From contig NC_068994.1 in assembly GCF_001194135.2 (NCBI RefSeq), positions 1,859,462 to 1,914,509 of the forward strand: 55,048 nt of DNA, given 5' to 3'. This stretch comes from Octopus bimaculoides. Lineage: Eukaryota. Positions within the stretch are counted from its first letter, which is position 1; every line of letters begins with the position of its first letter. The position numbers and the translations under genes are program-made. Below the pieces are notes generated by a model, which was given only the letters and a program-made list of their open reading frames with translations, was not told the DNA's origin and did no database searches. Below are positions 1 to 55,048 of this stretch, one piece after another.

Positions 1-817
1 ATGTCAAAATAGGGTTGTTGTTAGGATGTGTATTTTTGATGGAAATATTATAAATATGTTGTGAAAAAACTGGTGAGTTATCGTTAACATCAATTATTTT
101 TATATGAACATGTAAAATTCCTTCTTTTGAAGGTTGTCCTCCATCATTAGCTATCACTTCTAGATTGTAACTATCTTGTATTTCTCTGTCTAGTTTGTCT
201 CCAAGAATAATTCCTATCTTTGCCCCTCCAGTGATAGTTTTCCTCACAGACAATATAAATGGATCACTAAATTGTTTCTTCAATTTATATGTAACTTCTG
301 AGTTTTCCATTCCAATATCTTTGTCGAACGCCTCAGGAATTAATTCTTCAGCACCTTCTCCATCACGCTCACCAAATGTCATATTTATTTCTGTTTGAGG
401 AAACTCTGGGCTGTGATCATTAATGTCTTCTATAATTACTTTTATTTTAATAATTTTCAAAAACGTCTTCCTTCTATGTACAGCAACTTTGATGTATCTA
501 ACACACTCTGATTCGTATGTACACAGTTTCTCAGCATCCAGTGTTTGAGCCGTGTACAATTTACCATCTTGTGTGACATTAAACAAATGTGAATTGCCTG
601 TTCTTTGTCTCTGTATTTGGTTGTATGTGATGAAGTTATTTCCTACAGGAGAGTCCGTTTCTTCCATTTGTGTGTCAGCAGCAATATCCCCAACAAAAGT
701 AAAGGGATTGCTTTCTTCTTCTACATGATAGCTCAGATCTACACAGACACAACTGTGTAGTAATAGATTGAGGACATTTGCAAGTAAGTACGTATTCCAC
801 ACACAGTCTACTTCCAT
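1..817 (-). CDS. Pcdh: Protocadherin A, 5' part of large ectodomain exon (signal peptide, EC1, EC2, start of EC3); continues beyond window start
   Basis: Colinear without indels (offset 3939) with the PcdhB ORF; ATG at 817 (MEVDCVWNTY...); my manual translation is open for 272 codons with DINDHSPEF, LDRE, ANDGG and DVNDNSPVF cadherin motifs. Absent from the ORF track because it has no stop within the window. Confidence 0.95.
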   Translation of the reverse strand, partial: MEVDCVWNTYLLANVLNLLLHSCVCVDLSYHVEEESNPFTFVGDIAADTQMEETDSPVGNNFITYNQIQRQRTGNSHLFNVTQDGKLYTAQTLDAEKLCTYESECVRYIKVAVHRRKTFLKIIKIKVIIEDINDHSPEFPQTEINMTFGERDGEGAEELIPEAFDKDIGMENSEVTYKLKKQFSDPFILSVRKTITGGAKIGIILGDKLDREIQDSYNLEVIANDGGQPSKEGILHVHIKIIDVNDNSPVFSQHIYNISIKNTHPNNNPILT

Positions 818-850
818 CACAGAATGTTAAATCATATCTCGTGATTTTAT

Positions 851-872
851 CTGAAATTACAGAAGAAAATGG
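851..872 (-). promoter_or_regulatory. 3' splice acceptor of PcdhA large exon
   Basis: Minus strand ccattttcttctgtaatttcag|ATAAAATC, 33 nt upstream of the ATG; same signal in PcdhB and PcdhC. Confidence 0.8.
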
Positions 873-1470
873 AATATTTTTATTGAAATATTTCAATGAA
901 AGCTGGAGGTTTTGGAAAGAATCTTTTGTTGAAAATTACATGTGAATTATGGTAAAGGTGAAAGAAAGGAGTGAACATTTATGATATGTCTTAGTGTATG
1001 TCATAGCAATGTTAAATATATTTTATCAAGAGAACCATTTTGGGGTATTACAGATGATGCATTTTCACTTATTACAAATATAATTCTACATGCGTTTACG
1101 GATTAATATAAAACCAGTGATTTAGTTTGTTAAAAGATAGAGAAAACAAGGTATATAATGGGAAATTTGCCCAACTTTGAAGTAGTTTAGAGATTTCTCC
1201 AAAAATGTTGAAACACAAAATTGACACGGGAGGTAACTGCATTGTTGGTACGTACAATGATTAATTATCTCCCTTATTTTAACATGACTTCATGAGACGT
1301 GTTACTATACATGGTCTGAAATACCATTTCTTGAAAATTTGAATATCCTTTATCTCTTTCTATTAACTAACCTGTCCATGAAATGACAGAATAGTGGATA
1401 TGTTACTCTGGATATAATAATGACTATCCCTTCACTATTAAGTTCAACATCAAATTTTCGTGATGCTGTT

Positions 1471-1543
1471 GCTGAAATAGCTCAGTTGGGAGAGCGTTAG
1501 ACTGAAGATCTAAAGGTCCCTGGTTCAATCCCGGGTTTCGGCA
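1471..1543 (+). tRNA. tRNA-Phe-GAA: tRNA-Phe, anticodon GAA, 73 nt
   Basis: GCTGAAATAGCTCAGTTGGGAGAGCGTTAGACTGAAGATCTAAAGGTCCCTGGTTCAATCCCGGGTTTCGGCA: full cloverleaf, acceptor stem GCTGAAA/TTTCGGC (one G:U), intact A and B boxes; essentially the canonical metazoan tRNA-Phe. No T4 terminator immediately downstream. Confidence 0.95.
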
Positions 1544-1569
1544 TCCGGTGGCTGGTCTGCTTATTTATA

Positions 1570-1972
1570 GGCGTAGGAGTGGCTGTGTGGTAAGTAGCTA
1601 GCTTACCAACCACATGGTCCCGGGTTCAGTCCCACTGCGCGGCATCTTGGGCAAGTGTCTTCTACTATAGCCTCGGGCCGACCAAAGCCTTGTGAGTGGA
1701 TTTGGTAGACGGAAACTGAAAGAAGCCGGTCGTATATATGTATATATAGATATATATGTATGTGTGTGTGTATGTTTGTATGTGTGTGTTTGTCCCCCCC
1801 AACATCGCTTGACAACCGATGCTGGTGTGTTTATGTCCCCGTAACTTAGCGGTTCGGCAAAAGAGATCGATAGAATAAGTACTAGGCTTCTGGGGTCAAT
1901 TTGCTCGACTAAAAGGCGGTGCTCCAGCATGGCCACAGTCAAAAGACTGAAACAAGTAAAAGAGTAAAAGAG
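1570..1972 (+). mobile_element. tRNA-derived SINE (family A in this annotation), near full length
   Basis: A-box-like TGGCTGTGTGG, B-box-like GGTTCAGTCCC, internal (TA/TG)n, tail GGCGGTGCTCCAGCATGGCC...AAGTAAAAGAG; homologous pieces at about 6420-6626, 10028-10081(-), 14420-14465, 34703-34795, 36350-36430, 42549-42925. Confidence 0.85.
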
Positions 1973-1981
1973 TATCTATTT

Positions 1982-2015
<34 letters not shown>

Positions 2016-2089
2016 CTGTCTGTCTGTCTGTCTGTCTATCTATCCTTCTCTCTCTCTCTCTCTCTTGCTTTAGTGATTTATTTATTTTA

Positions 2090-2450
2090 ACATCGTCATT
2101 TAGCGTCCATTGTCCATGCTGGCATGGATTGGATGGCTTGACTAGTAAGCTGGAAGGCTGCACCAGACTCCAGTCAACCAAATCTTAGACTACTTTCCAG
2201 GTTGGACAGTTTATAACACAAAATATGCCTGACTGTATGTATGACAAGCATTATGTCTGATCAAGTGTATGTCATACATAATGACTGAACCATGTTTGAA
2301 AGACATTATAATTGCCTAAATGTATGAGAGATATTATGTCTGGCCAAATGTATGACATCATTATGTCCTTCCTAATGCCAACCACTCTGAGAGTATAATT
2401 GATGCTTTTACATGCCACCGGCATGGGTGCCATTTGTGTGCCGCCGGTAT
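2090..2450 (-). mobile_element. Degenerate (GAT)n-tailed retroposon (family C) interrupted by a degenerate ~28-bp tandem repeat (~2236-2367)
   Basis: CCATGCTGGCATGG...CTTCCTAATGCCAACCAC...GCTTTTACATGCCACCGGC matches the reverse complement of the copies at 13861 and 52380. Confidence 0.7.
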
Positions 2451-2509
2451 CTTCTTCTCAAGCCAAAGGTCTTGGTCATCCCCTGCATGAAACCCAACAC
2501 TCAAAACAA

Positions 2510-2790
2510 GCGGAATTGCTACCTACAGCCTACAATACCATGCCATTCATTCTTTTCAGCTATCTAATACTTTCCTGATTATTCTGGCCATGCCAAGGAG
2601 GCAAACCTTTTGTAACAGTTCTACTGGGCACTCTATTCCGATTTCCTTTATATTACTCTTGATGCCTTCCGATACTGTTCCCAAGGACCCAACAACAATT
2701 GGCATTATCTTCTCCTTCATTTTCCATAGCTGGACTATTTCATACTTGAGAGGGTTGTATCTATCTTTTCACCTTTCTTCCTGACTATTT
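2510..2790 (-). mobile_element. 3' end of RLE-type (R2/R4/NeSL-like) non-LTR retrotransposon
   Basis: Minus translation DRYNPLKYEIVQLWKMKEKIMPIVVGSLGTVSEGIKSNIKEIGIECPVELLQKVCLLGMARIIRKVL resembles the C-terminus of restriction-like endonuclease LINEs. Confidence 0.75.
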
Positions 2791-3146
2791 GTGGGTCAAA
2801 GGGACATGCAAACTCAGCTTTATAGCATATGTGCTGCACCTTGTCCACCACCACTAGGTCCTCTCTGTTATGCTCTAGCACCTGATCTGTTTCGATTGGG
2901 AAATCCAAATAATGTTGCTATATTTTTTTACCTAAGACATAGATTAATGTTTGTTAGTGTGATATTGTGTACTATATGTTTGGATACTGAATTGCATAAT
3001 AAGTAGGATACATCAAATGGAGAATAATATATTATGTAACATTAAAATTATTTATTCTAGAGTTTAAGGGAATATTTAAAATTTATTTCAAGAAAAGAAA
3101 ACATTGAAATCTGTAAAAATTCTCTCCAGAAATGAGAAAAACTTAC

Positions 3147-3315
3147 CAAAATTAGGAATGCTTCAACATTCAAATTAAAAGACGAGATTTCTTCAAGTTA
3201 ATAACTTAAAGTCATCCCATTTTGGTGAGAACAGAAGAATCTGTCAGTTGTCCCCTGTATCCAATAGCAACTGAGTTGGGCTTCAGTGTGTTAATCCCTT
3301 CCATTGGGAATGACC
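3147..3315 (-). other. Predicted 169-nt leader (5'UTR) exon of PcdhA
   Basis: Acceptor aatatattttag|GG (AG at 3317-3316) preceded by a CT-rich tract; donor TTTTG|gtaagt (GT at 3146-3145); 159/169 identical to 6851-7019 with the same length. Confidence 0.7.
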
Positions 3316-3469
3316 CTAAAATATATTTAGATATAACAATATTGTATTCCATGTTATGAAAATAAGAGGGAGAAGGAAAGAGAGAAATAGCTTTGACAAT
3401 AATTGATTTGTAATAATTCTCATTTACCATGATGTTTAGATGAGAGATAAAGAAGATAGATAGTGATTG

Positions 3470-3511
<42 letters not shown>

Positions 3512-3670
3512 GGTTTCACCGATGTAGCCATGGGGAAAATAGCATATACACTCACTGCTAAACAATGTTTGTATTCAGTAAAAGTGCATCCTGTTTTACA
3601 GAATTTAGAATGATTTATATATAATGTCATACAGACTGTACGAAATACATAGAAGTCTTACTGATATAAC

Positions 3671-3770
3671 NNNNNNNNNNNNNNNNNNNNNNNNNNNNNN
3701 NNNNNNNNNNNNNNNNNNNNNNNNNNNNNNNNNNNNNNNNNNNNNNNNNNNNNNNNNNNNNNNNNNNNNN
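3671..3770. other. 100-N gap, probably a placeholder of unknown size (also 7581-7680); 12 further gaps at 8408, 10445, 19811, 22357, 23952, 27756, 30890, 33236, 36607, 40995, 42114, 49258
   Basis: Runs of N in the sequence. Confidence 0.99.
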
Positions 3771-4756
3771 ACATACATCTTGAGAATATTCTTTGTTTGT
3801 GATGTTAATGGTTTTTCTACGAATAATTCCCCAGTTTGTTGGTTCAGTCTGAAATGACCTCGTGTACGTTCAGATGTTTCCGGACTAAAAAAATAAGTCA
3901 CTTTACCATTATTGCCAGAATCTGGGTCTTTTGCAGACAATGTCAAAATAGGGTTGTTGTTAGGATGTGTATTTTTGATGGAAATATTGTAAATATGTTG
4001 TGAAAAAACTGGTGAGTTATCATTCACATCAATTATTTTAATATGAACATGTAAAATTCCTTCTTTTGAAGGTTGTCCTCCATCATTAGCTATCACTTCT
4101 AGATTGTAACTATCTTGTATTTCTCTGTCTAGTTTGTCTCCAAGAACAATTCCTATTTTTGCTCTTCCTGTGATAGTTTTTCTTACAGACAATATAAATG
4201 GATCACTAAATTGTTTCTTCAATTTATATGTAACTTCTGAGTTTTCCATTCCAACATCTTTGTCAAAGGCATCTGGAATTAATCTTTCTGCTCCCTCTCC
4301 ATCATCTTCATCATATGTTATATTCAATTGTGTCTGAGGAAACTCAGGGCTGTGATCATTAATGTCTTCTATAATTACTTTAATTTTAATAATTTTCAAA
4401 AATGTCTTCCTTCTATGTACAGCAACTTTGATGTATCTAACACACTCTGATTCATATGTACACAGTTCCTCAGCATCCAGTGTTTGAGCCGTGTACAATT
4501 TACCATCCTGTGTGACATTAAACAAATGTGAATTGCCTGTTCTTTGTCTCTGTATTTGGTTGTATGTGATGAAGTTATTTCCTACAAGAGAGTCCGTTTC
4601 TTCCATTTGTGTGTCAGCAGCAATATCCCCAACAAAAGTAAAGGGATTGCTTTCTTCTTCTACATGATAGCTCAGATCTACACAGACACAACTGTGTAGT
4701 AATAGATTGAGGACATTTGCAAGTAAGTACGTATTCCACACACAGTCTACTTCCAT
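3771..4756 (-). CDS. Pcdh: Protocadherin B, 5' part of large exon (signal peptide, EC1, EC2, most of EC3); truncated by assembly gap
   Basis: ORF track 3605..4759; true ATG at 4756; motifs LDAEELC-x5-C, DINDHSPEF, AFDKDVG, LDRE, DVNDNSPVF, AKDPDSG; still cadherin-like (NILKMYV) at the gap edge. Confidence 0.95.
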
Positions 4757-4789
4757 CACAGAATGTTAAATCATATCTCGTGGTTTTAT

Positions 4790-4811
4790 CTGAAAGTAAA
4801 GAAGAAAATGG
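4790..4811 (-). promoter_or_regulatory. 3' splice acceptor of PcdhB large exon
   Basis: Minus strand ccattttcttctttactttcag|ATAAAACC, 33 nt upstream of the ATG. Confidence 0.8.
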
Positions 4812-5019
4812 AATGTTTTTATTGAAATATTTCACTGAAAGTTGGAGGTTTTGGAAAGAATTTTGTTGAATGCAACTAAGATTTTCAATTATGGTAAACA
4901 TGAAGTAATGCATATAATAGTTTTTATTTAAATATATATATCTGTTAACAAAATACGTGTGAGCATTATACACACACACACACACACACACACATACGCA
5001 CATATACATACATACATAA

Positions 5020-5330
5020 GCATCAGCAGTAGCTACTCCTAAACGTCTGCAAGATACTTCCTGCCCATGAGACATGGTATAGCTGCAAAGACTATTTACA
5101 GTGCAATCTGCAGGAATGATTGTTTTGATGTATATATGAAAGGTATTTCAAAACAGTCTTCCACACCTTCATAAACAAGGAATACTGGTGGGACACACCC
5201 ATAAAAACAGCGATACAGTGCAAACATAAGAGGTCTGATACTGTTCTGTGGGACAAGTGATAAATCTCATGCACTGTTGTAGAGGTCAGCTGTCCAGTGG
5301 ATTTGAATATTCAGCAACGAGCTTGATATA
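5020..5330 (+). mobile_element. RLE-type non-LTR retrotransposon fragment
   Basis: Translation YFLPMRHGIAAKTIY...EYWWDTPIKTAIQCKHKRSDTVLWDK**ISCTVVEVSCPVDLNI, homologous to 33625-34115. Confidence 0.7.
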
Positions 5331-5749
5331 TTCTTGAACAGACTAATAATAAAGAAAATAGCATTAAACTGCATATAGATAATGTGAAAGAAAGGATTAA
5401 GAATCTATAGTTAGTATAAATGCATCTGCAAGTATATCTAAGTGTACTTTATTCTGGGGCAGTGTTCACTAAATTCTATTGTATCACGTGAAGAGAACCA
5501 CATGTGGATATTACAGAAGATACAATTGTACTTATTAGAAATTAAAAGGATACATACATTTTAAGAGAGATATCAATATAGCCATGCGGTTTCTTTAAAA
5601 GAAAAAAAGAGGAAATTGGTCTTTGTTGAGGATTTTGGACATGTTCTTAGTAGTTTTGAATATCTTCAAAAAATGTCAAGATGGACACGGGAGGTAACTG
5701 CATTTATAGTGTGTACAATGTTTAATTATCTCCCTTATTTCAGTATGCT

Positions 5750-6275
5750 CTGGAGTGGCCATATTCAGTATTTTGGGATGCAAAAATCCTTGTTTATTGA
5801 CTGTCTTCAAAAGGGTCACACCATCAGTTGAGTGAACTACGCCAAATTGCTGCAGAAGTTATGAAAGGCTATCAAGACCAAATGACCAGGAAAACAGATG
5901 AAAAGTGTCTTTTTTTGATGAGGTCAAAGTTCCAGCACACAAGTCCTTGCTTTGAATGGCTGCAGTGGATTTGAACTGGCTGACCACCCTCCCTCTTCTC
6001 GTGATTTGGCCCCATCTTACTAACATCTGTTCACCGACATGAAAAAATACTTGGTTGGCAACCAGTCTCAGCATGATGATGACTTCATATCTACTGTTGC
6101 TGAACTTTTTGACCAAAAAGATCAAAGGTTCTTCTCCAACTAGGATCCAAGCACTGCAATACCAATGGATGAGGTGTATGGGATGCAAGTGGGACTGTGT
6201 TACGAATGAACTTCATTTGGTTACATTCCATGAGAGCATCCTTGTCAACCTCCAAAACTTTCAACCAACCCTCTT
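5750..6275 (+). mobile_element. Mariner (DD34D-type) transposase 3' remnant with right TIR
   Basis: Degenerate FWDAK.LFIDCLQKGHTI...HPPSSRDLAPSY*HLF...IQALQYQW..C..C.WDCV; ends in a TIR-like AAAACTTTCAACCAACCCTC. Confidence 0.85.
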
Positions 6276-6850
6276 TTATGTATATATAGATATACTTTCT
6301 CACTTCCCAAGTGTTAAACTAATACATCTGTTTGTTGTTTACACACCCGTCTTCGTCTTTTGTTTTTTTTTGTAAATTCTCACTATATATATATATATAT
6401 ATTATGTGTGTGTGTGTGTGTGTCCAGTACTTCTAGACAACCAATGTTGGTATGTTTATGTCCCTGTGATTTAACAGCTTGACAAGACAGAACTTTTCTT
6501 TAAGGCCTGGTACCAGGTTTTAAAAAAGTTGCATGGTATCAGTTTGTTCAACTAAAATCCTTTAAGACAGTGCTGTGTCCCAACATGGCTGCAGTCTAAT
6601 GAGTGAAGCAAATAAAAGATAAAAGATATTACATACCATGATGTATTTTTAGCATGCTATTGTGTGATATATGACTGAATATCACATCATTAATAAGAAG
6701 AAATATCCATCGTCAACATGAAGGTGAAATAAAACTATATTTCCTTTACATTTCAAGAATTAAACAATTTCAAGCAATATTTAAAAAAGGAAAACTGATT
6801 TAATACTTAATTCTCTATAAAATTTCTCTCCAGAAATCAGAAAACCTTAC

Positions 6851-7019
6851 CAAAATTAGGAATGCTTCAACATCCAAATTAAAAGACAGGATTTCTTCAA
6901 GTTAATAACTTAAAGTCATCCCATTTTGGTGAGAACAGAAGAATCTGTCAGTTGTCCCCTGTATCCAATAGCAAAAGAGCTGGGCTTCAGTGTGTTGGTC
7001 CCTTCCATTGGAAATAACC
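6851..7019 (-). other. Predicted 169-nt leader (5'UTR) exon of PcdhB
   Basis: Acceptor aatatattttag|GG (AG at 7021-7020), donor TTTTG|gtaagg (GT at 6850-6849); paralogous to 3147-3315. Confidence 0.7.
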
Positions 7020-7363
7020 CTAAAATATATTGAAATATAATGACAATATTGTATTCCATGTTATGGAAATCAGAAAGATACAGAGAGAGAGAGAGTTTTG
7101 ACAGTAATTGATCTATGACGATTTTCATCGACCCTGATGTTTAGATTAAAGATGATGAATGTTATATATACAATAGTATATAATATATATATATGTACAC
7201 ACACACACACACACACACACAGTTAAAGATCTCATTGATGTAGCCGTGGGGAAAATAGCATTTACTCTCAATACTAAACACTTCATACAGTAAATATACA
7301 CTGGTTTATATCTAATGTTACATAAATTTGTTAATATAAGATTAGATATAAATCATGTAGCGT

Positions 7364-7570
7364 CATCATCATCATTATCATCATTTAGCATCCATTTTCC
7401 ATGCTGGCATGGGTTAGACAATTTGACTGGAAGTGGTAAGCCAGAAAGCTGTACTGGGCTCCAGTCTGGTTTGGTCTCAATTCTGTAGCTAAATGCCCAT
7501 CCTAATGCACACTGCTCCCTTTTACGAGTCACCACCACAAGCACCATTTATGTGTCACTGACACTGGCCA
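7364..7570 (-). mobile_element. Family C (GAT)n-tailed retroposon, degenerate
   Basis: (CAT)n followed by TTTAGCATCCATTTTCCATGCTGGCATGGGTTAGAC... Confidence 0.75.
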
Positions 7571-7846
7571 TATATATATANNNNNNNNNNNNNNNNNNNN
7601 NNNNNNNNNNNNNNNNNNNNNNNNNNNNNNNNNNNNNNNNNNNNNNNNNNNNNNNNNNNNNNNNNNNNNNNNNNNNNNNNGTGTGTGCATGTTAGAAAGA
7701 GAGAGAGAAGTGAGGGAGAGAGAGAGAGAAAGACAGACACACAAATAGACAAACAGACAAGTCTAATTTTGGCAGATAGATTTATAACATTTCTTATTCA
7801 CCATTATACTTATATGAGAGATGAATCAGATTCATTGAGAATGTTC

Positions 7847-7880
<34 letters not shown>

Positions 7881-9383
7881 CATATTTGTGTGTATGTATG
7901 TATGTATGTGTGTGTATGTATGTATATATATCTATATGTATGTGTGTGTGTATTTATATAGTTAGTATTCTCACAGATATAGTTAATATACATTCTGTAC
8001 TGCAGACTATTCAACAAATTGACACACTTCCGGAGAGAATAACTCCAAACATACACTTTGTGATTCACAAAAGAATATATAATTAGTGAAAGATAATGAC
8101 GAGTGTATATCAGAGACTTGATAACTGAAGAACAACAGATAGAAAAGGCTTTACCAAACAAGATTTCTCATCATTATATAGCCATGTTTAATGATATATA
8201 CACTAGTAATTATACACTAAATTAACAATATACAACGTGTAGCTCATGCTAAAATGTTAATATATACACTGTACAACATCCTAAACTATAAAAACAGACA
8301 GAACCAAACTCAGATATATAGATATTAATGTCAGAAATTTAATCACCAAATAACACTGTATCACAGCAAAATGTCTGCTGCTATTCACAATATACAACAA
8401 TGTGTCTNNNNNNNNNNNNNNNNNNNNNNNNNNNNNNNNNNNNNNNNNNNNNNNNNNNNNNNNNNNNNNNNNNNNNNNNNNNNNNNNNNNNNNNNNNNNN
8501 NNNNNNNNNNNNNNNNNNNNNNNNNNNNNNNNNNNNNNNNNNNNNNNNNNNNNNNNNNNNNNNNNNNNNNNNNNNNNNNNNNNNNNNNNNNNNNNNNNNN
8601 NNNNNNNNNNNNNNNNNNNNNNNNNNNNNNNNNNNNNNNNNNNNNNNNNNNNNNNNNNNNNNNNNNNNNNNNNNNNNNNNNNNNNNNNNNNNNNNNNNNN
8701 NNNNNNNNNNNNNNNNNNNNNNNNNNNNNNNNNNNNNNNNNNNNNNNNNNNNNNNNNNNNNNNNNNNNNNNNNNNNNNNNNNNNNNNNNNNNNNNNNNNN
8801 NNNNNNNNNNNNNNNNNNNNNNNNNNNNNNNNNNNNNNNNNNNNNNNNNNNNNNNNNNNNNNNNNNNNNNNNNNNNNNNNNNNNNNNNNNNNNNNNNNNN
8901 NNNNNNNNNNNNNNNNNNNNNNNNNNNNNNNNNNNNNNNNNNNNNNNNNNNNNNNNNNNNNNNNNNNNNNNNNNNNNNNNNNNNNNNNNNNNNNNNNNNN
9001 NNNNNNNNNNNNNNNNNNNNNNNNNNNNNNNNNNNNNNNNNNNNNNNNNNNNNNNNNNNNNNNNNNNNNNNNNNNNNNNNNNNNNNNNNNNNNNNNNNNN
9101 NNNNNNNNNNNNNNNNNNNNNNNNNNNNNNNNNNNNNNNNNNNNNNNNNNNNNNNNNNNNNNNNNNNNNNNNNNTTAAATAATCTAATAATAATAATAAT
9201 AATAATAATAGTTAGTATTTTGCCCAGTTAAGTTGTATGTTATGAGTAAACCATTTGATGATATTTGTCAGTGATATAAGGGTGTTTTCTGAATGTCTCT
9301 TTGATTTTCTCTTGTCTCTTCTATATTTTCACATGATATTAAAGATGGAAGATGGGAATAAAACAAGATAGATGTAGACTTAC

Positions 9384-9522
9384 CTCCATTGTCTCATCCA
9401 TAATCAGTGTGGCAGTGTGTGAGGGAGTGTCTAGGAGTGTGTGACCGTCTCTGTGTGTGGTTGTGTGGTAGTGTTTGGTAGTGTGTGGTAGTAGAGATGT
9501 GGATCTCAGGCTGTAACTACTG
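9384..9522 (-). other. Candidate first exon with TATA box
   Basis: Minus strand TATAAAT at 9554-9548, Inr-like GCAGT about 33 nt downstream, non-repetitive body, perfect donor GAG|gtaagtc (GT at 9383-9382). Confidence 0.5.
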
Positions 9523-9547
9523 CTGCTGCAGTCTGCTGCACACACAC

Positions 9548-9607
9548 ATTTATACTCCTACTATACCCTCCTAAAATACACGGTAGTCAAGTGCCAAGTG
9601 TCAAGTT
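9548..9607 (-). promoter_or_regulatory. Candidate core promoter: TATA box plus three tandem (T/C)CAAGT(G/T) heptamers
   Basis: TATAAAT on the minus strand; TCAAGTG-CCAAGTG-TCAAGTT at 9587-9607 resemble the NK2 homeodomain site TCAAGTG. Confidence 0.4.
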
Positions 9608-9747
9608 AGATTTAGGCTGTGCTGTTTGTAGTCATTACTTTGTTATGGGTTTAGTTTGAATTTCTTCTGAGTAGATAGTATGTAATATGCATATATATAT
9701 ATATAGAGATATAGATATAGATATAGATATAGATATGTATGTATGTA

Positions 9748-9967
9748 TGAGGTGGGGCTGAAATGTTCCTGGCTTTGGGTAAAAAAAATACAGAAAGATC
9801 AGTTAATCATGATTTTATTCAACATATTCCCCTCTCAGATTCACACATTTATTGCAATGGTCCTTCAGTTTCTCGAAGCCCTGTAAATGAACTCTGACTT
9901 TAGGGCTTCCAACCACACTTTTCACAATACCCTTAATGCCAGGGAACATTTCAGCTCCCCACTCACA
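9748..9967. mobile_element. Mariner-derived MITE
   Basis: TIRs GAGGTGGGGCTGAAATGTTCCTGGC / GCCAGGGAACATTTCAGCTCCCCACTC in TA context; internal minus frame EKLKDHCNKCVNLRGEYVE* resembles a mariner C-terminus. Confidence 0.8.
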
Positions 9968-9997
9968 TATATATATACTTACGTGTGTGTGTGTGTG

Positions 9998-10028
<31 letters not shown>

Positions 10029-10094
10029 TCTTTTACTCTTTTACTGGTTTCAGCTAGGGGCTGGGACCATGCTGGAGCACCAACTTTCATTGTT

Positions 10095-10400
10095 TTGGGA
10101 TCTCCTTTCGGTACTGTTTTTGGTGAAGAAGCAATTTGGATGAAGCTGCTTTTATTTGTGCCTCCTGCCGCAATGTGAGCTCATCTGGGATTTCAGATAA
10201 AAATTTGTCCAGGTGCTTTTTGAACATTGCCACATCTTCATCTTGCCGACCTCGTAGGTACCTTGGCAGGATGTTAAGCAGTTGTGGTCCCCTGAACCCC
10301 AAGCTGTTGCAATACTTGGTCCTTATCTGAGATAAAGAAAAGGATATCCTTGGTATTATGCAGTGCCATCCAGTTCAATGGTTGGTATAACTTTTAATTC
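10095..10400 (-). mobile_element. CR1/Jockey-group LINE 3' end
   Basis: GFRGPQLLNILPRYLRG..EDVAMFKKHLDKFLSEIPDE...AASSKLLLHQ is typical of CR1-like ORF2 C-termini. Confidence 0.75.
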
Positions 10401-11169
10401 CAAAGGTGGGAGCAAAACTTTATATATGTGTGTGTGTATATATANNNNNNNNNNNNNNNNNNNNNNNNNNNNNNNNNNNNNNNNNNNNNNNNNNNNNNNN
10501 NNNNNNNNNNNNNNNNNNNNNNNNNNNNNNNNNNNNNNNNNNNNNNNNNNNNNNNNNNNNNNNNNNNNNNNNNNNNNNNNNNNNNNNNNNNNNNNNNNNN
10601 NNNNNNNNNNNNNNNNNNNNNNNNNNNNNNNNNNNNNNNNNNNNNNNNNNNNNNNNNNNNNNNNNNNNNNNNNNNNNNNNNNNNNNNNNNNNNNNNNNNN
10701 NNNNNNNNNNNNNNNNNNNNNNNNNNNNNNNNNNNNNNNNNNNNNNNNNNNNNNNNNNNNNNNNNNNNNNNNNNNNNNNNNNNNNNNNNNNNNNNNNNNN
10801 NNNNNNNNNNNNNNNNNNNNNNNNNNNNNNNNNNNNNNNNNNNNNNNNNNNNNNNNNNNNNNNNNNNNNNNNNNNNNNNNNNNNNNNNNNNNNNNNNNNN
10901 NNNNNNNNNNNNNNNNNNNNNNNNNNNNNNNNNNNNNNNNNNNNNNNNNNNNNNNNNNNNNNNNNNNNNNNNNNNNNNNNNNNNNNNNNNNNNNNNNNNN
11001 NNNNNNNNNNNNNNNNNNNNNNNNNNNNNNTACCACCACTTTATCTTGAAATTCTGTTTATTTGCGTATGTGTGTATGTCCTTAGCTCATTCTGTTCTCT
11101 GTGGCTCATAAGACAGCATGTTGCATCACTTCAGGAAATCCTGCCCCTTGCCTCACCTCCTGTAAATCT

Positions 11170-12290
11170 CCCATGAACATCTTCCATCATGTTTCTATGC
11201 CCTTCCACACTTTTCCTTGACCCCCCCCTTCACCACTATAACCCATGGTTATGTAAATTCCAACAATCATAGATTCTGTCTTACAAATCTCCTTCTTCTT
11301 TTGTTGGCAAGAAGCAGACCCATTCTCCTCACCAATTCTTTGTTGATAATATATTTGATCCTTGGAATCCCCAGTATATTTCCAATGTATTGCCAATGGA
11401 AATTATTTAGCTTGCAGCCTATTTTGTTGGTTGTACCTTTCCAAGGCTTCAAGGCAAACATCACATGTTTGTTATTTTGAGGTGGAACTTGAGAGTATAG
11501 ATTGCTGATTGTGTTATACAAGATTAACATTTAGCACACTGTGGGTGCATCATATCACCACATGAGTTTTTTTCCCCTGTCGTAACAGAGGAAGCAACTC
11601 TGGAGAAAATGCAGCAAGCTAAAGGTTAAGCTGTTGGAACACCCTCACAGCCTTACTAAGCCCTGTTTCTGCTTTCCGTCCTGCAGCACCACTGTTGGAA
11701 TTAATACTTCAAATATATTGGAAGCTATTGACACATGCAAGTCAGTGTCAATCGGTTGTGATGGTCGATGATGGCCAATAGATATGTCCTTGGTTTTCTT
11801 ACAGCTCATGTGCAAGATAACCTTCTTTAGGATTTCTCTTAAGATATTCATCATCTCTTATACACCCTTCAGGATGTAACTCTTGATTGTGATGTTGTCA
11901 TTGGAATCAAGATTACACAACCTTTCACCATTCTATTAGATTCCAAAGAATGTATCACATATTGCCAACTTCAAAATAAAATTGATGTCAACAAGAAATA
12001 GGAAAGACAAGGAGATGCAGCCCTGACAAATATTTGTCTTGATCCAAGCATCTTCCTATTGCCTTCATTTATCCTGACACAACATCTGGTGTGACAATAG
12101 ATGGACTTGATGTTGATATATTTCTAAGAGTTCCCATACAGACCTACTATTTCCCGTGACTACACATGATGCTATAAAAAGCTTTTTGAAGGAATAGAGT
12201 TTCCACCAAAGCATTTGAGAATCATTGCATTGTCTGACCATATTTTGTTGTGTAAAGATTCATTCAGTTTAAGACCTTCCTCCTTGAAAG
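11170..12290 (-). mobile_element. Degenerate RTE-type LINE reverse transcriptase
   Basis: Manual minus translation with stops and frameshifts: QKAFYSI...KTNICQGCISLSFLFLVDINFILK...NLDSNDNITI (QG and xADD regions), ILHMSCKKTK, NILGIPRIKYIINKELVRR. Confidence 0.7.
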
Positions 12291-12338
12291 TCAACTTGTT
12301 CTAGAAATTAGTTTGACTTCCACTCTCAGTCAATTCAG

Positions 12339-12453
12339 GATGCACCCCTGTTTAATAAGCATAGTTTGTGGGAAAAAGCAAATGTTGCATGCTTCATTAT
12401 CCACTTGCATTTGCTTTTCCCCACAAACTATGCTTATTAAATAGGGGTGCATC
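12339..12453. repeat. 46-bp inverted repeat (2 mismatches) with 23-nt spacer
   Basis: GATGCACCCCTGTTTAATAAGCATAGTTTGTGGGAAAAAGCAAATG (12339-12384) versus 12408-12453. Confidence 0.95.
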
Positions 12454-13062
12454 TTCTATGCAGGCGCATACAGTATCTTAAAGGGGTTTTATTGGGAGAA
12501 GAGAAATAGTTTGTGCTTGTAAATTCAATATTATGACAAGGGACTGGAATAAAATATGAAACCCATAAATGTTTCATAAATAAATCACAGAATCGTGCCA
12601 CCCATGCCAGCATGGAAGGCAGCTGTTAAACGACGACGATGATGAACTGTTGTATCTCAGCTTATTTTCTTTTGGATTCATTGTACAGTTTCTTTATATT
12701 TTAGTCCAGAGGATTGCACAACAGGATGTAAACCATCAGGGCAGTACCCACCACTGTGGTTTGCTAATTATCCACTCATCCAAATACTGTTGAGCTTCCA
12801 TGAGTAAGGGACTCTTTCTCTGGTTGTAGCATTTTCCCTTCAAACTGCCAGACTTTGGAATCCTCTTCCATCTCATTGTTGTCCTCCTTCTTTCAAGTCT
12901 AAAAGTAAAATCTTTCCATTTCTCTTCATTTTTACTTCTCCATTGTTCCTTATACTAAATGGTTTCCCACCTTTTTTGGAATTTCTTATAAAAGAAAAAT
13001 AGCTGAGATGCAACAAAAATCTACCATTCCTTTCATCTTTCTTGGAGAATTTCCATTTAGAC

Positions 13063-13328
13063 AAGTGGTTCTCAACCAGGGTCCTTGTTACCCCTAATGC
13101 TCTCTGCAAAATTTTGTTGTTAAAATTTATGTGCAAGAAATTGGCTCTGCTTTTACAATACACAAAATATTTGAACAACGTTTTTATTTTTTTTAATTCC
13201 TCATAGTATTAAATTCTAAAAATATATTTGGATTTTTTTATACCTTGAATCTGTATGAAGTGTCCACCTGAGTATAAAAATTATCAAAGAGGTCCATAGG
13301 TAAAGAAAAAAATGGCTAAGAACCACTG
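13063..13328. mobile_element. hAT-superfamily MITE with 8-bp TSD
   Basis: Termini AAGTGGTTCTCAACC / GGCTAAGAACCACTG; flanks ATTTAGAC (13055-13062) and ATTTAGAT (13329-13336). Confidence 0.8.
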
Positions 13329-13860
13329 ATTTAGATAATGAACAGAGGTTTCTTAAAAGATGGAATGGTCAGTCAATAATGTAAGACACATATCACATGT
13401 GGGTTATGTATGCTAGGGGAGGGGGCATAATGAAATGATGTGGTTTCCCCACTCAGCTGCCAATGTACCGTAGGGAAATTTTCCTAAGTTTCTTAATTTG
13501 GCTTCTTTATAATGTTTCATGATTTGTGACAATTATTGTGCCAAGCAAACTAAGGCTCATTTGAGTCCCTAGCCTACAACACTCAGTCTCCCATCTATAA
13601 TGCAGTCATATTAGACACAGGGCAATTTTTAATGCATTTATAAATAAAAATTAAAAGAAAAACAGTGTTTCATACTTCGAAAGATGATATTTTAGTTATA
13701 TTCGGGAGAAAGGAAACTGAGTGGAAAATCTGATTTGATAAATGGTTAAAAGAAGTTGTTTTGGAAAAGGCGGTCGGTTTGGTCACTACTTTTCATCCAA
13801 TGGGGGTATATGTATAATAAATGTATGTATATATTTGTCGAGAATATATTTCAATGAACA

Positions 13861-14085
13861 GTAAATTCGTGCGGGTGACACGTAAATTCGTGCGGGTGAC
13901 ACGTAAAAGCACCCACTACACTCTCTGAGTGATTGGCGTTAGGAAGGGCATCCAGCTGTAGAAACTCTGCCAAATCAGACTGGAGCCTGGTGTTGCCATC
14001 CGGTTTCACCAGTCCTCAGTCAAATCGTCCAACCCATGCTAGCATGGAAAGCGGACGTTAAACGATGATGATGATGATGATGATG
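13861..14085 (+). mobile_element. Young, 5'-truncated family C (GAT)n-tailed retroposon with a 21-bp tandem duplication at its 5' end
   Basis: Near-identical to 52493-52689; GTAAATTCGTGCGGGTGACAC occurs twice (13861-13902). Confidence 0.85.
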
Positions 14086-14669
14086 AACAGTGTCCACATT
14101 GAGCAGAAAACTGACACGCTGGTGCTTTGTGACAAAAATACTTTGTGATATTCACATCTCGCGAGTTATGCAGAGACTACCATATCGTTTTCGCCATCGA
14201 TGGAGCAACGAATAAACTCAATGAAAATCGCCTACAATTGTCGACGTATTGTTCAAAAACTGCGATATTTATGTGGTAAAAGCAAGTTTTACTAAATGAA
14301 AATGCAAAAATATTAGTAAAAGAGAAAGAAATAATTAGTGGTGACAGATAAATATCCCCAATGCTACTTGTAAGATGAAATATATTACGTCGTGGATGAC
14401 TGGCGAATTTTAATATTTTAGGTGCTCCAGCATGGCCACAGTCAAATGACTGAAAAGAGTAAAGGACCTCAGTTATACAAAGTTACACGATACAAAAATT
14501 CCTTTTAGTGAGATCACTAAGTTATCTCCCCTGACAAGTTTAAATAACTACGAAGTTACCTCCCTTTGGGGATACATTTTTCACCTGAGCAATTGATCGA
14601 CATTTCATAGATGTTAATCGATGTCCGAGGGATGATTGGCAAAGTCATGATCAAAGCCACGATAACCAT

Positions 14670-15780
14670 TCATATACATACATATACGTACATACAGAAA
14701 AGCAACCACACACTCATAAGTATGTTTGATGTATGAGTTTCAGTCCAGGCGATGTTAATTCGGTCCTCAATCTTGGTCGAGGTGGTATCGATCCCTTCAG
14801 AATATAATCTGTCATTGCTTAGATGTTCTTGTGCAAGTCTCATAAATTTCACAAGAAATCACGCAGATTTCTTTCCCTTCGTCTGATGGGGAGTCGATGA
14901 GGTTTTTGTTTTGTAGTTTTGTCGATGTTTCATGTTGTTCTTTGGTTAAGTTTGATATTATTTTTGATTCCTTCCTTAAAGATGCTGGAGATAGATTGTT
15001 TCAGTCTAAATAGTTTGTGGTTGAGTTCTCGGTTGGTTGGGAGTGGGTGGTCTAGCTGGTGCGTGGGAAATTTGCCGAGTGTGTTGTTGTTGTTGCTCTT
15101 TATTACCGATAGCCATTTGAGTTGGTCGGCTGTTCGGCAAAAGTTGGCTTCCAGGTCGAGTAAGATGTTGGGTCTAGATAAATTTAGGGCCCAGACTGAA
15201 GAATTCTAGTTCTTCATGAGAGAGCGACCCATTCAAGTCTGAGACTAGGACTTTCGTTGTTGATGGTGTGTTGGTGACCACTGATGTTAGGGTTCATCTG
15301 TATTGGTGTAATGGGCCGAGCTGTTGTTGTGGCGGTGTTTGGTACAAAGCCAGAGGAATTTAAGTTTGAGGCGTTTCTTCTCTTGGTCAACACAGCGCTG
15401 GTAGCATCGGTCAACAGCTGCGGTTGTTCTTTAGTGTGTAGGTTCTGGGGTTGACGTGATGCTGGGTATTATTCCAGAGAACTTGCCTATGTGCTCATAG
15501 AGTTGGTGGTGTTGATGGTGTATGATTTCTCTAATGACGAATGTATTTCAGTGATCGTCAAAAGGTAAGGCTGCGAAAGCATGTGGGTAGATGTATGTTC
15601 CTGATTTTGTTGGGAATTATGTTGTTTTTTTTTTAGGCAGCATTTAAGGAGGTTTACTTGGCATCCGACTTTAGCACGTTTCTCCGATAGCTTGATTAAC
15701 TCCCTAGCGATTGCGAACTCGGCCTGACCCAGGCGTAGAGATAGGAGGGTATTGTTATTCGCTGCAAGCATTGTGTATTG
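14670..15780 (-). mobile_element. Penelope-like element remnant (N-terminal region up to the start of RT)
   Basis: Minus translation SLGPKFI...NILLDLEANFCRTADQLKW...LTKEQHE...NKNLIDSPSDEGKEICVI...RLAQEHLSNDRLY...TTSTKIEDRIN resembles the PLE LGPKF / ADKG / YIRLAEEHL region. Confidence 0.7.
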
Positions 15781-16454
15781 TTTGTGAAATGTAACGTAAA
15801 TGGCACAAAAATGCAGAGTGGACTATAATAACGGTTATAAATAATCTAACTATTCATAGCCTGGCATATCCGCAGCGCTGCTTCCAACTTGAGTGTTCAT
15901 TTTTTTAAATAAATAAATAGCTGTAATTTCCATGAAAGGATTAATTATCACTACTTAATTTATTCCACAAACTTCTAAATCTAAATTGTTTGACTCTGTT
16001 CTTTCATTCCTCGAACTGAGGATGACAAAGCTCTTCAATTTTTTTCACAATACCTCAGTAACATGGTCCTGAGTTTATTTAGGATTCACAATTAACTGAC
16101 TGAGATGCCGGGATGGTGGATTAAAAGAATTTTCAGAGTGACAGAGAAAATGTGTTGAAGTCGCGTCGCTGTTTGTTCTCGTTTTAACTCTGGCCGAGGT
16201 CAATAAAGCAATTCCCAGCCAAGGACAGGGATCGATATCATCAATATGTTCCCTTTGGTCCAGATTTCAATAGCGATGATTATAACAAGGTCTATAAAGT
16301 AAGCGTACACTGCTTAGCGATATTGTCACGAATTCTCAAAGCCCTGTCATTCAGTGAATATCTGGTCAATCGTGCTGCACCCAGAATGGAAGCCACATTA
16401 TTCCTCATCTAGCTTCGGTGTGACAATATCCCTACATCTCGTATTTAAAAAAAT

Positions 16455-16702
16455 AATAAATGCGCCCTTTTAAAGCCTAGCCAGGCTCATGGGTCCGGTT
16501 TCTCGGTTTCAATGGCGTATATGTTCCGCAACTGGACGGGACGCCAGTCCATTGCAGCGTTACTCATTTTTGCCAGCTGAGTGGACTGGAGCAACGTGAA
16601 ATGAAGTGTTTTGCTCAAAAACACAACGCGCCGCCCGGTCCTGGAATCGAAACCACAATCTTAAGATGCTGACACCTTAACCACTAAGCCACGCGCCTCC
16701 AC
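16455..16702 (-). mobile_element. tRNA-derived SINE (family B)
   Basis: Reverse complement begins GTGGAGGCGCGTGGCTTAGTGG (A box)...GTTTCGATTCC (B box), followed by TTGCTCCAGTCCACTCAGCTGGCAAAAATGAG; related pieces at about 26210-26430 and 36455-36560. Confidence 0.85.
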
Positions 16703-17364
16703 ACATCTTGTATTATATTATACTACATATAATCATTCTATTAATATCAATTTTTTTTCTCCTTCTTTCACTTTTGATTTAAAAATACAACTAGAGGTTC
16801 TACGTTCAGTCTTAGTTTTTTTCCCATCGTTTTTTTTTTTTGTCTCTACTCCACTTTTAAAAACATATTGAGGGATTGCGCGTCCAATCCCAGGAAAGTC
16901 TTCCCAATCATTCTATTTTTCTCTCTCCATTTTGGACACCAAACCGTGACCAAGAGTTGTGCGTTTAATCTCAGGTGCATGTTTTCCCCGACTGTCGTCC
17001 AGACAAAGACACATCCAATCATTATTGTTAGGTTGTGGCAGGGATGAGCCGTTCAGAAGCTTCCTTTGCAGCCAAGTGATTTCAGGTTCAGTTTCAATGC
17101 GCGGCACCCGGGGTGTCTTCAATTAAAACTTTAAGCTGAATAAATTTCGTAGACAAAAACTGAGGATGGGCTAAAAAAAGAAGAGATTCAAATTCGTACC
17201 AGTTATGAATTGGGGTCGATTTCACGGCTTCTTCTTCTTTGCCTCTGTCAATCACTGCGACGACGACGACGACATTCTCTGGAAACGTTTCGAGACAAAA
17301 CTAGTTAAAGGGAGGTAACTTAGTATTGCTTATTTTGACATTGTTAAAACTTTAATTTAAGAAA

Positions 17365-17890
17365 TGTTTTTTAACCCCAGATCACCCTGCATTGAGATAA
17401 TCCGTGGACCAAGGCGTTTCAACTATGATCACCATATTGTGTTCCAGGAATAGTGTATCTAGGACTACAGTATTCAATGTGTCTGTTTTCTCAGACCATT
17501 GGGTATTATTACAAGGAAATCTGGCTTCTATTTCTACCAGGTTGAGCGACTTCTCTCGTTAGTCTCTGAACAATATAGCAAGTCACGTGGGTTATAATAT
17601 AGTCGTGAGTCACGTGTTCATAGTATAATTTGCATTGTCACAGTAATACCACACCAATGGATTACATGACAGCCACAAAACATCACTAAGCTACATGGTT
17701 CAGTGTTTAACCCTAAGCGGAGTTGAAATGAACACGTCCATTCCATCCATGGCCATCACATCTGTATTTCAGCTATTGTCTCTAGAACATTGTTATCCAA
17801 TTTTCTAAAGACATTCGGGTGTGATAGGCAAGATATCTGGCTGCTATTTCTAATAATTAAAACAATGTAGAAATGCTTTCTATTGGTTCG
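17365..17890 (+). mobile_element. Two degenerate copies of a short dispersed repeat (family F)
   Basis: TTAACCCCAGATCACCCTG...GACCAT...TAGGACTACA...GGCTGCTATTTCTA motifs shared with 23040-23220, 29460-30270, 32380-32480, 43570-43700, 53170-53370. Confidence 0.6.
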
Positions 17891-18948
17891 ACTGTGTCAC
17901 GTGATAACCAGCAGTACTCACGTGATATTAACCCTAGGATAACATTAACCTACTGACAACAAAGTGATCGACATCTTTCTTGCATTTTATTGACATAACA
18001 TTCGATGATTGTCATAGGTACACTTAGACACACTACACATCCACCCTCCATTCACACACCTTCCAAACACCCATGCACTACAGCAGCATGCCCCACCCTG
18101 CTCAGCACCAGCATGCTCCCACCCACTACACCAGCGTGTACCCCAAAATAACAACCCATGCCCCAACAGAAACCCACCCAAATACACCTTCAAAAGGTTG
18201 TACTGAAGAGAAACCGATAAAAACACAGGAATATTATAAAAAGGTTTATTTCCATTGTTGCTGTTGTTGTTGTTGTTGTTGTTGTTGTTGCTGTGATGGT
18301 AGTGGTATGGGTGGGTGGTCGTATCTGGGTGTAACTTGTTGTTGTTTTTTGTTAATAATATAACATTAAATGAGATAACAATTATAATGTTCACATACAT
18401 ATGGCTACACACACACACACGCAGACACTCACACACATATATGTATGTATTTATGTATATATATATGTATGTATATACATAAATATATATGTGCATGTAT
18501 ATATATACATAAATATATATATGCATGTATATATATATACATAAATATATATATACATGTATATATATGTGTGTGTGTGTATGCATACACATACACACGA
18601 GAATTGGTTAGGTTTGTTTTGAATATATATGTTGCTATTTTAGTATTAGAGGCCATAATTTACACATCACAAGTAACAGGTCAAGGGTCATAGGTCATAG
18701 GTTATGGGTCAGTTCCAAGGAGTGGGGCAAGGTCAGAGGTGAAAGGTCACAAGCAATAACATGTAAACTAACAAATGTTCCAAATAATAACAACATATAT
18801 TGGAAGAGTCGATGGGAGAAAGGAAAAACATTTAAAATCTGTTGTGTCTGTTAGTTGTTGTCTTAGTGGTATGAGCTGTGATGTGATGTAGAGGCCTTTA
18901 TGCATGATCTGTGCGACACTAATTTCCTCCATGATATAATTAACTGCT

Positions 18949-18975
18949 TCATCGTTTCGTGAATCTTGTTGGTAA
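18949..18975 (-). CDS. Candidate terminal coding exon for PcdhC (LPTRFTKR* if phase 0)
   Basis: Strong acceptor tttctctcttctcttccacag|TTACC (AG at 18977-18976) followed by unique sequence with no good donor; AATAAA on the minus strand at 18250-18245. Linkage to PcdhC is inference. Confidence 0.3.
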   Translation of the reverse strand, partial: LPTRFTKR

Positions 18976-19043
18976 CTGTGGAAGAGAAGAGAGAAACATA
19001 TAAGATATTTTATAGATATATTTATAAATAAGCATAATGTACT

Positions 19044-19093
<50 letters not shown>

Positions 19094-19209
19094 TATATAC
19101 ATACACCTAGTGTAAAAAGATTTTAGTAGCAGAGGCAGGATGCTCATGCAGGGGGTAATGCAACATGTTCCCTGAACAGCCACTGTAACATAGAGACAGT
19201 TGTATATGA

Positions 19210-19540
19210 AGATGAGGTAGAAGCCAAAGGACCCAATGGGCAACCTAGCATGCGGAAGTATGCTCCACGGGATGGGGAATGTCAGTGTGCATGCATGACA
19301 GAGTGTAAATGATTCAAGAGGAAAACTTCGATATGTGGCATCAGGTGTAGTGTACCAGAGAGAAAACTGTGATGGTATGGTCATGGGATGTGTTTGGATG
19401 AGGACAGCTGCATAAAGAAGTGCTGAGCTCTAATTGTGGAGGGAACCTATGGAAGCTGACGATCCAGGAAGGCATGAGATGAAGTGGTGAAAAAATGATG
19501 TTTAGATGTTGTGCATCACAGAGAAGGCATTTTGGCAATT
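19210..19540 (+). mobile_element. RTE-type LINE 3' coding remnant
   Basis: Degenerate equivalent of LRWYGH...DEDSCIKKC...IVEGTYG..RSRKA.DEVVKND. Confidence 0.7.
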
Positions 19541-21509
19541 TGCTTTGAGAAAGAATTATTCAACAAAGTAGAATGAAGGCCATAATAGCAGATCCTTTAT
19601 GTTCACCTTTGTCCTTCTCTTATACAGAGTCTGTTCCCAGACAAACCTCCCCCACAACCCATTTTCCCAACACCCCCAGCCTATGATCATGACTCACTGT
19701 ATACCCCGCCCCTTTATCTCCCACTTACCCATCACACCCTCACAAACCTACCTGCAGACAATATGACCCCATGGAATCTCATCCCTACAACATATCCTCC
19801 TGACCCACCCNNNNNNNNNNNNNNNNNNNNNNNNNNNNNNNNNNNNNNNNNNNNNNNNNNNNNNNNNNNNNNNNNNNNNNNNNNNNNNNNNNNNNNNNNN
19901 NNNNNNNNNNNNNNNNNNNNNNNNNNNNNNNNNNNNNNNNNNNNNNNNNNNNNNNNNNNNNNNNNNNNNNNNNNNNNNNNNNNNNNNNNNNNNNNNNNNN
20001 NNNNNNNNNNNNNNNNNNNNNNNNNNNNNNNNNNNNNNNNNNNNNNNNNNNNNNNNNNNNNNNNNNNNNNNNNNNNNNNNNNNNNNNNNNNNNNNNNNNN
20101 NNNNNNNNNNNNNNNNNNNNNNNNNNNNNNNNNNNNNNNNNNNNNNNNNNNNNNNNNNNNNNNNNNNNNNNNNNNNNNNNNNNNNNNNNNNNNNNNNNNN
20201 NNNNNNNNNNNNNNNNNNNNNNNNNNNNNNNNNNNNNNNNNNNNNNNNNNNNNNNNNNNNNNNNNNNNNNNNNNNNNNNNNNNNNNNNNNNNNNNNNNNN
20301 NNNNNNNNNNNNNNNNNNNNNNNNNNNNNNNNNNNNNNNNNNNNNNNNNNNNNNNNNNNNNNNNNNNNNNNNNNNNNNNNNNNNNNNNNNNNNNNNNNNN
20401 NNNNNNNNNNNNNNNNNNNNNNNNNNNNNNNNNNNNNNNNNNNNNNNNNNNNNNNNNNNNNNNNNNNNNNNNNNNNNNNNNNNNNNNNNNNNNNNNNNNN
20501 NNNNNNNNNNNNNNNNNNNNNNNNNNNNNNNNNNNNNNNNNNNNNNNNNNNNNNNNNNNNNNNNNNNNNNNNNNNNNNNNNNNNNNNNNNNNNNNNNNNN
20601 NNNNNNNNNNNNNNNNNNNNNNNNNNNNNNNNNNNNNNNNNNNNNNNNNNNNNNNNNNNNNNNNNNNNNNNNNNNNNNNNNNNNNNNNNNNNNNNNNNNN
20701 NNNNNNNNNNNNNNNNNNNNNNNNNNNNNNNGATACAAATATCTTTGAAAATGTGTAAATACATTTGTTGAAAATGATGACAGCAGAGATGGCAATTCAC
20801 ATGATGGTGGTGGTGGCGGTGGCGACGGTAGTTGCTGTGGCAGCAGTGGTGGTGGTTGTGGTGGTGGGGATGGTGATGATGAGAACTAGGAGGAGGAGGA
20901 GGCTGACAGCAACACTGATTTTGATGGTGATTGTGGTGATATTGATTATGTTGGTAACAGTATTAGTGGTAGTGTGATTGGCTGTGGGTTGCAGTATATG
21001 TGATAGTTGTAGTGGTGGTGGTGGTGTATTGAGTATTGTTGCCAGTGCTGTCCATATTAGTATTCTAAACACAACTAATTAACTTGTAATTAGTGTTGTT
21101 GTTGTTGTTGTTGGTTTATCTGCAGGATAAAATATATTTATTTCATTTCATATTGAAATGTTATCATTTGGATAAATATCAATTAATTTAAGATAATTAG
21201 TCTATTATTGTTTCATAATGAACATACTTTACATGGGTTGGCAACATGTATATATACATAGACATGCATACTTATATACATGTAGGTATATACACACATG
21301 CACACACACACATGTATGCACACAATTGTATATGTATATCCATACATATGCATACATACATATATGTGCATAGCTATATAGATTCTGTATGTATATATGT
21401 ATATACATATGACCGAATAAATTTCTGTATGTATGTAGTCATGTATGTACATACGTATGTATGTATGCATATTATGTGTGTGTACACACACACACACACA
21501 TATATATCT

Positions 21510-21640
21510 AAGGCAAATTGGCAGAGATGTTAGAGCACTGGATAACATGTCTCATACTATTTGTTTCAACTCATTACGTTCTGAGTTCAAATCCCACCAA
21601 AGTCAATTTTGTCTTTCATCCTTTCAGGACCAATAAAAAT
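21510..21640 (+). mobile_element. tRNA-derived SINE (family D), degenerate
   Basis: TGGCAGAGATGTTAG...TTCTGAGTTCAAATCCCACC...TTTCATCCTTTCAGG; homologous to 51136-51279, 52710-52925, 27060-27162. Confidence 0.7.
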
Positions 21641-21854
21641 ATACTAAATCCTGGAGAATGAGTTGGAGAATCTCTTAGAGGATGGGACTTGATACCTTGT
21701 GGTATTTGATTCCCCACCCCAGGAATGGATCAAATCGATTGTTGTTGTGCTGAATAAAGATTCTAGCTAAATCCATTTTCCAATTCCCTCATTTGTTTTC
21801 AACTCAATGAACACTGCAAATTTCCAGTGACAATTATATTGCAACTGTGGATGA

Positions 21855-22215
21855 CATCAGGTAACCCAAATGGTGAAAGGGCTTTCATCAGCTTGGCAAT
21901 ACCTGTTCAGAGAACTTTGCAAAGTTTTCAAAAATTTTTCATCATTCTTGACACAATTAAGGAAATTTTGTGCAATTGAAACCCAAGTGTCTCTTTGGTC
22001 AGTGATAATGGACTGAACTGAACCGTAACTAATCTGCACATCCTCTGATAACTCATGGATGGTGATTTGATGATTTCCCCTCACAGCTACACACACCTTT
22101 GCAATGTTTTTCTCAGTTCTGCTGGTTGTGGGTCTCCCAATACATTCGTCACTATTGACATTTTTTCAGCCATCTTTAGCTTTGTTACTATGGCAACAGA
22201 CCAGATACTTATTGA
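21855..22215 (-). mobile_element. Mariner transposase N-terminal remnant
   Basis: CVAVRGNHQITIHELSEDVQISYGSVQSIIT resembles the mariner second HTH region. Confidence 0.75.
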
Positions 22216-22701
22216 TCAGACCTCATATATATATGTATGTATATATATATATATAAGTCAGTAAATAGTGGGGTTGTGTTAACCGCACGTGGAGAAATAA
22301 TAGGAAAATGAAAAAAAGCCAGAATGCTGAACTGGAAGCATAATTTAATAAAGATTNNNNNNNNNNNNNNNNNNNNNNNNNNNNNNNNNNNNNNNNNNNN
22401 NNNNNNNNNNNNNNNNNNNNNNNNNNNNNNNNNNNNNNNNNNNNNNNNNNNNNNNNNNNNNNNNNNNNNNNNNNNNNNNNNNNNNNNNNNNNNNNNNNNN
22501 NNNNNNNNNNNNNNNNNNNNNNNNNNNNNNNNNNNNNNNNNNNNNNNNNNNNNNNNNNNNNNNNNNNNNNNNNNNNNNNNNNNNNNNNNNNNNNNNNNNN
22601 NNNNNNNNNNNNNNNNNNNNNNNNNNNNNNNNNNNNNNNNNNNNNNNNNNNNNNNNNNNNNNNNNNNNNNNNNNNNNNNNNNNNNNNNNNNNNNNNNNNN
22701 N

Positions 22702-22736
<35 letters not shown>

Positions 22737-22793
22737 GAAAGATACACATGTAGGGCATTAAGGTGACAAACACTTCAAGACAGCACCCTCTGA

Positions 22794-23027
22794 GGGTGAT
22801 TCCCAACCAGGGTCCACACGACCCTTGGGGCTCATGAGCAAAAGATTGGTTAAATTTCTGTAAAACACAAAACATTTGAACAATGTTTTTAATAGAATTC
22901 CTAATAATATCTAATTACAAACAACTATTTAATAAGATTTTGTATAGAATAGCTGTAAAGGTCCAGGAAAAGTAAAGGGAGAACTGAAGGGGGTCCAATG
23001 GTTAAAAAAAGGGGTTGGAAAACACTG
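22794..23027. mobile_element. hAT-type MITE, same family as 13063-13328, more degenerate
   Basis: GGGTGATTCCCAACCAGGGTCC ... GGTTGGAAAACACTG; internal AAAACACAAAACATTTGAACAA shared. Confidence 0.7.
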
Positions 23028-25403
23028 ATTTACATAACTAGACCTATCAGAAAAGCTGCCAAATCTCTCTCAAGTCACACTTTTCTTACGAAAAGATAGA
23101 CACACAAACACAATGTACTCCAAGATAACCTATGAATCAAAAGCAAAAAGATAGGTGGGCCATGGCTGAAGTGCATTTGATCACAGGCTTACTCAGTGAA
23201 AGCTGACCTATGGTTAAGCAACACACCACCATAACAGCAACCCACTGACCACCAGCACTACAACTGCCACCACCAACACAACAACCACCACTACCTCCTA
23301 CCACCACCACTATAACCATCACCACCACCACCACCACTACCATCACCACCACCACCACCACCACCACTACCACCACTAAAGCTAACCTAGGGTTAAGCAA
23401 CACACCATCATATCATAACAGTAATATCACAGCCATCACCACCACCACCACCACAACTAGCAACGCCAACGCCATCGCTGCTCCCACCACCACCACCACT
23501 ATGTATTACGTGACATCTCTATTGAAAACAACATCAAAATGGTTGTTATATATTTTTCCTTCAAAATTTCAATTTACCTCATGGCATGCCACAGTGGCGG
23601 TGGTCGTGTTGGGGTTGTTGTTGCTATATATAACTATATACACGTGTGTGTATATACATACGTGTGTACACAGCCATATAGACAGTGCATGTATAAATAG
23701 GTGTGTGTTTAGGAATCAATAGATAAACATCACACTTGCCAAAGAAACTCCAGAAATATCTTTAAAAAACAACGTCACAAATTATTGAGGAATAAAAAAA
23801 CATCTGACAAAAAATAACAATGTTTTCAGAGTAACTCGGGCTTTATAGAAAAACATTAACGGTTATATATATTTGTGTGTGTGTGTGTGTGTGTGCGCAC
23901 ACACACACACACACATATATGTATTAATAAATATCAATATATATATATATANNNNNNNNNNNNNNNNNNNNNNNNNNNNNNNNNNNNNNNNNNNNNNNNN
24001 NNNNNNNNNNNNNNNNNNNNNNNNNNNNNNNNNNNNNNNNNNNNNNNNNNNNNNNNNNNNNNNNNNNNNNNNNNNNNNNNNNNNNNNNNNNNNNNNNNNN
24101 NNNNNNNNNNNNNNNNNNNNNNNNNNNNNNNNNNNNNNNNNNNNNNNNNNNNNNNNNNNNNNNNNNNNNNNNNNNNNNNNNNNNNNNNNNNNNNNNNNNN
24201 NNNNNNNNNNNNNNNNNNNNNNNNNNNNNNNNNNNNNNNNNNNNNNNNNNNNNNNNNNNNNNNNNNNNNNNNNNNNNNNNNNNNNNNNNNNNNNNNNNNN
24301 NNNNNNNNNNNNNNNNNNNNNNNNNNNNNNNNNNNNNNNNNNNNNNNNNNNNNNNNNNNNNNNNNNNNNNNNNNNNNNNNNNNNNNNNNNNNNNNNNNNN
24401 NNNNNNNNNNNNNNNNNNNNNNNNNNNNNNNNNNNNNNNNNNNNNNNNNNNNNNNNNNNNNNNNNNNNNNNNNNNNNNNNNNNNNNNNNNNNNNNNNNNN
24501 NNNNNNNNNNNNNNNNNNNNNNNNNNNNNNNNNNNNNNNNNNNNNNNNNNNNNNNNNNNNNNNNNNNNNNNNNNNNNNNNNNNNNNNNNNNNNNNNNNNN
24601 NNNNNNNNCACATATATATACATACATATACATACATACATATTCATACATACATATACATACATACATATACATACATACACACACACACATACATCAA
24701 TATACCCCAAAAACCAAATTCATTTAAAAAACCCTGTCCTCCATATTGTTATTGTCACTGATGTTTGTATTAATTGGTTCATGGTTTATCTTTATATTTT
24801 GTTTCTCTATAAACCTTGATGTTCTAAGATGGCTCTTATATACATATATACGCTCCCTTTCTGTTTGAAGTATCTATATAATATCTCTGTAATGTTTCGT
24901 GAATCATGAAAGCAATGTTCAAAGAAAGAGGTAGACTAGTTTGTTTCGCAACGTTTATTATTTAAACAAGATGGATGTTTTCTATAATTATGTGCTAGAA
25001 AACCATCAATACTCCAAACACAGAGAAGAAAGTTATCAATTTAGCCTTGAAATTTGTAAATATCACGATTTCCGTTACCAGTCAGGTCATACTAGTACAA
25101 TAGTTGCACGTTAACTAACTATGCATCTACAAAAAGTGATTGTGACATTTAAACTATTTAACAAAACACACTGAAATTGAGAGTGAATAGCTTTATCTGA
25201 TAAAAATGTCAATTGCTTTCTTATCACAATAAATATTTTTCTTTGATAATATAATTTTATTTTTGCGATTTTTAACGGTCACCATCCCAGGTTATGATAA
25301 AAGATCCTCTCTGTATGGGGTTGCTTCAACCTGATGGAAACAACAGCCAAAATTTACTAAGATCATACCATACCATTTGAAAAGGGGGAGTTGGTATCAC
25401 ACA

Positions 25404-25456
<53 letters not shown>

Positions 25457-25699
25457 CCAGTTGGACATGTACAGTTAAAAGGCTTTTGGTCATAGGCTGT
25501 CTTGATCTACAATGACCTTGGGTTAAACAGTACCAACAACAGTAACAATACACTGAATAACTAAGTTACTGTCAAAGAAAGGTTTCTACAGTTGATGTCA
25601 CTTCTAACAATTTATACAACATAAGACAATACAGTTCCTATAACAGTAAAAATTGAATCTTTCATTGTGATAAACACCCTCTGGTGTTGGAATTAGCAC

Positions 25700-25806
25700 A
25701 GACTGGGGTACTACACAGCTGAGGACTGGAGCACTGCAGAGCTGAGAAATACTATAGAGCTGAGAAATGGAGTACTATAGAGCTGAGGACTAGAGTACTA
25801 TAGAGA
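25700..25806. repeat. Degenerate ~23-bp minisatellite (about 4-5 units)
   Basis: Units such as GCTGAGGACTGGAGCACTGCAGA / GCTGAGAAATGGAGTACTATAGA / GCTGAGGACTAGAGTACTATAGA. Confidence 0.7.
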
Positions 25807-25997
25807 TGTGTTCTAGAGAACAGCACAGTTGTGGACTAGTGTATGCCATAGTTGTGTATTCGAGTACTCGAGCATACAGAATACTATAACTGGAAAATAC
25901 ACCTCCACTGTACAATTGTACTATGTACAGATCCACTGTATAGTTGGATATACCGTTCCACTGCACAACTGTATATATACACCTCTATTGTACAGTC

Positions 25998-26067
<70 letters not shown>

Positions 26068-27164
26068 ATATATATATATATGTATGTATATGCATATACA
26101 CACATATATATACATATCCAGCTGTATGTTTAAATCAATGTTCTGCTCTCTGTCAGTTATGATGAAGAGTGTTCCAGTTAATTCGGCCAATGAAACAGCC
26201 TGCTCGTGATATTAATGTGCAAATGGCTGAGCACTCCACAGACACATGTCCCTTTAACATAGTTCTCATGGTGATTCAGCATGATAGAGAGTGTGACAAG
26301 GCTGGCCCTTTCGAATTACAGGTACAATTCATATTTTGCCAGCTGAATGGATTGGAGCAATAAAGTGAAATAAAGTGACTTGCTCAAGGAGACACCAGGA
26401 ACTGAACTGAAACCTGACAATCACGAACAGGATACCCTGGCCCCTCAGCCTTGTGCCTTCTCACTCTGCATACAACAGCTCCACTTTGCAAGACAGTCGT
26501 ACCACCGTTTTGGAAGAGAGGCTGTGAACATTAGCTGCTTAATGAAATCACTAAGATCAGTTGATGCTGTCGTTGTGATGATTCTAATTTTCCAAACTAT
26601 TAACTCATCTTTACAGTGTGTGTATCCACAGGAGGTGGGGGTAGTCACCTGGAAATGCTGTAATCCTATTAACTGAGTGGTGCCTGAATATTTGAATTAA
26701 TGATCTAACTGATTAATGATTGACAACAACCAGCATCACCAAGATTCTTAATTAAATCATTCAAAGATGAACTAGTTGAGATTCTTGTGTCGTTAATCTT
26801 GCTTTTCTACTTCTGTGTTTGCACACAACCCTCACTGCTTCTTAGCAAAAGCATGATGCAACTGACCGAGTATCACTCACTGAGAGTTGTAGGTAGGTAA
26901 GCCATAATCTTTAAACCTTTAGCGGCAGTAATTGTTACTCTTTATATAGAAACAATTCTGTAGATTGTCTTGAAATGTCTTGAAATATTTCAGGCTTCGT
27001 TTACCATTACTTAGAAGGCAATTACCTGTGCATTTCTTTGCACACAAACAGATTGTAGCAGCGTTATTTATCGACCCTGAAAAGATGAAAGGTAACGTTG
27101 ACCGGCGAAATGCCGCTAAGCATTTTGCCAGGCATGCTTACAATTCTGCCAGTTCACTGCCTTA

Positions 27165-27405
27165 ATAATGATGGTGATGGTGATGATGATGAGGAGGAGG
27201 AGGAGGAGGAAGAAGGAGAAGAAGTGGAGGAAGAAGGAGAAGAAGAGGAGGAGGCAGAAGATGATAAGGAGGAGGAGGAGAAGGAAGAAGATGTAGATGA
27301 GGAAGAAGAAGACGATAATGATGATGAAGATGAGGAGGAGGAGGAGGCAGAAGGTGATGAGGAGAAAGAAGAACAACAACAACAACAACAAGATGATGAT
27401 GGTGA
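27165..27405. repeat. Compound (GAT/GAG/GAA/CAA)n microsatellite
   Basis: Direct inspection; it explains the poly-E/D ORF 27098..27598. Confidence 0.9.
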
Positions 27406-27484
27406 TATATGTGGAAGCCTTTTTCTAGATTATAAAGTGATGATCAATTGTGATTCGTGGACACTCCGTCAGCACATTCTGTTA

Positions 27485-27912
27485 AGATCCCGAATCATCT
27501 CCCAGTTGTGTGTCTATTCGAGAGACCATCACGTCCCCATAGATCCCGAATCATCTCCCAGTTGTGTGTCTATTCGAGAGACCATCTCGTCCCTATAGAT
27601 CCCGAATCATCTCCCAGTTGTGTGTTTATTCAAGAGGCCATCTCGTCCCCATAGATCCCGAATCATCTCCCAGTTGTGTGTCTATTCAAGAGACCATCTC
27701 GTCCCCATCGATCCCGAATCATCTCCCAGTTGTGTGTCTATTCAAGAGACCATCTNNNNNNNNNNTCTATTCAAGAGACCATCTCGTCCCCATAGATCCC
27801 GAATCATCTCCCAGTTGTGTGTCTATTCAAGAGACCATCTCGTCCCCATAGATCCCGAATCATCTCCCAGTTGTGTGTCTATTCGAGAAACCATCTCGTC
27901 CCCATCGATCCC
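27485..27912. repeat. 56-bp minisatellite, at least 7 units (10-N gap inside)
   Basis: AGATCCCGAATCATCTCCCAGTTGTGTGTCTATTCAAGAGACCATCTCGTCCCCAT with unit starts at 27485, 27541, 27597, 27653, 27709, 27794, 27850. Confidence 0.95.
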
Positions 27913-28372
27913 TCTCTTTCACCAACCTTCACAACACAACAACTGTGCACCAAACCATTGTTGTACAAACCCGCACCTCTCCAATCTCCTTCCTTGATTA
28001 TTCCATAATCTGTTAATCAGTTTAATCGTTAGTCGTTAGTGTCAACTGTTATAATTAATGTCATCCACGTTGTCAACGGATGACAATTGATTCCATGCGA
28101 CCAATACCTCGGCTAAAGAATTCTTACAATAGAACCGTACACACCTGGTTTTTGTATTGATCTCAGCAATTCTCTCCACACAAAAGCTCCACATGTGGAA
28201 TGGAATGAAATGATTCCGCTAATGGCATTTTGTAATCACCACAGACAACAAAGCCGGCAAGAAGCTAAATAATTACAATGTAAGGTAACACACACACACA
28301 CACACACACATAAACACATATGCACATATACACATACACACACTCACACATACACATACACATATATATACA

Positions 28373-28446
<74 letters not shown>

Positions 28447-29459
28447 CATGTGTGTGTGTGTGTGTATGCATGTATGTGCGTACGTACATGTGTATGTATG
28501 TATGCATACATATATGCAATCTCTGTCAATCTGTGGCAAACCATCCTGAAGATAAGATCATGTGACCTTTAAATGTCAATAAATGGGGAGGTCAATAATA
28601 TAGATTTTGTTAAAACATATCTGTTTGCTGAGTTAATTTGCTTTGACTGTCTTTCTGTCGGGTTGTCTCCCATCGATACGTGCAGGGATTGGGTCTTGCC
28701 GGCAGAGAAAAACAGCCTCAGTAACATTTAACCAAAGTTGGTTGTTGTTGTTGTTGTCGTTGTTGTTGTTGTATTTTATCAAATTTATTAGGATCCGGCA
28801 TGAGATGCCACCAACAACAAACACCACCACCACCAACAACACCTTGTCCACCACTACTAACATTCACCACTGCTACTCATACCATCACCATCACTAACTC
28901 CCACAATTATCCCCAGCATCATCATCACCACAACCACCACTACCACCAGACCCACAATCTCAACCACCATTACCACCACCACCACAACAACCACTATCAC
29001 CAGAACCACCACCTCTGCCATCACAACCACCACCACAGCTACCATCACCACCACTACCATTACCACAACCACCACCACCAGCACCTCCCCGCAAGACAAG
29101 AAAAAGAGCCATTATACAGTCAGTCAACCTGGTAGAAATACCAGCTAAATCACCCTCAAATTACACCTTGTCTCAGTGAGGAAAGATGCAGAAGGTAAAA
29201 TGTTTTTTGAGAGACTCTGCATGAATAAAAGATAGGATGGTCATGTGTGGAAGGCCTTTACTCATTTACCAAAACCGGAGAATCTGTTGGGACCTAGCAA
29301 TGTTTCATGCCAGCAACATGAGGTATAATGAAGGTGGCCAACTGGCAGAATTGTGACAAGACGTGTTCCCATGGAAACCACCCTTTAGAGATGGATTACA
29401 TAACAGCTACGTCACATTAGACGTGACACCATCCACTCAGAAAGTCAGTGTGGTACTTT

Positions 29460-30270
29460 ACATAATGTAGTCCCAGGTAGATGATGTTTGAATCAAAAAT
29501 ACATTGGTCATGTCTGAAGTATGGGGTGTGGCTGGATCAAGGCTGACCTGAACCATGAAAGAAGGACACATCAGTTAATGTAGTCCTAGATAGACGATGC
29601 TTGGACAACATACTTGATAATCATAGTTGGGGCATTTTTGAACATAGGTTGACTGGATCAGGAACTAACCTGGGGTTAAACAACAAAGATAAATCATTGT
29701 TGTTGTTGTTTAACCCCAGGTCATCTGTGATTGAGCTAAGAGCAAAGGCATTCCAGCCATGACCATCCTGTCTGTCTAGGAGTATCTTGGGTGTCATGGT
29801 CTAATGTTTGCTCAACATCAATTGAGAGAGATTCCATCAATGGTGTAATTATAGTTAATGTTCTTGCTTAACCCTGGGTCAGCCCTGATTAAGGGTGATC
29901 AAAGACATTCCTACCATGACCATCATCTCCCCTTTTCTTCTAGAGATAAATATACCATAGACTACACTATCCGAAGTGTCATGTCATTTTTTACAGCATA
30001 AATGTGACTGCTATTTCTAGCAGGTTCAGTGAGCACATACAGCCTCCCTCTTTGGCTCATGATTGATGAAATTATCGTTGTGGTTTAGCACCAGGTCAAC
30101 CTTGCTCCAGGAGATTTAGGATAAAGACAATCCAATTGTGACCATCTAGTATGTTATTGTTGTTGTTGTTGATGATGATGTTGCCTAATCCTAGATCAAC
30201 CTTGATTCAGATTGTTGAGCAGGACTTGAGGGAGATTTAGCTGCTACATCAAGCAGGTCAAGAGACCACG
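29460..30270. mobile_element. Cluster of about 6 family F repeat copies in mixed orientation
   Basis: Repeated TTAACCCCAGGTCA...AAAGGCATTCCAGCCATGACCATC motif and its reverse complement. Confidence 0.65.
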
Positions 30271-30489
30271 TATAAATCTGCTTGTCGGTTTGACATTACA
30301 AACGGTTGTTGTTGTGGCTGCCATAGTAGAAGTGGAGGTAATGATTGTCGTAGTGGTCGTGGTAGTGGTAGGTGTTGTAGTAGTGGTTGCAATAGTAGTA
30401 TTGGTTGCAGTGGTAGTAGTGCTAAAGATTGTAAGAATAATAGTAGTAGCAGCAGTAGTTGTTGTAGTACTGACAAGTCTTCAAAGGTC

Positions 30490-30889
30490 CGAAATTGGTG
30501 TAATAATTGCGAGAAATGCGTGGCGGCGGTGGCAATGACAGTATCAGCGGCAGCGGAGGTGGTGGTGGTGGTGGTGGTGGTTCGTTGATCCGTTGCTGTG
30601 TTTGTGTTAATATATAAGCTGGACCAACCTCCTGCTAACTACCAACTATAATAGCTAACACAGAGATCAATAGTGATCAATAAAGATCAATAGACATCAA
30701 TAGAGGCCGGACAAAAGGTTGTATTGTGCTGTGTATATTTATCGACAAGCACAAGGAAATAATTAAGGCGGGTCATTGACGAGTTAAGTCGAGCAGAGAA
30801 TGGGGCTCAAGTGAAGCGAGACCCGAGTAACAGGCCGTCGGACAATGTTTTGTTGGTGGGAGGGCTACAGATGGAGTTGTATTAATGTG
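30490..30889. promoter_or_regulatory. Candidate promoter/enhancer: CpG-retaining unique DNA with TATA and four ATCAATA motifs
   Basis: TATATAAG at 30611-30618; four ATCAATA at exact 10-bp period within 30664-30703; many CpG compared with the flanks. Confidence 0.4.
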
Positions 30890-31278
30890 NNNNNNNNNNN
30901 NNNNNNNNNNNNNNNNNNNNNNNNNNNNNNNNNNNNNNNNNNNNNNNNNNNNNNNNNNNNNNNNNNNNNNNNNNNNNNNNNNNNNNNNNNNNNNNNNNNN
31001 NNNNNNNNNNNNNNNNNNNNNNNNNNNNNNNNNNNNNNNNNNNNNNNNNNNNNNNNNNNNNNNNNNNNNNNNNNNNNNNNNNNNNNNNNNNNNNNNNNNN
31101 NNNNNNNNNNNNNNNNNNNNNNNNNNNNNNNNNNNNNNNNNNNNNNNNNNNNNNNNNNNNNNNNNNNNNNNNNNNNNNNNNNNNNNNNNNNNNNNNNNNN
31201 NNNNNNNNNNNNNNNNNNNNNNNNNNNNNNNGTACACATTTGCAGTATAGATATCTATATATATTTATTTTTTCTATT

Positions 31279-31310
<32 letters not shown>

Positions 31311-33198
31311 TATGTATATACATATATACATACATATATATATAAATACATAAGTAAACATACATATATTCACACACATATACATATGCATACACACACA
31401 TGCATATGTGACTGTATGTATGGTTATGTGTGTATATGTTTATACAACTTTATATATATATTATATATATATTGCATATACCCACCTACACCCACCCATA
31501 CAGAGCATCGCTTTGCCAGGTGGAGCAACACATCAGCCCAGCCCAATACGTTCATGCTTGCTGTGCCACTCAACAGCTGACGAACAGACAGACGCCAAAG
31601 CGGAAGTAATGTTCTTTTTAGAACAGTTCTTTTTGTTTTCCATACTGGGAATGTCTTTTTGTTTTTTCTTTTATTCAATTTATTGTTTATGTTTGTAGTT
31701 GGAAGGAACAGATTTCAGGGGGTGAGATATGGTGCAGAGGAGAAAGGATTGGTGCAAGTTGGTGGTGATAGTAGTAGTGGTGGTGGTGGTGGTGGTGGTA
31801 GATCAATGAGCCCAAATACATAAACAAATTGGCTAAGTGTACTTTACTGATCGATATGTAGTGTGTTTGTGTGCATGATGTATATGTCATGTGTATGTAT
31901 GTGGTGCATGTATGCATATAAGAGATGTATAGAGGTGTGCATGTATGATGTTTGTCATGTGTACATAATATGTGTGTAGTATGTATGGAATGTGTACTAT
32001 GTGGTGTGTGTATGTGTGTGCACGCATGTGTGTGATGTATTTTGTGTGGTAATGTCTGAAGTACATGATTACTATTTTGGTTTATTTTTAAATATGACAA
32101 ACATTTTGGGTACAGCAAACATATCTAAGGTACACCAGGTAGAATTAGGGTACCCTGATTACAGCCAGGGTGATACTCCAGACACAGGTATAGCAACCAT
32201 ATTTTAAAGTATTTTAGGGAGAGAGGTGGGTTGTAGTCAGAGTATGATCCTCAGACAAACACCTCCCCAATAGAACAACAGTTGCTCAACCTTCTTGATA
32301 TTGTAGCCAAACATCCTCAAAAACACTGCTACTGTATGGAAAGAGAAAGCTTAAATAAACCACAGATCTGCTCAGAAGTGACCTAGGGCTAAACAACAGC
32401 AGTCATACCAAGCCAACACAGGTTGGCCATGGTTGGAATATCTTTGATCATAGATCTGCTTGTTCGTTGATAACCTGGGGTTAAGCAACAACAATATCAC
32501 CTGTTTTTTTAACGTAATAATTATCCCCAAAACCCTAAAATACTGCCACATCACACTACCACACAAACACTCAAAGCAATTCATCTTTCACAAGTGTTGC
32601 TAGTCAAAAAGAGGTATTAGATGTGGACCAGCCCCGATTAAATGAAAAAGCATGGAAGATATGTTTCATAAGAGTGAAACCTTCCTTACCTGAACAATTT
32701 ACCTAAGAAAAGGTAAGCAAGAAATGGCTCATCTTAAGTGCCACCAGGGGTTGATGATGTATGGAACTGAGATGAATGGTATTCTTCTCTAACACAAAGA
32801 CTCCAAGAAACGATTTCACTCCATTATTTTGACTGGAGAAGGAGAGAGGAACCATTGGAGACAGCAAATACAAGAAACAAAAGTGGTAAAAAATAAATAA
32901 AAGACCTTAGCATGATTGGTATGTATATATACATACATGTGTGTCGGTCCCTCTCCCCCACCACCACCACTTGGCGACAGGTGTTGGTTAGTAACTTAGT
33001 AATTTAGCAAAAAGAGACCAATAGAATATGTCCCAGGCTTTAAAGAAATAAGTTTTGGGGCCAAGTTGTTTGACTGAACCCATCAATGGACTAAAACAAG
33101 TAAAAGATAGAAGATATATGGATACACACGCATGCATGTACACACACATACACACACATTTATATTATGTGTGTGTGTATATATATACACACACAAAC

Positions 33199-33235
<37 letters not shown>

Positions 33236-33261
33236 NNNNNNNNNNNNNNNNNNNNNNNNNN

Positions 33262-33299
<38 letters not shown>

Positions 33300-33443
33300 A
33301 GAAAACTCACCCCAGCCTTGCTACACCTTTACTCCTGAAGGCCCTCCACAGGCCATTGGTGCAGCCCTTCCTCTCTGGAAGATTAAATGGAAAAAATAAG
33401 CAAAAGGGAACAATTAAAATATTTTGAGTTAATCAGTGAACTT

Positions 33444-33495
<52 letters not shown>

Positions 33496-33624
33496 GACTA
33501 CCACACACAAAAATCCTTTACTCATTTGCTGACCCTCTCTGAAGCTCCCAAAAGATCTCTACTGGAGTATTATGGCCTCAATGTGGGCTCTTACTGTTGT
33601 TACACTCATGCATCAACATTCTAG

Positions 33625-34115
33625 ATCACATCTACAATATGGGTCATTCAAAAGATTAAAAGAGACTCACCAAAATTCTACGACTCAATTCAAGCATAAC
33701 AGGCCAGATATTGTTGTTTGGGACCAAGAAGAAAAATCATGTACCATCTTAGAGGTCAGCTGACCTGATGATGTGAATATCTCTTTGAAAATCAAAGAGA
33801 AAGAGAATAATTATGGACAACTGCTTCGAAACCCCCAGCTTCTGTATCCAGATTATAAATTAATATTGATGCCAATAAAAATTGGAGCGCTTGGGTTTGA
33901 GAGTAAATGCCTGAGTGATGATCTGGATAAGCTGGAGTTTTAAGAAAAAGCAATCAACTCCCTTACACATTACAAATACAATCTGTAAGTGGAACAATAA
34001 AAATATGCAAGACTTTTCTCAAGTTTGAAATATGAATTCGTTTTTGTAATTTACATTCCAGCGATGGAACTTTGTATCTTTGTTAGAAACCAGTTCCAGC
34101 TTTATAAGAAGATAC
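33625..34115 (+). mobile_element. RLE-type non-LTR retrotransposon 3' end
   Basis: KHNRPDIVVWDQEEKSCTILEVS*PDDVNISLKIKEKENNYGQLLR..QLLYPDYK...PIKIGALG is a PD-(D/E)xK restriction-like endonuclease region. Confidence 0.85.
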
Positions 34116-34989
34116 ATAGAAACATTTAAATACACATACATGCCCCCATCCTCAATTGTAGATGTGTGATGGAGGGATGCAGGAATGAGAAAATGGGAAA
34201 AGTCTTTAGTGTGTTGTCTTAATTAGATAGAAAGCTTGGGGAAAATGGAGAGTGGGAAGTTAAGTGTCTTGCCTAAGGTTACAGTGACAAAACATCACAG
34301 CAGGGTGAAGGTTTCAATCCCTGCAGCAATCTGGACAGAATCCATCGATGTCAGATTATTTGAATTGACATCTCCAATGTTACCATGGCGATCTTACAGG
34401 GGAATGAATCTATAGAATATGCACAGAGGCTGATATCTAAATATATATAAAGCGGGGAGGAGTGTAGAGCTAAACATATAATTGTATGCATGCATTACAC
34501 ACACACCCACATGTGTGAGTGTGCACACACAGAGAAATGGATAGATAGACAGATGAGACAGACAGACAGACAGACAGACAGATAGAAAGATAGATAGATA
34601 GATAGATAGAAAGATTGATAGATAGACAGATAGGTAGACAGACAGACAGACAGACAGATAGGGCAGTCGATATGTATGTAAACAAACTGATAGAAATGTT
34701 TATAGAATAAGTCCTGGGGTCGATTTGCTCAACTAAAGGCGGTGCTCCAGCATGGCCACAGTCAAATGACTGAAACAAATAAGAGAATAAAAGAACATAC
34801 ACACACACGCACACATATACATGCACATACACACTCACACAAATATATATGTGAGTGTTTTTACCAATAAGAAAAACAAGTTCCAGATCATTTGTTGCTG
34901 GTTGTATAATGTATAAATAATGGACTGAAGTGGAAGCTCTAATTATTAAACACTTTTCTAAGAATTCTAACAGTTCCAATGAGTGTTGG

Positions 34990-35360
34990 TTCCTGCAATG
35001 TTGTGGCTGATATTTAAAAAAAATAGTTTACAATTCTGGTGCTCACAGTACCTAGCACCCCAACAACTGGGACCATCTCAACCTTTTTCATTCCCCAGAA
35101 ATATTCTATCTCCCAAGCTGGATAAGCCACATCTAGAATCAAACACTGCCTGTTGGCTTTGTTAATTACCATAAGATCTAGTTTGCAATGTTTAATTTCA
35201 TGTTCACATTGTACTATAAGGTCCCCAAAAATATCTTGGCATGATCATTTTTAGAACACTTTCTGGTTTGTGCTCATACAAGTAGCTTGCTCTTTCAGGA
35301 CCATATTTGACACATAACTCCCAATAAACAACTTTTGCTTAGTCGTCATGGTATCACGTG
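34990..35360 (-). mobile_element. Degenerate RLE-type LINE fragment
   Basis: With frameshifts: YEHKPESVL.NDHAKI...IQCEHEIKHCKLDL.VINKANRQCLILDVAYP. Confidence 0.6.
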
Positions 35361-35399
35361 TATTCTTTGTGTACTGGCTGGTGATCATTATCATTATTA

Positions 35400-35891
35400 A
35401 GTGAGAGAGCTGTGCATGCCATCAAAGTGACACTAAGGTAAAATATACGAAGCCCAGGATACCCACCATAACTACCCGTCTGATAAGGGTACACCAGGTA
35501 CATGCATTACAACCATATGTGCACATCATGGTGATCTCATATCAAGATAAACAGTGCATGACCTTGCAGATGAGGCCCATCTGGCTCAAAGAGTCCCCGA
35601 ATAAGGATTGTTTAAAGATGTTGAATGAAATACCCATGTTTTCTCTCAACACATGGCTATGATACTCCCCCACTACTTCTGCTCGTGATCAGAGATGCAC
35701 ATATCGTCAGCCACCAAGGGACATGCTCAACTGGTTAAGGTCAAACAACTGGTTAAGGTCCGTGGTATTGAGCAGAATATTTGCTGTAGTCCCATCTTTT
35801 ACATCAAGGCAAAACAATGTACATGAAAACATTTCCAATCAGTTAAGATCAGAAGCCATGAGAGCCACTGTCTGGGACTGCATCAGGACAT
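35400..35891. mobile_element. Dispersed repeat (family E), long copy
   Basis: Shares ATGGTGATCTCATATCAAGATAAAC...GACCTTGCAG...CACATGGCTATGAT...CCACTACTTCTGC with 52150-52378. Confidence 0.75.
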
Positions 35892-35926
35892 TCATCATCA
35901 TCATCATCATAATAATAATAATAATA

Positions 35927-35962
<36 letters not shown>

Positions 35963-37216
35963 TTCTTATTATCATTACTATTATTAATCAACTAGTCAAC
36001 CAATTAACCAATTAATTAATCAATTTCTTCATTAATCATTTTATCAATCAATAAACGAACCAGTTAGTCCAGTTGTGTAGTTGCCATTCACACCTGAATC
36101 AGTTAGATACCTTTTGTTACTCAAGGTGTGTTCCATATTCAAATATACACATTCATACATACAAACACATGCATCCATTTATGCATACATATATACACAC
36201 ATATATATAAACTACAGCAGCAAAATACTCCAGTTGACAGAAGCGTTATGGAAGGATAACAAGGAGAGAAGGAGTGAGCCAAATAGCAGGTTTGAACCCA
36301 AAACAGACATATTAGAGTGAAGGGTCCACTTTTGTGTATGTACATTGTGGAGACATGGCTTGGTGGTAAGGAGTTTGCCTCCCAACCACATGGTTCCAGG
36401 TTCAGTCCCACTGTGTGGCACCTTGAACACTTGCTGCAGCCTCGTGGAGCTTTAGGTGTTTTCTCTCAATAAACACTCATAACACCCGACCCAGGAATCG
36501 AAACCGCAATCCTACAGCTGCGAGTCCACTAACCTAACCACTGGGCCATTGCACCTCCACGCATATAGATACTTATGTAGGCATATTGATATGGATAGGT
36601 ATATATNNNNNNNNNNNNNNNNNNNNNNNNNNNNNNNNNNNNNNNNNNNNNNNNNNNNNNNNNNNNNNNNNNNNNNNNNNNNNNNNNNNNNNNNNNNNNN
36701 NNNNNNNNNNNNNNNNNNNNNNNNNNNNNNNNNNNNNNNNNNNNNNNNNNNNNNNNNNNNNNNNNNNNNNNNNNNNNNNNNNNNNNNNNNNNNNNNNNNN
36801 NNNNNNNNNNNNNNNNNNNNNNNNNNNNNNNNNNNNNNNNNNNNNNNNNNNNNNNNNNNNNNNNNNNNNNNNNNNNNNNNNNNNNNNNNNNNNNNNNNNN
36901 NNNNNNNNNNNNNNNNNNNNNNNNNNNNNNNNNNNNNNNNNNNNNNTATATATATAATTTTCATTTTTGGTAAAATATTGCACACTGCTGTCTATATTAA
37001 ATTATTATTATTGCTATTATATATATATATATATATATATAATATAATTAATATATAAATATATGCATGTATCCATACATATATGTACATACCTACATAT
37101 ATATGTATATATACATGCATATATGGGTACAGGACATCAAAAAAATATTAAACGCTATGAGAAACGGAAACATAAAAACAAACTTTTTTTCAAACAACGA
37201 AAAAAACATATATTTA

Positions 37217-37270
<54 letters not shown>

Positions 37271-38539
37271 TATGTATTCACTTAAATTTGCATGTAGATA
37301 TATACCAAAATAAAAATACATATATACACATTTACACAAAAACACCACTGACACATATATTTACACATGTGTGTGTGGGTGCACTTAAACACGTACTTAT
37401 AAATGTAAACAAACTTATATGTAGAGATAAGAGATATGTAAACAATCAGTGGCATGGTACCTTGTACACATATTGATCCATGTACTCCGACGCACCCAGA
37501 TTGATATGTGCATAGGCATTCACATACGTATACATACAAAGACATGCAAGTTCACATACACACACCCTGTTGTTATCGGATTTTGCTTTTATCTTGAATA
37601 AGACAGTTAAATAAACAACTGGATGAACTCACAAGACAAACATCATCGTCATCGTCATCGTCATCATTATCAGATTTGGCAGAGTCGTTAGAGCATCCAA
37701 CTCAATGCCATGGAATAAATTTTTCACCTGTTTACATTCTTAATTTAAAGTGTTCTGAGCTTAATTGTTCCTTTTACTTGCCTCCTCAAATCAATTAATT
37801 AAAATACTAATGATGTATTATTGGGAAAAAGGGGTGCAGCAATATAGTTCACTGGTCCCTTTCTTCAAACTCGATGTCTTGTGCCTATAAAAGGAATTAT
37901 TATCTATAAAAATTGCTCCAAATTTTAATTTTATTTTTAACTTTTAATCCCTGTGAACCTTTTTGGAGATCTCTGAGAATGAGGGCGAAAGGGAGACATC
38001 AATTTATCCTCAGTTTGGAGACCAACCCCTGCGAGTTCTGTTGAAAACCCCTATTGGTCCTTATTGGTCCCATTAGCTCTGTTAGCTTCTTGTTGTGGTG
38101 TTACTGAAGAGTTCAATTGTGGCCAATAAATACCAAAAGTCTTGCTTATTTTTTTCTGCATGATTCCACAATGATTTGACAGTTTCCGTTCCACTGGAAG
38201 TTATATTATACTCAACGAGCACAAACTCACTTCTCTTCACTTTTACTTTCATTATTAAACATTTTAATATTTCCATTCTTTTAGAATTTCATTCTCTAAG
38301 AAGAAAAAAAAATCGAAAGCATTTTCTAAGAAAATGCTTTCGATCTTTTTTTCTTCTTGAATGAAAACTTTGCTATTCACTGTTGACAAACTAAACAATT
38401 TCACGTCTGCTGGATCCTGGAACTGAAGAATCACAAAACAGTTTGATAGCAAAGAAGATATTTCACTTTTGTATTATTATATTTTGTCAAAAACTTCTAT
38501 TCTCGTTTCACATTAAAACAACCTTCTCTATGGATTGAC

Positions 38540-39180
38540 ATCAGACGTGAAGCAACAAGAGAAAGAATGAGACAATAGAGACAAAGAAGAGAACAAAGAC
38601 TGGAAATAAGAGAAAGTTTGAGACAAAACCAATGGATAAGAAGAGCCAAGCTGAGCCCAAATGTAGAGGATAGCTATACTATCAAAGAGAGATGTCAACA
38701 GACATGAAGAAAGAGACGGAGAGAGAACAGCAAGCTGATTATAGAGAACAGCCTTGAGAGAAAGAAGTGCAGTAAAATAAGTGGAGAGATGAGAGAAAAT
38801 TTAAGAAAGAAATCAAACGGTGATGAAGACGCATGAACCACAAATAAATGCTCAACTTGAAAAATGTTGAAACAAAAAGACAACAGCAGAGATGATTTGG
38901 TATTTCCATGATATGATAAACAGGTTGTTGGTGAACCTCATCACATTGGAGAAATTAACAGATCCTGTCCTCATTGTGATGGTTTGACATTCAGAAATTG
39001 GTTTCTTAATTTGTGCCACAGCACTAAAGTGTGATTTCCTGATGAACTAAGACTACAATCTGATGTGTGTAAAGAAGTGGGGATTAATTTCAGGGAAAAT
39101 ATTCAAAAATTATCATTGTGTTGTTTCCATTGCTGGTGCAAAAATCATTAGACAACCGACATTTATAAGTCTCTGTTTTT
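38540..39180 (+). mobile_element. Helitron Rep/helicase N-terminal remnant
   Basis: Charged R/E-rich leader then HHIGEINRSCPHCDGLTFRN..LNLCHSTKV*FP...NFRENI(fs)NYHCVVSIAGAKI, matching the Helitron N-terminal zinc-finger / F..NIR.YN motif. Confidence 0.75.
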
Positions 39181-39477
39181 ATAAGTCTCTGTTCTTTTTT
39201 TAGAGAACTTGGAAATTCAAAAATTATTGGCTCTTAGAGCTATAGAGACAGAGAAACAAAGGAAATGAGATAAAGAAAGACTGTTGTAAAACATAATATA
39301 GAATTGATAATGTCAACTGAATATTGTATACAGACAGGTCTTGACCTTCACACTACAATTTTTGGATTCTATTCATTGGTTTTGAAATCACTTTTGGTTA
39401 AATTTAAATCAGCTGAGTTATGTTTACTAATTAATATAATATTACTAACACTATAATTTATCTAATTCTTAATTTTT

Positions 39478-39670
39478 CATTGTCTAGCTAATAATTATAC
39501 ATCCTATTGTTTGATTAATCATTATAAAATCTATTGTCTGGCTAAATAATTATAAAATCTGCTGTTTAGCTAATTATTATAAAACCTATTCTCTGGCTAA
39601 TTAATATTAAATCTTTGTTTAACTAATTATTTTAAAAACTATTGTTTAGCTAATTATTATTTTAAAAATC
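39478..39670. repeat. AT-rich degenerate ~27-bp tandem repeat (about 7 units)
   Basis: Consensus approximately ATTATTATAAAATCTATTGTTTAGCTA. Confidence 0.75.
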
Positions 39671-41859
39671 TTCAACACAATAAACATTGTTATGAAGGGA
39701 GATTTATAAATTTATGCATAAAATGAAGATTTATAAATTGTGGAACATCCACGAGTTCCACTGGTGAATGGAAATGGTTCAATTGCTAATTAGTTGACAT
39801 CATTAAATCGTCTGAAGATGTCATTAGTAAAATGTTAAGTTTGTTTAGTGAAATCAAAAGCTAATTGTATTTTACTTTGATGTTTTATGGAACTGGGAAA
39901 AGTACAAATTAATTATTCAATACAAAGAAAGTGGGGGGACCTCACAAACAACAAACAACAATTCTCAAAAAATGGTCAGGAATGTTACAGATTTAATGGG
40001 GAAACAGTTATATGAGGGGACTTACAGTTCCCGTGAGGATGGAAGGTGCATAAATTGAGACAGTTTTAACAGGGAACACAATTTTATAAGATGAGTTGGG
40101 GTTCTTTGGAGAGGCTGCAGAGTTTTATATGGAGAAATAGGAATTTATTTGCTCAGGAAATGTTTTTTAGCAGCAAATCTGTAGAGAATGGTAGTCTTGC
40201 AAGGGACGGCAGCAGTATGGTGGTGAAAAGAGTAGGGGTGCTAGTGTTTGAGATGGTAGTAGTAGTGGTGCTAGTTGTTGTTCAAATGGTAGTGTTGGAG
40301 TCAATGGTGCTAACTATAGTAGTAGTGGTGGTGGTGGTGGTAGTAGTAGTAATGGTGGTGTTAGTGGCAGTAATGGCAGTGGTATGATGGCAACAGTGAT
40401 TGGAAGAGGGTGCGTGTGTTTATATTTATAGTAAAGTGTGTGTGTGTGTGTGTGTGGAAGAGGAAGTAAGGAAGTAGGATGTAATGAGGAGGAGGATGAT
40501 GATGATGATGTGTAGAGAAGACACGTTACTTGCCCTGAAACTACAGGCTGAGGAGCAGAGAGAGAGAGAGAGAGTGCGTGTGTGCGTGTGATGCACATGG
40601 ATAAAGTCTTCCTTTATATTCTGTCAATCAATAAAACTCTGGCTGCCATAACGACAACTACACCTAACCCCCACCCCACCCCCACTCCCACACCACTCCT
40701 CACTCCTCACATCCCTGAACAGACACACAGACATACAGACAGACAGCTGAAGAGGTGCATGGTAGCGGTGGTGGTGGTGGTGGTCAGAGGTGGGGGGGTT
40801 GTCCTGTGTTTATGGCAGTATTTAGTGGCAGTGGATGGCGATGGTAGTGGTGGTGGTGACGGCGGTGGTGGTGGTGGTGGTGCTGCTGCTGCTGTTAGGA
40901 AGTAAGGTTTGGCTGTCTTGCCTCCTGGATCTTTATTATAGAGGTGTATTCACAGAACTATAATACACACAGACACACACACACACACACATATNNNNNN
41001 NNNNNNNNNNNNNNNNNNNNNNNNNNNNNNNNNNNNNNNNNNNNNNNNNNNNNNNNNNNNNNNNNNNNNNNNNNNNNNNNNNNNNNNNNNNNNNNNNNNN
41101 NNNNNNNNNNNNNNNNNNNNNNNNNNGGGGGGGGGGGACAAACATAGACATACAAATAAATGTACATATGTAGTATGCATGTATGTATATGTGCATGTGT
41201 GGATGGATGGATGTATACTTGTGTATATGGAGAAGTTTTCTGTTAAGCATTCATTATTGAAACTACCATAACTTTAGTCTAAACTTTTGATTTTTTTGTC
41301 TTAAAAACTTCTCCATATTTATTTATTTATTTATTTATTTCTCACTTCTTTATTGTTTTGTTTGAAACCAAAACAATAAATTCACTCAATTCCTCCATAT
41401 TTCTACACCATTCCCCCAACACCAAACTCGTTTTCTCCATTTTATTGGCAGCTGTTATTGTCGTTTTATTGATGGTGAGAATTATAGAAGAGTTTCTATG
41501 TCTGTTTGGCATTGGTTATCACTGGACTTCACATTTTTCTGACCATTAATGTCACATTTATCTCTGTAAACAGGAAGCAATTTCATCATAGACATACTAA
41601 CTGTACTATAAGTACCAAGACCGTTACTAGTACATTCAGTTTTATCATGGATTTTGTTAATATATAAACTGCCATCCTTCCATCACCCAACCTTTATCAT
41701 CATTCTTTAGAAGATGGCAACTATTACCGGATGACTTTTTTAGATTCTGTATATCTCACTACAAGGAGAGTTTGGGTGAATACTTAGGTAGTTTCATTTT
41801 ATAATCCCACCAGGGACCAGGTTATATATGATGGCCTCAATGCTCGTCTCACATAACTG

Positions 41860-42525
41860 GCACTGGTGGCACGTAAAGGGCACATTTTGAGCATTGGGCC
41901 TCATGGAGACAAAGTGGTTGAGTTCCTTTCAAACATTGGGGCACATGGAGGCAAAGCGACTGAGTTCCTTTCGAGTGTTGGGCCTCATGGAGACAAAGTG
42001 GTTGAGTTCCTTTCGAGTGTTGGGCCTCATGGAGACAAAGTGGTTGAGTTCCTTTCGAGTGTTGGGCCTCATGGAGACAAAGTGGTTGAGTTCCTTTCGA
42101 GTGTTGGGCCTCANNNNNNNNNNNNNNNNNNNNNNNNNNNCTGAGTTCCTTTCGAGTGTTGGGCCTCATGGAGACAAAGTGGTTGAGTTCCTTTCGAGTG
42201 TTGGGCCTCATGGAGACAAAGTGGTTGAGTTCCTTTCGAGTGTTGGGCCTCATGATGGCAATGACTGAGGCCTTTGGCATTATGTCCTGCTTGAGAAGAC
42301 GACCCATCAAGTCAAGCAAAATCGCAGTGGTAGCAACTATGGTGTCACACAAATGGCACCAATGCTGGTGCCATGTAAAAGCACCCATTACACTCTCAAT
42401 GGTTGGCATTAGGAAGGGTATCCAGCTGTAGAAACCATGCCAAAACAGACTGGGGTCTGGTGCAGCCTTCCAGCTTACCAGCTCCAGTCAAACCGTCTGA
42501 TCCATGCCAGCATGGACAATGGATG
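41860..42525 (+). mobile_element. Family C-related retroposon containing an expanded 42-bp minisatellite
   Basis: GGTGGCACGTAAAGGGCAC...[repeat]...GTAAAAGCACCC...GGTTGGCATTAGGAAGGGTATCCAGCTGTAGAAAC...CATGCCAGCATGG. Confidence 0.75.
41894..42253. repeat. 42-bp minisatellite, at least 7 units (27-N gap inside)
   Basis: TTGGGCCTCATGGAGACAAAGTGGTTGAGTTCCTTTCGAGTG with unit starts 41894, 41936, 41978, 42020, 42062, 42159, 42201. Confidence 0.95.
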
Positions 42526-42548
42526 TGTGTGTGTGTGTGTGTGTATAT

Positions 42549-42925
42549 AGGCACAGGCATGACTGTCTGGTAAGAAACTTGCTTTCCAACATCATGGTTC
42601 TGGGTTCAGTCCTACTGCATGGTGCCTTGGGCAAGTGATTTTATTTACTATAGCTTCAGGCTGACCAAAGCCTTGTGAGTAAGTTTGGTAGACAGAACCT
42701 GGAAGACACCCATCTTATATATATATATGTGTGTATGTGGTGGTGGGAGTATGTGTGTATATTTATGTGTGTGTGTGTGTCTTTGTGTTTGTGTTTATCC
42801 TCCATCACTACTTAACAACCAGTGTTGGTTTATTTATGTCCCTGTGACCTATCAATTCAGCAAAAGTAACCAATAGAAGAAGAGCCAGGCTTAAAAGGAA
42901 TAAGTGCTGGGGTCAATTTATTCAA
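42549..42925 (+). mobile_element. Family A SINE, degenerate near-full-length copy
   Basis: Colinear with 1570-1972 (GGTTCAGTCC B box, GACCAAAGCCTTGTGAGT, TAAGTGCTGGGGTCAATTT). Confidence 0.8.
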
Positions 42926-43210
42926 TTAAAATTCTTCAAGGCAGAATAAGAGAATCAGTGTGAAACAATGAAACAAGGGGATGTACCTTTAGAATTACTG
43001 ATACAGGCATTCACTGGGGTTCCACACAGTTTTCTTCTACTTAATTTCGTGGACAAGAACCAGAGGCTGTAGAGAAACAGGCTTTCCATGAAGTGCCAGG
43101 CAGTGGATATGAACCCTTCACCTCAGCAGGCTTGCAACAAAGTCTCTTGAACCACGTTTGTGTGTGTGTGTGTGTGTGTATCCATAGACATAGAGAGAGT
43201 AGGCGGGTGA

Positions 43211-44055
43211 GGGGTGGGGTGAGGTGGAGAATGAGTGGCAAGCATCCAGACAGAAGAGAGGAGGAGTGTCAACAACAACAACAATGCCAATGACGACGAT
43301 GACAACAACAACAATAGGACGAAGTATTTATAGATATAAGTCTTGTTTATTTCTATCCTTGAGATGATTCACCAAAGAAGCTGTGAAGTATATATACATA
43401 ATGCGTGTATATATAATGTATGCATATGTATGTATACACGTGTGTGTGTGTGTGTGTGTGTATTAGAATATTGGCACAATTGGATATCACATGGTTTTGT
43501 GATGGTAATAATGGTGGTGGTGGTGGTGTAAAAAACAGAGCCAGACGGTTTCTCAAATATCACCACCTTACCAAAGATACATTATACAACGTAGTCTGTG
43601 GTACACTAAGCCCAGTCAGCAAAAGATGAGTTGGGCATGGCTGGAATGTCTATGACCATAAGCCTGCATAATCCAGGCTGGCCACGACCACTAAACAACA
43701 CCAGTGTGTGATATCTAAGATATCAACTATATCTCCCCTACCTTGCCATATATCACATCTGTTGGATACACCATCCCCCATCACACTAGTTCACCCCCAC
43801 ACCATCACTGTGGGATATCCACCACCACCAACACCACAAGGCCATGTGATATCCAGTTGTTGTGCCAATATTCTATATATATACACCACAGATATTTCAC
43901 TGAATCATCCCCACAATAGAAATAAACATAATTGTATCTATAAATATCTTGTCCTGTTGTTGTTGTTGACACTGTTGCTCCACCTCTGCTTCTGCCACCA
44001 CTCTTTTTTCTGTCTGGACAGTTGCCACTCATTTGCCACCTCATCCCATCACCCG
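43211..44055. repeat. Diverged inverted duplication: arms about 43211-43527 and 43819-44055
   Basis: Colinear blocks AATGAGTGGCAA..TCCAGACAGAA, GTGTCAACAACAACAACA, TATTTATAGATA..TGTTTATTTCTAT..GATGATTCA, TAGAATATTGGCACAA..TGGATATCACATGG occur in opposite orientation. Confidence 0.85.
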
Positions 44056-44536
44056 TCCGACCCTCCACTCTCACCCCACCTATCCACCCCCCACTCTACA
44101 CTCTTACCAACACTCCAATGTTTCCAGAGTGTGGCTACTTTTCAACAAACTTCCATATTTAGACGTGTATGTGTGTGAGAAAAACAGACACAATGTGTCT
44201 GTATGTGTTTATGTATGAGCTGGTCTTTTATGTGTGTGTGTGTGTGTGTATCTGTATGTACGTATTTGTATAAGAGAAGAGCTATACATGTGTACATATA
44301 GATGTATGTGTGCAATGCATATATACACACACACATGCACACACATACATCATACATATACAAACATATATATATATATATATGTATACACACATATATG
44401 TTATATATATAATGTATAGATGCATATGTATCTATGTGTGTGCACATGTCCCCTTGCCTCTCTCTATATATATAGAGAGAGAGAGAAAGAGAGAGAGAGG
44501 AGAGGGAGAAGCGAGAGAGGAGAGATATAGATAGAT

Positions 44537-44567
<31 letters not shown>

Positions 44568-45115
44568 TAGATAATATGTGCAATTTAAATTCAAATACTA
44601 ATTAATAAACAAATTTGTTGGAACCTTTTTTTTACCTTTCAGAACAAAAAAAAGCAAATGAATTTTCACTTTAATATTACTTTCAAATTTTACAACCCTA
44701 CATCAAAAATCAAAATCTAATCTGAATAAATGTCTCTCACTCATTAACCATTATTCTTGAATAACTCAACCTTAACTTATTATCAACACTTTTTTTTCTC
44801 AGTTTTCCCCTAATAATATCCTTTAGAAATGTAAAGGATATGGTTTTCATATGAAAGGCCTTTGTTCCATAATTTCATAAACTGTTGAAATAATATCTAT
44901 AACCATAAATATATCATTCTCACGCCACCCAAACACACCACGAGTATCACTTTCTCCACATATATAGAGTCATTAATTCATCATCTTTTCTCCCATTAGC
45001 TATGTTTATTGAACACAGCCTGAATTATGATATCTCTATTAGATCCTCATTATTATGTTTAATTGATAATTCCACCCTACCTATTCCACCATCCTTCCCC
45101 ACTTCCACTAACCCT

Positions 45116-45340
45116 CATCATCATCATCAAATGTCCGTTTTCCATGCTGGCATGGGTTGCACAGTTTGGTAGGATCCAGCAGGCCACAAGACGGCATCCA
45201 AGAAGCTCCAATGTCTGCTTTTGCCATGCTTTCTACAGCTGGATGCCCTTCCTAACACCAACCACTTTACAAAGTGTTCTGGGTGTGTTTTATGTGGCGC
45301 CAGCACCTGAGGGGCTGCCAAGTTGCTTGCAAGATAAAGA
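45116..45340 (-). mobile_element. Family C retroposon
   Basis: (CAT)n...TTTTCCATGCTGGCATGGGTTG...TTCTACAGCTGGATGCCCTTCCTAAC. Confidence 0.8.
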
Positions 45341-45506
45341 ACAATGAAAGGGAAAAGCTCCCTTGACTAAGTGGCAGTGGTGGTGGTGGGGATTTGTGAG
45401 TTGGGGGAGGTGGCTTTATGCCAAGTGTTGGGAGTGTAGAGGATATATAAACATAATGGTAATCAATATGGCTATATTTATATCAGGTTGAAGATGGGGA
45501 AGTGTA

Positions 45507-45515
45507 ACTTACCAG
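45507..45515 (-). promoter_or_regulatory. 5' splice donor ending the PcdhC large exon (phase 0)
   Basis: CTG|GTAAGT, GT at 45512-45511, after codon 799 (…QSVLL). Confidence 0.85.
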
Positions 45516-47909
45516 CAGAACTGATTGAGGTCTTTTGTCAATGGTTGATGTGGTCCATTCACTTTGTGACTCATATTGAGGATAAAATTCGGCTTTAGTT
45601 TCTATCAACTGAGTATTCCTGGCCATCATATCATTGGAACTCCTGTTTAGTGTGTCTGATTTCTTCGTAACGCATGTATAATGGCTTTTTTCTCGGTCGG
45701 AGTTGATTTCCGTGATATACTGGTTGTTTCGGTTATTGTTACATCTGACCACACACAGAGTTATGGACACTACGATCGCCACCGACACTATCACAGCAGA
45801 TGTGACAATAACAATGACCCAAGTTAAGTTGATCATTTTATCAGACTTTAACTGGACGGTGGACAGTGCTGGAGATGTCTTGTTACTAACGGTCAGTGTC
45901 AAAGAGACAGTTGTAGTGGCTGACAGAACAGGAGTACCACTGTCTTTTACGGCAAACTCCAGTTGATAGGATCCAGCATCATTTTGGTAAACTGTCCGAG
46001 AGAATGCAAACACTCCTGTGTAAGGGTTAATCTCAAATAATAGTTTATCATTTCCACTGAGGATGCTGTATCTGAGGAAAGCATTTAAATGGCTGTCTCT
46101 GTCGGAAGCCCTCAGAACTGCAATTTCATTCTTACTCTGGGGATGATAATGGACATCAAGTGTGAAAGGGTTCACACCTGGGAAGGTAAAGTAAGGAGCA
46201 TTGTCATTTTTGTCTAAAACCTCCACCACCACATTGGCAGTGTTGTTCAATGGTGGAATTCCATTGTCTTTGACAAACACTTGGAACTTATATTGCTCCT
46301 GTTTTTCTCTGTCTAAGGAACTGGTTGTAGAAATAAAGCCATAACTTGTGATACGGAATGGTAGGGTCACTTTATTGTTACTCAACAAATGATAGGAGAG
46401 TTGTCCAGAAAGGTCTTGGTCTGGGTCAGTGGCATTGATGTAACCAATTGGGAAATTAGTTTTACCATTTTCATAAGTGAGGAATTTAAATACTTCTTTC
46501 ATAAACTGTGGTTGAACATCATTGACATCCATCACTTGAATGAAGAATTTTCTCTCTGTTTTCATTGAGGGAGATCCTTTATCTTCACATGAAATACTGA
46601 TGTCATAGTGGTCCCTAGTTTCTCTGTCCACAAATTTCTTTAATGTAATTTTATATTCTTTTGATCCTAAATCTAAAAGAAGGAATTTATCATGGTGTAG
46701 GCTACATTCCACCTCACCGTTCTGTCCAACATCATTGTCAATAACACTGACATAAGCTATGAAACTGCCGACTTTGATTCCTTCAGAAATGGCTGCTGTG
46801 TTCTCTCTCAGCTCAGTGACAAAATTTATGTCTATCTTAGGAACATTATTTTGTTGGTTTATTACATTTATTAAAACCATTGCTGTGGAACTTGAGGAAG
46901 GATTGCCCCCATCTTTAGCTTCAACAAACAACTTGTATGTCTGTTTTTGTTCGGAATTTAATGTTTTCTGTGTGAAAATTTCACCAGTCACTTCGTTCAG
47001 TTTAAAATAAGATTTGGCAATATCAGAGGTCGCAGAACTAATGTGATATGTGACTTTACCATTTTCACCTAAATCTAAATCACTAGCAGACAGAACAGTG
47101 ATTGGTAAGAATCTTCCATGTGTACTTCTGATAGAAACATTGTAAATATTCTGTGTAAATACTGGAGCATTATCGTTTTCATCTGTCACAGTTATTTCAA
47201 TATTCAGCACCCCTTGTTTTGGAGGAGATCCCCCATCACTCGCAATAATCTGAAGACTGTAACTGTCTTTCTCTTCTCTGTCCAATTTCTCATTAAGTAT
47301 TATAGCTAGTTTAGAACTCCCAGTGATTATTTTCTTCACAGATAACTTGAATGTCTCTCTAAATCTCCGTGTTAATTGGTAAGAAATCTTAGAATTCAAG
47401 TTGCCTACATCTTTGTCAACAGCATTAGGAATTGCCATTTTCAACCCAATTCCATCTCTCTCTGAAAACTTTAACATTACAGATTTCACAGCAAATTTTG
47501 GTTTATGATCATTCACATCTTCTATAATTACTTTAATTTTCAGAATTTTTAAAAATGCTTCACCTTTGTGGACAGCAATTTTGATCGTTTTAAAACATTC
47601 AACATTATATTTGCACAGAGATTCTGCATCAAGTCTCTGTGTTGTGTAGAGCTCCCCTCTTTTAGAAACATTGAATAGCTGTGAAACCCCTGCCTGCTTT
47701 TGCTGCAGCTGATTGAATGTAATAAGATTGGTATGTTGAGACAACATACCATCGAGGAAATGAGATTCAGCTGCCACATCTCCGACGTATGTTCCAATAT
47801 TCTTCTCCTCTTGTACACGGAATGTGATATCTATTGCAAAAGAAATGTCCAGGGAAGATAACAGCAAGCTCACAAGAGCCAACATGGTCCCAGCAGAGCT
47901 GGTGCACAT
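45513..47909 (-). CDS. Pcdh: Protocadherin C, complete large exon: signal peptide, EC1-EC6, TM (~aa 695-721), proximal cytoplasmic tail
   Basis: ORF track 45483..47909 (808 aa if unspliced); six cadherin repeats (DVNDHKP, DENDNAP, NQQNNVP, DVNDVQP, DKNDNAP boundaries), EC1 C-x5-C, hydrophobic TM LTWVIVIVTSAVIVSVAIVVSITLCVV. Met9 (47885) is an alternative start. Confidence 0.97.
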
Positions 47910-47941
47910 CTCACACTTGTATTTTCAATCATCAAAGGTTT

Positions 47942-47963
47942 CTGGAATAAAGAAAGAAAATGG
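47942..47963 (-). promoter_or_regulatory. 3' splice acceptor of PcdhC large exon
   Basis: ccattttctttctttattccag|AAACC, 32 nt upstream of the ATG. Confidence 0.8.
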
Positions 47964-47988
47964 TATGAACAATGTTTTGAATGGTGTG

Positions 47989-47989
<1 letters not shown>

Positions 47990-48079
<90 letters not shown>
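47990..48079. repeat. Perfect (CA)45 microsatellite
   Basis: Direct count: 90 nt. Confidence 0.95.
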
Positions 48080-48081
<2 letters not shown>

Positions 48082-48399
48082 GAACTGTGTTTTCTTATAA
48101 CATTGATTTATTTGCATTTATCAAAGGGTCTTGAGGTTTGGTATCTCAAAGAATATTGACTTTAAAATCAGATGATGATGATGAAGATACTTCATTGCAA
48201 GATAACCATAAATTTCATGCACAATAACAGGTGAGGTTTGAAACTGTATCAGGTAAAACTGCCCTGCTTAATGAACTAATGCAGAGAGGGATTGAACCGT
48301 GTATCAGCATATACAGGTAAAATAGATTATAGATTACATGTCTATATAGAACAGGTTTCCTAAGATGATATCTAGGAAGGAGCAATGTCCGTGACCTTT

Positions 48400-48740
48400 A
48401 CAGACCCTCCAAAACCAGTGAGGTTAATGTTGTGAAGGAAAGATATGATGATTCCAGAGGGAGGATGTTTGGGTGAGAAATGATTGGGTATGATGGTTGA
48501 AGCAGGGCTGGGGTTGTTGAACAGAGCAAGATTGACAAGAAGGGGTGAGATGAGCAGGTCAGAGACTCACACACGGAGTGGATGGACGAGAGCATGCGAC
48601 TCTGAGGAAGGAAGTTTAATGCCATCAGCATGTTGTTGTTTTGAGATTTGGTGGCCTTCATTCTTTTGCAAACATTGAAGCCAGTTCTTTTACTACCCAT
48701 GTCCACACTGGACATCATGCACATCAATTCCTACCGATTC
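48400..48740 (-). mobile_element. Highly degenerate CR1/L2-group LINE 3' end
   Basis: SSHPF...FLTQTSSLWNHHIFP resembles the SHPF...FFPRTSRLWN.LP..FP terminus. Confidence 0.45.
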
Positions 48741-49069
48741 TTCAAAAGTCTGCAAAGCACAAGAGTTATTTTCTGCTCTTATGATGAATGTATAACTGAA
48801 ATGAAAATTACATGTACACACACACACACACACACACACAGATAGAGAGATAGAAATAGATGATAGATATGCATGCATGTATGTATGAATGAATGTATGT
48901 ATACATATATATGTTTCTAGCTATTTATCCTTTTATATATGTATGTGTATGTTTATATGTAGAATACATACATATACATGTGTAATATGATGGAAATACA
49001 TAATATATGCATGTGTGATTATGTCTGTGTGTATATATGTATACATATGTATGGATATATTCACAAGCA

Positions 49070-49109
<40 letters not shown>

Positions 49110-49982
49110 TGGATGCAAGACAATGCCATACAATTTTCGGAAGTGATTCAAAAGCCCCAACTCTGGCCAGTTTTGCAGAACAAAAAGTGACATTCATGAG
49201 ATAGCATCAGACTAAAAATATAGCGCTGTGTGTTCCATGTTTCACAACCACCATAAANNNNNNNNNNNNNNNNNNNNNNNNNNNNNNNNNNNNNNNNNNN
49301 NNNNNNNNNNNNNNNNNNNNNNNNNNNNNNNNNNNNNNNNNNNNNNNNNNNNNNNNNNNNNNNNNNNNNNNNNNNNNNNNNNNNNNNNNNNNNNNNNNNN
49401 NNNNNNNNNNNNNNNNNNNNNNNNNNNNNNNNNNNNNNNNNNNNNNNNNNNNNNNNNNNNNNNNNNNNNNNNNNNNNNNNNNNNNNNNNNNNNNNNNNNN
49501 NNNNNNNNNNNNNNNNNNNNNNNNNNNNNNNNNNNNNNNAATAATAATAATAATAATAGTAATAATAATAATAATAGTAATAATAATAATAATAATAATA
49601 GTAATAATAATAGTAATAATAATAATAATGATAATAATAATAATGCTAATTGATACAATAAACAACAGAAGAAAAGGAATACGGTAAATACAAAGAAATA
49701 TATAAAGGAGAATTGTTTGTGTGTGTATAAAAAAATATATATATATATAATGAAAGAGAGAGTGAGTAATGCATTGATGCACAACAATATATACATCATT
49801 TCACAACAGCATCCTGATAAATACAGGAAGTGATAAAAAAGTTATAAAATAGTTATAAAATTATACAATATTTAAATAAATATAAAAAGTAAATTAAGAT
49901 TGTTAAACATGTTTTTCATGGATCAACATCATTGCAATGTTTGGAAGTGATCTGAGTGATAGCAGTTATCTTCTCTTGTTTT

Positions 49983-49998
49983 CTGGCAGGTGGCGCTG
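49983..49998 (+). promoter_or_regulatory. CTCF-like motif containing a CGCT box
   Basis: CTGGCAGGTGGCGCTG matches CCRSYAGRKGGCRSY at all but one position, in an AT-rich, non-repeat context about 2.07 kb upstream of the PcdhC ATG. Confidence 0.55.
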
Positions 49999-51059
49999 CT
50001 CTGATCAATTGAGAGATTAAAAAACAAGACAAGATCAATAAATACAAACACTGTCTTTGACGTATTATCAGTTTTAATGATCAAGAAAGTGTTTTAGTAA
50101 AGATGGTGGATGGATATATTTTAAAGGATTCTTGAAATAAACATTGGAAAGAGTAGTTGTGTGTGTGTGTGTTACAAACTGCTTGTTGTAGGGAAATGGT
50201 AAATGGTAAAAAGGAGCGCTTGTTGTTGAGTAATGTTGGAAGAAGTCAACTTGAAACACTTTCTGATAATAGTAACTCTATCAGTCACAAAGGAAGTCAA
50301 TGTGGACTATTGCTTCACATATGAGAAGTAGCAGCCAAATCTCCCTCAAATTACACCCTATTGTCTCATGTATAGATGTCTGTATGAGCCAGTGAGTGGT
50401 GTCAAGACAAAGACATACACACACACAAAGAAGTTGTCATATTTATTCTTTTACTTGTTTCAGTCATTTGGTACTCCAGCATGGCCACAGCTGGAGTACC
50501 AAATTTGAGTCCAATTCTCAAAGACAGAATACACTTCATTCCAGTCATCATTCTGTTGCCCTTTCTTGTTACTTGCATCCCTGATTTCAATGCAGATTTA
50601 CCATTTTTCTTAGAGTTCTTCACCCTATTATTTCATCAATTCTCAAATCCCACCTTGCCCCACTCTCTCTCTCTCTGCATCAATCTGTTTCCATAACTTC
50701 TAATAAAACATTTCTTTTCCTTATTAACACACCACAACGTTTCTTGCCACTCTTGCTTTTAGCCAGAGTTATCAACCTTAGATTCAATATTGTATTTTGG
50801 TGTAGTATGGAGATGCACTAATGAGGGTGAGACATCTCACCTGATACAGACACAAGACAGGAAGTTACAATTTAAATGACAGTCAAATCACAAATAAACA
50901 GCTGCTGCAGAATGCATTGTTCTGATGGAGTCTTTGGACATGCAATATTTGCTAAGGTATTATCAACTATGTTGACATATAGTGTATATAAATATATATA
51001 CACACACACACATATATATATATATACCTCATATTTGTGCATAATGTATATTTGTATAA

Positions 51060-51115
<56 letters not shown>

Positions 51116-51135
51116 GATTATATCGACCTTCCTGC

Positions 51136-51279
51136 ATAACTGGTACTTATTTAATCGACCCTGAAATGATGAAAGGCAAAGTCAACCTCGGCGGAATTTG
51201 AACTCAGAATGTAACGGCAGATGAAATACCGCTAAGCATTTCGCCTGGCGTGCTCACGATTCTGCCAGCTCCCTGCCCT
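51136..51279 (-). mobile_element. Family D SINE, young copy (5' two-thirds)
   Basis: Reverse complement: GAGCTGGCAGAATCG (A box)...GAGTTCAAATTCCGCC (B box)...TCGATTAAATAAGTACCAGTT. Confidence 0.85.
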
Positions 51280-52084
51280 AATCATCATCAATACTATCAG
51301 CATCATCATCATGATCATCATTATCATCACAGCTGTCCTCCTCCTTATCATCATCATTGCCACCACCATGTAAATGTCTCTCTCTCTCTCTCTCTCTCCC
51401 TCTCTCCCTCTCATTTGGTTTGTCTTCTGCATCACACAAACACATAAATACAGAAATACACAGATTCCATGGCCATACATCTAAAACCATCAAATCACCC
51501 CACCACCGCTATCATCATTGTCATTTTCCTCTTTATTGTAATTAATGTTGGTGTTGTTGCTAGGAAACCCATTCTTTCCTACTGAGAAGTAAATTTAGGT
51601 AATTTTTGTGACCTTAATGAGAAGAGGAGGAAGGGGAGGAGTGTGGGTTGAATGAGGGAGAAAGATGGAGACGAAAGAGGCCCATAGATACGTACATGTA
51701 TTTAAAGATACACACATGTATAAATATACATACTCATTCATGTACATTTATATTTATATATATGTATATACACACACATATATACATACATAAAAACACA
51801 CTTACATACACACATACACACACACATGTATGTATGTTTAAATTGAATGCCCCCAGCATAAATACCACTCAATTTTCAATATTTCCACAATTAAACTACC
51901 ATACTCAACCACACCTAATATCAGATTCCTTCTAACAGCTTCCAAAAGATGCAAACTTAGCCATTACAACTCACCCACCCACTACCTATAACAATCATAA
52001 TGACTATGACTCATGTAGGAGACTGAATAACGGTAAAGGAAACTCTAGCAACAGGGGCCAGCTTAGCCATAGTAATAATAATAA

Positions 52085-52925
52085 TCCTTCCTACTGGAGG
52101 CACAGGGCCTTAAATTTTGTGGGGAGGGGACTAGTTAATTAGAGCTCAATGATATGCAACATGGTGATCTCATATCAAGATAAACTGTGCGTGACCTTGC
52201 AGGTGGGGCTCAGTTAGAATTTTCTTCAGAACAAGCAGCCAATCCTGCTCAAAAGTTCCCTGAATAAGAGATGTATTTAGGAGGATGAAAAAATACACAT
52301 CTTTCTAAAGAATTTCCCCAAAGAATTCCTCTCAATACATGGCTTTGATGCTTCTCCACTACTTCTGCACATGATGATTAGGGACCGCCTGACTGGCCTT
52401 GTAGGGTTTTCGAGCGAGATCGTTGCTAGTGCCCCTGGACTGGCTCTTGTGCGGGTGGCACATAAAAGACACCATTTCGAGCGTGGCCGTTTTCGTGCGG
52501 GTGACACATAAAAGCACCCACTACACTCTCTGAGTGGTTGGCGTTAGGAAGGGCATCCAGCTGTAGAAACTCTGCCAAATTAGACTGGAGCCTGGTGTTG
52601 CCATCCGGTTTCACCAGTCCTCAGTCAAATCGTCCAACCCATGCCAGCATGGAAAGCGGACGTTAAACGATGATGATGATGATGATGATTATTATTATTA
52701 TTGTTATTAAGGCAGTAAGCTGGCAGACTCGTTTGCACACTGGGCAAAGAAGTATTTCGTCTGCCTTGACGTTCTGAGTTCAAATTCCACCAAGGTTTAC
52801 TTGGCTTTTCATCCTTTCAGGGTCGATAAAACAAGTACCAGTTGAACACTGGGGATCGATGTAATCATTTCACCCCCACCCCCACCCCTAAAATGGCTGC
52901 CCTTGTGGCAGAATTTGAAACCATT
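52085..52925. mobile_element. Stack of retroposons: D 3' end (-), E fragment, long young C copy (52380-52689, +), D copy (52710-52925, +)
   Basis: Each segment matches other copies in the window; the C copy abuts the E fragment and ends in (GAT)n. Confidence 0.8.
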
Positions 52926-53574
52926 ATTATTGTCGTTCTATATTTAAAAGATGAGGAATTATGTACATTATTATAATGCTGCCTTGACGGCTCCACTTCT
53001 CATTATACATGTTTTTGACTAAAAGCTACATTGTTCATTAATTTAACACTTACCACATGTGCGCATATTTATGACTATGGTAACCATGGAGTAAAAGGTG
53101 CTTGCTATTTTACACCTTTTCTAGGAGAACCCACCAAGACAACCCCATCAAGAGACCCAGAAAGGGAGACTCTGTGCAGTGCAATGGCTGCTGCTAAAAA
53201 TAGCATGATAATCTCCCTAACACCTGACTAAATGAAAGCCCATGTTGGATAATGTAGTCCTAGATATACTATGCCTGAATGAAAAACTGGAAGGTTATGG
53301 TGGGAGCATCTTGGATAATAAGGCCACTGAACCAGGGATGAGCTATGCCTAAATAGCAACAACAACCAAGAGACTGTGTGAGGAGTACCCAGGAGGGGTA
53401 CCTACCAAAAGCACCAATGTGTCTCAACATCAGGGTGGAAGGACCCAGTGCGATGACACACAGACAGATAGTTGCCTATGGTGTAAGGGGCCTCCTTGAG
53501 TTACTTACAGACAAGTCAAAGAGTTGGTGGTGTCGGTTGGGATGATAGTAGTGGCAACAGCAGCTGTAGTAGTG

Positions 53575-53608
<34 letters not shown>

Positions 53609-54219
53609 CAACAGCAGAATAGTACTGTTGAGGATAGTGGTGGTGGTGATGGTTGAGGTGGAGGTAGTAGTGGAAATGGTGGTGGTAGTGGTGGGGTTGG
53701 GGGTAAAATTTAGGAAGGATTTCATTGTAAGAGTTGGTGAGGTGGGTGAGCAGGCAAGGGTCTAGGGTGTAATGCTGTGTTCACAGCTAAGATTGATGGA
53801 TTAGTTATGTCTGGTATTGATCGGAGAAGTAAGGCTTGATTCATCCATCATTGATGTCAAGGTTCCCTGCCTCATGTCACCACTAGAATCAGCAGCTGTA
53901 GCTATAACACCACCACCACCACCACCACCACCACCACCATTACTATGGCAATCACTATCATCATTTGCATCATCATCCCTATTCTCATCATTATCACTCC
54001 ACCACCATTACCATAGGCATCATCATCATCATCATCATCACCACCACCATCATCATCACCATCACTACCATCACCATAGGCATCATCATCATCATCATCG
54101 TCATCAATAGTTAGAGAAGAAAATTAGACGTTGACAACAATGTGACCTCTTTTCTATGTCTTTGTGTTTCATTTCTCCAAAGACTGAAGTGAAAAGGTGT
54201 TGCCCAACAGGTACATATA

Positions 54220-54250
<31 letters not shown>

Positions 54251-54257
54251 GCATCCT

Positions 54258-54325
54258 ACCTGAAATATCTGCAATAATGACTGGTATACCACAAGGCACC
54301 GTCCTTAAGCCTAATTCATTTCAGT
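54258..54325 (+). mobile_element. Small CR1/Jockey RT fragment
   Basis: PEISAIMTGIPQGTVLKP resembles the SGVPQGTVLGP RT motif. Confidence 0.5.
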
Positions 54326-55048
54326 GACCCTTGTAAGAGTCACACTGTGTATAAACACTCAGTGAACAAAACTATATAATGGATCGAGTGTAGATGTTTG
54401 GTGTTGTGATGCAGGGATCAAGGAAAGATTATCCCCCATCAGGGTCATGTGTCACTGCTAGGCACTGGACTGGAAACTGTAATGAAGCCTGAGGAATCAT
54501 CAACATCGTCATTGTCATCATCAGCATCATCAGCATCCTCATATTAAAATCTACATTTCTGTGATTGCATCAATCAAACAAAATTTGCTGAAGCAGATTT
54601 TCTGTGGTCAGATTTTCTTTGGTCAGCTGTCTTTCTTGTCATTAAAAACATTGCCTGTGTTCAAGCAAGATGATATCACCCTCTGGCCAGACACATTTTC
54701 GCTGAAGATTGGAAACAAATTACACTGCTTGTATGACAGTGAGAATCATTTACAGTTTTCATGCTCTGCCAAGACTTTAAGACACAAACACACACAGATC
54801 ATTGTACACACTCACAAGGATGCATACTCTCATACACACACGTATGCAGCAGGCGTCTTTCAGATTCTGTCGGCCCAATTCACCTTCAAGGCTTTGGGCA
54901 TGAACACTGTAAACAAGGGTTGTAAGAACTTCTTAAGCATACAGCTGTGCATGGTATGAGTACATCACACTGAGTATATATAAGAATATATAAAGATATA
55001 GATATAGATGTGTATTTGTATATAACTATATATATATATATATATATA

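What the first reader, a model, noticed from the sequence alone, without database searches (positions are those of the whole stretch)
316..407. EC2 hypervariable patch between two otherwise homogenised protocadherin paralogs
Seen: by manual alignment PcdhA (1-817) and PcdhB (3940-4756) differ at 38 positions. 21 of them fall in this ~90-bp window at the start of EC2 (EINMTFGERDGEGAEELIPEAFDKDI vs QLNITYDEDDGEGAERLIPDAFDKDV; 9 amino-acid and 9 silent codon changes), 7 more at 181-250 (also EC2), and only 6 in 421-817 (signal peptide + EC1). Known: in vertebrate clustered Pcdhs, EC2/EC3 carry isoform binding specificity and largely escape gene conversion. Inference: the independently expanded cephalopod cluster shows the same mosaic, with EC1 homogenised and an EC2 specificity patch kept distinct. 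Elevated silent changes argue for escape from conversion or a tract from a third paralog rather than positive selection alone.
Basis: partly seen in the sequence, partly recalled or inferred. Interest (0 to 1): 0.72.

Follow-up and report, generated by a model that had tools for sequence, protein, structure and literature searches.

The report
Swappable binding-surface cassette in octopus protocadherins
Two neighbouring octopus protocadherin genes are kept almost identical by gene conversion, except for a 92-base stretch at the start of cadherin repeat 2 that comes in old alternative versions passed between neighbouring genes; the same arrangement occurs in the paper nautilus and resembles the vertebrate neuronal self-recognition genes.

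Summary
The window is Octopus bimaculoides chromosome CM046614.1.

Both genes are cut by assembly gaps. They belong to an array that also holds a third near-identical copy (D), a fragment (E) and a paralog F with an unrelated EC1.

Patch dS is 0.82 against 0.04-0.06 elsewhere, about equal to the Octopus-Argonauta divergence (0.7-0.8). The patch exists in two types. A and D carry one. B carries F's, identical over 60 bases including silent sites. B's patch was therefore moved by gene conversion and did not simply escape it.

The rest of EC2 groups by species, even between gene types whose EC1 differs by 40%. That shows concerted evolution.

A gapless Argonauta hians array of six 817-aa orthologues repeats the pattern. 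45 of its 53 variable residues lie in five short clusters in EC1-EC4.

By alignment, these clusters overlie the segments that hold known trans-interface specificity residues of vertebrate clustered protocadherins.

Selection for binding diversity is plausible but untested (omega about 0.2). The draft-assembly caveat remains.

The parts
1..817 (-). Gene A, 5' part of a protocadherin ORF (signal peptide, EC1, EC2, first residues of EC3; codons read from 817 down to 2). It is cut at the window start by a 2,844-N assembly gap.
   Evidence: Translation. tblastn to gene C. The gap next to window position 1 is seen in L004 10818-13661. The NCBI model P0158 starts with exactly this sequence.
316..407 (-). 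The reported patch in A: the EC2 cassette, residues 137-168 (strand 1 to strand 2 of EC2, up to the DKD calcium motif). A carries the 'ERDGEGAEEL' type, shared with copy D.
   Evidence: 21 of the 38 A-B differences lie here. dS is 0.82 and dN 0.167. Site patterns are (A,D)|(B,F) at 395, 380-346 and 316; A is unique at 407 and 345-326; B is unique at 391, 388 and 386.
208..245 (-). Second small patch in A: the EC2 strand 4 to strand 5 loop region, residues 191-204 (G198R, I204V).
   Evidence: 7 A-B differences, dS 0.70. The pattern is (A,D)|(B,F). It aligns with Pcdh alpha7 at about residue 160, inside the beta4-beta5 loop that contacts EC3 in gammaB3 (bioRxiv 10.1101/493106). The same G/R change is seen in A. 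hians at residue 199.
581..614 (-). Position of the EC1 cassette (cds 204-237, residues 68-79, IQRQRTGNS). It is identical in A and B but differs in copy D (MQQQWTANS) and in A. hians copies.
   Evidence: A and B against D differ at 10 of 34 bases. D against Ah2/Ah3 differs at 5-6 of 34. The segment aligns with Pcdh alpha7 residues 38-44, which include interface position 41.
818..985 (-). 5' flank of A that is still homogenised with B's flank. High identity stops about 115-170 bp upstream of the ATG.
   Evidence: 1-933 against 3940-4870 is 95% identical, and the match extends to about 985/4927 at 93%. The last 69 bp before the ATG are 94% identical in A, B and D.
3110..3564 (-). Non-coding element about 2.3 kb upstream of A's ATG. 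It is shared only with the matching places upstream of B and D and marks the age of the tandem duplication.
   Evidence: 82% identical to 6814-7280 and 79% to L004 17667-18032. It has no other copy in about 250 kb of fetched sequence.
3671..3770 (.). 100-N assembly gap that cuts gene B inside EC3.
3771..4756 (-). Gene B, 5' part of the ORF (signal peptide, EC1, EC2, most of EC3). It lies on a 3.8-kb contig (3771-7580) between two 100-N gaps.
   Evidence: Translation. Pfam Cadherin_2 at 28-113 plus Cadherin. Gaps.
4255..4346 (-). The patch in B: an EC2 cassette of the 'EDDGEGAERL' type. Its core is identical to that of paralog F (P0001 gene, 35.6 kb further along the array).
   Evidence: B-F differ at 8 of 92 bases overall and at 0 of 60 in cds 443-502. 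In the core (residues 148-160), B=F at 0% and B/F against Ah2/Ah6 at 10%.
4147..4184 (-). The small loop patch in B (TGRAKIGIV), also of the F type.
   Evidence: B-F differ at 2 of 38 bases and A-B at 7 of 38.
3773..3892 (-). EC3 cassette of B (residues 289-328, includes the Phe-X-Phe loop region). Here B and F diverge sharply.
   Evidence: B-F 48%, F-Ah6 26% and B-Ah0/Ah4 27% nucleotide difference. It aligns with gammaB4 residues 250-285, which include specificity positions 253 and 257.
6814..7280 (-). B's copy of the upstream non-coding element.
45483..47909 (-). Gene C, an intact 808-aa protocadherin first exon from another subfamily (about 50% amino-acid identity to A and B). It identifies the species and locus but takes no part in the exchange.
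   Evidence: 99% identical to P0038, protocadherin beta-16 of O. bimaculoides, on CM046614.1.

Best explanation
A and B are two members of a tandem sub-array of protocadherin genes on O. bimaculoides chromosome CM046614.1. The array order is B, A, D, fragment E, F, all on one strand.

The duplication is old. The only alignable non-coding flank is 18-21% diverged. The 5' coding region, from about 70-170 bp upstream of the ATG onward, is kept 94-100% identical by repeated short-tract gene conversion between paralogs.

A few short segments stand out from this homogenised background. They hold alternative sequence types about as old as the Octopus-Argonauta split:
- EC1, residues 68-79;
- the start of EC2, residues 137-168, which is the reported patch;
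- the EC2 strand 4-5 loop, residues 191-204;
- EC3, residues 289-328;
- in Argonauta, also the first residues of EC4.

The A-B patch exists because A and D carry one EC2 type (ERDGEGAEEL), while B carries the type native to the F gene lineage (EDDGEGAERL). B's copy arrived by conversion from F or a close relative of F. These cassettes are therefore exchanged between genes as units, while the sequence around them is homogenised.

Shown here: the mosaic itself, the concerted evolution, the sharing of the cassette between B and F and between genera, and the repetition of the pattern in a gapless Argonauta array.

Inferred: the cassettes form the EC1:EC4 and EC2:EC3 contact surfaces of an antiparallel trans dimer, as in vertebrate protocadherins. 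Also inferred is that selection for distinct homophilic specificities keeps the types from being erased.
For: Gene conversion:
- In the EC2 background (residues 169-190, 205-288), F differs from A, B and D by 3-6%, but from its own orthologue Ah6 by 16-19%. Ah6 differs from Ah0-Ah5 by 1-7%.
- In EC1, F is nearer to Ah6 (30%) than to A, B and D (41-42%). EC2 therefore groups by species and EC1 by gene type.
- F is 5% diverged from A and B only in cds 376 to about 860, and 35-50% diverged on both sides.

Age of the duplication: the upstream element is 79-82% identical, while the coding sequence outside the patches has dS 0.04-0.09.

Age of the patch: A-B patch dS is 0.82 and the Ah1-Ah2 patch dS is 0.76. 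The between-genus background dS is 0.71-0.79.

Cassette transfer:
- B equals F at 0 of 60 differences in cds 443-502, silent sites included.
- In the core, B=F and Ah2=Ah6. The type-2 cassettes differ by 10% between genera, against 21-38% between types.
- Along EC2, B alternates between runs identical to A and runs identical to F: 11 runs against 22.6 expected, reached by 41 of 200,000 permutations.

Repetition in Argonauta:
- Six colinear 817-aa A. hians paralogs in gap-free sequence have 45 of 53 variable residues in five clusters that span 98 of 817 residues. Only 2 variable residues lie in 363-817.
- Those clusters are the highest mismatch peaks of the whole 8-kb repeat unit.

Interface homology:
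- gammaB positions 111 and 125 and gammaA position 128 align with T147, P161 and E/D162.
- The loop patch aligns with the EC2 beta4-beta5 loop.
- The EC3 cassette aligns with gammaB4 250-285, which includes positions 253 and 257.
- Published structures place the EC2 beta2b strand, the beta4-beta5 loop and the EC3 Phe-X10-Phe loop in one interlocking contact (PMC5001838).
Against: - The O. bimaculoides sequence is a gapped draft (14 N runs in the window). Every copy's contig ends inside the ORF at a gap, and B's contig lies between two 100-N gaps. Linkage of B's EC2 to B's EC1 and flank has not been checked with reads.
- B's EC2 is an unusually clean mosaic of A and F. Switches fall within 11-28 bp of shared sequence, which an assembly step that mixed reads from different paralogs could imitate.
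- dN/dS in the patch is about 0.2, and at most 0.4-0.66 in the core, so there is no direct sign of positive selection.
- High mismatch density blocks conversion by itself. Old islands could therefore persist without selection.
- At the nucleotide level, the A/D type is not clearly closer to the Argonauta ERDG types (21-28%) than to other types. Sharing between genera is solid only for the F type and for the MQQQW EC1 type.
- No binding data exist for any cephalopod protocadherin. The interface mapping rests on pairwise sequence alignment to vertebrate proteins about 30% identical, and it is least reliable in EC1, where there is a 4-residue insertion.
Confidence: 0.72

Rival explanations
1. Neutral mosaic. 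The islands are what patchy gene conversion leaves behind. Once a short segment is about 20% diverged, heteroduplex rejection ends conversion tracts at its edges, so it persists and is only occasionally carried along whole. On this view the patch has no role in binding specificity.
For: - omega is about 0.2 in the patch in both species, and silent and replacement changes are raised together.
- Breakpoints fall at cassette edges in other pairs too. E against F breaks at the end of the EC1 cassette, and the P0014 gene against the P0010 gene breaks just after the DRDVG motif.
- The A. hians Ah3 pattern can be produced by a few contiguous tracts.
Against: - The same five segments stand out in two genera under different homogenisation regimes: coding-only in Octopus, whole 8-kb units in Argonauta.
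- All five align with segments that hold known interface residues in vertebrate protocadherins.
- In Argonauta, replacement changes are concentrated in the clusters, while changes elsewhere are mostly silent.
- The cassette core dN of 0.17-0.28 exceeds the between-genus background dN of 0.07.
Confidence: 0.3
2. Assembly artefact. B's EC2 (or A's) is a chimeric consensus of reads from several near-identical paralogs in a draft assembly. On this view the sharp patch between A and B is a switch between paralogs, not the sequence of one gene.
For: - The window has 14 N runs. A, B, D, E and F all end in gaps inside the ORF, and B's contig lies between two 100-N gaps.
- In EC2, B has only 4 private sites and otherwise equals A or F exactly.
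- The P0014 and P0010 genes are 100% identical for at least 330 bp up to their gaps, which could reflect collapsed reads.
Against: - B has private bases inside the patch (window 4325, 4327 and 4330, the equivalents of A 386, 388 and 391). These lie 4-11 bp from F-type bases and next to bases that F lacks, so a real molecule with this combination must exist.
- Switches occur within 1-28 bp, shorter than the word lengths usually used in short-read assembly (general knowledge; the assembly parameters were not checked here).
- Flanks are 18-37% diverged with large indels, so A, B and D are separate loci and not haplotypes.
- A gap-free A. hians assembly shows the same patches and the same fine mosaic, with Ah3 alternating between Ah1 and Ah2.
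Confidence: 0.1
3. Local positive selection or a mutation hot spot acting in place on a recently duplicated pair, with no exchange between paralogs.
For: 9 amino-acid changes in 32 codons, several of which reverse charge (G149D, R151D, E158R).
Against: - Silent divergence is raised about 14- to 20-fold, to the level of the between-genus divergence.
- B's version is base-for-base F's, and A's is D's.
- The same types occur in another genus.
Confidence: 0.03
4. A and B are two haplotypes of one gene that were placed in tandem by scaffolding.
For: B's 3.8-kb contig lies between 100-N gaps, so its placement rests on scaffolding alone. The coding identity is high.
Against: - Upstream flanks are collinear but only 63-86% identical, with indels of 0.5-1 kb.
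- A third copy, D, has an equally diverged flank.
- The orthologous array in A. hians has at least six tandem copies.
Confidence: 0.02

Closest known systems
Vertebrate clustered protocadherins (alpha, beta, gamma): region-restricted gene conversion, with diversity kept in EC2/EC3
   Same: - Tandem paralogs on one strand.
- Homogenisation of most of the ectodomain and of the 3' half. In A. hians only 2 of 53 variable residues lie beyond residue 362.
- The highest silent divergence lies in EC2/EC3 (PMC4978886, citing Noonan 2004b).
- The variable segments here align with EC2 111/125/128, the EC2 beta4-beta5 loop, EC3 253/257, EC1 41 and the start of EC4. Those are interface and specificity positions in solved structures (PMC5106212; PMC5001838).
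   Different: - This is an independent expansion in cephalopods.
- According to PMC9068888, these are whole genes, not variable first exons spliced to shared constant exons.
- The protected units are short cassettes of 10-40 codons, not whole EC2-EC3 domains. The rest of EC2 is the most strongly homogenised part.
- EC1 and EC4 also hold cassettes.
- The cassettes are exchanged between genes, and at least one type is shared between genera.
- Homophilic binding has not been shown for any cephalopod protocadherin.
Cephalopod protocadherin arrays as described by Albertin et al. 2015 and 2022 and Styfhals et al. 2019
   Same: The locus is part of the O. bimaculoides protocadherin-rich chromosome. 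Those papers already proposed recent duplication and/or homogenisation by gene conversion to explain very similar neighbours (PMC9068888; PMC6339937).
   Different: In those papers, conversion was offered as one possible reason for tree shape. My full-text searches found no report of breakpoints, cassette structure, silent-site profiles, sharing between genera, or mapping to interface positions.
Dscam1 alternative exon clusters of arthropods (functional analogue only)
   Same: Short alternative segments that sit at a homophilic interface and are combined independently to give many self-recognition specificities (general knowledge; mentioned in PMC6339937).
   Different: Dscam1 belongs to an unrelated protein family (Ig domains). 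Its diversity is made by alternative splicing within one gene in somatic cells. Here the diversity comes from germline exchange between separate genes.

Membership tests
Protocadherin (cadherin superfamily) | N-terminal Cadherin_2 (protocadherin-type EC1) followed by tandem cadherin repeats with DxNDxxPxF linkers and DxD calcium motifs | tested here: met
   Pfam PF08266 at residues 28-113 and PF00028 in B. Gene C has PF08266 plus 5 cadherin stretches. The linker and calcium motifs are invariant in alignments A1 and A2. The best solved relatives are delta and clustered protocadherins, E = 1e-44 to 1e-72.
Protocadherin (cadherin superfamily) | Six or seven EC repeats, one transmembrane segment and a cytoplasmic tail in one protein | tested here: inconclusive
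   A and B are cut by assembly gaps after EC2/EC3. Their A. hians orthologues are full-length 817-aa proteins with a transmembrane segment and a tail. Gene C in the window is a full 808-aa ORF.
Concerted evolution by interparalog gene conversion (as in vertebrate clustered protocadherins) | Part of the gene groups by species while another part groups by gene type | tested here: met
   EC1: F-Ah6 30% against F-A/B/D 41-42%. EC2 background: F-A/B/D 3-6% against F-Ah6 16-19%.
Concerted evolution by interparalog gene conversion (as in vertebrate clustered protocadherins) | Coding sequence far more similar than the flanking non-coding DNA of the same duplication unit | tested here: met
   In O. bimaculoides the flank element is 79-82% identical and most of the flank cannot be aligned, while coding dS is 0.04-0.09. 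This is not met in A. hians, where whole 8-kb units are 97.5-98.9% identical.
Concerted evolution by interparalog gene conversion (as in vertebrate clustered protocadherins) | Significant mosaic of site patterns along the alignment (recombination signal) | tested here: met
   Runs test: 11 runs against 22.6 expected, reached by 41 of 200,000 permutations. Maximum chi-square: 21 of 2,000. GENECONV, RDP and 3SEQ were not available.
Clustered-protocadherin-type diversity pattern | Silent divergence peaks in EC2/EC3 and is lowest in EC5/EC6 and the cytoplasmic part | tested here: met
   In A. hians, peaks lie at cds 201-300, 401-500 and 1001-1100, and cds 1201-2400 is almost invariant. In O. bimaculoides only EC1-EC3 can be read, and the peaks lie at the same EC2 places. 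One difference from vertebrates is that the peaks are short cassettes and also occur in EC1.
Clustered-protocadherin-type diversity pattern | Variable first exons spliced to shared constant exons | not tested
   PMC9068888 states that cephalopods do not use this arrangement. Noticed only: the NCBI model of gene C extends 29 kb downstream to further exon(s).
Clustered-protocadherin-type diversity pattern | Variable residues lie on the antiparallel EC1-EC4 trans-dimer interface and set homophilic specificity | not testable with these tools
   Only alignment to published residue numbers was possible: gammaB 111/125 and gammaA 128 = T147, P161 and E/D162; the loop = alpha7 about 160; the EC3 cassette = gammaB4 250-285. 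No coordinates, dimer model or binding assay were available.
Diversifying (positive) selection on the patch | dN/dS above 1 in the variable segment | tested here: not met
   omega is 0.20 for A-B, 0.20-0.36 for the A. hians patch and 0.44-0.66 for its core. The windows are very short and pairwise, so power is low.

The most novel reading that the evidence does not exclude
Octopod protocadherins bind through the same antiparallel EC1-EC4 dimer as vertebrate ones. Their specificity is written in four or five short cassettes: the EC1 loop, EC2 strands 1-2, the EC2 beta4-beta5 loop, the EC3 Phe-X-Phe loop region and the first strand of EC4. Selection has kept these cassettes as ancient alternative types since before the Octopus-Argonauta split. 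Gene conversion recombines them between tandem genes, which amounts to a germline cassette-shuffling system for making new self-recognition specificities. This system would have evolved convergently with the vertebrate clustered protocadherins.
Probability: 0.3. Interest if true: 0.85.

Novelty: new member of a known kind. Interest (0 to 1): 0.66.

Why it matters
Cephalopods and vertebrates each expanded protocadherins on their own while evolving large brains. Whether the cephalopod genes form a recognition code is an open question.

This locus shows the evolutionary signature that, in vertebrates, goes with isoform-specific homophilic binding. Homogenisation spares only short segments, and those segments align with the trans-interface. 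The signature is present in two octopod genera.

That makes the question directly testable. The analysis names the exact residues to swap: A/B 143-168, 198 and 204; EC1 68-76; EC3 289-328. It also supplies natural near-isogenic pairs (A and B; Ah1, Ah2 and Ah3) that differ almost only in these cassettes.

It also gives a clean case of concerted evolution in which one region groups by species and another by gene type.

Finally, it warns that the present O. bimaculoides assembly and annotation are unreliable in this array. Genes are truncated at gaps, and a 1,044-aa model fuses four genes.

Tried and rejected
**Dead ends**
- An exact-sequence look-up of gene C and of P0001 found nothing on record. 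The locus was reached instead through P0038 and through P0158, a cluster member of P0001.
- The first homologue search with B found nothing closer than 67%. A is hidden inside the fused model P0158, which clusters under P0001.
- No donor for either patch type exists in the window itself or in L001-L003. All other paralogs there are about 67% identical.
- Noonan 2004 (PMC353213) and Rubinstein 2015 (PMC4624033) are not held in the library. Their content is cited only through PMC4978886 and PMC5106212.

**Hypotheses considered and rejected**
- Haplotypes: the flanks are too diverged.
- The upstream 0.4-kb element as a dispersed repeat: it occurs only upstream of A, B and D.
- In-place positive selection: the silent sites are shared with other genes.
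- B's patch as a very recent copy of the present F over its whole length: B-F differ at 8 of 92 bases, with B-private and F-private sites in the first third. Only the core and the C-terminal part are identical.

**Not attempted**
- Structure prediction, because the tools return no coordinates, so interface distances could not be measured.
- The representative-protein search, because clustering at 50% identity cannot resolve near-identical paralogs.
Full report
**1. The observation**

An ungapped comparison of window 1-817 with 3940-4756 gives 38 differences. 21 lie in 316-407, 7 in 208-245, 6 in 421-817 and 4 in 1-101.

Both genes are on the minus strand. The codon table gives exactly 9 replacement and 9 silent codons in residues 137-168.

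No permutation out of 200,000 places 21 differences in 92 bp.

Nei-Gojobori estimates:

| Region | dS | dN |
|---|---|---|
| Patch | 0.82 | 0.167 |
| Small patch | 0.70 | 0.067 |
| Remaining 226 codons | 0.06 | 0.004 |

Pfam puts Cadherin_2 (EC1) at residues 28-113. The patch follows the DINDHSPEF linker, so the domain labels are correct.

**2. What the window is**

Gene C (45483-47909, minus strand) is 99% identical to O. bimaculoides protocadherin beta-16 on the 60.6-Mb record CM046614.1. The window is CM046614.1:1859462-1914509.

It is a gapped draft with 14 N runs. The 100-N run at 3671-3770 cuts gene B. Locus L004, reached through a cluster member of the nearest annotated paralog, shows that window position 1 abuts a 2,844-N gap, so A is cut too.

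L004 reveals the rest of the array, all on one strand:
- B;
- A;
- D, a third near-identical copy;
- E, an EC1 fragment;
- F, the P0001 gene.

Each of these ends in a gap inside its ORF. NCBI's 1,044-aa model XP_052828948.1 strings pieces of A, D, E and F together.

**3. Separate loci, and an old duplication**

High identity between A and B ends 115-170 bp upstream of the ATG. Beyond that the flanks are collinear but only 63-86% identical, with large indels.

A 0.4-kb element 2.0-2.3 kb upstream is present only before A, B and D, at 79-82% identity. Haplotypes are excluded. The duplication is much older than the coding identity suggests.

**4. The patch among four paralogs**

In all six pairs of A, B, D and F, the 92-bp patch is more diverged than the EC2 sequence beside it.

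Sixteen sites, all within cds 423-610, split (A,D)|(B,F), silent sites included. A has a private run at window 326-345, and B has one at 386-391.

F is unrelated to A, B and D in EC1 (35% nucleotide difference) and again after cds 870 (about 50%). It is only 5% different in between.

Along that block, B alternates between runs where it equals A and runs where it equals F, with 1 difference in about 160 bp in the F-like runs. There are 11 runs against 22.6 expected, a result reached by 41 of 200,000 permutations.

D differs from A and B in a second cluster, in EC1: cds 204-237, IQRQRTGNS against MQQQWTANS.

E equals F (95.7%) only from the end of that EC1 cluster onward.

Another pair elsewhere in the array, the P0014 and P0010 genes, is 30-50% diverged through EC1 and the patch-equivalent. 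It is then identical for at least 330 bp.

**5. An independent test in another genus**

P0147 of Argonauta hians is 77% identical to B and has the same signal peptide. Its locus has no N runs and holds tandem 817-aa copies.

Three copies differ at 28-57 of 2,400 bases, and the differences cluster at cds 207-235 and 382-478. These are the same two places as in O. bimaculoides.

Six colinear proteins differ at 53 positions:
- 45 lie in residues 69-78, 128-167, 199-203, 290-328 and 359-362;
- only 2 lie in residues 363-817.

Patch dS is 0.76 and the rest is 0.02-0.04.

Whole 7.6-8.1-kb units are 97.5-98.9% identical, and the coding clusters are the highest mismatch peaks of the unit.

The copy Ah3 alternates between Ah1-like and Ah2-like runs. 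Fine mosaics therefore occur in gap-free sequence as well.

**6. Gene conversion demonstrated**

The next gene in the Argonauta array, Ah6, is the orthologue of F. Percent nucleotide difference:

| Region | F vs Ah6 | F vs A/B/D | Ah6 vs Ah0-5 |
|---|---|---|---|
| EC1 | 30 | 41-42 | 39 |
| EC2 background | 16-19 | 3-6 | 1-7 |

EC1 follows gene type and EC2 follows species, independently in both genera.

**7. Origin of the A-B patch**

In the cassette core (residues 148-160), B=F and Ah2=Ah6. These two groups differ by 10%, which is below the 16% species background. All other type pairs differ by 21-38%.

The EDDGEGAERL type is therefore native to the F lineage and has been copied into B, and into Ah2 in Argonauta.

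A and D carry ERDGEGAEEL. This resembles Ah0 and Ah5 in protein sequence, but not clearly in nucleotides (21-28%).

The A-B patch dS (0.82) equals the between-genus background (0.71-0.79).

**8. Likely function**

Alignments to solved protocadherins give these equivalences:

| Octopod position | Vertebrate position |
|---|---|
| Patch residues 143-168 | alpha7 108-133 |
| T147 and P161 | gammaB 111 and 125 |
| E/D162 | gammaA 128 |
| G198R | alpha7 about 160 |
| EC3 cassette | gammaB4 250-285 |
| Ah 337 | gammaB 294 |
| Ah 359-362 | gammaB4 314-317 |
| EC1 cassette | alpha7 38-44 |

Published work supports an interface role for these positions:
- It names 111:294, 125:253 and 128:257 as EC2:EC3 specificity pairs, and 41 as an EC1:EC4 determinant (PMC5106212).
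- It places the EC2 beta2b strand, the beta4-beta5 loop and the EC3 Phe-X10-Phe loop in one contact (PMC5001838; bioRxiv 10.1101/493106).
- It reports that vertebrate EC2/EC3 largely escape conversion (PMC4978886).

This is inference from homology.

**9. Comparison with what is known, and verdict**

Gene conversion in cephalopod protocadherins has been suggested only in general terms (PMC6339937; PMC9068888). Four full-text searches found no fine-scale analysis.

The mosaic and its likely link to specificity hold. However, EC2 as a whole is homogenised, EC1 has its own cassette, and B's patch was imported from the F lineage.
- The main caveat is the draft state of the O. bimaculoides assembly.

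Noticed in passing
L004 10001-42924 (window 1-817 and about 32 kb to its left): The NCBI model XP_052828948.1 ('protocadherin Fat 4-like, partial', 1,044 aa) joins the 5' parts of A, D, E and F plus a cytoplasmic exon into one protein. It is an annotation artefact caused by the gaps. A, B and D have no gene models of their own.
   Followed up: partly
L004 gaps at 7048, 10818, 20742, 29372 and 42925 (window 3671-3770 and the window start): All five copies break off at an assembly gap inside the ORF, 0.4-1.3 kb after the ATG. This suggests that the 3' halves are too alike to assemble. It fits the near-invariant residues 363-817 of the Argonauta copies.
   Followed up: partly
L001 10001-10861 and L002 10001-10864: The P0014 and P0010 genes, 55-130 kb apart, are 30-50% different through EC1 and the first strands of EC2. 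They are then 100% identical for at least 330 bp up to their gaps. This is either a very recent conversion tract starting just after the cassette or collapsed reads.
   Followed up: partly
L004 28998-29371: Fragment E is an EC1 whose first half is unlike any other copy. Its second half is 95.7% identical to F, and the switch falls at the end of the EC1 cassette (…QLQQEWMESSQ|LFNV…).
   Followed up: partly
L005-L007 (A. hians BAAFZT010000119.1:60249-121063): Among the six Argonauta copies, EC2 residues 165, 167 and 199 vary together with the EC3 cassette 290-328 (Ah0 and Ah4 against the rest). The EC1 cassette varies together with 359-362 at the start of EC4. An EC2:EC3 / EC1:EC4 dimer would predict this, but contiguous conversion tracts explain it equally well.
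   Followed up: partly
window 18949-47909 (L003 10001-38961): The annotated gene for gene C (P0038, 816 aa) spans 29 kb, and its C-terminus differs from the 808-aa ORF. At least one small downstream exon is therefore spliced on. The neighbouring 828-aa gene's range ends about 40 bp inside gene C's first exon.
   Followed up: no
window 13887-14084 and 52492-52689; L001 15947-16149 and 20853-21038: A roughly 200-bp element is 98-99% identical at four places in the cluster, in both orientations. It is probably a young dispersed repeat.
   Followed up: no
window 27485-27912 and 41894-42254: Two minisatellites: a 56-bp unit with about 7.5 copies at 95% match, interrupted by a 10-N gap, and a 42-bp unit with about 8 copies.
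   Followed up: no
window 146-148 of the A/B protein (NMT / NIT) and A. hians NLT / NFT / NFS: An N-x-T/S glycosylation sequon inside the EC2 cassette is kept in A, B, D and six of the seven Argonauta copies, although the residues around it change. F (NVM) and Ah6 (IHLT) lack it.
   Followed up: no

Follow-up and report, generated by a model that had tools for sequence, protein, structure and literature searches.

Our analysis of a 55,048-nt stretch of Octopus bimaculoides chromosome CM046614.1 (hereafter the window), in which the protocadherin genes lie on the minus strand, suggested that the AG in front of each large ectodomain exon is probably a functional 3′ splice site and that the large exons are internal exons of normal multi-exon genes (probability of roughly 80%). 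In the proposed model, the 22-nt sequence ending in this AG would be the 3′ splice site (possible branch-point region, pyrimidine tract, and YAG) of a 5′-UTR intron located 32-33 nt before the start codon in octopod clustered protocadherin genes. A gene unit would consist of at least one short non-coding 5′ exon, a large exon (short leader, ATG, signal peptide, ectodomain, transmembrane segment, and part of the tail), and one or more short gene-specific 3′ exons. The intron position would have been inherited through whole-gene duplications, which may explain why the AG-to-ATG distance has been kept at approximately 50% protein identity. Such a model would settle the octopod ectodomain exons as internal exons behind a position-conserved 5′-UTR intron rather than vertebrate-style first exons, and would explain the overlapping and fused models in the RNA-based annotation of the cluster. 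The internal status of the large exons is already implied by the public annotation. These genes have been described as multi-exonic, with their diversity attributed to full gene duplication and not to alternative splicing (PMC9068888, PMC6339937), and the current view that cephalopod protocadherin diversity arises from gene duplication stands. The features of the window are as follows (slashes mark exon boundaries).

851-872, minus strand: putative 3′ splice site of the Pcdh A large exon, AG at 852-851; exact motif, with possible branch-point region, pyrimidine tract, and CAG
1-850, minus strand: Pcdh A large exon, 5′ part; leader 850-818 (33 nt), ATG at 817; tblastn 50.8% to PcdhC
3147-3315, minus strand: upstream non-coding exon (exon -1) of gene A, 169 nt; acceptor ttttAG/G, donor TTG/GTAAGT
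4790-4811, minus strand: putative 3′ splice site of the Pcdh B large exon, AG at 4791-4790; exact motif, near-duplicate of that of A
3771-4789, minus strand: Pcdh B large exon, 5′ part; 33-nt leader, ATG at 4756; ends at the gap 3671-3770
6851-7019, minus strand: upstream non-coding exon (exon -1) of gene B, 169 nt
47942-47963, minus strand: putative 3′ splice site of the PcdhC large exon, AG at 47943-47942; exact motif
45513-47941, minus strand: PcdhC large exon, 2429 nt; leader 47941-47910, ATG at 47909, 799 codons; donor CTG/GTAAGT after 45513
33311-33374, minus strand: PcdhC alternative cassette exon (isoform X1), 64 nt; encodes RGRAAPMACGGPSGVKV, then stop; acceptor cttccAG, donor GGG/GTGAGT
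18949-18975, minus strand: PcdhC own terminal exon, coding part (isoform X2); LPTRFTKR, then stop
47990-48079, minus strand: (TG)45 microsatellite in the intron, 27 nt upstream of the PcdhC 10-mer on the gene strand

The initial annotation had placed the motif CCATTTTCTT-N9-CAG at 851-872, 4790-4811, and 47942-47963, 32-33 nt before the ATG of the protocadherin large exons, and this placement was confirmed. Exactly three copies were present in the window, all on the gene strand, and none occurred in 100 dinucleotide-preserving shuffles of the window. The large exons A, B, and C start at 850, 4789, and 47941 and their ATGs lie at 817, 4756, and 47909, giving leaders of 33, 33, and 32 nt, respectively. 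The bare 10-mer CCATTTTCTT has three occurrences in the window, all of them within these motifs (0.23 expected), and once up to three mismatches were allowed, the hits (27 versus 20.8 expected) were at chance level. The estimate that PcdhC is about half identical to A and B in protein also proved accurate (49.5-50.8%, tblastn). Over 933 nt, of which 116 nt precede the ATG, A and B are 95% identical; these near-duplicates reduce the three copies to two independent observations, with only A/B versus C being independent. No assembly gap touches any of the three motif sites. The gap at 3671-3770 cuts the B large exon after 329 codons, and the letters beyond it are non-coding and not protocadherin. 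The tandem unit measures 7.87 kb in a gapless O. vulgaris assembly versus 3.94 kb in the window, indicating either that the gap hides the rest of the B large exon together with its 3′ intron and terminal exon or that B is truncated. The remaining gaps fall in intron or intergenic DNA and limit only the search for further exons, and Pcdh A extends past the start of the window.

The 10-mer was not exceptional on sequence comparison when set against other 3′ splice sites instead of random DNA. Exact same-offset runs of 9-10 nt recurred in a comparison of 118 pairs from 16 acceptors: B shares such a run with an O. sinensis paralogue, and a terminal-exon acceptor shares one with an unrelated large-exon acceptor. 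The O. vulgaris form of the 10-mer is CTATTTTCTT, and the 10-mer is missing in the Argonauta orthologues and in other paralogues, in which the AG and the leader remain; a role of the 22-mer as a special gate was not supported. The shared 10-mer is probably a pyrimidine-tract similarity and no specific regulatory word or dedicated element.

All three sites end in CAG, with a pyrimidine fraction of 0.80-0.90 between -23 and -4 (0.80 in A) and no AG between -30 and -3, and the A of CCAT may serve as the branch point. An acceptor lies ahead of all 13 protocadherin large exons examined in O. bimaculoides, O. sinensis, and Argonauta: each carries a YAG after a tract of 60-90% pyrimidine, the region from -30 to -3 is free of AG in 11 and holds a single AG in each of the other two, and the leaders measure 32-33, 37, 56, or 4 nt depending on the subfamily. 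Pcdh A, whose N-terminus (MEVDCVWNTYLL...) matches O. vulgaris P0069 and Argonauta P0110, agreed with Argonauta unit 1 at 8/8 positions from -8 to -1, 26/37 positions of the leader, and 78/90 of the first coding nucleotides, with no meaningful alignment further upstream. TTTCAG and the leader are conserved in both the Argonauta and O. vulgaris orthologues of A, and conservation stops there. The PcdhC acceptor is the same in O. sinensis except for tgCAG/ACA, and the PcdhC large exon is 99% identical to O. bimaculoides XP_014779592.1 (P0001).

Use of the AGs was judged from annotated protein models and not from junction counts, the annotated junctions presumably resting on RNA-seq reads. RefSeq P0005 ends in ...SVLL-KPLMIENTSVRCAPALLGPCWLL, which equals window positions 47941..47870 read in phase 0 from the PcdhC AG, and the coding range of its gene ends at 47870. 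This junction is ambiguous, as the last 163 residues of both large exons are identical and short reads could equally reflect a back-splice of PcdhC's own exon. The N-terminus of P0007 (MDYLYYRKKAPFSFT-E...) corresponds to the last part of large exon L004a translated out of frame; its junction starts at the donor CTG/GTAAGT that follows L004 10046, spans a 68-kb intron to reach the exon beginning at 78072, and uses a paralogous acceptor, and an origin from the 3′ end of L004b itself was ruled out. In O. sinensis, a gene encoding 886 aa has a coding range that stops at L004 78089, where the leader of the exon at 78072 has its first phase-0 stop. In O. vulgaris P0122, upstream-exon residues are followed by TPLMIENT, the join being taken from the O. 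sinensis orthologue.

A promoter-based reading has to be weighed against these junctions. In it, the 10-mer would be a core-promoter or initiator element, the large exon would in effect act as a vertebrate-like first exon, with an incidental AG. The CCATTTT within the 10-mer may resemble a YY1-type initiator, and four of the six 10-mer occurrences on both strands of 267 kb lie at protocadherin acceptors. Moreover, the RefSeq isoform X2 of PcdhC (P0124) begins at Met9, which suggests that some models have their 5′ end inside the exon, and transcription may start at or within it. However, the 10-mer changes or disappears among relatives that keep the AG and leader, conservation stops at the AG when a promoter would extend it upstream, and several annotated junctions fall exactly on the AG. 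In vertebrates, each variable exon of the clustered protocadherins is a first exon that lacks an acceptor, has a CGCT-box promoter of its own, and is spliced to shared constant exons. The 400 nt preceding A, B, and C contain neither CGCT nor AGCG, have a GC content of 29-36%, and include only 1-3 CpGs. We regard the promoter reading as quite improbable.

Splicing onto the AGs calls for upstream donors. For A and B, the same-strand upstream exon with a GT donor is exon -1, whose donor TTG/GTAAG is kept in Argonauta and may be the usual partner of the A and B acceptors. The A copy is 82% identical to the B copy and can be aligned with Argonauta L005 611-770, both splice sites being invariant, and its core AATGGGATGACTT occurs only at 3209-3221 and 6913-6925. 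The Argonauta annotation uses the exon -1 acceptor in a 78-aa model (58-185 + 611-719), and O. vulgaris has one exon -1 per unit in both units. For PcdhC, no same-strand 5′ exon was found within 7 kb upstream in the window or within 10 kb in two further loci (L001, L003), and upstream donors are present in annotated models. The claim that the large ectodomain exons are internal and preceded by a position-conserved acceptor was supported by annotated joins at the AGs, conservation ending at TTTCAG, and a conserved exon -1 ahead of A and B. The closeness of the acceptor to the ATG is the sole point in favor of these acceptors receiving a spliced leader by trans-splicing. Same-strand donors were found or annotated in every case examined, the Rfam scan of the window returned only a tRNA and no spliced-leader RNA, and we know of no report of spliced-leader trans-splicing in molluscs, all of which leaves this explanation barely credible.

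The octopus arrangement resembles the vertebrate alpha and gamma protocadherin clusters in that one large exon encodes the signal peptide, six cadherin repeats, transmembrane segment, and proximal tail, in its head-to-tail tandem paralogues, and in the 3′ donor at the end of the large exon. Unlike vertebrate variable exons, the octopus large exon occupies an internal position behind an acceptor that lies 32-33 nt from the ATG and is used in annotated models, and its 3′ exons are gene-specific, with no shared constant exons. No essential feature sets the octopus case apart from an ordinary 5′-UTR intron, with a non-coding exon, a GTAAG donor, a pyrimidine tract, a YAG, a short leader, and an ATG, in a position kept among paralogues; it is unusual only in the closeness of acceptor and ATG and in its retention across a family of more than 100 members.

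The initial annotation had further proposed that acceptors of this kind make splice-level choice among tandem ectodomain exons mechanistically possible, either Dscam-like or by trans-splicing. Cross-talk between tandem exons is indeed possible, as annotated cross-gene junctions exist; they lead from the donor of an upstream large exon to a downstream acceptor over 68 kb and possibly 122 kb, the latter in the P0005-PcdhC case (approximately 122 kb, passing an 819-aa gene). Choice itself found no such backing. An ATG and a signal peptide are encoded within every large exon, the terminal exons are gene-specific and each carries a stop codon (LPTRFTKR, LPARGSKSR, LPTRIPKR, and LPTRLKK), a terminal exon follows each large exon in Argonauta, and a separate exon -1 accompanies A, B, and each of the two O. 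vulgaris units. We propose instead that an upstream gene's large-exon donor may be spliced to the acceptor of a downstream gene, yielding fusion or bicistronic-type RNAs, which strong acceptors and a head-to-tail gene order would make possible. Such junctions would give read-through transcripts with a short out-of-frame tail and not new ectodomain combinations. They match the "read-through fusions" of the PCDH family reported in O. vulgaris (PMC9712504). As in conjoined-gene transcripts, the last usable donor of the upstream gene joins the first acceptor of the next same-strand gene, although the octopus introns are very long and can skip a paralogue. These long cross-gene splices, which may be either regulated or noise, call for caution in single-cell and bulk quantification of individual protocadherins.

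Drosophila Dscam1 and chelicerate sDscam likewise comprise tandem paralogous ectodomain-coding units in a neuronal recognition family. In Dscam1, shared constitutive exons flank the cassettes, and each mRNA includes exactly one of them. The 5′ cassettes of chelicerate sDscam have alternative promoters and shared 3′ exons (PMC4835542). Octopus differs from both in that its genes share no 5′ or 3′ exons, and a mutually exclusive cassette of the Dscam1 type was rejected, as the cross-gene junctions join two large exons in series.

A looser relative of the Dscam scheme, and a mirror of the vertebrate arrangement, would be a shared upstream exon or a cluster-wide primary transcript spliced to one of several tandem acceptors. 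The three tandem units of Argonauta are 97-98% identical and have a single exon -1 copy, upstream of unit 1, with none of their own for units 2 and 3. In addition, cross-gene junctions skip intervening protocadherin genes both in P0005-PcdhC and in the 886-aa O. sinensis model, which passes over L004a, and the first coding exons of P0122 lie tens of kb upstream. Some octopod sub-arrays, with the Argonauta triplet as the candidate, might then share one promoter and 5′ exon, the acceptor that captures the upstream donor deciding which protocadherin is made from cluster-wide transcripts with 68-122-kb introns; if true, acceptor choice would mirror the promoter choice of vertebrates. Nevertheless, we consider both the general scheme and this sub-array version unlikely. 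Exon -1 is separate for A, B, and the two O. vulgaris units, each large exon brings its own ATG and each gene its own stop-bearing terminal exon, and the donor in the cross-gene junctions is that of another large exon and not of a common leader. The Argonauta units are very recent copies that may lack expression or owe it to read-through, and the published view is one of whole-gene duplication (PMC9068888).

At the 3′ side of PcdhC, the terminal exon lies 26.5 kb downstream of the large exon, and O. sinensis P0123 has the same tail as that encoded by the 64-nt cassette exon. The (TG)45 microsatellite upstream of the PcdhC acceptor also has a shorter copy in O. sinensis.

The three protocadherin large (ectodomain) exons of the window, termed A, B, and C (PcdhC), are internal exons with their own splice acceptor, as the initial annotation had proposed, and this is supported by annotated joins at the acceptor AG, a conservation boundary at that position, and, for A and B, an upstream exon. 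All three lie on the minus strand, where the associated motif reads 5'→3'. The open reading frame at 45483-47909 (minus, 808 codons) showed a 99% match in a protein search to the O. bimaculoides "protocadherin beta-16 isoform X1" (P0001, XP_014779592.1), with more than 2000 cephalopod protocadherins among the matches to this PcdhC reading frame. The P0001 locus is identical to the window sequence, on chromosome CM046614.1 of GCA_001194135.2 in reversed orientation, and neither the 808-aa read-through product of PcdhC nor the 807-aa isoform P0121 gave a record on exact database look-up. Fourteen runs of N occur in the window, touching none of the three motif sites. The B large exon is interrupted after 329 codons by the gap at 3671-3770, the far side of which is non-coding. 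Since the tandem unit measures 7.87 kb in the gapless O. vulgaris assembly versus 3.94 kb in the window, the 100 Ns replace several missing kb, unless B is truncated; judging from this O. vulgaris unit, the gap should hide the remainder of the B large exon (about 1.45 kb), the 3' intron, and the terminal exon.

Evidence for use of the acceptor came from annotated junctions. P0005, the 828-aa RefSeq protein of the upstream O. bimaculoides neighbor, ends in ...SVLL-KPLMIENTSVRCAPALLGPCWLL, the tail of which is encoded by window positions 47941-47870 in phase 0 from the AG of PcdhC; the coding range of its gene ends at 47870, and the gene range as a whole spans 124.5 kb and encloses another protocadherin gene (819 aa). 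The O. sinensis protein P0007 begins with MDYLYYRKKAPFSFT-E-DLPSLTNFLV-MKRIKR. Its first 15 residues are read out of frame from the end of an upstream large exon (donor CTG/GTAAGT after position 10046 of the O. sinensis locus L004), and the sequence resumes at L004 78072, right behind ttccAG, where another 32 nt lead to the start codon of the next large exon. A back-splice was ruled out for this junction, as the N-terminus fits only the 3' end of the upstream exon and cannot be encoded by that of the downstream exon, which points to a true cross-gene splice of 68 kb in this annotated model. An O. sinensis gene with an 886-aa product has a coding range that closes at L004 78089, where phase 0 meets its first stop within that same AG-to-ATG stretch (the leader), so this model skips the large exon between. 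The O. vulgaris protein P0122 likewise carries residues of upstream exons followed by TPLMIENT, and the gene ranges of P0122, P0005, and P0027 extend over 109-135 kb. For the P0005-to-PcdhC junction, a back-splice could also yield short reads, given that the final 163 residues of the two large exons are identical (PcdhC about 45513-46001; whole proteins, 68% identical). The P0005 gene lies about 122 kb upstream of PcdhC, and the identical transmembrane/cytoplasmic part looks like gene conversion.

These results fit the published descriptions of the protocadherin genes as "multi-exonic" (PMC9068888, PMC6339937) and of read-through fusions in the O. vulgaris PCDH family (PMC9712504), and refine them with the conserved placement of the acceptor, the exon that precedes it, and the precise donors and acceptors joined in the fusions. 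Public models that fuse two protocadherins or carry C-terminal repeats include P0024 (O. bimaculoides, 1162 aa), P0055 (1102 aa), and a 1571-aa model from position 18025 onward in L007; the repeated C-terminal unit is SQFYFVLEPQNEW, present about eight times. Such models are consistent with widespread read-through of the cluster and tandem 3' exons. Compared with O. sinensis locus L003 (about 9990-10080), P0122 contains a small intron in the large exon (ACAG/GTGTGCG ... ATAG/AT) that deletes the signal peptide and keeps the reading frame open from far-upstream exons, probably an annotation artifact. The Logan contig L002 (P0086) was set aside as having no bearing on the junction; it apparently derives from another cephalopod lineage.

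Comparison among species placed the constraint at the AG and its position. Three tandem A/B orthologues were found in Argonauta hians, and in their alignment with O. bimaculoides A, conservation covers TTTCAG, the leader, and the start of the coding sequence, and similarity is lost within a few bases ahead of the AG (matches: 8/8 at -8 to -1, 26/37 in the leader, and 78/90 in the first 90 coding nt). A pyrimidine-rich YAG acceptor stands shortly before the start codon in all 13 readable large exons, with leaders of 32-33 nt in five Octopus exons, 37 nt in Argonauta, 56 nt in a different O. bimaculoides subfamily (three exons), and 4 nt in one exon. The leaders of A, B, and C measure 33, 33, and 32 nt, in agreement with the constant AG-to-ATG distance noted earlier. 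Upstream ATGs occur in these leaders (47910-47941, 818-850, and 4757-4789): the ATG at 47930 in C starts a 21-codon uORF overlapping the main ATG out of frame, A and B contain the minimal uORF ATG ATT TAA, and none of these uORFs is kept in Argonauta.

The pattern CCATTTTCTT-N9-CAG was confirmed at exactly three window sites (851-872, 4790-4811, and 47942-47963) and was absent from shuffles; the 10-mer CCATTTTCTT has no further window copies, and relaxed matches occur at chance level. The estimate that PcdhC is roughly half identical to A/B also held (about 50%). The A and B copies share 95% identity along 933 nt, a stretch that takes in 116 nt ahead of the ATG, and count as one observation. 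The claim of a special 22-nt gate was not borne out, as the AG and leader are kept while the place of the 10-mer is taken by TATATTTCCTTG or ATGCTCTATAC in Argonauta, by CTATTTTCTT at the orthologous O. vulgaris sites, and by GATTTCTTCT and TTTTTGTTTTTCT in two O. sinensis paralogues. As to the alternative that the 10-mer is a mere average polypyrimidine stretch, the fetched loci (267 kb) contain only six copies, of which four mark the acceptors of A, B, C, and the O. sinensis C orthologue, so it is not a generic tract. Even so, unrelated sites also share exact same-offset runs of 9-10 nt (118 pairs from 16 acceptors), and terminal-exon acceptors contain closely similar versions, for example CTCATTTTCTC and CACATTTTTTCTT. 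We read the 10-mer as similarity of the pyrimidine tract together with a possible branch-point region, perhaps aided by gene conversion, which is known in these arrays (PMC9068888).

A and B are each preceded, about 2.3 kb from the acceptor, by a 169-nt block (exon -1) that starts after ttttAG and ends at TTG/GTAAG:

3315-3147, gene strand, exon -1 of A
7019-6851, gene strand, exon -1 of B

The two copies are 82% identical and alignable with Argonauta locus L005 611-770, both splice sites being invariant, and each O. vulgaris unit contains a single copy. Exon -1 was classed as a non-coding 5' exon because it has no conserved reading frame. Its acceptor is used by an Argonauta 78-aa model (58-185 + 611-719), implying at least one further exon upstream. 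The block was also considered as the LPTR terminal exon of the previous gene; this was rejected, as no such peptide is encoded and both acceptor and donor are present. For C, no exon of this type was found within 7-10 kb upstream, and a search of the 10 kb ahead of PcdhC in O. bimaculoides and in O. sinensis did not turn up the N-terminal exons of P0122; the 109-kb range of P0122 suggests that the upstream exon of C lies tens of kb away. The sequences preceding A/B, C, and the O. sinensis large exons L004a and L004b share only dispersed repeats in both orientations, with no common promoter or 5' exon, and no CGCT-box-like promoter element was found upstream. A tRNA-Phe(GAA) gene (window 1470-1546, plus strand; Rfam, 66.7 bits; also ARAGORN) sits in antisense orientation in the 5' intron of A, downstream of exon -1 and ahead of the acceptor.

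On the 3' side, the large-exon donor of PcdhC joins either of two exons:

after 45513, minus strand, large-exon donor (CTG/GTAAGT)
33374-33311, minus strand, 64-nt cassette exon with stop (isoform X1)
18975, minus strand, own terminal exon, LPTRFTKR (isoform X2)

Terminal peptides differ among paralogues, and each Argonauta large exon is followed by one terminal exon. Vertebrate constant exons are shared, whereas nothing is shared in that way among the octopod 3' exons here. The suggested Dscam-like or trans-splicing choice found no support. The gene layout that defines Dscam1 is absent, and nothing pointed to trans-splicing of a spliced leader, the only Rfam hit in the window being a tRNA. 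In Argonauta, L005 1828-24549 comprises three tandem 7.6-kb A/B-orthologue units (97-98% identical) whose homology starts 7 nt ahead of the large-exon acceptor, and upstream non-coding exons precede unit 1 only. The long cross-gene splices and the single upstream exon of this triplet, a mildly interesting combination, would permit acceptor choice from one shared donor in some sub-arrays, which we consider quite improbable.

UG repeats beside 3' splice sites can modulate splicing in other systems. A perfect (CA)45 at 47990-48079, which reads (TG)45 along the gene strand, is separated by 27 nt from the PcdhC 10-mer downstream of it, and its O. sinensis counterpart is shorter and interrupted.
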